Origin: Mobula hypostoma
Lineage: Eukaryota
Assembly: GCF_963921235.1 (NCBI RefSeq)
Contig: NC_086097.1
Location: 161,388,001 to 161,452,000 of the forward strand
Length of the DNA stretch: 64,000 nt
Direction of reading: 5' to 3'
Shown: piece after piece, positions 1 to 64,000 of the stretch
Layout: the number at the start of each line of letters is the position of its first letter
Position numbering within the stretch: the stretch's first letter is position 1
Notes under the pieces: model-generated
What the model was told of the DNA's origin: nothing
Databases searched by the model: none
What the model saw: only the letters and a program-made list of their open reading frames with translations
Made by a program: the position numbers and the translations under genes

Positions 1-1003
1 AGGGAGGAAGTGTAAGGGCATGTGTAGCACTTGTTCCGCTTACAAGGATAAGTGCCAGGAGGAAGATCAGTGGGGAAGGATTGGGGGCGACGAATGGACA
101 AGGGAGTCGCGTAGGGAGCGATCGCTGCGGAAAGCAGAGATGGGGGGGAGGGAAAGATGTGCTTAGCGGTGGGATCCCGTTGGAGGTGGCGGAAGTTACA
201 GAGAATAATATGTCGGACCCGGAGGCTGGTGGGGTGGTAGGTGAGGACCAGGGGAACCCTATTCCTAGTGGGGTGACGGGAGGATGGAGTGACAGCAGAT
301 GTGCGTGAAATGAGGGAGATGCGTTTGAGAGCAGAGTTGATGGTGGAGGAAGGGAAGCCCCTTTCTTTAAAAAAGAAGGACATCTCCCTCATCCTGGAAT
401 GAAAAGCCTCATCCTGAGAGCAGATGCAGCGGAGATGGAGTAATTGCGAGAAGGGGATGGCATTTTTGCAAGAGACAGGGTGAGAAGAGGAATAGTCCAG
501 ATAGCTGTGAGAGTCGGTAGGCATATAGTAGACATCAGTAGATAGGCTGTCTCCAGAGACAGAGACAGAAAGATCTAGAAAGGGGAGAGAGGTGTTGGAA
601 ATGGACCAGGTAAACTTGAGGGCAGGGTGAAAGTTGGAGGCAAAGTTAATGAAGTCAACGAGCTCAGCATGCGTGCAGGAAGCAGCACCAATGCAGTCGT
701 CAATGTAGCGAAGGAAAAGTGGGGGACAGATACCAGAACAGGTTTGGAACATAGATCGTTCCACAAAGCCAACAAAAAGACAGGCATAGCTAGGACCCAT
801 ACGGGTGCCCATAGCTACACCTTTAGTTTGGAGGAAGTGGGAGGAGCCAAAGGAGAAATTATTAAGACTAAGGACTAATTCCGCTAGACGGAGCAGAGTG
901 GTGGTAGAGGGGAACTGATTAGGTCTGGAATCCAAAAAGAAGCCAGCAACTTTGATGTGTGTTGCTTGAATTTCCAGCATCTGCAGAATTCCTCGTGTTT
1001 GCA
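1..1003 (-). mobile_element. Penelope-like element (PLE) reverse transcriptase fragment, with a short inverted terminal-repeat piece at about 943-1003
   Basis: The minus strand translates to LQTKGVAMGT and LFLRYIDDCIGA (PLE-type RT motifs). 943-1003 matches the terminal repeat seen at 7444, 35754 and 59614, in inverted orientation relative to the body. Confidence 0.85.
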
Positions 1004-1065
1004 TTTACCCTATCTATACCCTTTATAACTTTGTATACCTCTACTGAATTTCCCCTTAATCTTCT

Positions 1066-2023
1066 ATGCAGCATCTCCAAGTTTGCGGATGACACGAAGC
1101 TGGGTGGCAGTGCTAGCTGTGAGGAGGATGCTAAGAGGATGCAGGGTGACTTGGATAGGTTAGGTGAGTGGGCAAATTCATGGCAGATGCAATTTAATGT
1201 GGATAAATGTGAAGTTATCTACTTTGGTGGCAAAAACAGGAAAACAGATTATTATCTGAATGGTGGCCGATTAGGAAAAGGGGAGGTGCAACGAGACCTG
1301 GGTGTCATTATACACCAGTCATTGAAAGTGGGCATGCAGGTACAGCAGGCGGTGAAAAAGGCGAATGGTATGCTGGCATTTATAGCAAGAGGATTCGAGT
1401 ACAGGAGCAGGGAGGTACTACTGCAGTTGTACAAGGCCTTGGTGAGACCACACCTGGAGTATTGTGTGCAGTTTTGGTCCCCTAATCTGAGGAAAGACAT
1501 CCTTGCCATAGAGGGAGTACAAAGAAGGTTCACCAGATTGATTCCTGGGATGGCAGGACTTTCATATGATGAAAGACTGGATGAACTAGGCTTATACTCG
1601 TTGGAATTTAGAAGATTGAGGGGAGATCTGATTGAAATGTATAAAATCCTAAAGGGATTGGACAGGCTAGATGCAGGAAGATTGTTCCCGATGTTGGGGA
1701 AGTCCAGAACGAGGGGTCACAGTTTGAGGATAAAGGGGAAGCCTTTTAGGACCGAGATTAGGAAAAACTTCTTCACACAGAGAGTGGTGAATCTGTGGAA
1801 TTCTCTGCCACAGGAAACAGTTGAGGCCAGTTCATTGGCTATATTTAAGAGGGAGTTAGATATGGCCCTTGTGGCTAAAGGGATCGGGGGTACGGAGGGA
1901 AGGCAGGTACAGGGTTCTGAGTTGGATGATCAGCCATGATCATACTGAATGGCGGTGCAGGCTCGAAGGGCCGAATGGCCTACTCCTGCACCTATTTTCT
2001 ATGTTTCTATGTTTCTATGTTTC
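1066..2023 (+). mobile_element. CR1 LINE, 5'-truncated, young (RT C-terminus plus 3' UTR)
   Basis: ORF 959..1939 contains SKFADDTKLGG and LVRPHLEYCVQFWSP. It ends in a (TTTCTATG)n tail and is almost identical to the 3' part of the copy at 28185-32105. It is inserted in an older minus-strand CR1 (about 1007-1065 and 2024-2165). Confidence 0.93.
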
Positions 2024-2239
2024 TGTGCTCCAACGAATAAAGTCCTAAGTTATTCAACCTTTCCCTATAACTCAGGTCTTCAAGTCCCACCAACATCCCT
2101 GTAAATTTTTTCTGCACTTCTTCAGCCTTGTTTATGTCCTTCCTATAGGTAGGTGACCAAAATGTGCTGACTGCCCCCACTCACTTTTTTAAAACTCTCT
2201 CTCCCCCTCCAAGCAATTCAGTGTCTCCTCAGAACTCTG

Positions 2240-2745
2240 TCATACAAAGTATTAATAGGATAGTACTCTATGCCTGCCAGGATGACAAGAAATTGTAGTG
2301 GTGTAGACACAGCCCACTCCATCCCAAAAACCAGTGTCCCCTTAATGAACTCAGTCTTCAGTTTTTACTGCTCAGAAAAGCAGCCAACAATCAACGTTCT
2401 CTCCCTACCATTGAGCAGAAAATATAAAAGCTTGAAAATATGCATCAACAGCCTCAAGGACGGCTTCTATCCTGCTGTTATCAGGCTCTTTAATGGGCTT
2501 CCTCTCTATTAAAGATGATCTCTTGACCTCACAATCTACTTTGTCATAGCCCCAGCACCTTATTGACTGCCTGAACAGCACTTTCTCCATAACTGTAACA
2601 CTATTTTCGGCATTCTATTGCTTTTTACTCATTCTACCTCAATGTATTGATATTTTGAAATTATCTGTATGGATGGCATCAAAACAGAAAGAAAATTCAC
2701 TGTATCTGGATACATGTGACAATATTAAAATAATGCCAATGCCAA
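2240..2745 (+). mobile_element. Decayed Rex1/Babar-like LINE 3' end
   Basis: LPLSRKYKSLKICINSLKDGFYPAVIRLFNG resembles the C-terminal motif SGRRLRSLKTRTARFGNSFFPTVIRLLN of the copy at 45195-45780. Confidence 0.6.
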
Positions 2746-2911
2746 CACTTGTGACTAAAATCATACGGCTTGGTCCAAGAACCAAATAATTGAAGGGAAA
2801 TCGCTGCTCTTAAACCTGGTGGTGTGGGACTTCAGGTTTCTGCACCTCCTGTTCGATGATGGCTGCAAGAAGATGGCATGGCCTGGATGGTGGGGACCTT
2901 TGATGATAGAT

Positions 2912-5695
2912 AACACACAGAAAACTCAGCACATCAGGCAGCATCTATGGAAATGAATGAACAGTAGATATTTCAAGCCAAGACCCTTCATCTGGACTGG
3001 AAAGGAAAAGGAAAGATGCCAAAATAAGAAGTGGCAAGGGGAAGAAGGACAAATCAGAAGGTGATTGGTGGAGCCAGGTGGTGGGAGGGGGGTGGGGAAC
3101 CATAAGACCATAAAACATATGAGCAGAAATAGGTCATTCAACCCATCGAATTCTCTCCACCATTCCGTCATGGCTGATTTATCATCCCTATCAAACCTAT
3201 TCTCTTGTCTTCTCCCTGTAACCTTTGGCACCCTGACCAATCAAGAACCTATCAGCCTCTGCTTTAAATATACTCAAGGACTTGGCCTCTGCAGCTGCCT
3301 GTGGCAATGAATTCTACAGATTCACAATCCTCTGACAAAAAAAATCCTCCTTATCTCTGTTCTAAATGGACGTCCCTCTAATTTGAGCCTGTGCCCTCTG
3401 GTCATAGACTATTCACCATAGGAATATCATTCCTACATCCACTCTATCTAGACCTTTCAATATTCCACCGGTTTCAATGAGATACCCCACTTCATTCTTC
3501 TAAACTCCAGTCAGTACAGGCCCAGAGCCATCAAACACTTACGTTAACCCTTTCATTCAGGAATCATTCTCATGAACCTCCTCTCGACCCTCTCCAAAGC
3601 TAGCACATCTTTTCTGAATAATGGGCCCAGATTTGATGGGCCAAATGGCTTAATTCTATTCCTATATCTTAAGGTCTAAAACTGTTCACAATATTCCAAG
3701 GGCAGTCTGACCAATATCTTATAAAGCCTCAGCATTACAGCCTTGTTTTTATATTCTAGTCCTTCTGAAATGAATATTAATATTGCATTTGCCTTCCTTA
3801 CCAATAACTCAACTGCAAGTTCACTTTTAGGGAATTCTGCATGAGGACTACCAAGTCCCTTTGCACCTCTGATTTTTTGAATTTTCTCCCCATTTAGAAA
3901 ATAGTCCATGCTGTTATTCCTTCTACCAAAATGCATGACTATGCACTTCGCTACACTATAATCCATCTACCACTTCTTTGTCCATTTTTCCCATCTGTCT
4001 AAGTCTTTCTGCAGACACCCTGCTTCCTCAACACTACCTGCCCCTCCACCTATTGTCGTATCATCCACAAACTTGACTACAAAGCCATTAATTCCATCAT
4101 CCAAATCATTCACATATAACGTGAAAAGAAGCTGTTCCAACACTGACCCCTGTGGACCACCACTACTCTTGGGCAACCAACCAGAAAAGGCCCATTTTAT
4201 TCCCACTCTTTGCCTTCTGCCAGTCAACCAATCTTCTATCCATGCCAGAATATTCCCTGTAATACCATGGCCTCTTATCTTGTTAAGAAGCCTCGTGTGT
4301 GCCAGTTTGTCATGTAAGAAGGTGGGAGGTGACAGGAGGAAAAGGTAAAAGACTGGTGAAGAAGGAGGAGAGGCAGAGGATAACAGAGGAGAGTGGACCA
4401 TGGGAAAAAGGGAAGGAGGAGTGGTACCAGGGAGGGGTGATAGGCAGGTGAGGAGAAGAGGTAAGATACCAGAGAGGGGAATTGAAGAAGAGGGAAAGAG
4501 GAAGGGAAAAATTATTGGAAGTTAGAGAGATTGATGTTCATGCCATCAAGTTGAAGGCTACCTAAATGGAATATGAGGTGTTTCTCCTCTGACCTGAGAG
4601 TTTCAGAAGAGAAGGTCATGGACTGACATGGGGATAAGAATTAAAATGGTTAGCCACTGGGAATTTCTGCTTTTTACAGATGGAGCAGAGATGCTCGACA
4701 AAGCTTTTCTCAAATCTTCATTGGGTCTCACTGTAGATGCCTCCAACAGATTCACAGGTGAAGTGTTGCTTCAAATGTAAGGACTGTTTGGGGTCCTGAA
4801 TGGAGGTGAGAGGGGGTGAATGGCAAGTGTAGCTTTTCAGCCGCTTGCAGGGACAAGTGCCAGGAGGAAGATTAGTGCTGAGGGATGAATGGACAATTGA
4901 ATCATGGAGGGAGCGATCTCCATGGAAAGCAGACAAATGGGGGGTGAAGGGGTTGATAAAGATGTGGTAGGGTCCACTTGAAGATGGCGAATGTTGCGGA
5001 GAATGATATTTTGGATGCGGAGCCTAACGGAGTGATAGGTGAGGACGGAGGAACTCTCCCTGTTAAGGCAGCAGAAAGGTGAGGTGAGGATGCATGTCTG
5101 GAAAATGGAGGAGATGCGGGTGAGGGCAGCACCAACGGTGGAGGAATGGAAATCCCATTCTTTGATATCTTCAGTGTACTGGAAAGAAAAGCCTCATCCT
5201 GGGAATAGATATGGTGGAGACGACAGAACTGAGAAAAGGGAAAGGAATTTTTACAGGAGACAGGGTGGGAATGGGTAAATCAAGATCGCTGTGGGAGTCG
5301 GTAGGAATCGGCAAACAGTTTGTCTCCAAAGATGGTGACAGAGATTTCAAGAAGGGGAAGGAAGGTGTCAGAAATAGACTAGGTAAATTTAAGAGCAGGG
5401 TGGAAGTTGGAGGCAAAGTTGATGAAAATGAGAAGCTCAGCATGGGTGAATGAAGCAGCACCAATGCAGCTGTTAATGTCATCAGAAAAAGTTGAGAAGT
5501 ATTACCAGGGAAAGCTTGGAACATGGACTGGTCCACATACCCAATGAAAATGCAGGCACAGCGGGGGCCCATGCAGGCGCTCATGGTTGAATCTTGAGTT
5601 TGGAGAAAGTAGGAGGAGCCAAAAGAGAAATTGTTGAGGGTGAGGACCAGTTCCGCCAGACAGAGCAGTGTGGTGGTGCAAGGGAACCAGTTAGG
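2912..5695 (-). mobile_element. Decayed Penelope-like element interrupted by a CR1
   Basis: PLE RT remnants (ORF 5171..5728: LAELVLTLNNFSFGSSYFLQ) and a GIY-YIG-region remnant (QHFTCESVGGIY). Terminal repeat with a degenerate hammerhead motif at about 2960-3000. Flanked by the near-duplicate TTGATGATAGA / TTGATGACAGA. Confidence 0.8.
3098..4305 (-). mobile_element. CR1 LINE RT fragment nested in the PLE
   Basis: ORFs 3676..3966 and 3967..4401 contain GGPQGSVL, KFVDDTTIGG and LVRLPLEYCEQF. Confidence 0.88.
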
Positions 5696-5821
5696 TTGAT
5701 GACAGATGTTGCTTTCTTGAGGCAACAACTCATACAGATACTTTTGATGATAGTAGGGGATGCATCTATGATATATTGGACTGAGTTCACTACTCTATGC
5801 AGTTTCTTACATTCCTGCACA

Positions 5822-8800
5822 TTAGAAACATAGAAAACCTACAGCACAATACAGGCCCTTCGGCCCACAATGCTGTGCCGAACATGTACTACTTTAGAAA
5901 TTACCTAGGGTTACCAATAGCCCTCTATTTTTCTAAGCTCCATGTACCTATCCAGGAGCCTCTTAAAAGACCCAATTGTCACCACAGTCGCCAGCTGCCC
6001 ATTCCACGCAATCAACACTTCCTGCATAAAAAACTTACCACTGACATTCCCTCTGTACCTACTTCCAAGCACCTGAAAACTATGCCCTATTGTGTTAGCC
6101 ATTTCAGCCCTGGGAAAAAGCCACTGACTATCCACATGCTCAATGCCCCGCATCATCTTATACACCTCTATCAGGTCACCTCTCATCCTCCACAGCTCCA
6201 AGGAGAAAAGGCCAAGGTCACTCAACCTATTCTGGAAAGGCATGCTCCCTGATCCAGGCAACATCCTTGTAAATCTCCTCTGCACCCTTTCTATAGTTTC
6301 CACATCCTTCCTATAGTAAGATGACCAGAACTGAGAAAAGTACTCCAAGTGGGGTGTGACCAGGGTTCTATACAGCTGTAACAATACCTCTCAGCTCTTG
6401 AACTCAATCCCACGATTGATAAAGGCCAATGCACCATATGTCTTCTTATCCACACAGTCAACCTGCACAGCAGCTTTGAGTGTCCTATGGATACGGACCC
6501 CGAGATCCCTCTGATCCTCCACACTGCCAAGAGTCTTACCATTAATGCTATATTCTGCCATCATATTTGACCTACCAAAATGAACCACCTCACAGTTACC
6601 TGGGTTGAACTCCATCTGCCACTTCTCAGCCCAGTTTTGCATCCAATCAATGTCCCACTGTAATCTCTGACAGCCCTCCACACTATCCACAACACTCCCC
6701 ACAATTGTGTCATCAGCAAATTTCCTAACCCATCCCTCCACTTCCACATCCAGGTCATTTATAAAAATCATGAAGAGAAGAGGTCCCAGAACAGATCCTT
6801 GAGATCTCCAAACTCTTCTACAACCACTCTTTGCCTTCTGTTGGCATGCCAATTCTGGATCCACAAAGCAAGGTCTCCTTGGATCCTATGCCTCCTTACT
6901 TTCTCAATAAGCCTGGCACGGGGTACCTTATCAAGTGCCTTGCTGAAATCCATATACACTACACCTACTGCTCTACTTCATCAATGTGTATAGTCACATT
7001 CTCAAAAAGTTCAATCAGACTTGTAAATCACGACCTGCCTTTGACAAGGCCATGCTGACTATTCCTAATCATATTATGCCTCTCCAAATGTTCATAAATC
7101 CTGCCCCTCAGGATCTTTTCCATCAACTTACCAACCACTGAAGTAAGACTCACTGGTCTATAATTTCCTGGGCTATCTCTACTCCCTTTCTTGAATAAGG
7201 GAACAACAGCCGCAACCCTCCAATCCTCTGGAACCTCTCTCGTCTCCATTTATGATGCAAAGATCATCACCAGAGGCTCAGCAATCTCCTCCCTCACCTC
7301 CCACAGTAGCCTGGGGTAAATCTCATCCGGTCCCATTGACTTATCCAACTTGATGCTTTCCAAAAGCTCCAGCACATCCCCTTTCTTAATATCTACATGT
7401 TCAAGCTTTTCAACCCACTGTAAGTCATCCCTCCAATCGCCAACAACAGGAATTCTGCAGATGCTGGAAATTCAAGCAACACACATCAAAGTTGCTGGTG
7501 AACGCAGCAGGCCAGGCAGCATCTCTAGGAAGAAGTGCAGTCGACGTTTCAGGCTGAGACCATTCCTGACTGTACCTCTTCCTAGAGATGCTGCCTGGCC
7601 TGCTGCGTTCACCAGCAACTTTGATGTGTGTTCCTACAATCGCCAAGATCCTTTTCTGTAGTGAATACTGAAGCAAAGTATTCATTAAGTACCTCCACTA
7701 TCTCCTCTGGTTCCATACACAATTTTCCAATGTCACACTTGATTAGTCCTGTTCTCTCACGTCTTATCCTCTTGCTCTTCACATATTTGTAGAAAGCCTC
7801 GGGGTTTTCCTTAATCCTTCTCATGGCCCCTTCTGGATCTCCTAATTTCATTTTTAAGCTTCTTCCTGTTAGCCTTATAATTTTCTAGATCTCTATCATT
7901 ATCTAGTTTTTTGAACCTTTCATAAGCTTTTCTTTTCTTCTTGACTAGATTTACAACAGCCTTTCTACACCATGGTCCCTGTACCCTACCATCCTTTCCC
8001 TGTCTCATTGGAACATACCTATGCAGAACACCACACAAATATCCCCTGAACATTTGCCACATTTCTGCTGTATATTTCCCTGAGCACATCTGTTCCCAAT
8101 TTATGATTCCAAGGTCCTGCCTGATAGCTTCATATTTCCCCTTACTCCAATTAAATGCTTTCCTAACTTGTCTGTTCCTATCCCTCGCCAATGCTATGGT
8201 AAAGGAAATAGAATTGTGATCACTATCTCCAAAGTGGTCTTCCACTGAGAGACCTGACACCTGATCAGGTTCATTTCCCAATACCAGATCAAGTACAGCC
8301 TCTCCTCTTGTAAGCTTATCTACATATTGTGTCAGGAAACCTTCCTGAACACACCAAACCAACTCCATCCCATCTAAACCCTTTGCTCTCGGGTGATGCC
8401 AATCAATATTGGGGAAATTAAAATCACCCACCAAGATAACCCTGTTATTATTGCATCTTTCCAGAATCTGTCTCCCTATCTGCTCCTCAGTATCCCTGTT
8501 ACTATTGGGTGGTCTATAAAAACACCTAATAGAGTTATTGACCCCTTGCTGTTCCTAACTTCCACCCACAGAGACTCAGTAGACAATCATTCCATGACTT
8601 CCTCTTTTTCTGCAGCCATGACACTATCTCTGATCAGCAGTGCCACGCCCCCACCTCTTTTGCCTCCCTCCCTGTCCTTTCTGAAACATCTAAAGCCTGG
8701 CACTCAAAGTAGCTACTCCTACCCCTGAGCCATCCAAGTCTCTGTAATGGCCACAACATCATAGCCCAAGTATTGATCCACGCTCTAAGCTCATCCACTT

Positions 8801-9801
8801 TGTTCATGATACTCCTTGCATTAAAATACACATCTCAAACCATTAGACTGAGTGTATCCCTTCTCTATCACCTGCCTATCCTCCCTTTCGCATTGTCTCC
8901 AAGCTTTCTCTATTTGCAAGCCAACCTCCCCTTCCGCCATCTCTTCAGTTTGGTTCCCACCCCCCAGCAATTCTAATTTAAACTCTCCCCAATAGCCTTA
9001 GCAAACCTCCCTGCCAGGATATTGGTCCTCCTCGGATTCAAGTGCAACCCGTCCTTTTTGTACAGGTCACGCCTGCCCCAAAAGAGGTCCCAATGATCCA
9101 GAAATCTGAACCCCTGCCCCCTGCTCCAATCCCTCAGCCACACATTTATCCTCCACCTCATTCTATTCCTATACTCACTGTCGTGTGCCACAGGCAATAA
9201 TCCCAAGATTAGTACCTTTGAGGTCCTGCTTCTCAACTTCCTTCCTAACTCCCTGTAGTCCGTTTTCAGGACTTCCTCCCTTTTCCTACCAATATGTACC
9301 ACGACCTCTGCATGTCATGGACTGGATCAGAAACATCCCGGACCCTGGCATCTGGGAGGCAAACTACCATCTGTGTTTCTTTCTTGCGTCCACAGAATCG
9401 CCTGACTGACCTCCTAACTATAGAGTCCCCTATCACTGCTAGCTTCTTCCTTTCTCTCTCCTTCTGAGCCACAGGGCCAGACCCTGTGCCAGAGGCGCGG
9501 CCACTGTTGCTTCCCCCAGGTAGGTCGTCACCCCCAACACTACTCAAACAGAAGTACTTATTGTTAAGGGGGACAGCCACAGGGGTACTCTCTAATATCT
9601 GACTCTTGTCCTTCCCCCTCCTGACTGTTACCCATTTATCTGTCTCTTGAGGCCCCAGTGTGACTACTTGCCTATAGCTTTTCTCCATCACCTCCTTAAT
9701 TTCCCTAACCAGACAAAGGTCATCAAGCTGCATCCAGTTCCCTAACCCGGTCCCTAAGGAGCTGCAGGTCGATGAACCCGGTGCAGATGTGGCCGTCCAG
9801 G
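5822..9801 (-). mobile_element. Long decayed CR1 LINE (ORF1 esterase remnant, APE endonuclease, RT), multiply frameshifted
   Basis: ORF1 has VIGDSIVR and DGLHLNPR (SGNH type). The endonuclease has YFNARSIMNK, VGDFNFPNIDW and GDSDHN. The RT has FADDT. The 3' tail TAGAAACATAGAAA is at 5823. Confidence 0.92.
7444..7632. mobile_element. Fold-back (inverted-repeat) insertion made of two PLE terminal-repeat arms
   Basis: The arms are reverse complements. It interrupts the CR1 and is flanked by a 14-bp TSD, CCTCCAATCGCCAA (7430-7443) and CCTACAATCGCCAA (7633-7646). Confidence 0.85.
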
Positions 9802-10310
9802 CCACATTCAAATTAATATACCAGACCATTATGCAACTAGTCAGGATAATTTCAACAGTATATCAGTGGAAATTTGTAAGCATCTTTGGTAACATGCCAT
9901 ATCTCCTTAACCTTCCAAGAAAGTAAAGATTCTGAAAGTAAAACTTCATTGTGATTGCATTTGTGCGCTGGGCCCAGGCATCTGGTTAATGCCCAGGAAA
10001 TTAAAGCCGCTAATCCTCTCCACCACCAATCCCCCAATGTTGACAGGCACGTTTGCCCCCTTTCTCCTCCCTACAGTTAACTATCAGTTCTATAGTTTTA
10101 CTGACATTGAGTCGTAGGTTACTATTGTGGCATCATTTAACAGATGTCCTGTCTCACTCATATATGCTAATTCATCATCATCAACAGTGGTGTTGTCAGC
10201 AAATTTGTATATGGCATCAGAGCTGTGCCTAGCAACATAGTTTATACAGCATGTAAAGCGAGGGTGAGGCGTGCAGCCTTAGGACTTACCTGTGTTGATG
10301 ATCGGCAAGC
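9802..10310 (-). mobile_element. Old Rex1/Babar-like LINE remnant (continues at about 5696-5821 and 2780-2910)
   Basis: The minus strand resembles the TNFYRCTIESILTGCI..WY and KFADDTT motifs. The pieces join once the PLE and CR1 insertions are removed. Confidence 0.55.
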
Positions 10311-10829
10311 CTGAACCTCCACGGTTCTCTTGAGCAGAGAACCCTGTTCCCTCTAAGCTGTGTGGGTGCACAGCCACGCAGTAACTGAAATGCTGGAATT
10401 GGACACTGCTAGAAACAGTTTACGAAACATGAAAGAATTTCTTTGTTGTACTGTATTTCAGTATACCCTTCAATTAATAAATACAATCAAACGTATGTGA
10501 TTTTTCAATTTCTGTTCCAAATATTCAGAGTATGCACATTACAAAAAAAAAATTTAAAGTGCCACACAGTTTTCAGGTCATTGGTAGAGTTTTTTAAAAG
10601 ACTCACAACAGTTTGAGTGAAGCAATTCTTCCTCAACCCTTAGAGATTAACCACTAACTTTTAGACAAAAACCTGTCAGAAACATGACTATGTGTGGTTC
10701 TACATCAGCAAGTGAATGTTTACAATTTAGAATAAGCTGCTTTCAATTCCTTTATTTGTATTGTGATTAATGGCAGCTAGTCTTGAGAATTTTCCCCAAA
10801 AAATGATCATGTTGAAAGTGCCCTTCAAT

Positions 10830-12287
10830 AGTATCATCAATGGGGACAGGAGTGGTTCCAGAGGACTGGAGGGTTGCAGATGTTGTTCCCTTATTCCAGA
10901 AAGGGAGTAGAGATAGCCTAGGAAATTATAGACCAGTGAGTCTTACTTCTGTGGTTGGTAAATTGATGAAGAAGATCCTGAGAGGGAGGATTTATGAACA
11001 TTTGGAGAGGCAGAATATGATTAGGAATAGTCAGCACGGCTTTGTTAAAGGCCCTTACAAGCCTGATTGAATTTTTTGAGGATGTGACTAATGATGAAGG
11101 TAGAGCAGTAGATGTAGTCTATATGGATTTCAGCAAGACATTTGATAAGGTACCCCATGCAAGGCTTATTGAGAAAGTAAGGAGGCATAGGATTCAAGGG
11201 GGCCTTGCTTTGTGGATCCAGAACTGGCTTTCTCGCAGAAGGCAAAGAGTGGTTGTAGATGGGTCATATTCTGCACGGAGGTCGGTGACCAGCGGTGTGC
11301 CTCAGGGATCTGTTCTGGGACCCCTTCTCTTCATGATTTTTATAAATGACCTGGATGAGGAAGGGGAGGGATGAGTTAGTAAATTTGCTGATGACACAAA
11401 GGTTGGGGGTGTTGTGGATAATGTGGAGGGCTGTCAGAGATTACAGCAGGAATTCAAGAGAATGCAGAACTGGGCTCAGAAGTGCCAGATGGAGTTCAAC
11501 CCAGATAAGTGTGAGGTGGTTAATTTTGGTAGGTCAAATATGATGGCAGAATATAGCATTAATGGTAAGACTCTTGGCAGTGTGGAGGATCAGAGGAATC
11601 TTGGGGACAACTCCATAGGACACTCAAAGCTGCTGCGCAGGTTGACTCTGTGGTTAAGAAGGCATACGGTGCATTGGCCTTCATCAACCATGGGATTGAG
11701 TTTAAGAGCCGAGAGGTAATGTTACAGCTATATAGGACCCTGGTCAGGCCCCACTTGGAGTACTGTGCTCATTTCTGGTCACCCCACTACAGGAAGGATA
11801 TGGAAACTCTAGAAAGGGTGCAGAGAAAATTTACAAGGATGTTGCCTGGATTGGGGAGCATGCCCTACAAGAATAGGTTGATTGAACTTGGCCTTTCCTT
11901 CTTGGAGCGGCGGAGGATAAGAGGTGACCTGATAGAGGTGTATAAGATGATGAGAGGCATTAATCGTGTGGATAGTCAGACGCTTTTTCCCAGGGCTGAA
12001 ATGGCTAACATGACAGTGCACAGTTTTAAGGTGCTTGGAGGTAGGTACAGAGGAGATGTCAGGGGTAGGTTTTTTTTATGAAGAGAGTGGTGAGTGTGTG
12101 GAATGGGCTGCCAGCGACTGTGGTGAAGGCAGAGACGATAGGGTCTTTTAAGAGATTCCTAGACAGGTACATGGAGCTTAGAAAAATAGAGGGCTATGGG
12201 TAACCTGAGGTTATTTCTAAGTAAGTACATGTTTGGCTCAGGACTGTGGGCTGAAGGGCCTGTATCGTGCTCTATGTTTCTATGTTT
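10830..12287 (+). mobile_element. CR1 LINE RT fragment with 3' end
   Basis: [57 protein letters not shown] tail. Confidence 0.9.
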
Positions 12288-12745
12288 TAATATCCCTGCA
12301 TAATTCCTGTTAATGCTGCGAATCCTGTGAGAATTGCCAGTTCCAGATATCAGTTTCTCATTTATGTAAAAGGTCAATTGATCATCTGCGAACAAATTTG
12401 TTGTTTTCCATAATGAGAATATAATTTTCCAAAAAGGTTGGCCCTGGCGACACCAATGATTTTTAGCAATCTAACGAATTTCTGAAACTGGAACTCTTTA
12501 TGGAAAATATTCTATGCTTTGATTCTATCATAGTTTGGAGAGTACAAACAAGTCATTCTGTTTGGTACCAATTGGAATATTTACTAAAATAGAGTTTAAT
12601 TGGGTTTTTTTTAAATCAGGTAAGCAAGAAGTACACTGGTTGTGTAAAATCATCAGTTAGAGCTAGAAAAAAAGACAAGCAGAGAATTTTTGGAATTGCT
12701 CATGGTGGTGGGTTAACTGCTTCATTCATTCCTCTTCTGCAGTGT

Positions 12746-14880
12746 ATAAGACATAGGAGCAGAATTGGGCCTGCTCTACTTTTCAATCATGGCTGATCCT
12801 TTTTTCCCCCTCCTCAGTCCCAATCCCCGGCCTTCTCCCCGTAACTCTTGATGCCATGACCAATCAAGAACCTATCAAGCTCTGCCATAATTACACCCAA
12901 TGACCTGGCCTCCACAGCTGCCTGTGGTAATAAATTCCACAAATTCACCACCCTCTGACTAAAGAAATTTCTCCGCATCTCTGTTTTAAATGGATGCCCC
13001 TCTATCCTGAGGCTGTGCCCTCTTGACCTAGACTCCCCCGCCATGGAAAACATCTTTTCCACATTTACTCTGTCTAGGCCTTTTAATATTGGAAAGGTTT
13101 CAATGAGATCCCCCCACATCCCTCTAAATCCCGGTGAGTAGACCCAGAGCTACCAAATGTTCCTCATATGATAACCCTTTCATTCCCAGAATCATCCTTG
13201 TGAACCTCCTCTGAACCCTCTCTAATGCCAGCACATCTTTTCTTAGATGAGGATCCCAAAAATGTTCACAATACTCAAGGTGAGGTCTCACCAGTGCCTT
13301 ATAAAGCCTCAGCATCACATCCCTGCTCTTATTTTGAAATGAATGCTACCATTGCATTTACCTTCCTCACCACTAACATCTACCTGCAAGTTAATCTTTG
13401 GAGTGTTCTGCACAAGGACTCCTAAGTCCCCTTGAAAGGCGGGAGGAGAAGATGGCGACGCAATGCAGCGCGCGCAGCTCTCCGGTGAAATTATATCGTA
13501 TTTGTAAGTAGGATGCCATGCACAATCCTGATTTGATGGAGACAGACGTGAGAAGCACAGAGGAACATCTGGAGAAAGTTCTGAAATGCCCAGTTCGCTG
13601 CCGCTGCTACTGTGCAATCAAGAATCTCCGGAGGGAAGGCCCCAAAATCCCCGGCTTTGCCTGCTGTTGGTGACCGAGGCTAGGGTCAAAGCATTTGGCA
13701 GAGATGGTGTTTGGTACTCGGTGTCAGAGGGCTGGTCAGGGGCTCGAAGTTTTCGGACGACTCAGAGTCAGACTGTGGTCAGGTATGGCAGGGAGAGTTT
13801 TCTTCCTTCTCCCGTCTGCCTGAGATGCGGGACTTTCGAGAGACTTTGAACTTTTTTTACGGTGCCCATGGCCTGTTCTTCATCAAGTTATGGTATTGTT
13901 GCACTGTTGTAATTATATGTTATAATTATGTGGTTTTTGTTAGTTTTTCAGTCTTGGTCTGTCCTGTGTTTCTGTGATATCACACCAGAGGAATATTGTA
14001 TCATTTCTTAATGCATGCATTACTAAATGACAATAAAAGAGGACTGTGTGTCCTCATAATCTAATAATCTAATCTCAGATTTTTTGATTTTCTCCTGTTT
14101 AGAAAATAGTCTGCACATTTATTTCTACTACCAAAGTGCATGGGCATGCATTTTCCAACATTGTATTTCATTTACCACTCTCTTGCCCATTCTCCTAATC
14201 TGTCAAAGTCCTTCAGTAGCCTCATGTGCAGCACTTTGTCAAAGGCCTTCCGAAAATCCAAATATACAACATCCACTACATCCCCTTTATAGATCCTGCT
14301 TGTAATCTCCTCAAATAATTCCATCGGGTCTGGCAGGCAAGATTTTTCTTTAAGGAAACCATGCTGCCTTTTTCCTATCTTGTCCTGTGTCACCAAGTAC
14401 TCCATAACCTCATCCTTAACAATTGACATCTTCCCAACCACTGAGATCAGGCTAACTGGTCTATAATTTCCTTTCTGCTGCCTTTCTCCTTTCTTAAAGA
14501 GTGCAGTGACATTTGTAATTTTCCAATCCTCTGGCACCATGCCAGAGTCCAATGATTTTTGAAAGGTCATTACTAATGCCTCCATAATCTCTACTGCTAT
14601 CTCTTTCAGAACCCTAGGGTGCAGTTCACCTGGTCCGGGTGACTTACGTATCTTGAGGTCTTTCAGTTTTTTGACCACCTTTTCCCTGTATTAGTAACTG
14701 CACCCACTTCTCTTCCCTCACACCTTTCAACATCTGGCACACTGCTAGTGTCTTCCACAGTGAAAACTAATGCAAAATACTCATTTAATTCATCTGCCAT
14801 CTCCTTGTCCCCTGTTATTACTTCTCTAGCCTCATTTTCTAGAGTGTCATCACTTTTTTTTTACATACTTGAGAAAAGCT
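12746..14880 (-). mobile_element. CR1 LINE RT fragment with internal deletion and a nested insertion
   Basis: ORFs 14172..14678 (KSPGPGELHPRVLKE), 13124..13318 and 12814..13119 are CR1 ORF2 pieces. Confidence 0.88.
13433..14075 (+). repeat. Unclassified non-coding retroposon-like insertion with CpG-rich head and (AATCT)n tail
   Basis: Interrupts CR1 sequence. It starts GGAGAAGATGGCG, has AATAAA near its end, and finishes in ATAATCTAATAATCTAATCT. Confidence 0.55.
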
Positions 14881-15796
14881 TTTACAATACACTTTGATCC
14901 CAAAGTAATTGATGGTCAGAAGCACAAATGTCCTAAAAGGGAATAATATTGTAAACTAAAGGCCTGAGTCAAAGGGGAAAAAAGATAAAGTGATGCCAGA
15001 ACAAGATTTTCATTTGAATTTTACAGATATGGTGTTTTCAAGAAGCGATGGGAGGTTCTCAATATGTGGATGAAACAAACAGCATGGAATGCAGTGAATT
15101 TTTAAAATGCCTAATTTGGAAATACTCTATGGTGAAATAACCATGGACCTTTTAAAATTACCATTGATTGGGTCAACGTTAAATGTCCTACATATTAGGT
15201 ACAAAGCCCAATGGCTGAGGCTTCTAAAATCTACACTGACAGTATGTGTTAAGTGTTGTACAAAATGTATTTCTGCATCATTCAGACAGACATGGTTAAG
15301 GAAAGTTACTCGTACAATGAACCCAGAAGTAATGTTCATACTGATTGAGAGAATTAAAGAAGGAACAGTGACCAGCCCAATGATCAATAGTTGGGGTGTA
15401 AAGGAGAACTACTTTTGTGCAAGGTGATGCACCACCAAATTATACAAAATTACATACAAAAGGTGAATGAAATAACATGGATGACTCTCAATCTCACAAG
15501 ATGTAACTAGATGCATGTTCCTCTCTCCTTATATAATAATGGGCACTATACCATTACTAGAAGTTATCACTGTAGAGCAGCACATATTCACATGGTCCCC
15601 TGTATTTTATAGCATGCATGTTTGCATGAATGGGTATATATGGTGGGACTGAAGAAATTGTCTGTGCAATTACCTCATTATGTGGAGCAGTTCAGATATT
15701 CCACACTTACTGGAACACCCAGATGAGTTGATAAGACTGGCTAAACATTAAGAAAAGCATTAGAACATAGGAGGTAAAACGGTGTATGCCAACCAG

Positions 15797-16532
15797 TTCA
15801 ATAGTTCCATTTAATATCAGAGAATGTATACAATATACAACCTGAAATTCTTACTCTCCCCAGACATCCTCCCCAGAAAAAAACCCAAAGAATGAATGAC
15901 AGAAAAATATAAGAACCCCAAAGCCCCTACCCGACTCCCATGCACATGCAGTAGCAAGCAGCATCAACCCTCTCCCCACTTTCTAACATAAAGCATCAGC
16001 ATTCCTATCACGTATGCAAAGTCAAAACCCCCAAAGAGAGATCATAGTTTACAGTCCATCAAAAACTAACTGTTCACTCCAACATTTCAACATTCCACAT
16101 GCTCTCCCTCTCTCTCACTAACAAGGGAGAGACAGATATCGCTCCTTCCACAGCAACAGGGGAGACAGCAGTCACTATTGTGATGTTACAGTCAGTCTGA
16201 AGCTTTGCTTTTTTAATTTGAGTTCCCCCGACTCGAGAATCAGCAAATCAATTACTGAGTGCAGAGCCCTCTGATAGCCACCCTCTTTGTCTTTGATGTT
16301 CCAACTCTCACAACGTTTCAGTATGCAACACCAGTGAGAATTTGTGTCCACATGGCTACACAGGCCCTGAAGGCGTCTGACTTCAGGCCAAACCTGGACA
16401 TGCCGAAATGCGTCGATTGGCGAGCTCCAAGAACAGCAACATGCAGTCATACAGAACAGCATGTTTAGATAGGAATAATTTAACTGTTTCATTAATGAGC
16501 TGGGAGAAGTCATCCTCTGGCACCACCTTTAG
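15797..16532 (-). repeat. Probable unclassified non-autonomous repeat
   Basis: On the minus strand it starts AAGGTGGTGCC and ends with a LINE-like 3' end (GTTGTATATTGTATACATTCTCTGATATTAAATGGAAC). No coding similarity recognised. Confidence 0.35.
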
Positions 16533-17489
16533 CCCCACCTCACTGGCTGATTTAAACTAATTACCTAATGAAGGTACACATTAATTCCAAATTAGACCAA
16601 AATTCCTTTCTTGACATAATGACATGGTAAGAAAGCCAATAAAAAAGGAATTAATGCTGTAGCAATAGGAAATCTGATAAAATATCTTTTAACCTCATAC
16701 ATTAACTCAGTTTCCTTCCCCATACATGCTTCCTGATCTCAGTCCAGCAATCTTATGTTTCTATTTGACATTTGCAGGACCAGTATTATTTCATCTTTGT
16801 ATTATATAAAGGAGTTTGGGGCTTTGATTATTACTTAACTATTGGCCCAAAAACTTAATGGAGATTGCTGTGTTCCTGAAAGGTGATAGTTAAATGCAAA
16901 CCTGTGACCTTTCTCAGCTATATTTTTTGATTCTTTACACAAATGAGAAGCACTCATAATGACACTAGTCAGGTAGCTGGCTTCCCTTCTCACCTTGGTT
17001 ACTGTCCACATGGAATTTGCATGTTCTCCCCATGACTGCATCGATTTCCGTCAGATGATCTGATTTCCCATACCTCCTAAAAATTTAATTGGGTATTCTT
17101 AAGTTACCTCTTAGTATAGCTAACTTGTGAGAGAATTAAAGGGTGGTTAAGGAACATGTGAGGAAGAATAAATTGCAAAGTAACAGAACAATAAGGAGAG
17201 ATTTTGATGATATTGAGTGAATTAGTAAAGTTAAGCATTGTTAAATTAAGTGAAATGAGCAAATCTTAAACTTAGCTGGAATACTTTATTCCTATACATA
17301 AATTAAAATAACTATAAATCATAATTAATTCTACTTTTATATGATTATTAATATGTGCTTTTGCCATGCCCACACAGCAAGTGCCAATTATTACATATTG
17401 CTCCTGAACTGAAAGCCTGATGGGTATCTCAGCAAGCACTTCAAAGTCGAACACATGACTGTGTCTGGAGTTGCGTTTAGGTATACACA

Positions 17490-18005
17490 GCAGTATAAGC
17501 ATTGGTGAGACCACACTTGGAGTATTGTATGTAGTTCTGATCACCATACTATAGACAAGATGTGATTAGGTTACGAAGATGCACAAAAGATTCACAAGGA
17601 TGTTGCCAGTATTGGAGAGCTTCAGTTATGAGGACAGACCAGATAGGCTAGGATGGTTTTCCCTAGAGTATAGGAGGCTGAAGGGTGACATTATAGAGAT
17701 AGAAAAATCATGAGGGACTTAGATAAGGCTCTTTTACCCAGGGGAGGCAAGTCTAATAAAAAATGAGAGTGGAAATTTAGAGAGAAGGAAGATTTAAAGG
17801 GGGCTTAAGAGAGAAACTTTTCAAACAGAGGTTAGTAGTTGTGTAGAATAAGCTGCCAGAAGAAGAGGTAGAAACAGGAACTATTACAATACTTAAAAGA
17901 CATTTGGGCAGGTACATGGATAGAAAAGGTTTAGAGGTATATAGTTGGCATGGATAAGTTGGATGAAGGGCTACTTTCCATGTTGTAAAACTCTATGACT
18001 CTAAT
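17490..18005 (+). mobile_element. Old CR1 3' fragment
   Basis: TTGGTGAGACCACACTTGGAGTATTGT (LVRPHLEYC); CTCTATGACTCTA tail. Confidence 0.75.
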
Positions 18006-18284
18006 TCTCTACTTTGAAGGACATTAGTTAGCCAGATAGATATTTAAAACAATTACTGTCACTGTTGCTAATATTAGCTTTAAAATATTTATTTAATTAC
18101 TTATACTTACACTTCCCTGCCATTATGGAATTTGAATATGTTTCAATGTTGATGATCCTAACTTCCGATTACAGTATGCTGCCATTCCCTAAAAGATGCC
18201 CTTTCCTTCAATCAATGAAAATAACAGGAAAAATCAGAGCATCTGTGGATGTAAGCCTATGACAAAAATAAACTTAAACTAGAA

Positions 18285-19473
18285 AGTAGAACCTACAACA
18301 GGACAGCACAGTTTGGCCGTTTCAGCCCATGATGTCTGTGCCAACCATGATGCCAATTTAAACTTACCCACACTGACTGGACATGGGTCTACTTCCCTCC
18401 AACCCCTGCCTGTTCATATACCTACCCAAAAGCTTCTTACATGTTGGCATATCTGCTTCCACCACCTCCCCTGGCAGCACATTTCAAGAACCTATCATTC
18501 TCTGTTTAAAACAATAAATGCCCCACTAATCTCCTTTAAACTTTCCCTCTCACCTTAAATCTATGCCTTGTAGTATTTGAAATTTCCATCCTAGAGAAGA
18601 AGGTTCTGACCATCTACCCTATCTATACCTGTCATAATTTTATATATTCCCATCAGGTCAGCATCTCAGCCTCCACCATTCCAGAGAAAACAATTTAAGT
18701 TTGTGCAACTCCTCCTTGTAATGAATACACCCCTTCAATCATCAAGCTCTTGAATGAGTAGGGATAACTTTGTTCAACTTCACTCACCCCATCACTGAAC
18801 TGTCCCCACAGCCTATGGACTCACTTTCAAGTGCTCTTCATCTCATGTTCTCAATATTTTTTTTTCTCTATTATATTTGTACAGTTTGTCTTTTGCACAT
18901 TGGTTGTTGATCAGCCCTATTGTGTGCAGTGTCTCATTGATTCTATTATGGTTCTTGGATTTATTGAGTATACCCACTAGGAAACAAATCTCAGGGTTGT
19001 ACAAATTTACTTAGAATAGTCTTTAATCTGGGCAAAATCCTGGTAAATCCCCTCGAATCCTTTCTGTAAGAAGGCACCCAAAACTGCAAACAATACTCAG
19101 AATGTGGCCAAGCTAAAGTTTATATGATTGCAACATCTCAACTTGTAAACTCAGTGCCCCAACCAATGAACATAACATAATATGCCTTCTTTATTACCCA
19201 ATGGGCTTGTGTTGCCACTTTCAGAGAGCTATGGACTTGTACTATATTCCTTTGTGCATCCTCAGGGCCTTACCACTTACTCTTATATTTAATCTCCCTG
19301 ACTGCAACACTTCACAACTTGTCCAGATTAAACTCCATTTGAAATTTCTCCACCCATATTTCTAACGGATCCACATTCTGCTTAAACCTTTTTCACCCAT
19401 GTCCACTTTCTGCAACCCTGCCAACGTCTGTGTATCTGCAAATTACTAATCATCCCACCTACATTTTTGTCCA

Positions 19474-19521
<48 letters not shown>

Positions 19522-19620
19522 CAAACAACAGAGGTCTCCAGCACTGGTCACAGACCACAAGTCAAAATAATACCCCCTGCTACTTCCCTCTTCTTTCTAT
19601 GGCCAAGCAAATTTTTAATC
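18285..19620 (-). mobile_element. Old CR1 fragment with a nested LINE 3' piece (about 18740-19005)
   Basis: Sequence similarity to the minus-strand CR1 3' regions elsewhere in the window; heavily decayed. Confidence 0.6.
19476..19519. repeat. (GT)22 microsatellite
   Basis: Direct reading of the sequence. Confidence 0.98.
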
Positions 19621-21359
19621 CATCTCTGAAAATATACCCATACCAACTCATTTTGTGCTTGTTTACAATTCTGTTGTCTACATAATTTACAATTGTGATT
19701 TATTATTGGTCAATTTTAAAATTACCATAGTTGTGTTCAGATCATGGGTTTGATTTATGTCCATGGTGGTTCGCTTCCCTAATATTTTATCTGTATCCCA
19801 CGTTGGTGGTGGCATCTGTTAGTCTCGTGAGACCATGGATCTGCACCTGGAAAGTCTGTGTTCGTGGTGAGGCGATGCTGGAATGTCCTCTCCAGGGTGC
19901 AGACCTGGGCAAGGTTGTATGGAAGACCGACAGTTGCCCATGCAGCAAGTGTCCCCTCTCCACGACACCAATGTTGTCAAAGGGAAGGGCAAGGGCCGAT
20001 ACAGATTTGCACCAGTGCCGTTGCAGAAGTTGCCAGAACAAGGTTGAAGGCAATGTTGGACTGCCTTAGGGACTCCAGCTCTGGATTTGTCCTCAAGTTT
20101 TACTCCCGAAGCCTCTCCCATGAGTGGGTATGGCCGCAAGGCAGTGCAGGTTTGAAATCAGAGTTTTCCCTCTCTTAGATGGACTGCCTTCCCAGGCTGA
20201 CGAGCTCCATCTACCCGAAGCACTGGTTTTAAGGCTCCAGGACTTGCCTTTGCTCCTTCTCTTGTCAGTAGAAACAGTTCTGCCAGGCTTAAAGGCTAAA
20301 CCACATGAGAAGACCAGGAGTTGGACTTGGTTCAGAGGCTATTTGAGGCACATGCTGTGAGGAGCACTTTTTGTCCCCACTACCACTCCTCGGCTTGACA
20401 ACCTTGGAATCAATATCCCACCTTACATCTATACTAAATCTTCCTCATCCGACCCACTGCCCATCCTGTTTTTCGTCTCCAATAAAAGTGTTACCTTTAG
20501 TTATGTCTTTTCACTTCTCACCCCGTTATGTTACTCCTTAAAATCTAAATCTACCACTGGATTGTCTGTGCCATTCGTTAAATCTGTCTCACGATGTTCT
20601 TATAAAGTGCTATCTCGTAGTGTAAAATACACTGCAAGAGCGATGTTGACTCCACTGCACTTTGGCACATGATGTATCAGCAGGAGGTAATGCACTGGAG
20701 AAAGATATGATCACAAAAATTAGGAAGTCATAGTGCCCAGATGTGGAGAGTCATTTTATTGACATACAGAACAAGGCAGCCCTTCTGGCCCTTTGAGCCA
20801 CGCCGCCTAGCAGTCACCCAGTTTTGTCATAGCCTAATCACAGGATAATTTATAATGACCAATTAACCTACCAACCGATCGTAATTCCTAAATGGAGGAT
20901 GAGTCTTCAAAAAGAAGATAAGTATTTTGCCAGCAGATGTCAACACAAGAGAAATATGATTACATTATAAGGTTTAAATAATTGACCAACTTCTTGTAAG
21001 CAGAATGGCTGCCAGCCTCTTGTCCCTTAAAAAAATATTATTTACAGGATGAGTACAGCATTTACTAGATCTAGAGTTAGTAATGGTGAACTATCATTGT
21101 GAACAAAAAAAAAATTGCTGGAAGAACTCAGTGGATTAGGCAGCATCTGTGGAGTCATAGGGTTACAGAGCAACACAGCATAGATTCAGACCTTTTGGCA
21201 TAACCAGCCTATGCCAATCACATCATCCATCCAATTAACCCCACTTCAGCCCATATCCCTCCAATCTTCACCCCAACATGTACCTATCCATTTTAGTTCT
21301 TCTTCAATGATGTGACTGTACCTTCCTCAACTACTGCCTGTTTTTTATTTTAGTGTTTT

Positions 21360-21616
21360 ATTTATTAAGATACAATGTAGAATAGGCCCTTCCAGCCCTT
21401 CGGACCGTGCCACCCAGCGACCCCCGACAATTTACAATCATCAATTAACCTATAAACCAGTATACGTTTAGACTGTGAGAGGAAACCAGAGTGCCCAGAG
21501 GAACCCTATGCATTCATGGTGAGAACATACAAACTCATTACAGAGAGGGGAGTTGAACCCAGGTCACTGGTACTGTAAAGTGTTGAGCTGACCGCTACGC
21601 TACACCGTACCACCCC
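21360..21616 (-). mobile_element. tRNA-derived SINE (HE1/V-SINE-like) with CR1-like tail
   Basis: The minus-strand head has Pol III A box TAGCGTAGCGG and B box GGTTCAACTCC. Related partial copies at about 20765-20880 and 46495-46715. Confidence 0.75.
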
Positions 21617-22689
21617 TTGGCAGTAGGCAAGGTGGTGGGTTGAGGTTGTCTGGGAACCTGGAGTTAATGTGTACCGTTACCAGTCTCTTGAAGCGCTTCA
21701 TGGTGGCAGATGTCACAGCCACCAGGTGGTAGTCAATAAGGTATATTTTGAGGTACTGGGATGAGAGTGGTCTTAAAGCAGCTGGGAAAGTCAGATTGAA
21801 GCTGGGACAGGCTATGCAGAATGGACCAAGCACTGCTAATTTTTGGAAGGTACTACCTCCATTTACAACTGAACAAATATTCAATACAAATATTGGCAAA
21901 ATAACTATCATATATACTCTTCTAGAAGTAAACTTTTTTTCCATTATGCTGAAGGAGATAGCAACAATTGTTGAATTCCTTTAAAAGCAACACTTTCCAA
22001 TGTACCTCTCAGAGGGTCATGACACTACCAAGAGCAACCTAGTTGAAAACCTGAGGTGAAAACATACACTGAAAGGGGGAGTGGAGGTAGCGAGGAAGGC
22101 AGAAGAGACAATAGGAGGAGTGAGGGAGAAGGGCACTGTTTGTTGTGGGTGGCACATGCAGAGGGTAAAAGCGAAAGAATGGGGAAGTAAGAATGGGAGC
22201 AGAGGATGGGGAGAGGAAGGTTGCCAACTAGATAAAGGGTAGAGAAAAAAGATGACAAACAGCTAGAGGAGAATGAGAGGATGCTGCTGGTGGAGAGGGA
22301 AAGAGGTGGAGGAGAAGACCAAAGTGGTTAAGTGAAAAAGTATTGGAAGGAAAAAAACAGGGAAAGGAGGTAAGGCAGGGGTTAGAGGAAATGATGTTGA
22401 AGATATGGAGAAATGTGGTAAAAAGGTGACAGGATCAGGAGTTGGGGACCAGGGCCTGACAAGAAGTAAATTTATATAGGTTGGCACAATATCATGGGTC
22501 AAAGGGCTATACCATTCTATGCTTTATAAGTTGAAATGGACGAGCAGTAGAGGACAGAGAGATTGGGATGTGGGAAGAAGGGGAAGACCAGAAACAAAAT
22601 AGCTGGTTAAGGGGATACTGGAAGCAGGGTAAGCAGAATATCATAACGAGATAAAAAAATATATATTTTGGGACATGTCTATTCCCCAA

Positions 22690-22870
22690 TTATTAGTCAG
22701 TCGTTAAGTCTAGTCTGACTCGTCCCCCCTTCGTGATACAGAAGTAGACTGCCAGGCCTTTCTTCCGCACAGATACTGCTACTATCCAGGTTGGGGCCTG
22801 GCTGGGTTTGAACTCAAGACCATCTGCCTTAAAAGTCCAGTGCCAACGCCACTACACCATCAGTTGGCCC
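22690..22870 (-). mobile_element. Short tRNA-derived SINE of a different family
   Basis: Minus strand reads GGGCCAACTGA, A box TGGTGTAGTGG, B box GAGTTCAAACC. CTATTC is present on both flanks. Confidence 0.65.
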
Positions 22871-23339
22871 CTATTCTCGATACTGTGGTTTAAAGAAGGG
22901 GGGAGGGGGGAAGGAGGGTATATAAACACTTAAAACTCCATTGTTTAGATGGCTAGCAGTTTAATGCTAAGGGGGGGGGGAAGAAATGAGGTCTAAGGTA
23001 AAGACGGTAAACCGACGACGCAGTTCCAAGTTCTTTTTGACATTGTGAGGTGTGTCAATAAGGAAAGGAATAGGAAAGAGGTTGGTGAGGAAATAGAGGA
23101 GGAAGAAACTATGTGAGAGAGCTGGGCTGGAAGAGTCTAAGCAAGGACCTCCCAACCTGAGATCCACGGACCGTTCGGTTAATAGTAGGGATTCATGGCA
23201 TTAAAAAAAAAGTTGGGAACACCTGATAACATCGAGGGTAGGGAAAGGTGAACACGCCTGCGTCCCACCAAGGCTCCGAGGCTGGCGCTCGTCACCGGAA
23301 GTTGTCGTTAACGGCTGATTCTTCTCTTTAAAAATCCTC

Positions 23340-23513
23340 CCCCAGCGCTGCCAGAGCCAGTAAACGGAGGGTGCGCCGTTAAGCTCGGTACTGAGCGCGG
23401 CCACCACAGCAACCCACTGTTCAGCGAGCTGAGCCGGCCCGGCACGGCACAGCAACGGACGGACGACCGTCGGAGGCCACCCCGCTGCTTTACCTGTCCG
23501 TCCGCGTGAAGAG
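23340..23513 (+). other. slc45a4: Putative slc45a4 first (5'UTR) exon; start approximate
   Basis: GC-rich and AUG-free. Ends in the donor-like GAG|GTGGGA (GT 23514-23515). Alternative donors at 23529|30 and 23532|33 cannot be excluded. Confidence 0.55.
23455..23513 (+). CDS. Putative non-AUG uORF, part 1: (M)DGRPSEATPLLYLSVRVKR
   Basis: ACG at 23455 with G at -3 and G at +4. The frame is open across the predicted splice to 56123. Confidence 0.45.
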
Positions 23514-23625
23514 GTGGGAGATCCGCAAGGTGGTAAAGGAGAGGAGTGGGGAAGATAGGGTGACATCGCGACTATCGGATGCTCGAGCGGAAGGGTGCAG
23601 GTCGGCTGGTGGCAGGTGGGAGGAT

Positions 23626-24340
23626 GGGTTAGATCAGAGAGCGGCATGGGGGGGTTAGATCAGAGAGCGATATTGAATCAGAGAGCGATATTGAGGGGGG
23701 TTTAGATCAGAGAGCGATATTGAGGGGGGTTTAGATCAGAGAACGATATTGAGGGGGTTAGATCAGAGAGCGGTATTGAGGGGGGGTTAGATCAGAGAGC
23801 GGTATTGAGGGGGGGTTAGATCAGAGAGCGATATTGAGGGGGGTTTAGATCAGAGAGCGATATTGAGGGGGGGTTTAGATCAGAGAGCGATATTGAGGGG
23901 GTTAGATCAGAGAGCGGTATTGAGGGGGGGTTAGATCAGAGAGTGGCATGGGGGGGTTAGATCAGAGAGCGATATTGAGGGGGGTTTAGATCAGAGAGCG
24001 ATATTGAGGGGGGTTTAGATCAGAGAGCGGTATTGAGGGGGGGTTAGATCAGAGAGCGGTATTGAGGGGGGGTTAGATCAGAGAGTGGCATGGGGGGGTT
24101 AGATCAGAGAGCGATATTGAGGGGGGTTTAGATCAGAGAGCGGCATGGGGGGGTTAGATCAGAGAGCGATATTGAGGGGGGTTTAGATCAGAGAGCAGTA
24201 TTGGGGGGTTTAGATCAGAGAGCGGTATTGAGGGGGGGTTTAGATCAGAGAGCGGCGTTGAGGAGGGGTTAGATCAGAGAGCGGCGTTGAGGGGGGGATT
24301 AGATTAGAGAGCAGCGTTCTGGGGGTTTTAGATCAGAGCA
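23626..24340 (+). repeat. G-rich minisatellite A, unit of about 29-30 bp GGGGGGTTAGATCAGAGAGCGATATTGA, more than 20 copies
   Basis: Direct tandem repeats with variable G-run length. Confidence 0.95.
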
Positions 24341-24399
24341 GTGTTGGGGTGAAGGTTGGGGCAGAGCACGGCATGAGGGGAGGTTTAGGTCAGAGAGCG

Positions 24400-25122
24400 G
24401 CATTCTGAGGGGGTTTAGAGCGGGGTGTAGGGTCGTGGGCGGGGGTTAGAGCTGGGCGGGGGTTAGAGCGGGGTGTGGGGTCGTGGGCGGGGGATAGAGC
24501 GGGGTGTGGGGTCGTGGGCAGGGTGTGGGGTCGTGGGCGGGGGTTAGAGCGTGGGCGGGGGTTGGAGCAGGGTGTGGTATCGTGGGCGGGCGTTAGAGCG
24601 GGTTGTGGTATCGTGGGCGGGCGTTAGAGCGGGGTGTGGGGGTCGTGGGCCAGGGTTAGAGCAGGGTGTTGGTTTGTGGGTGGGGGTTAGGGCAGGGTTT
24701 GGGGTCACGGGGGTGTTAGAGCGGGGTGTGGGGTCGAGGGCGGGGGTTAGAGCGGGGTGTGGTATCGTGGGCGGGGGTTAGAGCAGGGTGTGGGGTCGTG
24801 GGCGGGGGTTAGAGCAGGGTGTAGGGTCGTGGGCGGGTGTTAGGGCAGGGTGTGGTATCGTGGGCGGGTGTTAGGGCAGGGTTTGGGGTCACGGGGGGGT
24901 TAGAGCAAGGTGTGGGGTCGTGGGTGGGGGTTAGGGCAGGGTGTGGGGTCGTGGGCGGGCGTTAGAGTGGGGTGTGGGGTCGTGGGTGGGGGTTAGAGCA
25001 GGGTGTGGGGTCGTGGGCGGGGGGTAGAGCGGGGTGTGGGGTCGTGGGCGGGGGTTAGAGTGGGGTGTGGGGTCATGGGCAGGGGTTATAGCAGGGTGTG
25101 GGGTCACGGGGGGGTTAGAGCA
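24400..25122 (+). repeat. G-rich minisatellite B, unit of about 29 bp GGGGTTAGAGCGGGGTGTGGGGTCGTGGGC
   Basis: Direct tandem repeats; shares the GGGGTTAGA core with array A. Confidence 0.93.
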
Positions 25123-25992
25123 GAGTGCGGAATCAGGGAAGGAGAGCAATCATGGTAGAGAATAAGAATGTCCAGTGGGGGTGGGGCATTGTGGGTACTG
25201 TTTCAGGGTGGTGGGGGCTTACGGGGGACTGGATCAGGGGGTGTTGAGGGGGCTAGAGCAGCGTGGGGGGATGTTGGGGGAATTGAGCCAGGGTACAGGG
25301 TATATGGGTTGAGGGGAACTGGAGCAGGGTGGGTGGGGGTTGCGTGGCAAGTGGGGTTTGGGGGGGAGTGGTGGGGGTCTGGAGCAGGGTGGGGGTGTTG
25401 AAGGGGACTAGCACAGTAGGGAGGGAGGTTTGAGAGGGGATTTGAGCTCAGTAGGGAGTAGAGCAGAGCAGAGCAGAAGAGTGAAGTTTGGGGATAGCTG
25501 GAAAAGAAACAGATTTGCTATGGGAGGCTGTCGGAGAAGCGGTGCACTTCAGATGGTGTATGTGAATTGGGGTGGATGTGTTAAGTAGAGGGCGGCTATA
25601 GGAGAGTGGGTTGTGGAGATGAGTGGGATGGGATGTAGGAGGATGGAAGCTGTTGTGAGAGAAGGGGAGTCGTAAGGCTGGAGGGTCAAGTTTTGGGGCA
25701 GGGCGGGCCAAAGGATGAAGTCAGTAGGGGGGAATGAGACCTAAGGGAGTTGGCAGCTGGGGCTCTAAAGCTGGCAGATGGAGTGGAATAGGTGGCGGAG
25801 ATGTTGCAACAGAAGGTGAAGGAGAGAAGAGGAACGAAGGATGGATGCAGATTTGCTGGGCAGGGTATAGAAGTCTGCTGCAAAAATGCGACAGTGTACC
25901 AGGATAGTGTGTGATGGGTACATCAGCTGGATGGGGGTGGGGGCAGTGAAAGGTTGATGGCTTATCATGAAGCGAGCTGCAGACTTTTTCAG

Positions 25993-26067
25993 GGTGACGC
26001 AAGCTGATGTCCTCAGGAGGGCGGCGGTGCTGTTACCCAGCTGAAACTAGCTTCACATCAGCTTCTA
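25993..26067 (+). other. Candidate alternative 5'UTR exon of slc45a4
   Basis: Acceptor CTTTTTCAG| (weak) and donor CTA|GTAAGG. 75 nt, locally CpG-retaining, contains GTG CTG TTA CCC AGC TGA. Confidence 0.3.
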
Positions 26068-28274
26068 GTAAGGGTAGCCAGGGCTGCAGTGTGGTGGGAG
26101 CGTCTAATGCAGATTTTTTAAAAACAGAAACATTGCTCAAATGCCTAATTCTGAAGTATATTAAATGTTAGTGATGCTCTAATTTGTCCTTCTCCTACTG
26201 GAGCTTATAGTTCAAATATTCCTAAACTGCTTATTTATTCAGTGTTCTCTTTTGGTGATCTGATGAATCTGTCTATTCAGAGTTCTCAACTGAAGCATAA
26301 CCATATCCAGTGTTTAACAGCTACATGTTTTTAATTGTTAGTATTCTGTTTATTTGGTGTTTGATTTTGATCCCAGTTTGGTTGTATATTATGCTCGTAA
26401 ATTCTATGCGTTTCAGCTTATTTTATACAAAGACTTAAATTATTTGTCCAGGGATTTGAATCCCTTTATTACTGGGTTAGTTTGAGAGAAGTGGTGTAAA
26501 GATGAAACTTCACAATCTTTTTTTGTCTCCAAAAGTGAAACCTATAAGGCACATTGATAATGCATTCCATTTAAAAAAAAACAGGGAAAATTACTTGGAA
26601 AATCCAGCCCCTTTTAAATGCTTAGGGTGTGTTTTAGAATGCTTCGAGCGTTTCTATTGGTAAGCTTTGCATTATTCTATTTGTCACATAGTTAGGATTA
26701 GATTAGCCATTAAGGTTAAGACATGCTTGCATAAAATCACATTTACAGTTGCATAATTGTTTACTATAGGAATCTGTTTCTAAGTCTTAAATCTGCTGGT
26801 TTAAGGTGTTGTTAGCCATGTGAGGTTTTGCAATCTGGACTGAAGTGAGAATGCTAAGTAAACAAGGATGGTCTAGTCTTTTCATGATTTTTCTGAAATT
26901 CCTAATATCAGGTCTGGGTAATTTTTTTGGGGGTGGCTGTTTTATGGAAAGATATTCGTGAGCCTTGTTTGTTAAAATGCCTTTTTAAAAAGAAACACAG
27001 TTGTAGGTTTGCTTTATGTTTTTTTTAACTATGATGCTATATATATTTTTCACCTTGGCTTCTCCATAGAATCTGTTATCTAACCATACTAATTAAGGTA
27101 ATCTTTTTTTTAAAAAGCACTATAAATTTCCTTGTCAAAACATAGCCTGTCTTTTAAGGGTATTTTTTGGGAACCAAAGTACATTAATAACTATTTGAAC
27201 TTCATAAATGTGCAAGCAATTTTTATTGGTTATGTCTGGAGCTTTCTCCTGAAGAATTCTGGATGATATTGTGGATGTGAGGTACTGAATAAATATTTAA
27301 TGTTCTCTAAAAAGTTGAAATGTCTTCCAAATATTAATATAAGGTTTTCTTTGCCCTATGTTTGAGATGAATCGTAACAATTTTATCATAGAACAGTACT
27401 TCCAATATTTGTCTGCAAATAGTTGCGTTGGCACTAGATTTTTGACTTAAAAACTAGCTGATATATTACTAGTAAACTATTGCATTAAATTTATTGTGTG
27501 CCGAAAGTCCCACTTTTAATTAAAACTTGTGATATTTGTTTTGGTATGCATCCAACTATCTGTAATTTGATAGGGATGTATCCACTGCTTACATTTTGCA
27601 GCCCCTGGAAAATTTACTGTAGTTGAAAGGTGAGCTGTTCAAATCAGCATACCTGTAATTGATAATTATAACTTGCAGCAGGATTAAGGTCTTGCCTGTA
27701 TGTATGAATATTTTGGGATCATTTCAGTAGAACTATAATTTACAATATGGTAGCCTTAGAAATTTTGAAAATGCAGTCACTGAACCTAGCAGTAATTTTA
27801 GAAATAATCCAGATATAATTTATATAGATGCCTTTTTACAGATACAGAACTGCAAAAGTCTTGGGCACATGTTTTATATATTTAAAAAAAATCTATAAAG
27901 TAAAAATGCTTTCAAAAGTGAAATGAAAATTTTCTAAATATCAAAAAATATATAAAGAGCACTAAACAGCAAAAACACCAAATCAATGTTTGGTATGACC
28001 ACCCTTTGCCTTTAAAACTGCATCTATTCTCTTTGGTACACTGTCATGCAGTTATGTAAGAAAACTGGCTAGTAGATTGTTCCAAGCATCCTGCCACAGT
28101 TCTTCTTTAGCTGTCTTGCTTGCTTCTGTATCTGCAGGTAGTCCCAGACAGCCTCAATGAGATTAGGGCTCTGGAAGCCATGCCTTAGAAACATAGAAAA
28201 TAGGTGCAGGAGTAGGCCATTCGGCCCTTCGAGCCTGCACCGCCATTTATTATGATCATGGCTGATCATCCAGC

Positions 28275-31200
28275 TCAGAACCCAGCCTTCCCTCCATACC
28301 CCCTGACCCCTGTAGCCACAAGGGCCATATCTAACTTCCTTTTAAACATAGCTAATGAACTGGCCTCAACAGTTTGCTGTGGCAGAGAATTCCACAGATT
28401 CACCACTCTCTGTGTGAAGAAGTTTTTCCTAACCTCGGTCCTAAAAGGCTTCCCCTCTATCCTCAAACTGTGACCCCTCGTTCTAGACCTCCCCAACATC
28501 GGGAACAATCTTCCCGCATCTAGCCTGTCCAATCCCTTTAGGATCTTATACGTTTCAATCAGATCCCCCCTCAATCTTCTAAATTCCAACGAGTACAAGC
28601 CCAGTTCATCCAGTCTTTCTTCATATGAAAGACCTGCCATCCCAGGAATCAATCTGGTGAACCTTCTTTGTACTCCCTCTATGGAAAAGATGTCTTTCCT
28701 CAGATTAGGGGACCAAAACTGCACACAATACTCCAGGTGTGGTCTCACCAAGGCCTTGTACAACTGCAGTAGTACCTCCCTGCTCCTGTACTCGAATCCT
28801 CTCGCTATAAATGCCAGCATACCGTTCGCCTTTTTCACCGCCTGCTGTACCTGCATGCCCACTTTCAATGACTGGTGTATAATGACACCCAGGTCTCGTT
28901 GCACCTCCCCTTTTCCTAATCGGCCACCATTCAGATAATAATCTGTTTTCCTATTTTTGCCACCAAAGTGGATAACTTCACATTTATCCACATTAAATTG
29001 CATCTGCCATGAGTTTGCCCACTCACCCAACCTATCCAAGTCACCCTGCATCCTCTTAGCATCCTCCTCACTGCTAACACTGCCACCCAGCTTTGTGTCA
29101 TCCGCAAACTTGGAGATGCTGCATTTAATTCCCTCATCCAAGTCATTAATATATATTGTAAACAACTGGGGTCCCAGCACTGAGCCTTGCGGTACCCCAC
29201 TAGTCACCGCCTGCCATTCTGAAAAGGTCCCGTTTATTCCCACTCTTTGCTTCCTGTCTGCTAACCAATTCTCCACCCACACCAATACCTTACCCCCAAT
29301 ACCGTGTGCTTTAAGTTTGCACACTAATCTCCTATGTGGGACCTTGTCAAAAGCCTTTTGAAAATCCAAATATACCACATCCACTGGTTCTCCCCTATCC
29401 ACTCTACTAGTTACATCCTCAAAAAATTCTACGAGATTCGTCAGACATGATTTTCCTTTCACAAATCAATGCTGACTTTGTCCGATCATTTCACCGCTTT
29501 CCAAATGTGCTGTTATCACATCCTTGATAACTGACTCCAGCAGTTTCCCCACCACCGACGTTAGGCTAACCGGCCTATAATTCCCCGGTTTCTCTCTCCC
29601 TCCTTTTTTTAAAAAGTGGGGTTACATTAGCCACCCTCCAATCCTCAGGAACTAGTCCAGAATCTAACGAGTTTTGAAAAATTATCACTAATGCATCCAC
29701 TATTTCTTGGGCCACTTCCTTAAGCACTCTGGGATGCAGACCGTCTGGCCCTGGGGATTTATCTGCCTTCAATCCCTTCAATTTACCTAACACCACTTCC
29801 CTACTAACATGTATTTCGCTCAGTTCCTCCATCTCACTGGACCCTCTGTCCCTTACTATTTCTGGAAGATTATTTATGTCCTCCTTAGTGAAGACAGAAC
29901 CAAAGTAATTATTCAATTGGTCTGCCATGTCCTTGCTCCCCATAATCAATTCACCTGTTTCTGTTTGCAGGGGACCTACATTTGTCTTTATCAGTCTTTT
30001 CCTTTTTACATATCTATAAAAGCTTTTACAGTCCGTTTTTATGTTCTCTGCCAGTTTTCTCTCATAATCTTTTTTCCCCTTCCTAATTAAGCCCTTTGTC
30101 CTCCTCTGCTGAACTCTGAATTTCTCCCAGTCCTCAGGTGAGCCACTTTCTCTGGCTAATTTGTATGCTACTTCTTTGGAATTGATACTATCCCTAATTT
30201 CTCTTGTCAGCCACGGGTGCACTACCTTCCTTGATTTATTCTTTTGCCAAACTGGGATGAACAATTGTTGTAGTTCATCCATGCAACCTTTAAATGCCTG
30301 CCATTGCATATCCACCGTCAATCCTTTAAGTGTCATTTGCCAGTCTATCTTAGCTAATTCATGTCTCATACCTTCAAAGTTACCCCTCTTTAAGTTCAGA
30401 ACCTTTGTTTCTGAATTAACTACGTCACTCTCCATGTCAATGAAGAATTCCACCATATTATGGTCACTCTTACCCAAGGGGCCTCTCACGACAAGATCGC
30501 TAATTAACCCTTCCTCATTGCTCAAAACCCAGTCCAGAATAGCCTGCTCTCTAGTCGGTTCCTCGACATGTTGGTTCAAAAAACCATCCCGCATACATTC
30601 CAAGAAATCCTCTTCCTCAGCACCTTTACCAATTTGGTTCACCCAGTCTACATGTAGATTGAAGTCACCCATTATAACTGCTGTTCCTTTATTGCACACA
30701 TTTCTAATTTCCTGTTTAATACCATCTCCGACCTCACTACTACTGTTAGGTGGCCTGTACACAACTCCCACCAGCGTCTTCTGCCCCTTAGTGTTACGCA
30801 GCTCTACCCATATCGATTCCACATCTTCCCGGCTTATGTCCTTCCTTTCTATTGCGTTAATCTCTTTTTTAACCAGCAACGCCACCCCACCTCCCCTTCC
30901 TTCATGTCTATCCCTCCTGAATATTGAATATCCCTGAACGTTGAGCTCCCATCCCTGGTCACCCTGGAGCCATGTCTCTGTGATCCCAACTATATCATAA
31001 TCATTAATAACAATCTGCACTTTCAATTCATCCACCTTATTACGAATGCTCCTTGCATTGACACATAAAGCCTTCAGGCGCTCTTTTACAACTCTCTTAG
31101 CCCTTTTTAATGCTTGCCCTGGATTTGTCGGCCTGCCACTTTTACTTTTCCCCTTTGTACTTTTTGCTTCTACGCTCACTTTACACCCCTCTGTCTCTCT

Positions 31201-31275
31201 GCACTGGTTCTCATCCCTCTGTTGTGAACTAACCTCCTCACACCTAGCCGCTTTAATTTGATTCCCACCCCCCAA
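28275..31275 (-). pseudogene. CR1 ORF2 (APE endonuclease plus RT) split by a single +1 frameshift at 29604-29610
   Basis: The 566-aa and 395-aa ORFs join into PLFKKGGREKPGNYRPVSLT if one A is removed from an A7 run. Confidence 0.9.
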
Positions 31276-31280
31276 CCATT

Positions 31281-32105
31281 CTAGTTTAAAGTCACCTCAG
31301 TAGCCCCCGCTAATCTCCCTGCCAGGATATTGGTTCCCCTAGGATTTAAGTGTAACCCGTCCTTTTTGTACAGGTCACACCTGCGCCAAAAGAGGTCCCA
31401 ATGATCCAAAAACTTGAATCCCTGCCCCCTGCTCCAATCCCTCAGCCACGCATTTATCCTCCACCTCATCGCATTCCTACTCTCACTGTCGCGTGGCACA
31501 GGCAGTAATCCCGAGATTACTACCTTTGCAGTCCTTTTTCTCAACTCCCTTCCTAGCTCCCTATATTCTTCTTTCAGGACCTCATCCCTTTTCCTACCTA
31601 TGTCATTGGTACCTATATGTACCAGGACCTCTGGCTCTTCACCCTCCCACTTCAGGATATCTTGGACGCGATCAGAAATATCCCGGACCCTGGCACCAGG
31701 GAGGCAAACTACCATCCGAGTCTCTGGACTGCGTCCACAGAATCGCCTATCTGACCCCCTTACTATCGAGTCCCCTATCACAACTGCCCTCCTCTTCCTT
31801 GCCCTACCCTTCTGAGCTACAGGGCCAGACTCTGTGCCGGAGGCAGGGCCACTGTCGCTTCCCCCGGGTAAGCTGTCCCCCCCAACAGTACTCAAACAGG
31901 AGTACCTGTTGTTAAGGGGCACAGCCGCCGGGGTACTCCCCATCACCTTCCTTTTCCCCTTCCCCCTCCTAACCATGACCCACTTGTCTGCCTCCCGTGG
32001 CCCCGGCGTGACCACCTGCCTTCCACTCCTCTCTATCACCTCCTCGCTCTCCCTGACCAGACGAAGGTCATCGAGCTGCAGCTCCAGTTCCGTAACGCGG
32101 TCCCT
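31281..32105 (-). pseudogene. CR1 ORF1 (coiled coil plus SGNH/GDSL esterase domain), N-terminally truncated
   Basis: VIGDSIVRG, VHIGTNDIG and DGLHLN motifs. The first codons of the ORF-track call (32174-32106) are flanking DNA. Confidence 0.88.
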
Positions 32106-32341
32106 TGTGTTGTAGAACTCCTTTCTTCTTTTCACTGAATCAGAATCAGGTTTAGTATCACCAGCATATATCATGAAATTTGTTGTCTTTGAGGCAGCAG
32201 TACAATAAGAGGGAAAAAAACATGAATTATGGTGAATATAAATAAAGTAAATAAAATTTTAAAAAGTAGTGGGGTAGTATTCATGGGTTCAATATCTGCT
32301 TAGAAATTGGATGGCGGAGGGGAAGAAACAGTTCCTGAATC

Positions 32342-32820
32342 CAGACATCCCACCTCTCCTGGAAGTTCTGGGAGTCTCCCGCATATTAATAGTGGCTCCC
32401 TGATGCCCGCAAATTATATACAATATCCCGGAAATCAATTTTTTGAGAGTGTGAGAGAGCAAGAGAGTGCGCGAGAAAGCGAGAGAGAGCGTGCCATGGC
32501 AGAGTGTTCCAAAAAAAGAAAATATAAAACGTACGTCACCCCAGACTACCCTAAAGTGTACCCCTGCCTAATAGGGGTCAAAAATAATGACAGTTTTGCT
32601 CGCTGCACTGTTTGCAACAGTGACTTTTCTATTGCCCAAGGTGGTTTAAGACTTTAAAAGACATGCTGAGGTGAGTTTAACAGGTGTCATTTGTTCATTA
32701 GCATAGCTAACGTTATTTAAACTAGCTGGCCAGCTGCTAGGGAGCTACTGTATTACAGACATCCCACCTCTCCCAGAAGTTCCGGGAGTCTCCCACAAAT
32801 TGATGGTGATACCTCCCACC
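32342..32820 (+). mobile_element. hAT-like DNA transposon fragment with BED-zinc-finger-like remnant
   Basis: FARCTVCNSDFSIAQGG. The block CAGACATCCCACCTCTCC..GGGAGTCTCCC is repeated at 32342 and 32756. Shares AAAAGACATG.TGAGGTGAGTTTAAC with 45970-45995. Confidence 0.6.
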
Positions 32821-35753
32821 ACCTCCCTGACGGTAGCAATGAGATAGAGCACATACTGGGTGATGGGGTCCTTAATGATGGATCCCATCTTTTTGAGGCA
32901 TCGCTCCTTGAACCTCATTGCTTCATCGTGTGTTCGGGGTCATTGTCCTGCTGCAGACTGAAGATGGGACAGACAAGATGCCTGCCTCCCTGATGGTTTT
33001 GCGTGATGGGTGAGAAACTGTACTCTCAACACTGAGGATCCTGTTAATTCTGACTGGATCACCAACTCCATTTGCAAAAATGCAGTTCCGTATCTGCAGG
33101 GAACCTCTGATGTGCTTCACTGTTTACTGCTGACACTCATCCATGTAGGGCTCTTCAGCTCTTTTATGAACAAACTGTCTCCTGTTTGAAATTTTAAAAA
33201 TTTCAGATTTTGACGAAGGTCCAGAGCACTTGCTGCCATTGTTCAGCATCTCAGTCCTTGTGGTTTTTTTTGCATCAGTGAGTCTTTTGGTGTTCCCCCT
33301 TTGGAGGAATGGCTTTTTTGCAGCAACTCTTTCATGAAGATCACTTATCTGAACTGTAGAAGGGCATACTTGTGTTTCAGTGGTTTCTGTGAGTTCGGAG
33401 CTGATAGCAGTGCTGGACTTCTGATTTAGAAGAGACGTCAGTTTGATGTATCTCTCATCTGCGGTACTCAGTTTCTGTGGCCGACCATTGTGCTTCAGGT
33501 CCGCCATGAAATTTCTGCTTGGGAGAGACCTTACAGATGCAGGACGACCACCTTGTGTCTCGTTGCTATGCTCACTCTTGCCATAGTGTTAACGATTTGA
33601 AGGTTAATCTGTCACATCAGCCACATCCTCATCTTTTATTTTGGCTGTCCTTTGCCCAGGTTGATTCTTCTACATCTGTTCCTGTTTCAGTTAATCAGTT
33701 TAGTTCATTCAACTCATGCCAATGATCTGTTGGTTATCTTTATCTAATCATGCACTGGGCTATATACCTACAAAGTAATCAAGTTTTTATTTGAGAAGTA
33801 TTTTATTACTTTAATGAAATACAAAAATTTTATGAATATTTGGAATTCTAAGATTTGCTCTCTTCTACTGACACTAATGCAGAAGACAAAAAATAACCAT
33901 CTAAAATAAAATTTATATTTAAAAAAAGTCTAGGGTGCCTAAGACTTGCATAGTACTGTAAATAAGTGGTTAATTTGTGCAGATTGGTTTTAAAAATCCA
34001 GAGTGATATTAACATTATTGCTTGAACGTTTTTGCAGCATTTTCTGTCCTTTCTGTCAGGTTTTTTTTTAGCATTTTCTTATTTGACAGGCATTTTGTGT
34101 TTGAATGTCATCTGTTTGTCCCACTTGAACACTCTGCATACAACTTACAATGAAATTTCAGTAAAGTGGTGAAGCTAATAAAGATACTGCTTAACTTTTT
34201 TTGCAATCCAGTTTCATTTCTGACTTTGGTAATGTCTGAGGAGTTTCTGTTTGGAATTCTCCCTACTGGCATATGGGTTTCCTTTATAATCCCAAAATAT
34301 GGATTGGCAGGTTAACTTGACCACTCTAAATACAAGGGTAGAATCTTGGGTATATTGATAGGCATAGTAGGAAACTAATACGGGTTAGGTTAGTATTACA
34401 GCAAAAATGGGTGTTTGATGGTGAGCATGGACTGCTTGTGCATTATTGTACTATCTTTCAGATGATCACAGTGATAGAACTACAGAACTTAATAGGTACT
34501 GGAGCACTTGCGGATCACCTGGGAAATCTTATTGCCACTAATATTATCAGCCTGTCTTTGCATTTAAAGCTGAGTGAAGAAACTGCATACTAGTTCTGGG
34601 ATTTTATAACAATACAGGAAAAATAGTACAACTATGACAATAATTTAAGTTTGTTCTTTCTCTCCTCCTGATCTGGGTATTTCAGTAACCATTTTCTGCT
34701 TATTATTTGCAACGTATATATGCACATCAGCTCAGACATTAATTTGATGTTTTTTTTAAATTCTGGCTTGTTTTGACCTCTCTAGATGTTGCTCAGCTAA
34801 CATTGTTTATACCTACTATTATTTGTTCCTCTAAGTGCTTTGCTGTTGTAAATATCCACTCTTTCTAAACAGCTTCTGTGGTTTGATATTGAAATGGGTA
34901 ACTAAGCCATCCCTCAGTAATGAACAGGTTCTGTTTTTAAAAACTTATTTTTGATTCGTAAGTCAGAAAATACATAATTGCTATGGTAACTATATTCCAC
35001 AATATTGAAAGATATGATATGGGGTAATTAAAATGTTTATTTTCTGTTTTCCCCTACCTAGTTACAATAGTAGAGAATGAGAATGTTCAATGAAATGCTG
35101 GTTTTAAAAGGGCTTCAAATATCAGTGATGCCTTATTTAATAGTGTTATTACACAAGTATCTTTAGAAATGATTGCTTGTCAATTTCTAAAGAAAATCTC
35201 GTGACTTTTTATAGTGTAATTGGCAGCCTGAGATCTTGAGATGGTGGTGTCTGATAACTCTCGGATAGTAAACTGGTTCCCCCCCCCCCCCCCACAAGAC
35301 TGATTTTTGTTGAATTAACATTATTGTGTGAACTCACTGATATGTACAATATCAATTAGTCAAACATTTGTAAATCAGAGGCCCTGTGTTGGCAGTTTGT
35401 AATGATGATTTGTGCTTAAGGTGAGGGGACGCAGTATTTTACAGCTTAGCACTTAGTTTATAAGTGCTTCATTTGATAAGAGATTTTAGTGCTTTTATGT
35501 CCCTCCTGTAATATGGGTAGACCTGCAACTGACCTAACTAGAGTTTAATAATATCCAACATAATTTCATATCCTTGTGTTCTCTATCTTGCCTTAAAAAA
35601 AGCTGTATGCAAAGTACTTTTCCTTATCATCTAATCTAACGTTATGCAGCAGAGGCTGCAAAATAAGATCCTATGTTTCTTTGCATTTCCTGTTCTAATG
35701 TATATTTCCTTGCCCCAATTGTCCTTCCCAAAAACACTACTTCAAGCTAACAA

Positions 35754-35947
35754 GGAATTCTGCAGATGCTGGAAATTCAAGCAACACACATCAAAGTTGC
35801 TGGTGAATGCAGCAGGCCGGGCAGCATCTCTAGGAAGAGGCACAGTCGACGTTTCGGGCCGAGATCCTTCGTCAGGACTCGTCGACTGTACCTCTTCCTA
35901 GAGATGCTGCCTGGCCTGCTGCATTCACCAGCAACTTTGATGTGTGT
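35754..35947. mobile_element. Fold-back insertion of PLE terminal repeats
   Basis: Inverted arms; perfect 16-bp flanking repeat TACTTCAAGCTAACAA (35738-35753 and 35948-35963). Confidence 0.9.
35843..35880 (-). ncRNA. Minimal type I hammerhead ribozyme motif (PLE-associated)
   Basis: Minus strand reads GAGUC CUGACGA AGGAUCUCGGCCC GAAAC GUC GACUG. It has the CUGANGA/GAAA core, stem I AGUC/GACU, a GUC triplet and a palindromic ACGU stem III. Confidence 0.65.
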
Positions 35948-36584
35948 TACTTCAAGCTAACAACAAGCCAGACTCAGTGTTATCAGTGCAGAGATTGTCA
36001 GTTAAAACTGAAGCTGTTACAAAATTCAAGATTAGATTAAGTGTTTATTCGAACATTTGGCTGGAGGATGAAGTTAACTGGTTTATTTTCATGTCGCTAA
36101 TTTTGAAGTCGTTTGTTTTGTCAGTTCAATAGTTGTATAATTTTTTTTAAACCAGTCTTTGTGACTTTGGCAACTTTCATGTAAATGCTTCATATTTGTA
36201 CCGTAAGTGCTATGAAATTGCCTTCCAATTTTTTTTTGTTGTAGATTTGCAGTGCCCTTTCATTCAAGAAAATTACTTGAGATGGACTGGTTTCTAAGTA
36301 GTAGCAATCCAAGTCTTTGACACTTGCATTATTGAAAAACTGCTGAATGGCCATTAACAAATCAGATATACATAAATCCCACAGGAGCTGAACTTGCTGA
36401 ACTGCTGAAATTTGTGTTATACTTGATCTAATTTTGCATACTACCTATAAGCAGTAGGTGACTAGAAGTCGATTAGATGTAATAATCATAAGAACATTTA
36501 CTACTTTGAGAGAAAATAGCAAGGTTAGTTAAAAGGGGTCACAGCAGTTCCAGTTGATGCAAGTTTAATAAATTGAATAAATGA

Positions 36585-39325
36585 TCAGTATTTGGAGCTG
36601 TGATGTTGTGGCCATTACAGAGACTTGGATGGCTTGGGGCAGGAATGGTTACTTAGAGTGCCAGGCTTTAGATGTTTCAGGAAGGACAGGGAGGGAGGCA
36701 AAGGAGGTGGGGGCTTGGTACTGTTGATCAGAAATAGTGTTATGGCTGCAAAACAGGAGGAAGTCATGGAGGGATTGTCTACGGAGTCTCTGTGAGTAGA
36801 AGTTAGGAGCAGGAAGGGGTTAATAACTCTACTGGGTGTTTTTTTTTATAGACCACCCGATAGTAACAGGGACATTGAGGAGCAGATAGGGAGACAGATT
36901 CTGTAATAATAACAGGGTTGTTGTGGTGGGAGATTTTAATTTCCCAAATATCGATTGGCGTCTCCCGAGAGCGAGGGGTTTAGATGGGTGGAGTTTGTTA
37001 GGTGCGTTCAAGAAGTGGATATGCCTACAAGAGGAGAGGCTGTACTTGATTTGGTATTGGAAAATGAACCTGGTCAGGTGTCAGATCTCTCAGTGGGAGA
37101 GCATTTTGGAGATAGTGATCACAATTCTATTTCCTTTACCATAGCATTGGAGAGGGACAAGAACAGACAAGTTAGGAAAGCATTTAATTGGAGTAAGGGG
37201 AAATATGGGGCTATCGGGCAGGAACTGGAAGCATAAATTGGAAACAGATGTTCTCAGAGAGATGTATGGAAGAAATGTGGCAAATGTTCAGGGGATATTT
37301 GTGTGGAGTTCTGCATAGTTAAGTTCCAATGAGACAAGGAAAGGATGGTAAGATACAGGAACCATGGTGTACAAAGGCTGTTGTAAATCTAGTCAAGAGG
37401 AAAAGAAGAGCTTATGAAAGGTTCAAGAAACAAGGTAATGATGGAGATCTAGAAGATTATAAGGCTAGCAGGAAGGAGCTTAGGAATGAAATTAGGAGAG
37501 CCAGAAGGGGCCATGAGAAGGCCTTGGAGGACACGATTAAGGAAAACCCCAAGGCATTCTACAAGTATGTGAAGAGCAAGAGGATAAGACGTGAGAGAAT
37601 AGGACCAATCAAGTGTGACAGTGGAAAAGTGTGTATGGAACTGGAGGAAATAGCAGAGGTACTTAATTAATACTTTGCTTCAGTATTCACTACGGAAAAA
37701 GATTTTGGTGATTGTAGGGATGACTTACAATGGACTGAAAAGCTTGAGCATGTAGATAATAAGGAAGAGGATGTGCTGGAGCTATTGGAAAGCATCAAGC
37801 TGGATCACTGGGACTGGACGAGATGTACCCCAGGCTACTGTGGGAGGCAAGGGTGAAGATTGCTGAGCCTCTGGTGATGATCTTTGCATCATCAATGTGG
37901 ACGGGAGAGGTTCCGGAGTATTGGAGGGTTGTGGATGTTGTTCCCTTATTTAAGAAAGGGAGTAGAGATAGCTCAGGAAATTATAGACCAGTGAATCTTA
38001 CTTCAGTGGTTGGTAAGTTGATAGAAAAGATCATGACAGGCAGGATTTATGAACATTTGGAGAGGTATAATATGATTAGGAATAGTCAGCATGGCCTTGT
38101 CAAAGGCAGATCGTGCCTTACAAGCCTGACTGGATTTTTTGAGGATCTGACTAAACACATTCATGAAGGAAGAGCAGTAGATGTAGTGTATATGGATTTC
38201 AGCAAGGCATTTGATAAGGTATCCCATGCAAGGTATATTGAGAAAGTAAGGAAGCATGGGATCCAAGGGGACATTGCTTTGTGGATCCAGAACTGGCTTG
38301 CCCACAGAAGGCAAAGAGAGGTTATAGACGGGTCATATTCTGCGTGGAGGTTTGTCACCAGTGGTGTGCCTCAAGGATCTGTTCTGGGACCCCTACTCTT
38401 CGTGATCTTTTTATAAATGACCTGGATGAGGAAGTGGAGGAAGGGGTTAGTAAATTTGCTGATAACACAAAGGTTGAGGTTGTTGTGGATAATGTGGAGG
38501 GCTGTCAGAGGTTACAGTGGGACATTGATAGGATGCAAAACTGGGCTGAGAAGTGGCAGATGGAGTTCAACCCAGATAAGTGTGAGGTGGTTCATTTTGG
38601 TATTTCAGATATGATGGCAGAATATAGTATTAATGGTAAGACTCTTGGCAGTGTGGAGGATCAGAGGGATCTTGGGGTCTGAGTCCATAGGACACTCAAA
38701 GCTGCTGCTGCGCAGATTGACTCTGTGGTTAAGAAGGCATACGGTGCATTGGCCTTCATCAATCGTTGGATTTGAGTCTGAGCCGAGAGGTAATGTTGCA
38801 GCTATATAGGACCCTGGTCAGACCTCCCTTGGAGTACTGTGCTCAGTTCTGGATAGAAAGGGTGCAGAGGAGATTTACAAGAATGTTGCCTGGATTGGGG
38901 ACCATGCCTTATAAGAATAGGTTGAGTGAACTCGGCCTTTTCTCCTTGGAGTGACGGAGGATGAGAGATGACCTGATAGAGATGTACAAGACTGATGAGA
39001 GGCATTGATTGTGTGGATAGTCAGAGGCTTTTTCCAAGGCTGAGATGGCTAACTCGAGAGGGCACATTTTTAAGGTGCATGGAAGTAGGTACAGAGGAGA
39101 TGTCAGAGGTAAGTTTTTTACGCAGAGAGTGGTGAGTGCGTGGAATGGGCTGCCGGCGACGATGTTGGAGGCGGATATGATAGGGTCTTTTAAGAAACTC
39201 CTGGATATGTACATGGAGCTAAGAAAAATAGAGGGCTATGGGTAACCCTAGATAATTTCTAAGGTAAGGACACAACTTTGTGGGCCAAAGGGCCTGTATT
39301 GTGCTGTAGGTTTTCTATATTTCTA
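36585..39325 (+). mobile_element. Decayed CR1 LINE ORF2 (endonuclease plus RT) with 3' end
   Basis: VGDFNFPNIDW, GDSDHN, YMDFSKAFDK, KFADNTK; same family as 5822-9801. Confidence 0.92.
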
Positions 39326-41266
39326 GAACTGTAGATTTTCAGTAATAGTTAAACAAAAGTTGAAAAGGGTACATGTGAAATGTGCCCAGTTAAAATGAAT
39401 GCTTAACATTCAGACTGTCGTACATGAATAGGGAGACTACTTCTCTATGAATCTATGTGCAATTTAAAACTGAAAAACAAGGTTCATGCTTGCAAGATGT
39501 GTAGAATTACATTGTTTTTCTAATTTTAAGACATGAGAATTGGTAACGTGGCATGTTAATTTTGGTTAAAAATACTTAGAAGTAGGAATTTGTAGCATGA
39601 AAGGCAGGTTTGTATTTTAGAATAAAATAGTGGCAGAAATTTAAGGTGATACCTGTACCTTTAGTCTTAGAATCATAGAAGAGTACAGTACAGAAACAGG
39701 CCTTTCGGCCTGGCTAATCTGTGCTAAGCCATTTAAACTTCTTATTCCCATTGACCTGCACTGGGACCATAACCCTCCATACCCCTACTATCCATGGACC
39801 TTTCCAAAACTTCATTTAAACATTGAAATCAAGCTCGCATGCACCACTTGTGCTGGCAGTTCGTTCCTTACTCTCACTGCCCTCCGAGTAAAGATTCCCC
39901 TCATGTTCCTCTTAAACTTTTCACCTTTCACTCTTGACCCATGACCTCTAGTTGTAGTACCACCCAACCTCAGTTTTGTTTTACAGTTAGTGTTGAAATT
40001 GTATAATAGTTGATAAGACTTAAAGGGCTAAACTTGAGACTATCAACATCATGGCAGAACAAAATTTTCAGCTCTCTAAAGGTTTAGAGACAATTTAATC
40101 TTGATGTATTTCCCGCTCAAGTTAAATAAAAGGAACTCTTAAGAAAAATGCTTATTATGCACTCAAATTACGGTCCTTTTGGAGAAATGAGAACTCTTTT
40201 GCAAGGAAGCATGGGTTTCTTGGAGTAAGTGGTCCTCAGCTTGAAGTTGTATGTTGGAAAGGTCGTACGTACATTTACAGTGCATGTAAACTTTTAAAAT
40301 GCGAGGGAATTTGGCTAAATGGATAGTAAAATGTGCAAAGGCCTGTCTTTTTTTAATATAAAGTTGACATTTGTATTATCTCCACTATTCATGTTAGGTT
40401 ATAGATAAATGGCTTGAGCTTGAGAATTGGAGTAGCAAGCAGTTTATTGATTTACTGCAATTTGGTATTGGTGATTGAGAGCTCAGTCTAGGCCCTTTTG
40501 AACAGCGTACAAGATGGATGCTGTTCATTGTAGAACATGTGAAATGTAACATTTTGGAATTAAGGAAAAATAATGCATTTGGGAAGAAGACAAAGTGTAT
40601 CAGAATGTAGTTGGAAGTGTAAGGGCATTTTTAAAACAAAATCATGAAGACTCTTAAGATTATCTAACTAGAGGCATTGAATACAAAAGAAACACTTGTA
40701 TGTTTAAACCTTGATGGGCTAAAATTTGAGATTTTACGGGCAGTGGCTTAGTAATCAGGATCATTAGAATTTCTTGTTGGTTTTAGTGTAAAGGCTGTGT
40801 GCAACAATCATAGTCCTAGCAACACTGTATGAGCTTTTATTCATTCATTCATTAGATGTGAGTTTTGCTAGTAGTACTGGTATTTATTGTCTATCTATAA
40901 TTTTTCTCTGAACTGAAATGGCTTGCTAAACTTCAGAAGGTGGCTAGGAGCCAATCATATTGGATTTGGAGTCACATATGAGTCTAGCCAGATAAGGTCA
41001 ATGGGTTCCCTTACCAGAAGAATGTTAGTTATCCCTCCACAGATGCTGCCTGATCCACTGAGTTCCTCCAGCATTCTGTTGTCTTTGCTTAATAAATGTA
41101 AACCTTGAACTAATTTGAGCCTCTGACAAAATGAAGTAAAATGACTATTGCCTAAAAGTTTTCCAAGAACATAATTTGAACACTTAATATGTAACATACG
41201 GCATTACACTATAACAAAATTACAGTAACTTGATTGAGTTTTCCAAATACCCATAATTTTAAAAAA

Positions 41267-42290
41267 GAACATAGAAATTTACAGCACATTACAGGCCCTT
41301 CAGCTCACAACGTTGTGCCAACTATCTAACTTACTCTAGAAACTGCCTAGAATTTCCCTACTGCATAGTCCTCTATTTTTCTAAGCTCCATGTAGCTATC
41401 TAAGAGGCTCTTAAAAGACCCTATTGTATCTGCTTCCATCACTGCCGCCAGCAGTGCATTCCACACACCCACCCACCACTTGCTGTGTGGGGGGAAAAAA
41501 AAAGTGCCCTTCACATCCCCTCTATACCTATTTCCAAGCACCTTAAAACTATGCCCCATTGTGTTATCCATTTCAGCCCTGGGAAAAAGACACTCAATCA
41601 CTGTCTCTCATCCTCCTATAGACCTCTATCCGGTCACCTCATTCTCCATCACTCCAAGGAGAAAGGCCGAGTACACTCAACCTATTCTCATAAGGTAAGC
41701 CTTTCAAACCAGGCAACATCCTTGTAAATCTTCTCTGTTCTCTCTCAATATTGTCCACATCCTTCCTGTCGTGAAGTGACCAGAACTGAACACAGTACTC
41801 CAAGTGGGGTCTGACCAAAGTCTTATATAGCTGTAACATTACCTCATGGATCTTGAACTCAATCCCATGGTTGTTGAATGCCAACACACCATTCGCCTTC
41901 TTAGCAACACTGTCAACCTGTGCAGCAGCTTTGAGTGTCCTATCGACACGGACCCCAAGATCTCAGATCATCCACACTGCTAAGAGTCTTACCATTTATA
42001 TTATATTCTGTCTTCAAATTGGACCTACCAAAATGAACCACTTCACACTTATCTGGGTTGAAGTCCATCTGCCCTTCTCAGCCCAGTTCTGCATCCTGTC
42101 AGTGTCCCACTGTAACCACTGACAACCCTCCAGACTATCCACAACACCCCCAACCTTTGTGTCATCAGCAAACTTATTAACCCACCCTTCCACTTCTTCA
42201 TCCAGGTCACTTATAAAAATCACAGAGGAGGGGTCCCAGAAAAGTTTCCTGCGGAACACCATTGGTCACCGACCTCCATGCAGAATACAA
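41267..42290 (-). mobile_element. CR1 RT 3' fragment
   Basis: KFADDTKVGG, LVRPHLEYCVQFWS. Confidence 0.88.
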
Positions 42291-42447
42291 AAAGCATGGA
42301 TCCATTAGAAATAGATTACACTGTGCAGGGAAGGTCCTGTCTCAATCGTGAGGAAGTGACCAAGTGATTGAGGGCAGGGCAGTGGATGTTGTAAATGTGA
42401 ACTTTAGCAAAATTTTAGACAAGATTCCTTGTGTTCTGGATAACTAT

Positions 42448-43304
42448 TGTTACGAGAATACACATAAAATTAAGATGTTTGCTGGCCTGGGCTAGCATCA
42501 GTGGCATCAGCAGTTGGTCTGCCACCCGCCCTCAGGGGAAGGAGAGATAAGGAACAATGGAGCAGCGTCTGGAGATGTGTAATGAAGGGATGTGGGAGAG
42601 AGAGCTGTCTGGAGCGGCTCCCCCCTTTGAACCCTGAACTGTTTGAAGTGATGGACAGGCGATACCCCAGCAGGGGGATAAAAAGGGACAGGTTCGCTAA
42701 GACAGGACACACACGCCACCCGAGGTAACGAGACCCTGGAAGCGGTGCGCCTCTCACGAGTGGGTGAGAAGTATCAGACAACGACAAGGGTGGAAAGGTA
42801 CGATCAGCGGGAACCCGGTGTGTGTCCGCCCTTGCCTGGGTGCCGGGTTCACTGCAGAGGATCGACCGCATCTGGAGGAGGGGTCACAGTCGGTGACCTC
42901 AGGTGACATCACCAAGGACCTGCCCAAAAGTAGCTTGTGAGCAATCTCGCTGGTCTGTGAGTGAAGCAGTGTTCTGAATGATCAGTTGTTCCTGTACTCT
43001 CTCTCTCTCCCCCCACGTTGTCCCTCGCCATGGCAACGATTACTGCGAACTGAACTGGACTGAACTTTGAGTCATTTTGAAATTTGGTCATTTACCCCCT
43101 AGACAACGATAGAGCTTGATTGATGCTGTTATCTTAATTCTGTGCACATGTGTGGTTATCATTGTTGAACTGTTGCATTTATTATCCTTTCGATTACTGT
43201 GTTGCTTGTTTCTTTAATAAAACTTTCTTAGTTCTAGTACTCCAGACTCCAACTGAGTGATCCATTTCTGCTGGTTTAGCAACCCAGTTACGGGGTACGT
43301 AACA
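42448..43304 (+). mobile_element. Solo LTR (857 bp; Gypsy or ERV1 class by its 4-bp TSD)
   Basis: Termini TGTTACG...CGTAACA; TSD CTAT at 42444-42447 and 43305-43308; AATAAA at 43216. Inserted in an old + strand CR1 (about 42290-44120). Confidence 0.88.
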
Positions 43305-44770
43305 CTATCATAAAGGTGCATGGGCTCATGGAGTGTTGGTAGAATAGGTTCAAAATTGGTTTGGTCTTAGAAGACTGGGTAGTCAGACGTTTTATTCTGG
43401 CTGGGTCTATGTGACCAGTGGTGTTCCATAGGAATTGGTGCTGAGACCAGTGTTTGGGGTGAAAATGTGGGTGGGCTTATTCGTACATTTGCAGAGGATA
43501 GTGTGTTGGGGATGGAAAGGAAGATTGTTGAAGAATTCCACAGGATATAGACCAGTTGGAAACTAGCAGGAAATTGACAGGTGGTTTTAATTCAGATAAG
43601 TGTGAGGTGTTATACCTTGAAGTTAAATGTAAGAGGAAAGTATACAGTAAATAGGATCTTTGAGTACATGTTCAGAGTTCCTGTAAATGGCAAAACAATA
43701 GTATTAAAGGCATCTGGCATGGTTGGCTTCATTGGTCAAGGTGTTAAATATAAAAGTTGGAAAGTCATATTGCAGATGTAAAATTTTCTTTGGTTGGGAG
43801 ATATTTACAGCACCATACAGTTCTGATCACTGCATTACGGGAAGGATGTGGAGGCTTTGGTAAGGATGCAAGAGAGTTCTCCAGGTGCATTGTCTGGATT
43901 AAGTATTGGTCACAAGGAAAAGTTAATGCACCAGAGATTAAGGGGCAACCTTATAAAAGTGTATAAAATTGTATGACTTTGAATTGAGGGGGAACGATAA
44001 AGTTTGTGGAACCAGTTTTTAAAGCTGAGTAGGTTTTGGAACATCCTGCCAGAAGTGGTGAAGACTAACGTGATAGCCATGTTTAAGAGGCATGAGAAGA
44101 CAGGGAATGAAGGGATGTGACTAAAAGATTAGCAAGGGTACATTTGTGGAAGTACTTTGAAGGATGAAAGGGGCAAAAGATTAGGCAAAAGATTTATCTT
44201 TTGCTTTTGGAGCTGAAGATACTATAAACTGCTAAGGCAAATTAAGTCAACTGTTTGAGATCTGAGATGCAAGAGTACTTTGAGAATGTATGAGCTGGTG
44301 AAAATTATCAGATTTCTGATTGTGTCAGGATGAGATCTATGTAGATCAAAATTCAACAGTAATGGGTTAATGAAACCTTTAGTTATGACATGGGCAACTG
44401 AGTTTTGAGTGATTTAAAGCAAATAATAACAGTGTGAAAAATTTAGCAGGTCGAGCAACATTGAGGAAAGGAGTATCAATATTTCGTGTTAAGTCCCTGC
44501 TTAGTCTCATTTGACAATTGAGGAAAGCTTTTCTCGTTTTATTTTGATGTAATCAGTTGAATTGTAATGGGTATCAAACAGAGTCAAATTTCAGTGCCAT
44601 GAAGTGGCCTTGGAGCTGATATGGACATGGGGTCTGAAACAAGGATATTGTGTTTTTAACTGAATTGCAAAAAATGATTTAGAATCAGAAAATTAAGGGG
44701 AGAAAGATGGATTTCATGGGTAGAGAAGAGCTTTGTAGTGAGGACAGAGGGCAGTAGATTCCATTTAATG

Positions 44771-46065
44771 CAGCGGTCCCCAACCACCGGGCCGCAAAGC
44801 ATGTGCTACCGGGCCGCGAGGAAACGATATGAGTCAGCTGCACCTCTCCTCATTCCCTGGCACGCACTGTTGAACTTGAACATGGGGTTGCCAACTGTCC
44901 CGTATTTGCCGGGACATCCCGTAAATTGGGCTAAATTGGTTTGTCCCATATTTCCCCCGCTAAGGTAGAACGTTCCTATGAAACCTTTTGTGCCGAAATG
45001 GCGTGAAGAGAAGAAGCAATTGCCATTAATTTATATGGGAAAAATTTTTGAGCATTCCCAGACCTAAAAAATAAACTACCAAATCACTCATAAAACCAAA
45101 AATAAATACACTAACATACAGTAAAAGCAGGAATGATATGATAAATACACAGCCTATATAAAGCAGAAATAATGTATGTACAGTATAGAAATTTGGCCTG
45201 TCCCCTAAAACGCTCACTAATTTTTATAGATGCACCATAGAAAGCATTCTTCTAGGGTGCATCACAACCTGGTATGGAAGTTGTCCTGTCCAAGACCGAA
45301 AGAAGCTGCAGAAGATCGTGAACATGGCGCAGCACATCACACAAACCAATCTTCCGTCTGTGGACTCACTTTACACCGCATGCTGTCAGAGCAGTGCTGC
45401 CAGGATAATCAAGGACCCGACCCACCCAGCCAGCACACTTTTCATCCCTATTCCCTCCGGGAGAAGGCTCAGGAGCTTGAAGACTCGTACGGCCAGATTT
45501 GGGAACAGCTTCTTTCCAACTGTGATAAGACTGCTGAACGGATCCTGACCTGGATCTGGGCCGTGCCCTCCAAATATCTCGACTTGCCTTTCGTTTTTTT
45601 TGCACTACCTTACTTTCCATTTTTCTATTTTCTGTTTATGATTTATAATTTATTTTTTTAATATTTATAATTTTTACTATTTTTAATATTTAATATTTGT
45701 AATCCAGGGAGTGGGAAGAGCAGAATCAAGTATCGCTGTGATGATTGTACGTTCTAGTACTAATTGTTTGGCGACTATAAAGTATAGTCAGGAAGATGAA
45801 GGCAAAACCGATTTGTGAGGGAAAAAATCAGCACGTACGTGCATGCGCACACAGGTGCCCGCGCAAGGCTTCATGGTCATAGTAGTCTTTCATTGGGTAA
45901 AGTGTCCTGGGATTTGACTGCTACTTTTGTCCCTTATTTCCGAGTGAGAAAGTTGGCAACCCTAACTGTAAAAGACATGTTGAGGTGAGTTTAACTCTAC
46001 TTGAACACTCCTCCACCCCCCCCGGTCGGCCAGTCCGTGGTGCAAAAAAAGGTTGGGGACCGCTG
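44771..46065. mobile_element. Non-autonomous hAT element (composite MITE)
   Basis: Perfect 15-bp TIR CAGCGGTCCCCAACC and 8-bp TSD ATTTAATG (44763-44770, 46066-46073). A second hAT-type unit with GGGTTGCCAACT inverted repeats lies inside. Confidence 0.9.
45195..45780 (+). mobile_element. Rex1/Babar-like LINE 3' end nested in the hAT element
   Basis: TNFYRCTIESIL.GCITTWYG and SGRRLRSLKTRTARFGNSFFPTVIRLLN; AGTATAG on both flanks. Confidence 0.75.
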
Positions 46066-46494
46066 ATTTAATGGATATTTAAATGGATGTCAAATGCTGG
46101 AGAAGTAAAGCTTTATGGGTTTGTTTGCAAATTTGAGTATGGTCAAGATTTTTAAGCATCCATTCAGATTAGATTAGATAATCTAATTTTAGCAATCCAA
46201 CAAGAATAGAATAATGCTGTCAGCATTTCTTTTCTGCATTCAATTTGCATAGTTGAAATTGTTATGTGGGAGTTCAAAGACAGAATAAATCACCTATTTA
46301 GGGTGTAAGACCAGATAGAGAGTAGGAAATTTGACTTGTTATCCTGAGTATTTTGTTTTTCCAGTGCAATGCAGAACCACTAGGGACAGATATGCAAGCC
46401 TTCAGTGCCACTGTGGATGATGACACATTACATTTCAGCTGGAGACGCATTTAATGATATACTGCTATTATCTTGCTTGTATTACATTTTAGTT

Positions 46495-46715
46495 TTGAGG
46501 TACAGCGTGGAACAGGCCTTCCAGCCCTTGGAGCTACGCTGTAACCTTGGCCTCATCACGGGACAATTTACAAAGACCAATTAACCCACTAACCTCTGGG
46601 AGGAAACCAGAGCACTTGGAGGAAACCCATACATTCCACAGGGAGGCCATACAAACTCCTCACAGAGGGCACTAGGATTGAATTCTGAACTCAGACTCCC
46701 CAAGTGCTAACAGTG
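46495..46715 (-). mobile_element. SINE, same family as 21360-21616
   Basis: Shared GGAGGAAACCAGAG.AC..GAGGAAACCCA core and CR1-like tail. Confidence 0.65.
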
Positions 46716-49700
46716 ACACTATGATGATATACAGTAGCTAAGCACAAAATATTTTACAACATGTTTTATAAATTTACTGAATAGCTTGCTTGTAACTTGC
46801 AGTTAGGTTTTCACCAATTTAGTTCTTACCAGCTTATTAGTTCAGTGCATACATTGACAATGAATTTTCTGTGATTTAATCAATTAATAGACACCAAAAA
46901 TTTGCTTTATTACTTGAACATATCATTGTTTTTATTGCCTGCATGATTGGTTTAGCAAAGATTCCCAAACTCTTGAGCCCGCAAATCTATGCTACTAGAT
47001 GTGTGGAGATGTGTTTTGGGGACTCTGTGGGAGAGTTGTTTCGTGCAACTAATGTTTTCAAGGATGCTTTTTAGAACTGACTGTAAACATGCCTTGCAGC
47101 TATTGTTTCACAGCTTTTGAAATCGAATTGCCTTGCTCAAATCTTAAAGCCATTATAAACAGAGCAGATGAATAGATGAACAGACATGGATTTATTCTTT
47201 CTAGACATTAAAATAAGATTAATGATTTAAATTGTAAAATATCCAAGATTTAGATATCAATCTTTGAGTTATTTCTGCAGATATAATTTGGGATTACATT
47301 TGTACAACCAGGAATAAAAGTATAAAATATGCTAATCTCCGATATTTTATTTTCTACATTGAGAAATGGCATGAATTTCCTGAAAAATATTTCAATCCTT
47401 TGTAGGAAAATGCAACTTCCTGGCTGCTAGATTGTAAAGACCTTAGAAAATAAACATTGTCTATACTTGTGACTAGTATTTAAGAAGCTGGTCTGTGATG
47501 ACTTTCAATATCTTGTTGGGATATTGGCAATTTTGAATGTCAAGAAGTGATAGTTGGACTTCCCGGAGATGGACAATCACTCTGTAGCCTTTATAGCATA
47601 AATATTCCTACTCACTTAGCAACCCAAGCATGAATGTTGTCTATGTAATGCTGCACGTGACTTGAACTGCTTCATAATGCAGTTGCAGACTGACCTGAAC
47701 ACTACTGTTGTCAGAGTGAAGGTTATTTGACAGGGGACAGTTCATAGTGAAGCACTTGAAGATAGTTAGATTCAAGAATTCTATCTGATAGCTTCAGAGC
47801 ATCATTCCAGAAACTGAGCAATAACAGATTGACTGGCTATCTTGGGGGTTTTTTTTTGCGCAGGATTGAAGAATAAACTTTGATCGGGATTATCTATCCC
47901 CACAGGTTACACCCATGAAGTCTAACGCTTGCTTGAATCCTTGCAGTTCAGATCTTGGTTTGGTATCTCTTACAAAAAAAATTGCATTCACTGCACTTTC
48001 TGGGAGGGGCGGAGTTGCGGATATCAGTACATTTTTTCTCTCTGGTTTAAAGTGACTTAGCTTTTGGACATTGTCCAACTAGGTCCTATAAAATTCCAGC
48101 AAATGTTTTGCATACATTAAGTGTTGAGATTCTGAGAAACCTTGAATATATGAATTAAATGAATGTATTAATCATTCTCTGTACTAATGTACTAATAATT
48201 CTAATCCAGAGTATTAACTTGCATCTTTATGATGCCAGAAGTTATTTTTTCCCCCTAACTACTGTGATGATCTAGTCATTTTCAATAATTGTATATATCC
48301 ACTTAGTGTATTCCCAATCTGGTCCACAGCCCCCTTGCTTAATAGTATTCAACCATGGCATAAAAAAGGTTGGGAACCCTTGCTCTAGATAGTGGTGGCA
48401 CACATTTCTGCTGCTAGTCCATACTGCTTCAATAATATCTGGTTTTGAGTTTTCACATTTAACATGATGGTAGTGCTGCACAACATTTTATGGTTACCAT
48501 GCCATAATTGCTGTTTTGTTCACCTTCCAGATTTATTTAATTAGTTTAAGTTGCCTTCCTCTGTATTCAATATGGAATTTAAACTGAAGACTAGTTTAAT
48601 GGTCTATATCTCTAAATATTACAGTAGTAACTTGACCATTATTTTTGTACCCGTGAGCAAAGAATCATTGAATTTTTATTGTGCCCTTTTTGAGAGCAGC
48701 CACAAAAAGGCTTGACACTTTATATAAATCATTTAAGTGACAGGATAATTTGTGCACATACTGCACCATGGATTGATGTAGGTGTACCTGTTTCTCTGCA
48801 ATGTCATCTATAGATGTAGGTAACAATGTTGAGGTAATATAAACTCTATCCTCATTTGGATGCATATTCATTTACATTGGGTCTGTTTCTTGGCTTTCCC
48901 CATTTCAATCAATGGACCATATTTTTAAAACAAAATACGCTGTGGAAGCCCATTATTTGTATCTTCTAATTGTTAACTTCTCTGTGTCTCAGGTGCATAA
49001 TTGACACTAGATTCAGGAAATTGAAGTAAGAAAAGCTGGAAGCAGACTATTCAGGATAGTTAATGAGTAAAGGTATAGCAATATTTCAGATGGCTTTGCT
49101 GATCTGGAAGGTTTTTATTCCAGATTTGTGTCTTTTGCATTTGTATAAAAAGACATGTTTTGAGTCTGTTTCTTGTAAAATGAATACTGATTATCAAGTA
49201 TGGATTTCTCCTTTTTTCTCTTTGAAGGACATCTTTCCAGCATTGTCTGAACATTACTGTTAAATTCATGAGGGCACTTGGACAGAATGTTTATCTTGTT
49301 TTTCAGATAGCATCTCTCCAGTTACTTTAAAAAGTTGCCTAGTTTGTACTTGGACAGCTTCCTCCAGTTACATTATTTACACCGAAGCAGAACAGGAATA
49401 ATCTTCAATGCCACTTAAAACACTTTTGAGTCATTACTGTGGTTTGGAAAGTGAATGGGAAGTATTGTTGGATCAATGAATCCTACTGCTGTAAATTTCT
49501 TTAAGGTGTCCTTTTAAGACTCGTTTTTACGAACCATCCAGCAGTTTCAGTCACTATTAATGAAAGCTTACTCTGTTTAATTCCTCAGTTGAAGTTGTCT
49601 CTTGATCATTAGACCATGGCCCTGGGTTACTAGTACTTAAACCACGAGAGATTTTGCAGATGCTGAAAATCCAAAGGAACAAACACAAAATGCCAAAGGA

Positions 49701-51024
49701 ATTCAAGGGGCAAGGTATGTGGGTGGAGGAGGGGAAATAATTGAGTAGATGGAGGTGATAGGTAGAAGTAAAAGGACTGAATGAGGAACCTGATAGAGTG
49801 AAATGGGAGCCAGAAAGGGGAATGAAATAAGAAAAGGGATGGGTGAGAGAAATTACCAGAAGTTAGAAAAATAGAAATTTATGCCATCAGGTTGGAGGCT
49901 GCCCAGACAAAATGAGGTGTTGCTTCTCTCTCCTGAATGGCCTCATTGTAGCATTAGAGGAGGCCTTGGACTAACATGTTAACCATATGAACTAGGGTCC
50001 CAGGCTGGTCACCCCATTGGGTTTTACTTATGAGCCACCTCAGGTTTCTCTTGCTATTTTAGATTTTATAGATTTTTCTATTTCCATATCTGCCTGTCCC
50101 TTTGCTTTCTTTGGATTAAGTTTTTACTTGCCACTAAGCTTCAGCCTTGTTTGTCTTAATTGTGGTTGAACTGATTTATCACTACAAGTTGGAGTAATAT
50201 TGCTAAATTGGATACTCTAAAATGAAGTTTGTAGCTGTTGATCCTATTATTGTTACATAGTTTGTCATTCCGGTGGCTGCTATAAATACTTAGGGATAGA
50301 TTAATGTTGACTTTGACTTAGCTCGAGGTCATTTCACCAGAATTCAGTCAGATGGGGGAGGGTGGATAAGGCAATACATTTAATGACAAAAGATTTACTA
50401 AAAGGTACAAAGTACAATGTTTTAGCATGGCAGCCTTGTCAAAAAGGAAGGTAGTACAAGACCCCAGAAAGTGTCAATTGACATGCAAACTTGGTTTGGA
50501 GGGGCAGGGAAGTAGTGAATTGTGGTTGAGTTTTTATCTGGAAAAGTTAAGCCAGTGGGGTTAGACAAAGCTTGGTACTCGATCTCTTGTTGCTTATTGT
50601 ACCCCTGAATAAATTAGGCTTAAAAACAATGTGATAAAAAAGTTTGCAATTAATACAAAGATTGACATTTGCATGGAGAACTTTAATTTTGGGAGGGTGG
50701 ATAGTTGAAGCAGTAAAATAGCATTCTAATCCAGGGAATGTGAGGTTAGTGGCTTTCCGTGGATAATTTAGTCTGAATTTGACTGGGATAAAACTGGAAA
50801 TAAACCAATGTAGAGCAGACTTGGAGGCAATTTGATGAGGCAGAGCTGAACTGAGGTTGTGGACTCACTTCTGTGAACTTCAGTTCTGAATACACTTCAT
50901 TTACTTTTATTATTCACACTTTTTTTTTCTCTCTGCACATTGGGTGCTTGGTCTTTTGTTTTCATTGGGTTTCTTTGTTTTGTGGCTGCCTGTAAGGAGA
51001 TAAAACTGAAGATTGTATAAAGTT

Positions 51025-52158
51025 ACACACACACAATGCTGGAAGAACTCATCGGAACTGGAGGAAAAAAAGATGAATCAGGGTTAGAAAAGGGGAGGGG
51101 AGGAAGAAACACAAGGTGATGGGTGAAACCAGGAGTGTGGGGGGGGGTGAAGTAAAGAGCTGTGAAGTTGATTGGTGAAAGAGGTACAGGGCTGGAGAAG
51201 GGAAAATCTGACAGGAGAGGACAGAAGAAAAAAGAGGAGGGGCAGAGCAGTGATGGGCAAGTGCAAGTAATGCGAGAAGGGGAAAAGCACATCTTTCCCT
51301 CCTCCCCCCCCCCCCCACTTCCTGCTTTTGCAGGGTTCGCTCCCTACGCAACTTCCTTGTTCATTCATCCCTCCTGGCACTTATCCTCGTAAATGGAACA
51401 AATACTGCACCTGCACCTGCCCCTCACTACCATTCAGGGCCCTAAACAGTCCTTTCAGGTGAGGTAACACTTCACCTGAAGTGTGTTGGGGTCATCTACT
51501 GTATCTAGTGCTCCAGTGTGGCCTCCTGTATATCGGTGAGACCTGACGTGGATTGATAGATCATTTCGCCGAGCACCTGCACCTCCTCTACCAGAAAAAG
51601 TGGGATCTACTTCTCATTTCCATACCGACATGTCAGCCTATGGCCTCCTCTACTGTCACTGAGGCCACACTCAGGTTAGAGAAGCAACACATATTCTGTC
51701 TAGGTAGCCTCCAGTCTGATGGCATGAATGTCAATTTCTCGAACTTCCGGTAATGACCACCCCACCCCTCCTTCATCATTTCTCATTCCCATTCCCTCTC
51801 TTACCTTATCTCCTTACCTGCCCTTCATCTCCCTCTGTTGCTCTTCTCTCTTTCTTCCATGGCCTCTGTCCTCTCCTATCAGATGCCCCCTTCTCCAGCC
51901 CTGTATCTTTCACCAATCAACTTCCCAGCTCTTTACTTCACCCCTCACCTATCATCTTGTTTCTTCCTCCCCTCCTCCTCCACCTTCTAACTCTGACTCT
52001 TCATTTTTTTTCTCTCTCTAGTCCTGATGAAGGGTCTCAGCCTGAAACATCAATCATACTCTTTTCCATAGATGCTGCCTGGCCTGCTGAGTTCCTCCAG
52101 TATCTTATGTGTGTGTTGCTTGGATTTCTAGAATCTCCAGATTTTTTCTTCTTTGTGG
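51025..52158 (+). mobile_element. Penelope-like element 3' part (GIY-YIG remnant) with an inverted 5' segment
   Basis: GVIYCI..CGLLYIGET at about 51487-51543. 51025-51285 is an inverted copy of the 3' end. Hammerhead core CTGATGA..GAAAC at 52024-52048. 12-bp TSD TTGTATAAAGTT (51013-51024, 52159-52170). Confidence 0.85.
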
Positions 52159-53144
52159 TTGTATAAAGTTGTGCATACTTTGAACTTGGTTAAAAACTTA
52201 GGGCAATGCATCCTAGTGTGCTTCTATTCCGTCTTGCAGCTTTTACTTTTAACCATAAATTCACTTTACCTGTACTTTGACTCTCATGCAGCTCACTCCA
52301 GTGATAATTGAAACGAGCTTGTTCCCACCCATACAAGTGATCAGTCCTGTATCCATTTTCCAGGCCTGGCCAGATCACCCCTTTCCCCACAATTGCCTTA
52401 TTGTACAGAGATCACATCATTGCTAATTGAGTGAAACAAGCCCATTTTGCAGCATCTTTTCAAGCAATACTCAATTGAGCGGACAGTGTCTGGAAAGAAA
52501 AGTAGTTAATCTTTTATGTTCAGGATCCTTTGTCAAAACTGGCTTCAATGAATCAGTCCTGGAAATAAAACATTCTCGTTTTCCACAGATAACTATTTGT
52601 CCTGCGAGCACTTCCAGTATGTTGAGATTGATTTTTTATTTCCTATGCTGCGGTCCTTTAAGCTGCTGCCTTTATCCATTGAGAAAGGTCCACTTGGTAC
52701 TTTTATATGTAGAGCTACAGAGGCCAGAGCAAACCTTCTGGCCAACCATGTCCAGGCCAATGATGTATCTTTATGTACTAATCCCATTTACCAGCTTTCT
52801 GTCTTGCCAATTCAATATTCATCCAGATTCTAAACTGTGTGCCTCCACCACTCAATTTGGGTAGTCTATTCCAGATTCTAATTTTCCCTGGGGGGGTAGG
52901 GGAAGTCTTGGATCTTCTCTAAACCTCTTCCCTGCCCTATAACTGTCCTCGCTTTTATAGGTAGCTGTGATTTGCTTTCTGGAAATGTTCCTGTTGTATA
53001 CCTTCTCTGCTTATTTTGTATGCCTCCAAGTTCTCCATTCACCAGCACCCTCCCACCCCAAAACCTCTGTTTCCCGTGTTCGAAGGAAACAAACCCAGCC
53101 TTTTGTTTCCCCTTGTGCCAGAATTGGTCCAACAATGTGATGAA

Positions 53145-53247
53145 GCAACACACACAGAATGTTGGAGGAACTCAGCAGGCCAGGCAGCATCTATGGAAAA
53201 AGGTGAACACTCGACATTTCGGGCCGAGACCGTTCATCAGGACTCAT
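53145..53247 (-). mobile_element. Single PLE terminal-repeat arm with a degenerate hammerhead motif
   Basis: Minus strand GAGTC CTGATGA ACGGTCTCGGCCC GAAAT GTC; 9-bp TSD TGTGATGAA (53136-53144, 53248-53256). Confidence 0.75.
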
Positions 53248-54959
53248 TGTGATGAATCTCCTTTGTATCCTTTCTGGTGAATTCACATCCTTTCTGTGGT
53301 GTAGCATCTAGAATTATACACAGAACTGTAGCTATAGCCCAATGAATGTTTTATGCCCCTGTTCTTGGATTCTGTGCTTCAGCTCATGAAGAAAAGTATT
53401 CCGTTTTCCTTCACCCCTTTACCTATCTGTACTGATACATTCGGGAATCATTTACTTATTGCGACCAGCACCATATAGTGGCTTCTACATTGGTGAAACC
53501 AAGCACTGATTAGGTGACTTCTGCATAATGTCTTTAGTCTGCATGGGTGACCCATCATTTTACTTCCCCATCCACAAATACCGAGCACAGCGTGTAAAAA
53601 GCAGGTTGCTTTACATTCACTGAAGTTCTTGAAAATGTTGTCACCACTGCAATACACAAAATTTAAGGAACAAAGCAGATATCATACATTAAACAGTGCT
53701 TTCTAATGTCAAAATATTATATTTTGGCAGTTAACAACATCTGTGGAGAACAGCAATTAATGTTTCTGACTGTTTTATTCCTCTCTTTTTTGGTTGCAAA
53801 AGTAAAAACACTTTAAAGTGCTCCATTGGATGTAACTTAACCTATCTTCTTCATCCACTTGCTCTAAACTTTTTGGTTGCATGTGTATTCTGACGTAAAT
53901 CACTTGACTGTAGAATGTTTTCAGAGCTGAGTATTAGTTGTATTGGTAGTGCTGTAATGGCTTAACTGGTTAGTTGTAAATTGGCAATGAAAGGAGGTGA
54001 ATTCAGCAGTCACTCTTAAAAGTTTGCATTCTTAGAGCTGTCCCATCATTAATATAAAATGGCCAATATTGCTAGTGTGGGTTACTAGAAATAGGTTAAT
54101 GGCCTGAAAAATTGAAAGGAATGAAGTCAGCAAGTGAAAGGTTAATGCAGCTGCATTTACAGACATGGTATTCAGTATTTATCATGACAACTGCTGAACC
54201 TCTAAGGTTACTTTCTAAGCTGCAGTAAGCTTAAAAGCTATCTAGCACAACATTTAAAGCACAAATTAGATAGGATCTTTTGTGTTTAAGGCTGTGGCAT
54301 TCACTTCCAGGAATGGCAATTGAATTAGCATATCTGACGGTTTGTACAAACCTGTGGAGGAGGTGGGAGGAATGGAATATGACAAGTGTTTTTTGACAAT
54401 GTTTTTAGGACAATTTTCTGACTTGGTGGGTAATGTCAGTCACTTGTGTGCTCACTGAATTTTAGTATTATGCTGCCAATTTAAAGTTTTGATGAATAAC
54501 ATGACTAAATGATTGTGGAAAAAGACAATTCTACTGAATCTGCATGAAGTTGCATCTGTATTACCAGTTGGTGTGTGTCAATGTTGGGAGGTATTAGTGT
54601 GACTGTGTCTGAGGAAGTACTGGAGCCTTGGGGCCAAAGCATTTGGGGAGAATTTGTTTTTCCAGTGCTGGATGAGCGGTGAATGGTGAGATTAAGTGAC
54701 CTGCTAGGCATTAAACAGCCTAATATAAGTTTAGAAAATTCTTTCTATAAAGCAGTCTGTAAGAAAGATGCTATAACAATTTGGATGTTGGCTGACTGTC
54801 TAATGCTTCAGTATTTTCTGTTGATATTTGCTGAAAGCTCTGATACTTTGAATTGCTTTTGATTTAGAATTTCTTTCCAGTACTGCATTGGAATGATCCT
54901 TACAGGGAGGTAGTACTATTGAATAGCACATAAGTGCATTTTCAAAGAAAGTATGCAGT

Positions 54960-55620
54960 GCCCCTACTTAGGAGTTTGCAAAGATTTGGCATGACATCCA
55001 AAACTTTAGTAAACTTCTATAGATGTACGGCAGAGAGTATATTGACTGGCTGCATCAACGCTGGTATGGAAACAGCAATGCTCTTGAACAGAAAATCCCT
55101 TTTTAAAGAAAAAAGTAGTGGACACGATCCAGTTCATCATGGGTAAAGCCATCCCCACCATTGACATATAACATTGTCACAGAAAAGCAGTATCCATCAT
55201 CAGGGACCCCACCACCCAGCTCGTGCTTTTTTCTTGCTGCTACCATCAGGAAGATGGTACAGGAGCCTCAGGATTCACACCGCCAGGTTTAAGAACAGTT
55301 ATTACACCATCAGCCATCAGACTCCTGAACCAGAGGGGATAACTTCACTTGCCTCATCATAGGTCTATTCTCACAACCTGTAGGGTCACTTTCAAAGACT
55401 CTTCATGTCATGTTCGCTATTTATTTATTGTTATTGTTTCCTTTTTCTTTTTGTATTTGTACAGAGTGTTGTCTTTTGCTCACTGGTTGTCAATGCTGTT
55501 GATGTGGTCTTTCATTAATTCTACTATGTTTATTGGATTTCTTGACTATGCCTACAAGATGATGAATCTCAGGGTTGTATTTGGTAACGTATATACTGAT
55601 GATAAGTTTACTTTGAACTC
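54960..55620 (+). mobile_element. Rex1/Babar-like LINE 3' fragment
   Basis: LRSLQRFGMTSKTLVNFYRCTAESILTGCI; LLPSGRWYRSLRIHTARFKNSY. Confidence 0.78.
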
Positions 55621-56122
55621 CTTATTACTGAATAAGACTATTGAATGAACATGAGATGATCTCTTGACCCCATTCTACTCATGATCTTGTACTTTTGTCT
55701 ACCTGCACTTTTTCTGTAGATGCTGCTCTTTATTCTGCATTGTTATTGTTTTACATTACACTACCTCAGTGCATTGTGTAAATGATAGAATCTGTATGAA
55801 CCATATGCAAGACAAACTTTTCACTGTAACTCCGATTCCAATAACACTTTGCACACATTTGCTGGAGTACAAATTAGGCAATGAAAATGTCCAGTCTTTG
55901 GTCAAGTCTGCTGCTTTATATTTTACTTTGAAGTTGTAATCAAATTTTCACTTGCTGACATTGAGTTATAATTTGTGAAACTTATGCTAACTTAATATTT
56001 GAGATCTAGTACTTCCAGTTTTTCTAATGCGCCATTAAAGAATTTTTAGATCATGCGCAACATTGCCAAGTAACTTCTAGCTACACTAAATGGCTCTAAG
56101 ATTTATCTCTTTCTTGTTTCAG

Positions 56123-56204
56123 AACGGTCGCTCGATGGGGAGCAACAGAGAACTACCTCTTTGCATCACTGCCTCATCTCTACACTGCAGAAACTCCTCT
56201 ATAA
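56123..56204 (+). CDS. Putative non-AUG uORF, part 2: TVARWGATENYLFASLPHLYTAETPL*
   Basis: Continues the exon-1 frame (AG|A = Arg) to TAA at 56202-56204. Confidence 0.45.
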
Positions 56205-56416
56205 TGAAACTAGTATTAACTGAATGGCAATTAATATGGATTTTTAATAGACAGTAAACAAGCCATAATCCAAAGCTTCTACCAAAAAGTCTTCATCTGG
56301 TGTATGGTTTTAAGAATATTTTTGAAGGAAATGGTGGAAGAGAAGTATTAAACCTACAACTGAAGCACACGGAAACGGCAGGAAGCAAGTTTTTTCAAAA
56401 AGCAAATTTATTTTTT
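56123..56416 (+). other. slc45a4: 5'UTR portion of the slc45a4 first coding exon
   Basis: Strong acceptor TCTCTTTCTTGTTTCAG| (AG 56121-56122) upstream of the start ATG. Confidence 0.7.
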
Positions 56417-56648
56417 ATGGCAGCAATGGCACCACAGAATGATGATACAGGACCTATACAAGCACAAGAATTGCTCACAAAGTTGAAAAAGAAGGAGGTC
56501 GAGGAGAATGGTGATGAAACAGTTAGTGAGGGATCCATTGACCATATTCCTGTCAAATTGTGGGTCATGCATGGTGCAGTGATGTTTGGCAGGGAGTTCT
56601 GTTATGCAATGGAAACTGCCTTGGTAACACCAGTATTGTTGCAGATAG
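56417..56648 (+). CDS. slc45a4: Solute carrier family 45 member 4, first coding exon (MFS-type; reported polyamine transporter, earlier described as a sugar/H+ symporter)
   Basis: MAAMAPQN...[45 protein letters not shown] matches the vertebrate SLC45A4 N-terminus as I recall it. Donor G|GTGAGT at 56649 (phase 1). Later exons are outside the window. Confidence 0.95.
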
Positions 56649-57498
56649 GTGAGTGCTAAAAATCTAGTCAAGATTACAATATTTTTGAAATGGCTCTTAT
56701 TTCACACAACAACTACACAAAATATTACGATGAGTCTGACATAATCTCATTGAGTTTATGCATGTGCTTGCTATCCTGTACAAACGTACAATTGGATGAC
56801 TGATTTAATAGTGCATTAAGTACTTGCAACCTCACTGCGGCAAATAAACACCTGGGGCGGAAAAGAATGTAACCATGTTTGAACTTGGTGATAATGCCAA
56901 GGTTTTAGATGGCAGGTGAAAATGCTATCTATTCTATTCTACTGTTAGAAAGTTTGCAGTATTATACTTTTTTCTATCATTGTATCTAAACATTGGATTT
57001 GCACTTCAGAAAATCTGATGCTTTTTAATCAGCTTTAAACACTGAATTTACCAATTTGAGAAATTCTGCATGTTCTTGCAGCTTGTGAATTGTATTAATA
57101 ATGTACATTATTCCAAAGTATTTTCATATAATTGGTCGGCAGATATGCAGAAGGTTGATCTAAGTGTATTAAACCTATTTTTTTCATTTAAGGACTTGCT
57201 ATTTGAGAGTTGGTACTGCTGGGCATGCTTCTGATATTTTTATTGCTAACCAACACTTTGAATAGATTTAAATAGAGTGATGGCTGCATTTTCCATAGAA
57301 ACCTATTAAATCTGATCTTTCTATCTACGGAAGAAATCTAATGGAATATTTGACATGCTTGATTTTTGACAACATTTGGTAAGCTAATATTTCAGATATT
57401 TATTGAGTATGAGAAATGCAGGACTACACAAGGAGAGCAAAGAATATAAGATAGTATTAGCAGATAAGGTAAAAGAGAATTCCAAGAGATTCTAAGTA

Positions 57499-58730
57499 CA
57501 CTCAAACCCCACATAACACTACCCCACATAGCACGGATTCGTTACAACGCTGTTATTCAATTCTTCATTGAAATTTTTTTAAATGAAAAAAAAATTATTC
57601 TAAACAACATTTAAAACTTCTCAAGAACCGCCACCATTACGGTAATTATTCAACCAGCCAATGAGAGTGCTTTACATACACTGTGAGCCACTCATAGCCA
57701 ATCACATACAACCCCTGAGTGTGTAAACGCTCTTGCTCCCTTGCCAATTTCTTCCATTTCTTTTCAACCATAATGGCCAACAACTTCCAGTGAGGGTAGT
57801 ACATCTAAGGTGGTTTGGAAAAGCATTAGCATGGGTGTGAAACTGCAAGTGATACGACAGTTGGAAGCTGGTGAGCATCAGATTGATGATAGCGCCTCTT
57901 TGAAATTGGCTACATCAATAATCAGATCAAATATAAAAAATGCAGACAAGATAAAAGCTCCTGCAACAACTACCTCAAAGTTATCATCAACAGAGGTGAA
58001 TCGTTCAAGGAGTCATTTGCTTGAGAAAAGGAAAATAGATTAAATGTATGGGTGGATGACCAAACACAATGAAACATGTCCCTAAGCCAGCTGATAATAA
58101 TGGAAAAGGCAAGATAAGTCTTCAATCATATTCAAGAAAAAGAAGATACATCAGTAACATTTGTAACCAGCATTCATAACTATCGGGTTTGATAGATTTA
58201 AACAGCGCAATAACCTCTAAAGCAGAGGTATCTCTAGTGAAGAGGAAACCCCAGCAAGAAACCTCAAGTCAATATTCCTCAGCACTAGCATCACCATGAT
58301 CACACAACTCATGGACCAGTTCATCAATAATAACCCTGATTGGGAATGAAGCAATAAGGATAGAGGTATCCGCAACATGATTTCCTACTACCAACAATTC
58401 GTTCATGAGAGGAAACTTAAGAAAGGCAGTCAAATCTCAACGCCTGCTTGAAGAAGAAGCCGAAGTTAGAGGAGGACCCACAGCCTAGTCCCTCTAGATG
58501 TAACCATGACAAGTTTCCTTCCATTGCTGCTGTGATGTGTTGCTGCTCCACTGATGTACAGGTTAGGCCTATTTGCATGTTTGTTACTCCATGAATTACT
58601 GTGTATACATAAATCTCAGGTTTGTTTTTTGATATCAGGCACACATGTCCATTTATGTAATGCTATAATGACCCCACATAGCGCTCCACCTCCGAGGAAT
58701 GCATCCTCAGCGTTAAGTAGGGTCTGAGTG
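57499..58730 (+). mobile_element. Tigger/pogo-family DNA transposon, internally deleted
   Basis: TIRs CACTCAAACCCCACATAAC and GTTAAGTAGGGTCTGAGTG, with TA on the left. ORF 57810..58043 resembles the CENP-B/TIGD N-terminal HTH (KSISMGVKLQVIRQLEAGE..KNADKIK). No DDE domain seen. Confidence 0.8.
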
Positions 58731-59613
58731 TGTATCAAGAGCCAAGAGGGTAACCAGGCACGTTATTGGATCCTTTAAGGATCAATGTGATCATCCATTT
58801 GTGGAGCCATGGAAGATGTGCATGGTCTTGTATGAATACTTCTTGCCAGTGTTTACCATGGAGAAAATTGTGGAAACAAGCAGTTTCAGGGAAGAGAATA
58901 GTGATATCCTGAAACTTGTATACATTACAAAAGTGGTGCTGGCAGTCTTAGAGCACAAGTTAAATCCTGGTTAAATCCCAGGAGCTTGACCAAGTATATC
59001 TTAGCACGTTGTGGGAAGTTGGGCAAAAAATTGCAGGGACGTGGCAGAAAGTCTTTTCATTTTTCTTGGCCATGCGTGAATACCAGAAGATTGAAAGGTG
59101 GTTAATATTGTTCCTCTCTTTAAAGGTCTGCAAGGATAAACCAAGGAACTAAAGCCAATGACGCTAATGCCAATGGTGGGAAAGTTACTGGAAGGGTTTC
59201 TGAGAATCTGGATCTATTTGCATTTGGAAATGAAGGTCTAAATGGGGATAGTCAACGTGGCTTTGTGTGTGGGCAATCACGTCTCACGAATTTGAGTTAT
59301 TTGAAAAGGTGATCAAAAGGATTGACAGGAGCCAATGGTAGATGTTATCTACGTGACTTCTCCAAAGTGTTTGACAAGGTCCCACATAGTAGGCTGATCC
59401 AGAAGGATGAGCTAACCAAATAGATTTAAAAAAAATAGTTTAGTGATAGGGGAAAGAGGATGATAATTGAGGGGTGTTTCTTTTCCTGATTGGTGGCCTG
59501 TGTCCATTGGTAGGTAGATAATTTTGCAAATGATACCAAAATTAGTGGTATAGTATGCAGTAAGGGTTATGTAATAACTTAAATGAACTGGGGAAGTGGA
59601 CCAAGAATTGACA

Positions 59614-59842
59614 AGCAACAGACATCAAAGTTGCTGGTGAACGCAGCAGGGCTGGCAGCATCTCTAGGAAGAGGTACAGTCGACATTTCGGGCCAAGACC
59701 CTTTGTCAGGACGAACGAAGGGTCTCGGCCCGAAACGTCGACTGTACCTCTTCCTGGAGATGCTGCCTGGCCTGCTGCGTTCACCAGCAACTTTGATGTG
59801 TGTTTCTTGAATTTCCAGCATCTGCAGAATTCCTCGTGTTTA
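59614..59842. mobile_element. Fold-back insertion of PLE terminal repeats
   Basis: Inverted arms meet at two partial hammerhead motifs; TSD CAAGAATTGACA (59602-59613) and CAAGAAATGACA (59843-59854). Confidence 0.87.
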
Positions 59843-60496
59843 CAAGAAATGACAGATGGAATTTAACTTGGATAAGTGTGACGTGTTGCATTTGAGATGT
59901 TAAACTAGGGCAGAACTTGAACAGTAAATAGCAAGCCCTGGGGTGTGTCCTAGAGCAGAGACGCCTAGGAGTACAGGTACCCGGTTTCCTGAAAATGGTG
60001 ACACAAGGTGATGGTGTTTATCACACTGGCCTTCATCAATTAGGGTACTGTCTGCAGGAGCTGAGATGTCAGGTTACAGTTGTCCAAGATGGTGAGAGTG
60101 TACTTGAGTATTGTGTACTGGTCTTGTTGCCGTACTATTTCGTTAAGCTGGAAAGGGCGTGGAAAAGATTCATATGGATGTTAGAGAGGAAGGATAGGCT
60201 GGGGCTGACCTTGTAGATGTGTATAAAATCATGAGGGGCATAAATGGTGTGGATGATCAGTATTTTTCCCAGGATTAAGGAGTCTAAAACTAAAGGACAT
60301 AGGTTTAAGCCGAGAAGGGAAAGATTTAAAGGGGATCTGAGGGATAGGCTTTTCCTCACAGTGGAGTGGATTTTTTCACACACATGGAATGAGCTGCCAG
60401 AAGTGGTAGAGGTGGGTACAATTATAATGTTTTGAAGATGTAATAGACATGATCATGAAGAGGAAATGCTTGAATGGATATTGTCCAATATACATT

Positions 60497-63400
60497 ATTG
60501 AAGTACTGGTTGCGTCCTTTTTCCCGGTATCTTTTGTATGTTCTGTTTCCTCTCCGGGTTTGTGGGTCGCGCCTATCGTCAATCCTCCTTGTTGTGGGTT
60601 GACTTTAGGATTTATGGAGTCTATTATTAATTTTGTCTCCTGGAATACTAACGGTCTTAATCATCCTATTAAAAGGAAAAAAGTTTTTAAAGTGTTCCGG
60701 AGACTTAAAGCACAAATTTTATTTTTACAAGAGACCCATGTACGGAGGGGGGACAGACTACGTTTTTTCAAATTCTGGAAGGGACAACAATTTCATTCGA
60801 ACTCCAATGCTAAGATTCGAGGCGTCTCTATTTTTATAGATTCCTCAGTTACTTTTATACAACAGGATATTATTTCTGATCCGAATGGTAGATTTTTATT
60901 GGTTAGTGGTTTACTATTTAATAAAAAAGTAGTTTTGGTTAATGTTTATGCTCCTAATATGGATTGTCCAGAATTTTATAAATCATTGTTTGATCAGTTT
61001 CCGAATTTGAACGAGTTTTCATTGATCTGGGGCGGAGATCTTAATACTTGTTTGTCTCCAGCTTTGGACCGTTCGGCTCCTTTACGGACTTTACCTAATA
61101 AATCTGCAAATTTGATTAATTTTTTCCTTTCTGATTCTGGGTCGATGGACATTTGGCGTTTTCTGCATCCTCAGGAAAAAGATTTTTCCTTCTTTTCACA
61201 TGTTCATCATTCCTATTCAAGAATTGATTATTTTTTCATTGATTCTCGTCTTATTCCTTCAGTGATTAAATGTGATTATGATTCTATAACCATTTCGGAT
61301 CATGCTCCACTTAAGCTTTCTATTAAAATTATGGCCAGTATACCAAATAATAGACAATGGCGTTTTAATTCGCTGTTGCTTCAGGACTCGGACTTTGTTA
61401 ATTTTATGAATGAACAGATTGAGCTTTTTTTTTACAATTAACCATACAGAAGATATTTCGGTTAACACTCTTTGGGACACTTTTAAAGCCTATATTCGGG
61501 GTCAGATTATTTCGTATTCTGCTGCTTTGAGGAAGAAACAGAAGCAGGAGGAGATGGCAATTGTGGACAAGATTAAAGAAATTGATAAGAAATATGTTAT
61601 GGCTCCTTCTGAGGAGTTATACAAACAAAGAACTGAACTTCAAATGGAACACAGTTTACTACTCTCGTCCTCGATTGTAAACCAATTAAAGAAAACAAGA
61701 AGTGACTTTTATGTTCACAGTGACAAAATTGGCAAGCTGTTGGCTAATCAATTGAAATCTAATTATGTTAAATCTCAAATCAATCAGATTTATAACCAAA
61801 ATGATCGATTGATACTGGATCATGTGGGGATCAATCAAACCTTTTGTGATTTTTATTCTTCTTTATATCAATCAGAGTCTCCTCGAGATTCTAAATATAT
61901 GAATGATTTTTTAGATAAGTTAGACTTCCCTCAGATTTCACAGGATATGTCTTCTTTATTAGATACTTCCATTACAATGGATGAGATTAAGAATGTTATT
62001 TTTTCTATGAATCTGGGGAAAGCTCCTGGCCCGGATGGGTTTACCGTTGAATTTTATAAATGTTTTGCTTCTTTATTGATTCCTTGGCTCTGTAGGGTTT
62101 TTGAGGCTTCTTTGAAACTTGGTAAACTTCCTGAATCTTTTAATAGAGCATCTATTTCTCTAATACTAAAGAAGGATAAAGACCCTGCTCAATGTGCATC
62201 TTATAGACCAATATCTTTATTAAATGTTGATTCTAAAGTTTTTTCTAAGTTATTAGCAAATAGACTAGAAAAAGTACTTCCTTCTATTATTTCGGAAGAC
62301 CAAACGGGTTTTATTAAAGGTCGTTACTCTTTTTATAATATTCGTACATTGTTAAATATCGTTTATACTCCCTCACAAAATGTTCCTGAGTGTGTTATTT
62401 CTTTAGATGCCGAGAAAGCTTTTGATAGAGTAGAATGGCCTTATTTATTTAAGGTGCTTGAAATGTTTAATTTTAGCTTGAAATTTATATCCTGGATTAA
62501 ACTGTTATATCATTCCCCTGTAGCCTCGGTTCGTACTAACTCTTTAAACTCACCTTTTTTTCCTCTCTTTCGAGGTACTCGACAAGGCTGTCCTCTTAGT
62601 CCCCTATTATTTGATATTGCATTAGAACCTCTTGCAATTGCTATTCGAGAATCTTCAAATATTACTGGGATAACTCAGGGGATTAAAGTCCCATAAATTA
62701 TCACTCTATGCTGATGATTTACTTTTATATATTTCTAATCCTGAGAAATCCATTCCTGCTGTTTTAGAGTTATTAGCACAATTTGGTCTTTTCTCAGGTT
62801 ATAAATTAAATCTTAGTAAGAGTGAACTTTTTCCGATTAATAAACATCTTCCCTTATATTATAAATTTCCATTTAAATTGATTAATAATTATTTTTCATA
62901 TCTTGGGATTAAAATTACTTGTAAATACAAAGATTTATTTAAGATTAACTTTTTACCATTAATAGACCATATTACTCAACTTTCATCTAAATGGTTTCCC
63001 TTATATTTAACTTTGATTGGTCGTATTAATGCAGTTAAGATGTTTTTTTTGCCAAAATTTTTATGTGTTTCAGGCATTACCAATTTTCGTTCCAAAATCT
63101 TTCTTTGATAAAGTTGACTCTAAAATTTCTTCATTTATTTGGCAGAATAAGAATCCGAGACTGGGTAAAATACATTTACAGAAAGCTAAGAGAGATGGAG
63201 GTTTAGCATTACCTAACTTTAGATTCTATTATTGGGCTATTAATATTCGACATATGAAATTTTGGTTACTTGACCAGGATATACTATCTATTCCTAAATG
63301 GGTAGCATTGGAATTACAATCTGTTCAGGGTTATACACTTGGCTCTATTTTAGGCTCCTCTCTCCCTTTTGATTCGAAACGCCTTAAGCAGGTCTCTAAC

Positions 63401-64000
63401 CCGATAGTTAAATATGCTTTGCGCATTTGGTTTCAATTCAGAAAATTTTTTGATCTTAATCAATTCGGGTTAGCGATTCCTATTTTAGGTAACATATTTT
63501 TTCCTCCCTCTTTTACGGATCGCGCTTTTCAAACTTGGAAGACTAAGGGTATTTTACGGTTTTTGGATTTATTTTTAGATGGTTCCCTTATGTCTTTTGA
63601 ACAATTATCTAATAAATATAACTTATCAAGAATACATTTTTTTAGATATTTACAAGTTAGAAATTTCCTAAGTACTATACTTTCTTCCTTTCCAATGCTT
63701 CCTCCTATATATATTTTAGATTCGATAATTAACCTTAATCCATGTCAGAAAGGTGCATCGGCTATGATTTATAATATTATTATGAAACTTAGGAAAGCTC
63801 CATTTGATAAGATTAGGGTAGATTGGGAACAGGAATTGGGGCTTACCATTTCTGTGGATGATTGGGGGCAGATTTTACAATTAGTTAATACTTCCTCTAT
63901 TTGTGCTAAACATTCCCTAATTCAATTTAAAGTGGTTCATAGAGCACATATGTCCAAAGATAAGTTAGCGCGTTTTTACTCGCATATTAATCCTTTCTGT
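60497..64000 (+). mobile_element. L1-clade LINE, ORF1 missing, ORF2 from ATG 60614 running off the window, three frameshifts
   Basis: Endonuclease SWNTNGLN, FLQETH, GGDLN, SRIDYF, SDHAP. RT KAPGPDGF, YRPISLLNVDSK, SLDAEKAFDRVEW, GTRQGCPLSP, SLYADD. Confidence 0.95.

Follow-up and report, generated by a model that had tools for sequence, protein, structure and literature searches.

The slc45a4 mRNA of Mobula hypostoma carries several short, mutually overlapping reading frames that are common to this genome and land vertebrates and that probably act as a brake on transporter output. We lean toward regarding this cassette, which lies in the leader part of exon 2, as old and selected: the reading rests on the splice, on AUGs and stops kept in an amniote-like sequence, and on a human catalogue entry in the frame of the first AUG. 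Positions are those of the window (the whole stretch of DNA analyzed, 64,000 nt), and features are on the + strand unless stated otherwise.

The gene is slc45a4, as a sequence-only reading of the window had it: the coding start, at ATG 56417 or 56426 (56417–56648), matches the human SLC45A4 structures 9giu and 9ghz (E 8e-25). A CpG island at 23100–23750 (no strand assigned; CpG observed/expected 0.9–1.1 vs. 0.31 for the window) is likely the slc45a4 promoter with the first exon, and exon 1 sits inside this main non-repeat CpG island of the window. The non-coding exon 1 (23329–23513, 5′ end approximate) is placed from the loose ends of contigs X1, X12, and X14 and their identity with the window; as proposed earlier, it is devoid of AUG, with no ATG in a scan from 23196 to 23578. 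Intron 1 (23514–56122, 32,609 nt, GT...AG) follows from the contig junction and the window sequence, in which the donor GAG/GTGGGA after 23513 and the acceptor TTTCAG/A before 56123 are both present. Exon 2 (56123–56648, 526 nt), covered by contigs in 4/4 runs, comprises a 294-nt leader and the first 232 coding nucleotides.

The 23513/56123 junction, predicted from the sequence, is used in three of the four assemblies (X1, X12, and X14). In these, the contig departs from exon 2 at 56121 and continues with the end of exon 1, and the 30 loose letters of X1 are identical to window positions 23482–23511. The contig of X9 starts at the junction, with no partner shown. The evidence comes from four runs examined among 22 listed; none of the 22 is recorded as RNA, and the case for splicing comes from the contigs, all four of which run on into the next coding exon and are therefore spliced transcripts. 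Use of the alternative donors 23529 or 23532, the second of which shifts the spliced frame discussed below, is seen in none of the four assemblies. The 5′ extents of X1 and X14 differ: X1 has 183 letters before the junction, with a 5′ end near 23329, and X14 has 372, which, if colinear, would include ATG 23195.

Six AUGs occur in the exon-2 leader (56135, 56204, 56224, 56236, 56304, and 56331), all missed by the sequence-only reading; one is within the ACG-started frame that it had proposed (frame A, see below) and one overlaps the stop codon of that frame. AUG1 starts uORF-B (56135–56257; 40 aa, 47–48 aa in amniote-like homologues), the human orthologue of which is c8riboseqorf113 and the stop of which is 159 nt before the main AUG. 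The conserved core (56204–56257) is the AUG2-initiated, 17-codon C-terminal part of uORF-B and begins with MKLVLTEW. Nested out of frame is uORF-C (56224–56247), with AUG3 and seven codons (MAINMDF-stop, or MAIMDF-stop in the amniote-like orthologue L007), and its inner AUG4 at 56236 gives MDF-stop. AUG1 has a pyrimidine at −3 and G at +4, and AUG2 has A at −3; AUG3 and AUG4 are both AUG-G, AUG4 with A at −3. At their stops, uORF-B ends in RQ or SQ and uORF-C in DF. Two further AUG uORFs (56304–56351; AUGs 56304 and 56331) are not conserved, AUG 56304 being altered in X12 and both AUGs being without counterpart in L007.

Because L007 was found via the transporter sequence and not via the uORF, it constitutes an unbiased test, and it is the single sequence of the distant DNA comparison. 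It keeps 4/6 AUGs of the window and both cassette stops. The length differences are of 21, 3, and 6 nt inside uORF-B and of 4 and 4 nt just outside, the chance of three triplet indels being, by our own estimate, about 1 in 27. In the core, 40/42 nt are identical (vs. 31/48 just upstream, Fisher p = 0.0005), as are 14/14 aligned residues, and neither nucleotide difference alters a residue in frame B (2 silent, 0 replacement; p = 0.024). When the window is compared with three close relatives, 0/54 core sites vary vs. 14/159 in the downstream leader (p = 0.023). Both methionines and KLVLTEW.LWIFN are kept in six distinct peptides, a set of matches biased toward open frames. The AUG, open frame, and stop of uORF-B, by which a conserved peptide uORF (CPuORF) is recognized, are seen in human, in L007, and in four more distinct peptides, besides the window itself.

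Much of this "peptide" conservation is nevertheless forced by the overlap with frame C: the pairs E-W, L-W, and F-N of uORF-B are imposed because frame C holds two AUG-G and one UAA. The N-terminal part of uORF-B is without protein-like constraint (pN/pS 0.34/0.41). PPW is absent from uORF-B in all six peptides, as is PS-stop; Pro-Pro occurs in some amniote homologues and is absent from the window and from peptide P0011. Searches of the genome itself with either peptide give only the locus itself above noise. The paralogous slc45 loci L003 and L004 score at shuffle level against the cassette, and so do the fish-like contigs L008 and L009, which have <340 nt upstream of the match, so that absence is not implied there. 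Viral and prokaryote contigs, scanned by pattern and by protein, give no matches. One sequence listed in the P0004 peptide cluster, P0007, was set aside as an unrelated enzyme of bacterial type.

In human, uORF-B is already catalogued. Under the gene name, c8riboseqorf113 appears as a Ribo-seq ORF catalogued as translated (Sandmann 2023, PMC10032668, supplement file 2, row 6580; two matching rows in the six files searched); its last 18 residues are those of L007 and nearly those of the window. It has the same gene and position as uORF-B and an AUG start (M-G), with 48 aa. The entry is labeled conserved, as judged among mammals, with negative PhyloCSF (−54 in primates, −543 in mammals) and detection by no mass-spectrometry study (PMC10032668). 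It is a catalogue row that names no function, and the nested uORF-C and the match in a distant genome are not in the matching rows. The supplement of Mackowiak 2015 gave no match in 9/16 files, and the main text of Takahashi 2020 has no SLC45. We found no paper on the function of uORF-B and, in the literature on an SLC45A4 uORF, no description of the cassette or its function. Deep conservation of the ORF may already be recorded in supplementary tables. An "SLC45A4" shift between uORF and main ORF in the accessible parts of PMC5758873 and bioRxiv 106922 was treated as a misprint for SLC35A4, because the main text of the source cited there (PMC4383229) names SLC35A4 16 times and SLC45A4 never.

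The sequence-only reading had placed the control elsewhere, in frame A. Its layout is as described: ACG 23455 is in a strong context (ACAGCA-ACG-G), with in-frame TAA 23380 and TGA 23392 upstream, and joining 23513 to 56123 gives one 46-codon frame, with its TAA (56202–56204) 212 nt before ATG 56417. The exon-1 part (23455–23513) is open in the window and not conserved as a spliced ORF; the exon-2 part, from a frame scan (56123–56204), ends with a TAA that overlaps AUG2 and is largely dictated because AUG2 is followed by A. A second strong-context ACG occurs upstream at 23444 (21 codons). That the ACG-initiated product is an AZIN1-uCC-like polyamine sensor, with stalled ribosomes queuing back to the ACG, is very improbable. 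The junction is real, the frame is open and free of indels in the visible parts of X1, X12, and X14, and 8/16 residues match L007 in frame A (pN/pS 0.53). However, a strong-context ACG in exon 1 opening at least 46 codons is found in 243/3000 dinucleotide shuffles, and a CTG, GTG, or ACG start by the same criterion in 582/3000, so that the frame-A ORF is not beyond chance (8%–19% of shuffles). In L007, where the acceptor-to-AUG1 distance differs by 4 nt from that of the window, a TAA two bases after the acceptor closes the frame; in P0004, residues M-K and M-I force a TGA in frame A just upstream. The three close relatives show 6 replacement vs. 2 silent changes, with Pro>Leu in 3/3. Over the 16 codons alignable with L007, pN/pS is 0.31/0.58 (Fisher p = 0.10, not significant), compared with 0.34/0.41 for uORF-B and 0.04/0.59 for the coding region. 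The proline motif suggested for this frame is missing, the frame having neither PPW nor PS-stop and ending PL-stop. A HMMER search with the exon-2 part against 1.84 billion representatives returned three matches, all to unrelated repetitive proteins, a weak test since non-AUG ORFs are seldom predicted. The ACG frame looks like a chance by-product. What stands of the earlier proposal is the gene, the splice, and the idea of conserved uORF control on a polyamine-transporter mRNA; the AZIN1-like ACG-initiated peptide, lacking conservation at the amino-acid level and closed in L007 and P0004, does not.

With somewhat more conviction than doubt, we predict that the exon-2 cassette attenuates translation by setting a repressive frame against tiny uORFs that permit reinitiation. 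Scanning ribosomes would partly leak past AUG1, given its pyrimidine at −3, and many would start at AUG2, so that both starts would feed one frame ending in the invariant 17–18 codons. This frame probably represses, because ribosomes would elongate or terminate slowly on the conserved segment. Ribosomes passing AUG2 would meet AUG3 and AUG4 and translate ORFs of 7 and 3 codons, short enough for reinitiation at the main AUG, and transporter output would depend on how ribosomes are split between the long frame and the tiny ones. As the putative signal shifting this split we tentatively favor polyamine feedback over general initiation signals and constitutive damping. At high polyamine, the proline-free conserved end of uORF-B, or else the stop codon of the MAGDIS-sized uORF-C, might stall ribosomes; the resulting queue would raise initiation at the weak AUG1 and block the tiny reinitiation-permissive ORFs, turning transporter synthesis off. 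That the mRNA of a neuronal polyamine transporter bears such a two-frame polyamine switch throughout the jawed vertebrates is possible but doubtful.

As the first reading had it, SLC45A4 transports polyamines; it is a neuronal transporter linked to pain, and its structure has been solved (PMC12507699). How animals control polyamine uptake by feedback has found little explanation: in the part available, a 2026 preprint describes uptake regulation as poorly understood and attributes antizyme control to ATP13A3. With its 54-nt core, four AUGs, and two stops, the cassette offers a small and exact set of mutations for studying a possible self-limitation of transporter synthesis, and perhaps a way to push the SLC45A4 level up or down. 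If polyamines are without effect, it would be one more deeply conserved repressive uORF.

The main rival to the attenuator, rather unlikely in our view, is conservation of the core as an element of the RNA or DNA, for example an enhancer, a splicing signal, or a circSLC45A4 site that binds protein or RNA, with uORFs that are translated passively or act as sequence-independent dampers. Exon 2 is, we assume, the exon that forms circSLC45A4, and the cassette offers a second explanation for its conservation. The accessible parts of PMC11260338, PMC12694936, and PMC12634670 portray circSLC45A4 as a functional RNA with high conservation. The core, at 95% nucleotide identity, exceeds the best coding block, and human PhyloCSF is negative; the 44 nt past the uORF-B stop are also invariant in close relatives and therefore point to constraint at the RNA or DNA level. 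Against such an element, indels are only of triplets inside the ORF and not outside, and the silent-site divergence of the core (2/7) does not fall significantly short of the coding-region value (16/27, p = 0.21). Nor is there a structure signal, Rfam giving 0 matches at E ≤ 1 and folding nothing unusual in 6/6 segments (z −1.14 to +1.91), and read-through of the main ORF over the back-splice is not conserved (33 extra codons in the window, an immediate stop in L007). A trans-acting role of uORF-B, or of its 17–18-residue AUG2 product, as a small protein, with the transporter as one conceivable target, is also improbable. Its hydrophobic, tryptophan-rich C-terminal segment is invariant in the six peptides and human, but mass-spectrometry support is lacking, the negative PhyloCSF counts against it, and conservation is limited to the C terminus, as for a stalling peptide or overlapping signals. 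The ESM Atlas gives no convincing look-alike of the uORF-B peptide (no match at ≥0.9, best score 0.77).

GCN4/ATF4-type cassettes combine short reinitiation-permissive uORFs with inhibitory ones. That order is reversed here, the short ORFs being downstream of the long-ORF starts, so that the choice would be by leaky scanning and not by delayed reinitiation. Other known cases in the polyamine pathway are the mammalian AMD1 MAGDIS uORF and the tiny and small uORF pair of plant SAMDC, in which the tiny ORF overlaps a longer conserved one. The 6–7-codon uORF-C is M-A-x-x-D-x-like, a likeness to MAGDIS too short to test, and in the plant pair the tiny ORF precedes the long one, whereas in the cassette it is nested in the 3′ end of the long ORF. 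AZIN1 and HOL1 are precedents for uORF control in the polyamine pathway, and GCN4 is also treated in the accessible part of PMC11550727. The uCC of AZIN1 resembles uORF-B in lying on a polyamine-pathway mRNA, with 40–50 codons and a conserved C terminus, but it has a conserved near-cognate start and a PPW stall (PMC11550727, PMC7530721, as far as the accessible parts go). By contrast, uORF-B opens with AUG and lacks PPW, and in the ACG frame both PPW and conservation are missing. Yeast HOL1 carries, like the cassette, an AUG uORF on a polyamine-transporter mRNA, but requires a PS-stop end, whereas the cassette has two nested frames ending RQ-stop or SQ-stop and DF-stop (PMC11550727, same part). 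As in HOL1, leaky scanning would be the control point here, and the switch, if true, would bring HOL1-like autoregulation to vertebrates, though with another stall sequence and with two frames nested one in the other.

The coding part of exon 2 (56417–56648) aligns to the N-terminal end of human SLC45A4 (structures 9giu, 9ghz; E 8e-25); in the 3.48-Gb Mobula genome this match is single-copy, with two weaker paralogous matches besides. The CpG island at ∼23100–23750 is likely the slc45a4 promoter. Four of 22 listed sequencing runs, from four coded organisms, were examined for the splice. In each, the main contig spans exon 2 and then enters the next coding exon; the end of exon 1 forms the 5′ loose end in three of the four contigs, and the fourth starts at the junction itself. 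Thus the splice 23513/56123 is used. The statements of the sequence-only reading about the sequence are all borne out on re-reading. In one run, X14, an additional contig extends into the downstream intron. Because 372 letters precede the junction in X14, exon 1 may be longer than drawn or a further exon may lie upstream; near its apparent 5′ end (23320–23345), a pyrimidine tract followed by CAG resembles a splice acceptor.

The exon-2 leader contains six AUGs, absent from the earlier reading. Scanning metagenomes with the N-terminus of the transporter as query yielded 296 candidate stretches and, from these, three loci. One of them, L007, is a complete exon 2, which we call amniote-like because its protein start resembles the human one. 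Its leader aligns to that of the window with a score of 114 (shuffle maximum 33), with four AUGs and two stops in correspondence. uORF-B (56135–56257; 40 aa, 48 in L007) starts at AUG1; a second in-frame AUG within it (AUG2, 56204) overlaps the ACG-frame stop. uORF-C (56224–56247), in another frame, starts at AUG3, has an inner AUG (AUG4, 56236), and reads MAINMDF-stop (MAIMDF-stop in L007). Between window and L007, the landmarks differ in length by 21, 0, 3, 0, and 6 nt within uORF-B and by 4 and 4 nt immediately before and after it. Over the core from AUG2 (56204–56257), window and L007 agree in 40 of 42 aligned nucleotides and in all 14 aligned residues; the two nucleotide differences are silent in frame B. 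All 54 core sites are invariant in the window and three close relatives (p = 0.023 vs. the downstream leader), as are the 44 sites that follow. In the window, uORF-B shares its frame with the main ORF; one TAA and 53 open codons lie between them, so that read-through of this TAA would yield a fusion of the two. The frame match is not kept in L007, nor in X9, X12, and X14 (1-nt or net 4-nt deletions between). We did not observe the cassette in the short sequence upstream of the coding start in two fish-like slc45a4 relatives (L008:1–470, L009:1–382); a GT microsatellite is present there in L008.

Protein searches with uORF-B alignments gave six representatives, that is, four distinct further peptides of 47–48 residues from AUG1, all retaining both methionines and KLVLTEW.LWIFNSNSQ; these matches are selected for open frames and known without DNA context. 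In these peptides (P0004–P0010), two or three consecutive methionines stand at AUG2, just before the core, at positions held by isoleucine codons in the window and L007, a pattern suggestive of reinforced initiation there. The human orthologue, c8riboseqorf113, is free of the open-frame selection bias: it is a 48-aa SLC45A4 uORF, found by gene name (Sandmann 2023, PMC10032668 supplement). Its entry carries the label conserved, a negative PhyloCSF, and no study with mass-spectrometry detection. uORF-B is thus already known as a human catalogue entry, in which frame B is listed as translated. A second human SLC45A4 uORF in that supplement, young, lies further downstream; since the catalogue holds only ORFs >15 aa, it says little on uORF-C.

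The sequence-only reading had tentatively assigned the control to a spliced, ACG-initiated peptide uORF of 46 codons (ACG 23455) with AZIN1-like polyamine feedback. Such an ORF is unremarkable: a strong-context ACG in exon 1 opens at least 46 codons in 243 of 3000 shuffles (582 of 3000 with CTG, GTG, or ACG as start). A second strong-context ACG, with a 21-codon ORF ending within exon 1 (23444–23509), overlaps the first. In L007, the ACG frame is closed by a TAA two bases past the acceptor, which lies 16 nt ahead of the shared AUG (12 nt in the window); L007 may instead use an acceptor lying 9 nt further downstream. In P0004, residues M-K and M-I force a TGA in this frame; this peptide probably stems from a spliced transcript, since its uORF-B is identical to that of P0005 while the upstream part differs. 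Among the three relatives, 5 of 81 sites vary in the exon-2 part of this frame, not significantly fewer than the 14 of 159 in the downstream leader (p = 0.62). Two of these changes are silent and three are replacements: Pro>Leu, shared by all three relatives, Ala>Val, and Ala>Thr. Exon 1, of which 30 letters are visible and were read by eye, contributes Ser>Pro, Lys>Glu, and Lys>Ala. The frame does share 8 of 16 residues with L007, and in this block its pN/pS (0.31/0.58) ranks ahead of both other frames (p = 0.10, not significant), a constraint much weaker than that of the coding region. The human catalogue, reportedly restricted to AUG starts, is no test of the ACG. Altogether, the ACG model is very improbable and its peptide is not conserved; uORF control of slc45a4 keeps its support in the conserved uORFs of the leader, with the interpretation redirected to the AUG-initiated cassette.

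We consider it fairly probable, from the conservation pattern, that this exon-2 cassette is a selected translational control element. The residues of the core need care, as E-W and L-W arise from AUG-G, and F-N from UAA, in the overlapping frame C; since the overlap accounts for much of the residue conservation, either frame (B or C) may be the primary one. We take the circSLC45A4 circle to be slc45a4 exon 2. A constraint on the core at the RNA or DNA level would agree with the reported conservation of this circle (PMC11260338, PMC12694936, and PMC12634670), with the negative human PhyloCSF, and with the invariance continuing past the uORF-B stop, but it is rather unlikely given the triplet indel pattern in uORF-B, the lack of a structure signal, and silent sites in the core that are not clearly less diverged than those of the coding region (p = 0.21). 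That the uORF-B product acts in trans as a micropeptide is highly unlikely.

For the translational control element, the initiation contexts suggest a division of labor. AUG1 has T at −3 and G at +4 in both the window and L007, AUG2 has A at −3, and AUG4 has A at −3 and G at +4; by standard scanning rules, AUG1 and AUG3 would be leaky and AUG4 strong. Ribosomes initiating at AUG1 or AUG2 would translate the invariant end and terminate 159 nt ahead of the main AUG, whereas those initiating at AUG3 or AUG4 would make 7 or 3 residues, terminate 169 nt ahead of it, and should then be capable of reinitiating. Frame B is expected to be repressive and frame C permissive, and slowing of ribosomes in the core would queue scanners back onto AUG1. 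Polyamines are a tentative candidate for the signal because of the gene function and the AZIN1 and HOL1 precedents for polyamine-linked uORFs (PMC11550727), and not because of a motif. That the two frames form a polyamine switch on the mRNA of the transporter itself is conceivable though doubtful.

Functionally, the cassette would resemble a conserved peptide uORF joined to minimal uORFs. Its motifs place it outside the AZIN1 uCC and yeast HOL1 families: PPW and the terminal PS-stop are absent, and Pro-Pro occurs only in some amniote homologues of uORF-B. In the literature searched (some supplements and subscription papers lying outside it), we found nothing on uORF-B function, uORF-C, or conservation beyond mammals. 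A uORF/main-ORF shift ascribed to SLC45A4 (PMC5758873, bioRxiv 106922) was set aside: the source cited in PMC5758873 concerns SLC35A4, and the naming in both is probably a propagated misprint.

About 150 nt past the exon-1 donor, two G-rich tandem arrays with strong GC skew begin (23659–25134; a 29-bp unit in 26 copies and a 31-bp unit in ∼22), both units including the telomere-like GGGGTTAG. Long open frames occur at many places in and around the introns (for example, 28278–32258 and 60428–63991) and presumably resemble LINE-type reverse-transcriptase/endonuclease fragments.

Follow-up and report, generated by a model that had tools for sequence, protein, structure and literature searches.

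Results

The SLC45A4 locus and its main leader

The window, i.e. the whole stretch of 64,000 nucleotides of Mobula hypostoma DNA analysed here, harbours exons 1 and 2 of SLC45A4, separated by an intron 1 of 32,609 nt which contains a short exon-like segment. The features of the locus are the following:

23297..23513, plus strand: exon 1, CpG-rich, donor GAG/GTGGGA; probable extent, 5' end approximate
23455..23457, plus strand: ACG, putative near-cognate start of a spliced uORF in the main leader, read from the sequence only
25967..25969, plus strand: in-frame ATG with A at -3, located 5' of the candidate acceptor; opens a 25-codon frame to LLPS-stop if unspliced
25985..25992, plus strand: candidate acceptor with a short T5 tract and CAG, weak; AG at 25991-25992, kept in both relatives
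25993..26067, plus strand: candidate exon (likely pseudo-exon), 75 nt, single-copy
26000..26002, plus strand: CAA in the window and TAA in both relatives, there a stop two codons into the segment
26027..26044, plus strand: GTG-LLPS-stop (VLLPS-stop) with TGA at 26042-26044 and G at -3, read from the sequence
26068..26073, plus strand: candidate donor GTAAGG, near consensus, CTA preceding the GT at 26068
56123..56648, plus strand: exon 2, comprising the remainder of the leader and the first 77 SLC45A4 codons (ATG 56417 or 56426), placed by phmmer and contigs

The assignment of the locus to SLC45A4, already made in a preliminary description of this DNA, is borne out by the reading frame of exon 2 which, when opened at ATG 56417, aligns with the human protein of known structure (phmmer, PDB 9giu/9ghz, E 8e-25), and further SLC45A4 exons were located downstream in the same genome. 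A Pfam search with the 77-aa exon 2 frame assigned no family. Elsewhere in the genome, the first coding exon of an SLC45 paralogue (L004, G000:C5:17408275-17408358, minus strand) shows 71% identity over 28 residues. The available excerpts of PMC12507699 and PMC12634670 describe SLC45A4 as a polyamine/putrescine transporter and tie it to pain and to GABA synthesis; those of the latter paper also mention a conserved circular RNA from SLC45A4.

The exon 1 region (23250-23499) has a GC content of 0.64 and a CpG observed/expected ratio of 1.0. Directly 3' of the exon 1 donor, at 23659-25134, lie two G-/CpG-rich minisatellites, consisting of a 29-nt unit repeated 26 times and a 31-nt unit repeated 22 times. 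When exon 1 is joined by script to exon 2 at 56123, the ACG uORF comprises 46 codons and ends in Pro-Leu-stop (PL-stop) at 56202-56204, the TAA of which overlaps an ATG at 56204. The leader part of exon 2 contains six AUGs ahead of the main start. Protein searches of other vertebrates yielded no candidate for the exon 1 frame of the ACG uORF and, for its exon 2 frame, three matches all of which are unrelated repeat proteins. Comparison of this uORF with Atlas gave no usable match, and in the own genome no paralogous uORF reached a meaningful E-value.

A short frame ending in LLPS-stop within intron 1

The segment is situated at the transition from a G-rich stretch to the AT-rich part of intron 1. 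Re-reading of the sequence reproduced every letter and coordinate that the preliminary description had given for it (the AG, the GTG, the TGA, the G at -3 and the CTA/GTAAGG boundary). Likewise, joining the segment by script to the end of exon 1 at 23513 places it, as had been claimed, in frame with the ACG at 23455 and ends this frame in LLPS-stop; the spliced frame amounts to 36 codons and is open through the TGA at 26044 in the M. hypostoma genome. The DNA pattern is confirmed, while the status of the segment as an exon goes no further than that of a candidate.

Each of two queries returned one match in the own genome, in a search that ignores very common words, indicating a single-copy segment. 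With one match for either query and no copy elsewhere in the window, the segment being part of a transposon was rejected for now. The exact 18-nt pattern occurs at two further sites of the genome as compared to an expectation of 0.66 (assuming 42% GC). These sites were rejected as homologues since they have only a 17-nt core in common with the segment and their flanks resemble each other instead. The flanks of the two sites are presumably Tc1-like.

Splice signals and base composition

The candidate acceptor contains 11 pyrimidines among 18 positions and is preceded by another AG only 8 nt upstream. In comparison, the exon 2 acceptor shows 16/18 pyrimidines and an AG-free zone of 20 nt, and four downstream SLC45A4 acceptors, the sites of which were placed from the reading frames, show 12-15/18 pyrimidines and 18-36 nt free of AG. 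Hence, the acceptor had rightly been called weak: beside these five SLC45A4 acceptors, four of them placed in the manner described, it has both the fewest pyrimidines and the shortest stretch free of AG. The CpG observed/expected ratio ranges from 0.18 to 0.53 over 25250-25999 and is 0.27 at 26000, compared to 1.0 at exon 1; this low CpG density around the segment counts against a second promoter.

Transcript evidence

A search with exon 2 retrieved 22 runs, all as contigs, none of which is recorded as RNA and 14 of which are RNA according to the guess of the tool. Contigs were compared over 55500-64000 for four of the RNA-guessed runs (X1-X4), all belonging to organism A and to one study and having a word share of 0.94-0.96. 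In all four runs the exon 2 contigs match 56121-56650 with zero differences and then continue upstream into 138-215 nt of other sequence; the contig of X1 through exon 2 has a length of 6045 nt. The sharp contig ends at both exon 2 splice sites fit spliced RNA.

Since the AG of 56121-56122 is already included in the match, the upstream partner exon must end in AG. The candidate segment ends in CTA and would let the match begin at 56123, so it is directly seen to be absent from these four contigs. The AG-ending partner is likely exon 1, which ends in GAG; if so, the implied 5' ends fall at about 23297-23374, within the CpG island. Contigs of X1 and X3 over 25900-26200 numbered zero in both runs, which does not prove absence of the segment. 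As assembled contigs lose rare isoforms, a minor isoform including the segment is compatible with these data. The preliminary description had named the lack of any transcript including the segment as an observation that would speak against its exon; the main contigs do skip it in 4/4 runs, yet a rare isoform is compatible with what they show.

At the other end of exon 2, the contigs of X2-X4 extend into intron 2 (56621-57432) at about half the exon depth figure, an extension which is a retained intron or pre-mRNA. Further into intron 2, from 60428 to 64000 and beyond, long endonuclease-/RT-like frames of 337, 428, 144 and 457 codons are found, which we take to belong to an L1-type LINE; the RNA-guessed contigs provide deep coverage of this family. 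Two additional frames in the L012 region of intron 2 (G000:C1, about 161458250 and 161459714, window-relative 70250 and 71714) presumably resemble the PIF1-type helicase of a Helitron.

Comparison with two relatives

For comparison we used two runs, X17 (organism H) and X18 (organism D), which stem from two studies, hold 2.6-2.7 billion letters each and, by this size, appear to be genomic. In either of them one contig spans the orthologous stretch. Six sites of the segment set both relatives apart from the window, namely 26000 (C>T), 26023 (G>A), 26027 (G>A), 26038 (C>A), 26046 and 26063. Read in the frame of the motif, the difference at 26000-26002 is a stop, those at 26023 and 26038 are synonymous (Ala and Pro, respectively), and that at 26027 replaces GTG by ATG. 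Both relatives thereby possess an MLLPS-stop frame with an AUG and G at -3, flanked by the AG and the GTAAGG, both intact, and the Pro-Ser-stop ending is present in the DNA of all three genomes examined. Some in-frame start precedes LLPS-stop in each of the three, a local AUG in the relatives and GUG or read-through in the window. At 25996-26003, M. hypostoma reads TGACGCAA and the relatives read TGACGTAA, a change that also creates a donor-like GTAAG word at 25999; the letters at this site presumably resemble a CRE or a C/EBP-ATF site.

All 13 substitutions listed over 25932-26200 are common to both relatives, so that the two amount to one comparison and effectively to one lineage, at about 5% divergence. 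With three taxa compared, the substitutions are differences without a direction (ancestral versus derived). Among the indels listed, none falls inside the segment; a 1-nt insertion follows 25989 in X18, and both relatives carry insertions at 26075-26082. The frame from ATG 25967 is broken in both relatives by the stop at 26000, in X18 additionally by the 1-nt insertion.

Conservation of the segment does not exceed that of the neighbouring intron, as far as the low power of one lineage permits: it carries 6 substitutions in 75 nt, compared to 7 in 194 nt of the shared flanks (Fisher p 0.20), a difference in the wrong direction for constraint. Half of its substitutions (3/6) fall within the 24 nt that make up the motif plus its start context. 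At the divergence of the relatives, LLPS-stop would survive unchanged by neutral chance with a probability of about 0.58. The sole change inside LLPS-stop is synonymous, as would be 11 of the 45 possible single changes. The ATG at 26027 constitutes the best evidence for the finding because G>A affects no more than 2 of the 72 non-CpG G sites, 26027 included. The joint difference of stop and AUG is suggestive of compensation; two independent transitions account for it equally well.

These data divide the proposals of the preliminary description. A switch by which splicing would exchange the PL-stop of the ACG uORF for PS-stop finds no support: the TAA at 26000-26002 of both relatives terminates the fused ACG frame before LLPS-stop is reached, so the switch is not conserved, and in 4/4 RNA-guessed runs the exon 2 contigs are not joined to the candidate. 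The short (M)LLPS-stop frame read from the GUG gains support at the level of sequence, as position 26027 opens an ATG in the relatives and LLPS-stop is retained there with one synonymous change. Loss of the motif in related rays and sharks had been named as a further point against the idea; it is kept in 2/2 close relatives, which represent one lineage.

Chance expectation for the motif

As a null model we used block-wise dinucleotide shuffles of the 32,609-nt intron 1, pseudo-exons being defined crudely by a Y5-YAG acceptor, a length of 50-250 nt and a GTRAG donor. LLPS-stop occurs anywhere in the shuffled intron in 11% of 400 shuffles. Inside a pseudo-exon, PS-stop is found in 531/1500 shuffles, a near-cognate start followed within 20 codons by PS-stop in 273/1500, RTG followed within 5 codons by PS-stop in 86/1500 and ATG followed within 5 codons by PS-stop in 58/1500, compared to 9/1500 for LLPS-stop and 0/1500 for RTG-LLPS-stop. 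Thus, a start followed by PS-stop, the feature needed by the yeast mechanism, arises by chance in 4-18% of shuffles and is only moderately rare. The exact RTG-LLPS-stop pattern is rarer than chance, but this pattern was chosen post hoc.

By the same crude criteria the real intron 1 contains 11 pseudo-exons, two of which include PS-stop. The second of these pseudo-exons, at 29889-30137, illustrates how frequent such an ending is. From the codon rates of intron 1, about 380 ATG-LLPS-stop words are expected genome-wide. A scan of metagenomes for the pattern gave zero matches.

Discussion

The yeast precedent invoked in the preliminary description agrees with the excerpts of PMC10855120 and PMC11550727. 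According to these, the uORF of Saccharomyces cerevisiae HOL1 encodes MLLLPS-stop (Vindu et al. 2021, as described there), and high polyamines slow eIF5A-dependent termination at its Pro-Ser-stop (PMC10855120); PS-stop is given as the conserved motif of this uORF in the review PMC11550727, as excerpted. The segment shares with the HOL1 uORF a short Leu-containing frame that ends in Pro-Ser-stop upstream of the coding region of a polyamine transporter and, in the relatives only, an AUG start, whereas in M. hypostoma it starts with GUG. The likeness lies in the last four codons and in the type of gene, and the motif has one Leu fewer than its yeast counterpart. Moreover, the HOL1 uORF is part of an ordinary mRNA leader, is conserved and has demonstrated repressive activity, while the segment is a DNA-level candidate that lies in an intron and is skipped by the contigs. 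HOL1 and SLC45A4 are not known to be orthologues, and the likeness would therefore reflect either convergence or chance.

A model for regulated inclusion is provided by the polyamine-regulated poison exon of SAT1 (SSAT), as far as it is described in the excerpts of PMC7337517: as the segment would be, it is small and optional, contains stop codons and belongs to a gene of the polyamine pathway. The SAT1 exon, though, is part of the coding region, has been observed in transcripts and leads to NMD, in contrast to a candidate leader exon which the contigs skip. Excerpts of PMC10855120 further name the non-AUG uCC of AZIN1/ODC and the MAGDIS uORF of AMD1 as polyamine-sensing uORFs. Unlike the segment, these are conserved and constitutive parts of their leaders with other stalling motifs; their nearer analogue at the present locus is the putative ACG uORF in the main leader of slc45a4. 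Within the accessible literature, neither a uORF nor a leader exon of SLC45A4 turned out to be described, and a prior report is possible. Of two papers that pair SLC45A4 with a uORF, PMC5758873 says that SLC45A4 shifts to a uORF; in the main text of the study it cites, SLC35A4 appears 16 times and SLC45A4 not once. This explicit mention of an SLC45A4 uORF is traceable to SLC35A4.

The segment also invites comparison with the pseudo-exons of long vertebrate introns. It resembles them in having AG and GT at exon-like distance, a weak acceptor, a conservation not above that of its flanks and in being skipped; it differs from typical cases in holding an unusually exact start-LLPS-stop pattern. We consider it probable that the segment is such an intronic pseudo-exon and that it resembles the yeast HOL1 uORF in LLPS-stop by coincidence, where the weights we attach to this and the other readings are judgements from the counts and not computed posteriors. 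The spliceosome would pass the weak acceptor with its short pyrimidine tract and competing AGs and excise the whole 32.6-kb intron; the LLPS-stop motif would never reach mRNA or ribosome, and the segment would drift at the rate of the intron. Neutrality, the identity of the upstream exon and the lack of a minor isoform are parts of this explanation which we infer. It is favoured by the missing AUG at 26027 in M. hypostoma. Against it count the relatives' ATG exactly at the proposed start, the synonymous nature of the one change inside LLPS-stop, the retention of both splice signals, the position of the listed insertions just beyond the segment, an in-frame start of some kind in each of the three genomes and the result of 0/1500 shuffles for RTG-LLPS-stop; a polyamine transporter gene also makes such an element plausible.

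Alternatively, the segment might be a cassette exon, rare or tissue-specific, by which the slc45a4 leader would gain a short uORF of the HOL1 type, an explanation we judge unlikely. In the relatives, the ACG uORF would then stop two codons into the exon and be followed by AUG-MLLPS-stop, and slowed eIF5A-dependent termination at Pro-Ser-stop under high polyamines would repress the transporter; in M. hypostoma the same ending might be reached via GUG, or by read-through from the ACG after loss of the stop. The ATG at 26027 with its G at -3, the synonymous Pro codon and the intact AG and GTAAGG in 2/2 relatives argue for it, as do the lack of any listed indel inside the segment in either relative, the exact RTG-LLPS-stop pattern in none of 1500 shuffles, the seemingly compensatory joint difference of stop and AUG, and the precedents of the HOL1 uORF and of the SAT1 exon as excerpted. 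It is weakened by main contigs that skip the segment in 4/4 runs, by conservation not above the flanks in two relatives amounting to one comparison, and by the occurrence of the looser pattern required by the mechanism in 58-273 of 1500 shuffles; in addition, exon 2 holds six AUGs, so that an extra far-upstream uORF need not dominate.

The weak acceptor would find an explanation if an alternative first exon, originating in the G-rich DNA at 25135-25990 and using the donor GTAAGG only, ended with the segment. Its uORF would start at ATG 25967 in M. hypostoma (25 codons with the LLPS-stop end) and at ATG 26027 in the relatives. While the near-consensus donor kept in the relatives and the in-frame ATG 25967 with A at -3 would suit such an exon, the CpG ratio stays low over 25250-25999 as compared to exon 1, neither relative keeps the 25967 frame intact and the partner of exon 2 in the contigs ends in AG; we regard this origin as very unlikely. 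Least probable of all appears a conserved sensor toggle in which inclusion would extend the ACG uORF through the segment and replace PL-stop by PS-stop. The frame from ACG 23455 to the TGA at 26044 is indeed open in M. hypostoma, but the stop at 26000 in 2/2 relatives refutes the toggle there as a conserved mechanism, the exon 2 contigs include no joined form, and PL-stop as a sensor ending is itself putative.

The boldest proposal that the data may accommodate is that an optional SLC45A4 leader exon with an AUG-MLLPS-stop uORF converged on the HOL1 sensor, that splicing sets the polyamine shut-off of uptake, and that M. hypostoma keeps the PS-stop ending via read-through or GUG after paired loss of stop and AUG; we hold this to be doubtful. 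If the segment is a look-alike, as our preferred explanation as a pseudo-exon has it, it matters only as a caution. If it is truly a minor exon, it would represent a HOL1-type Pro-Ser-stop sensor on a vertebrate polyamine transporter, convergent with that of yeast and gated by splicing, and would permit a direct test of animal-cell feedback on polyamine uptake.
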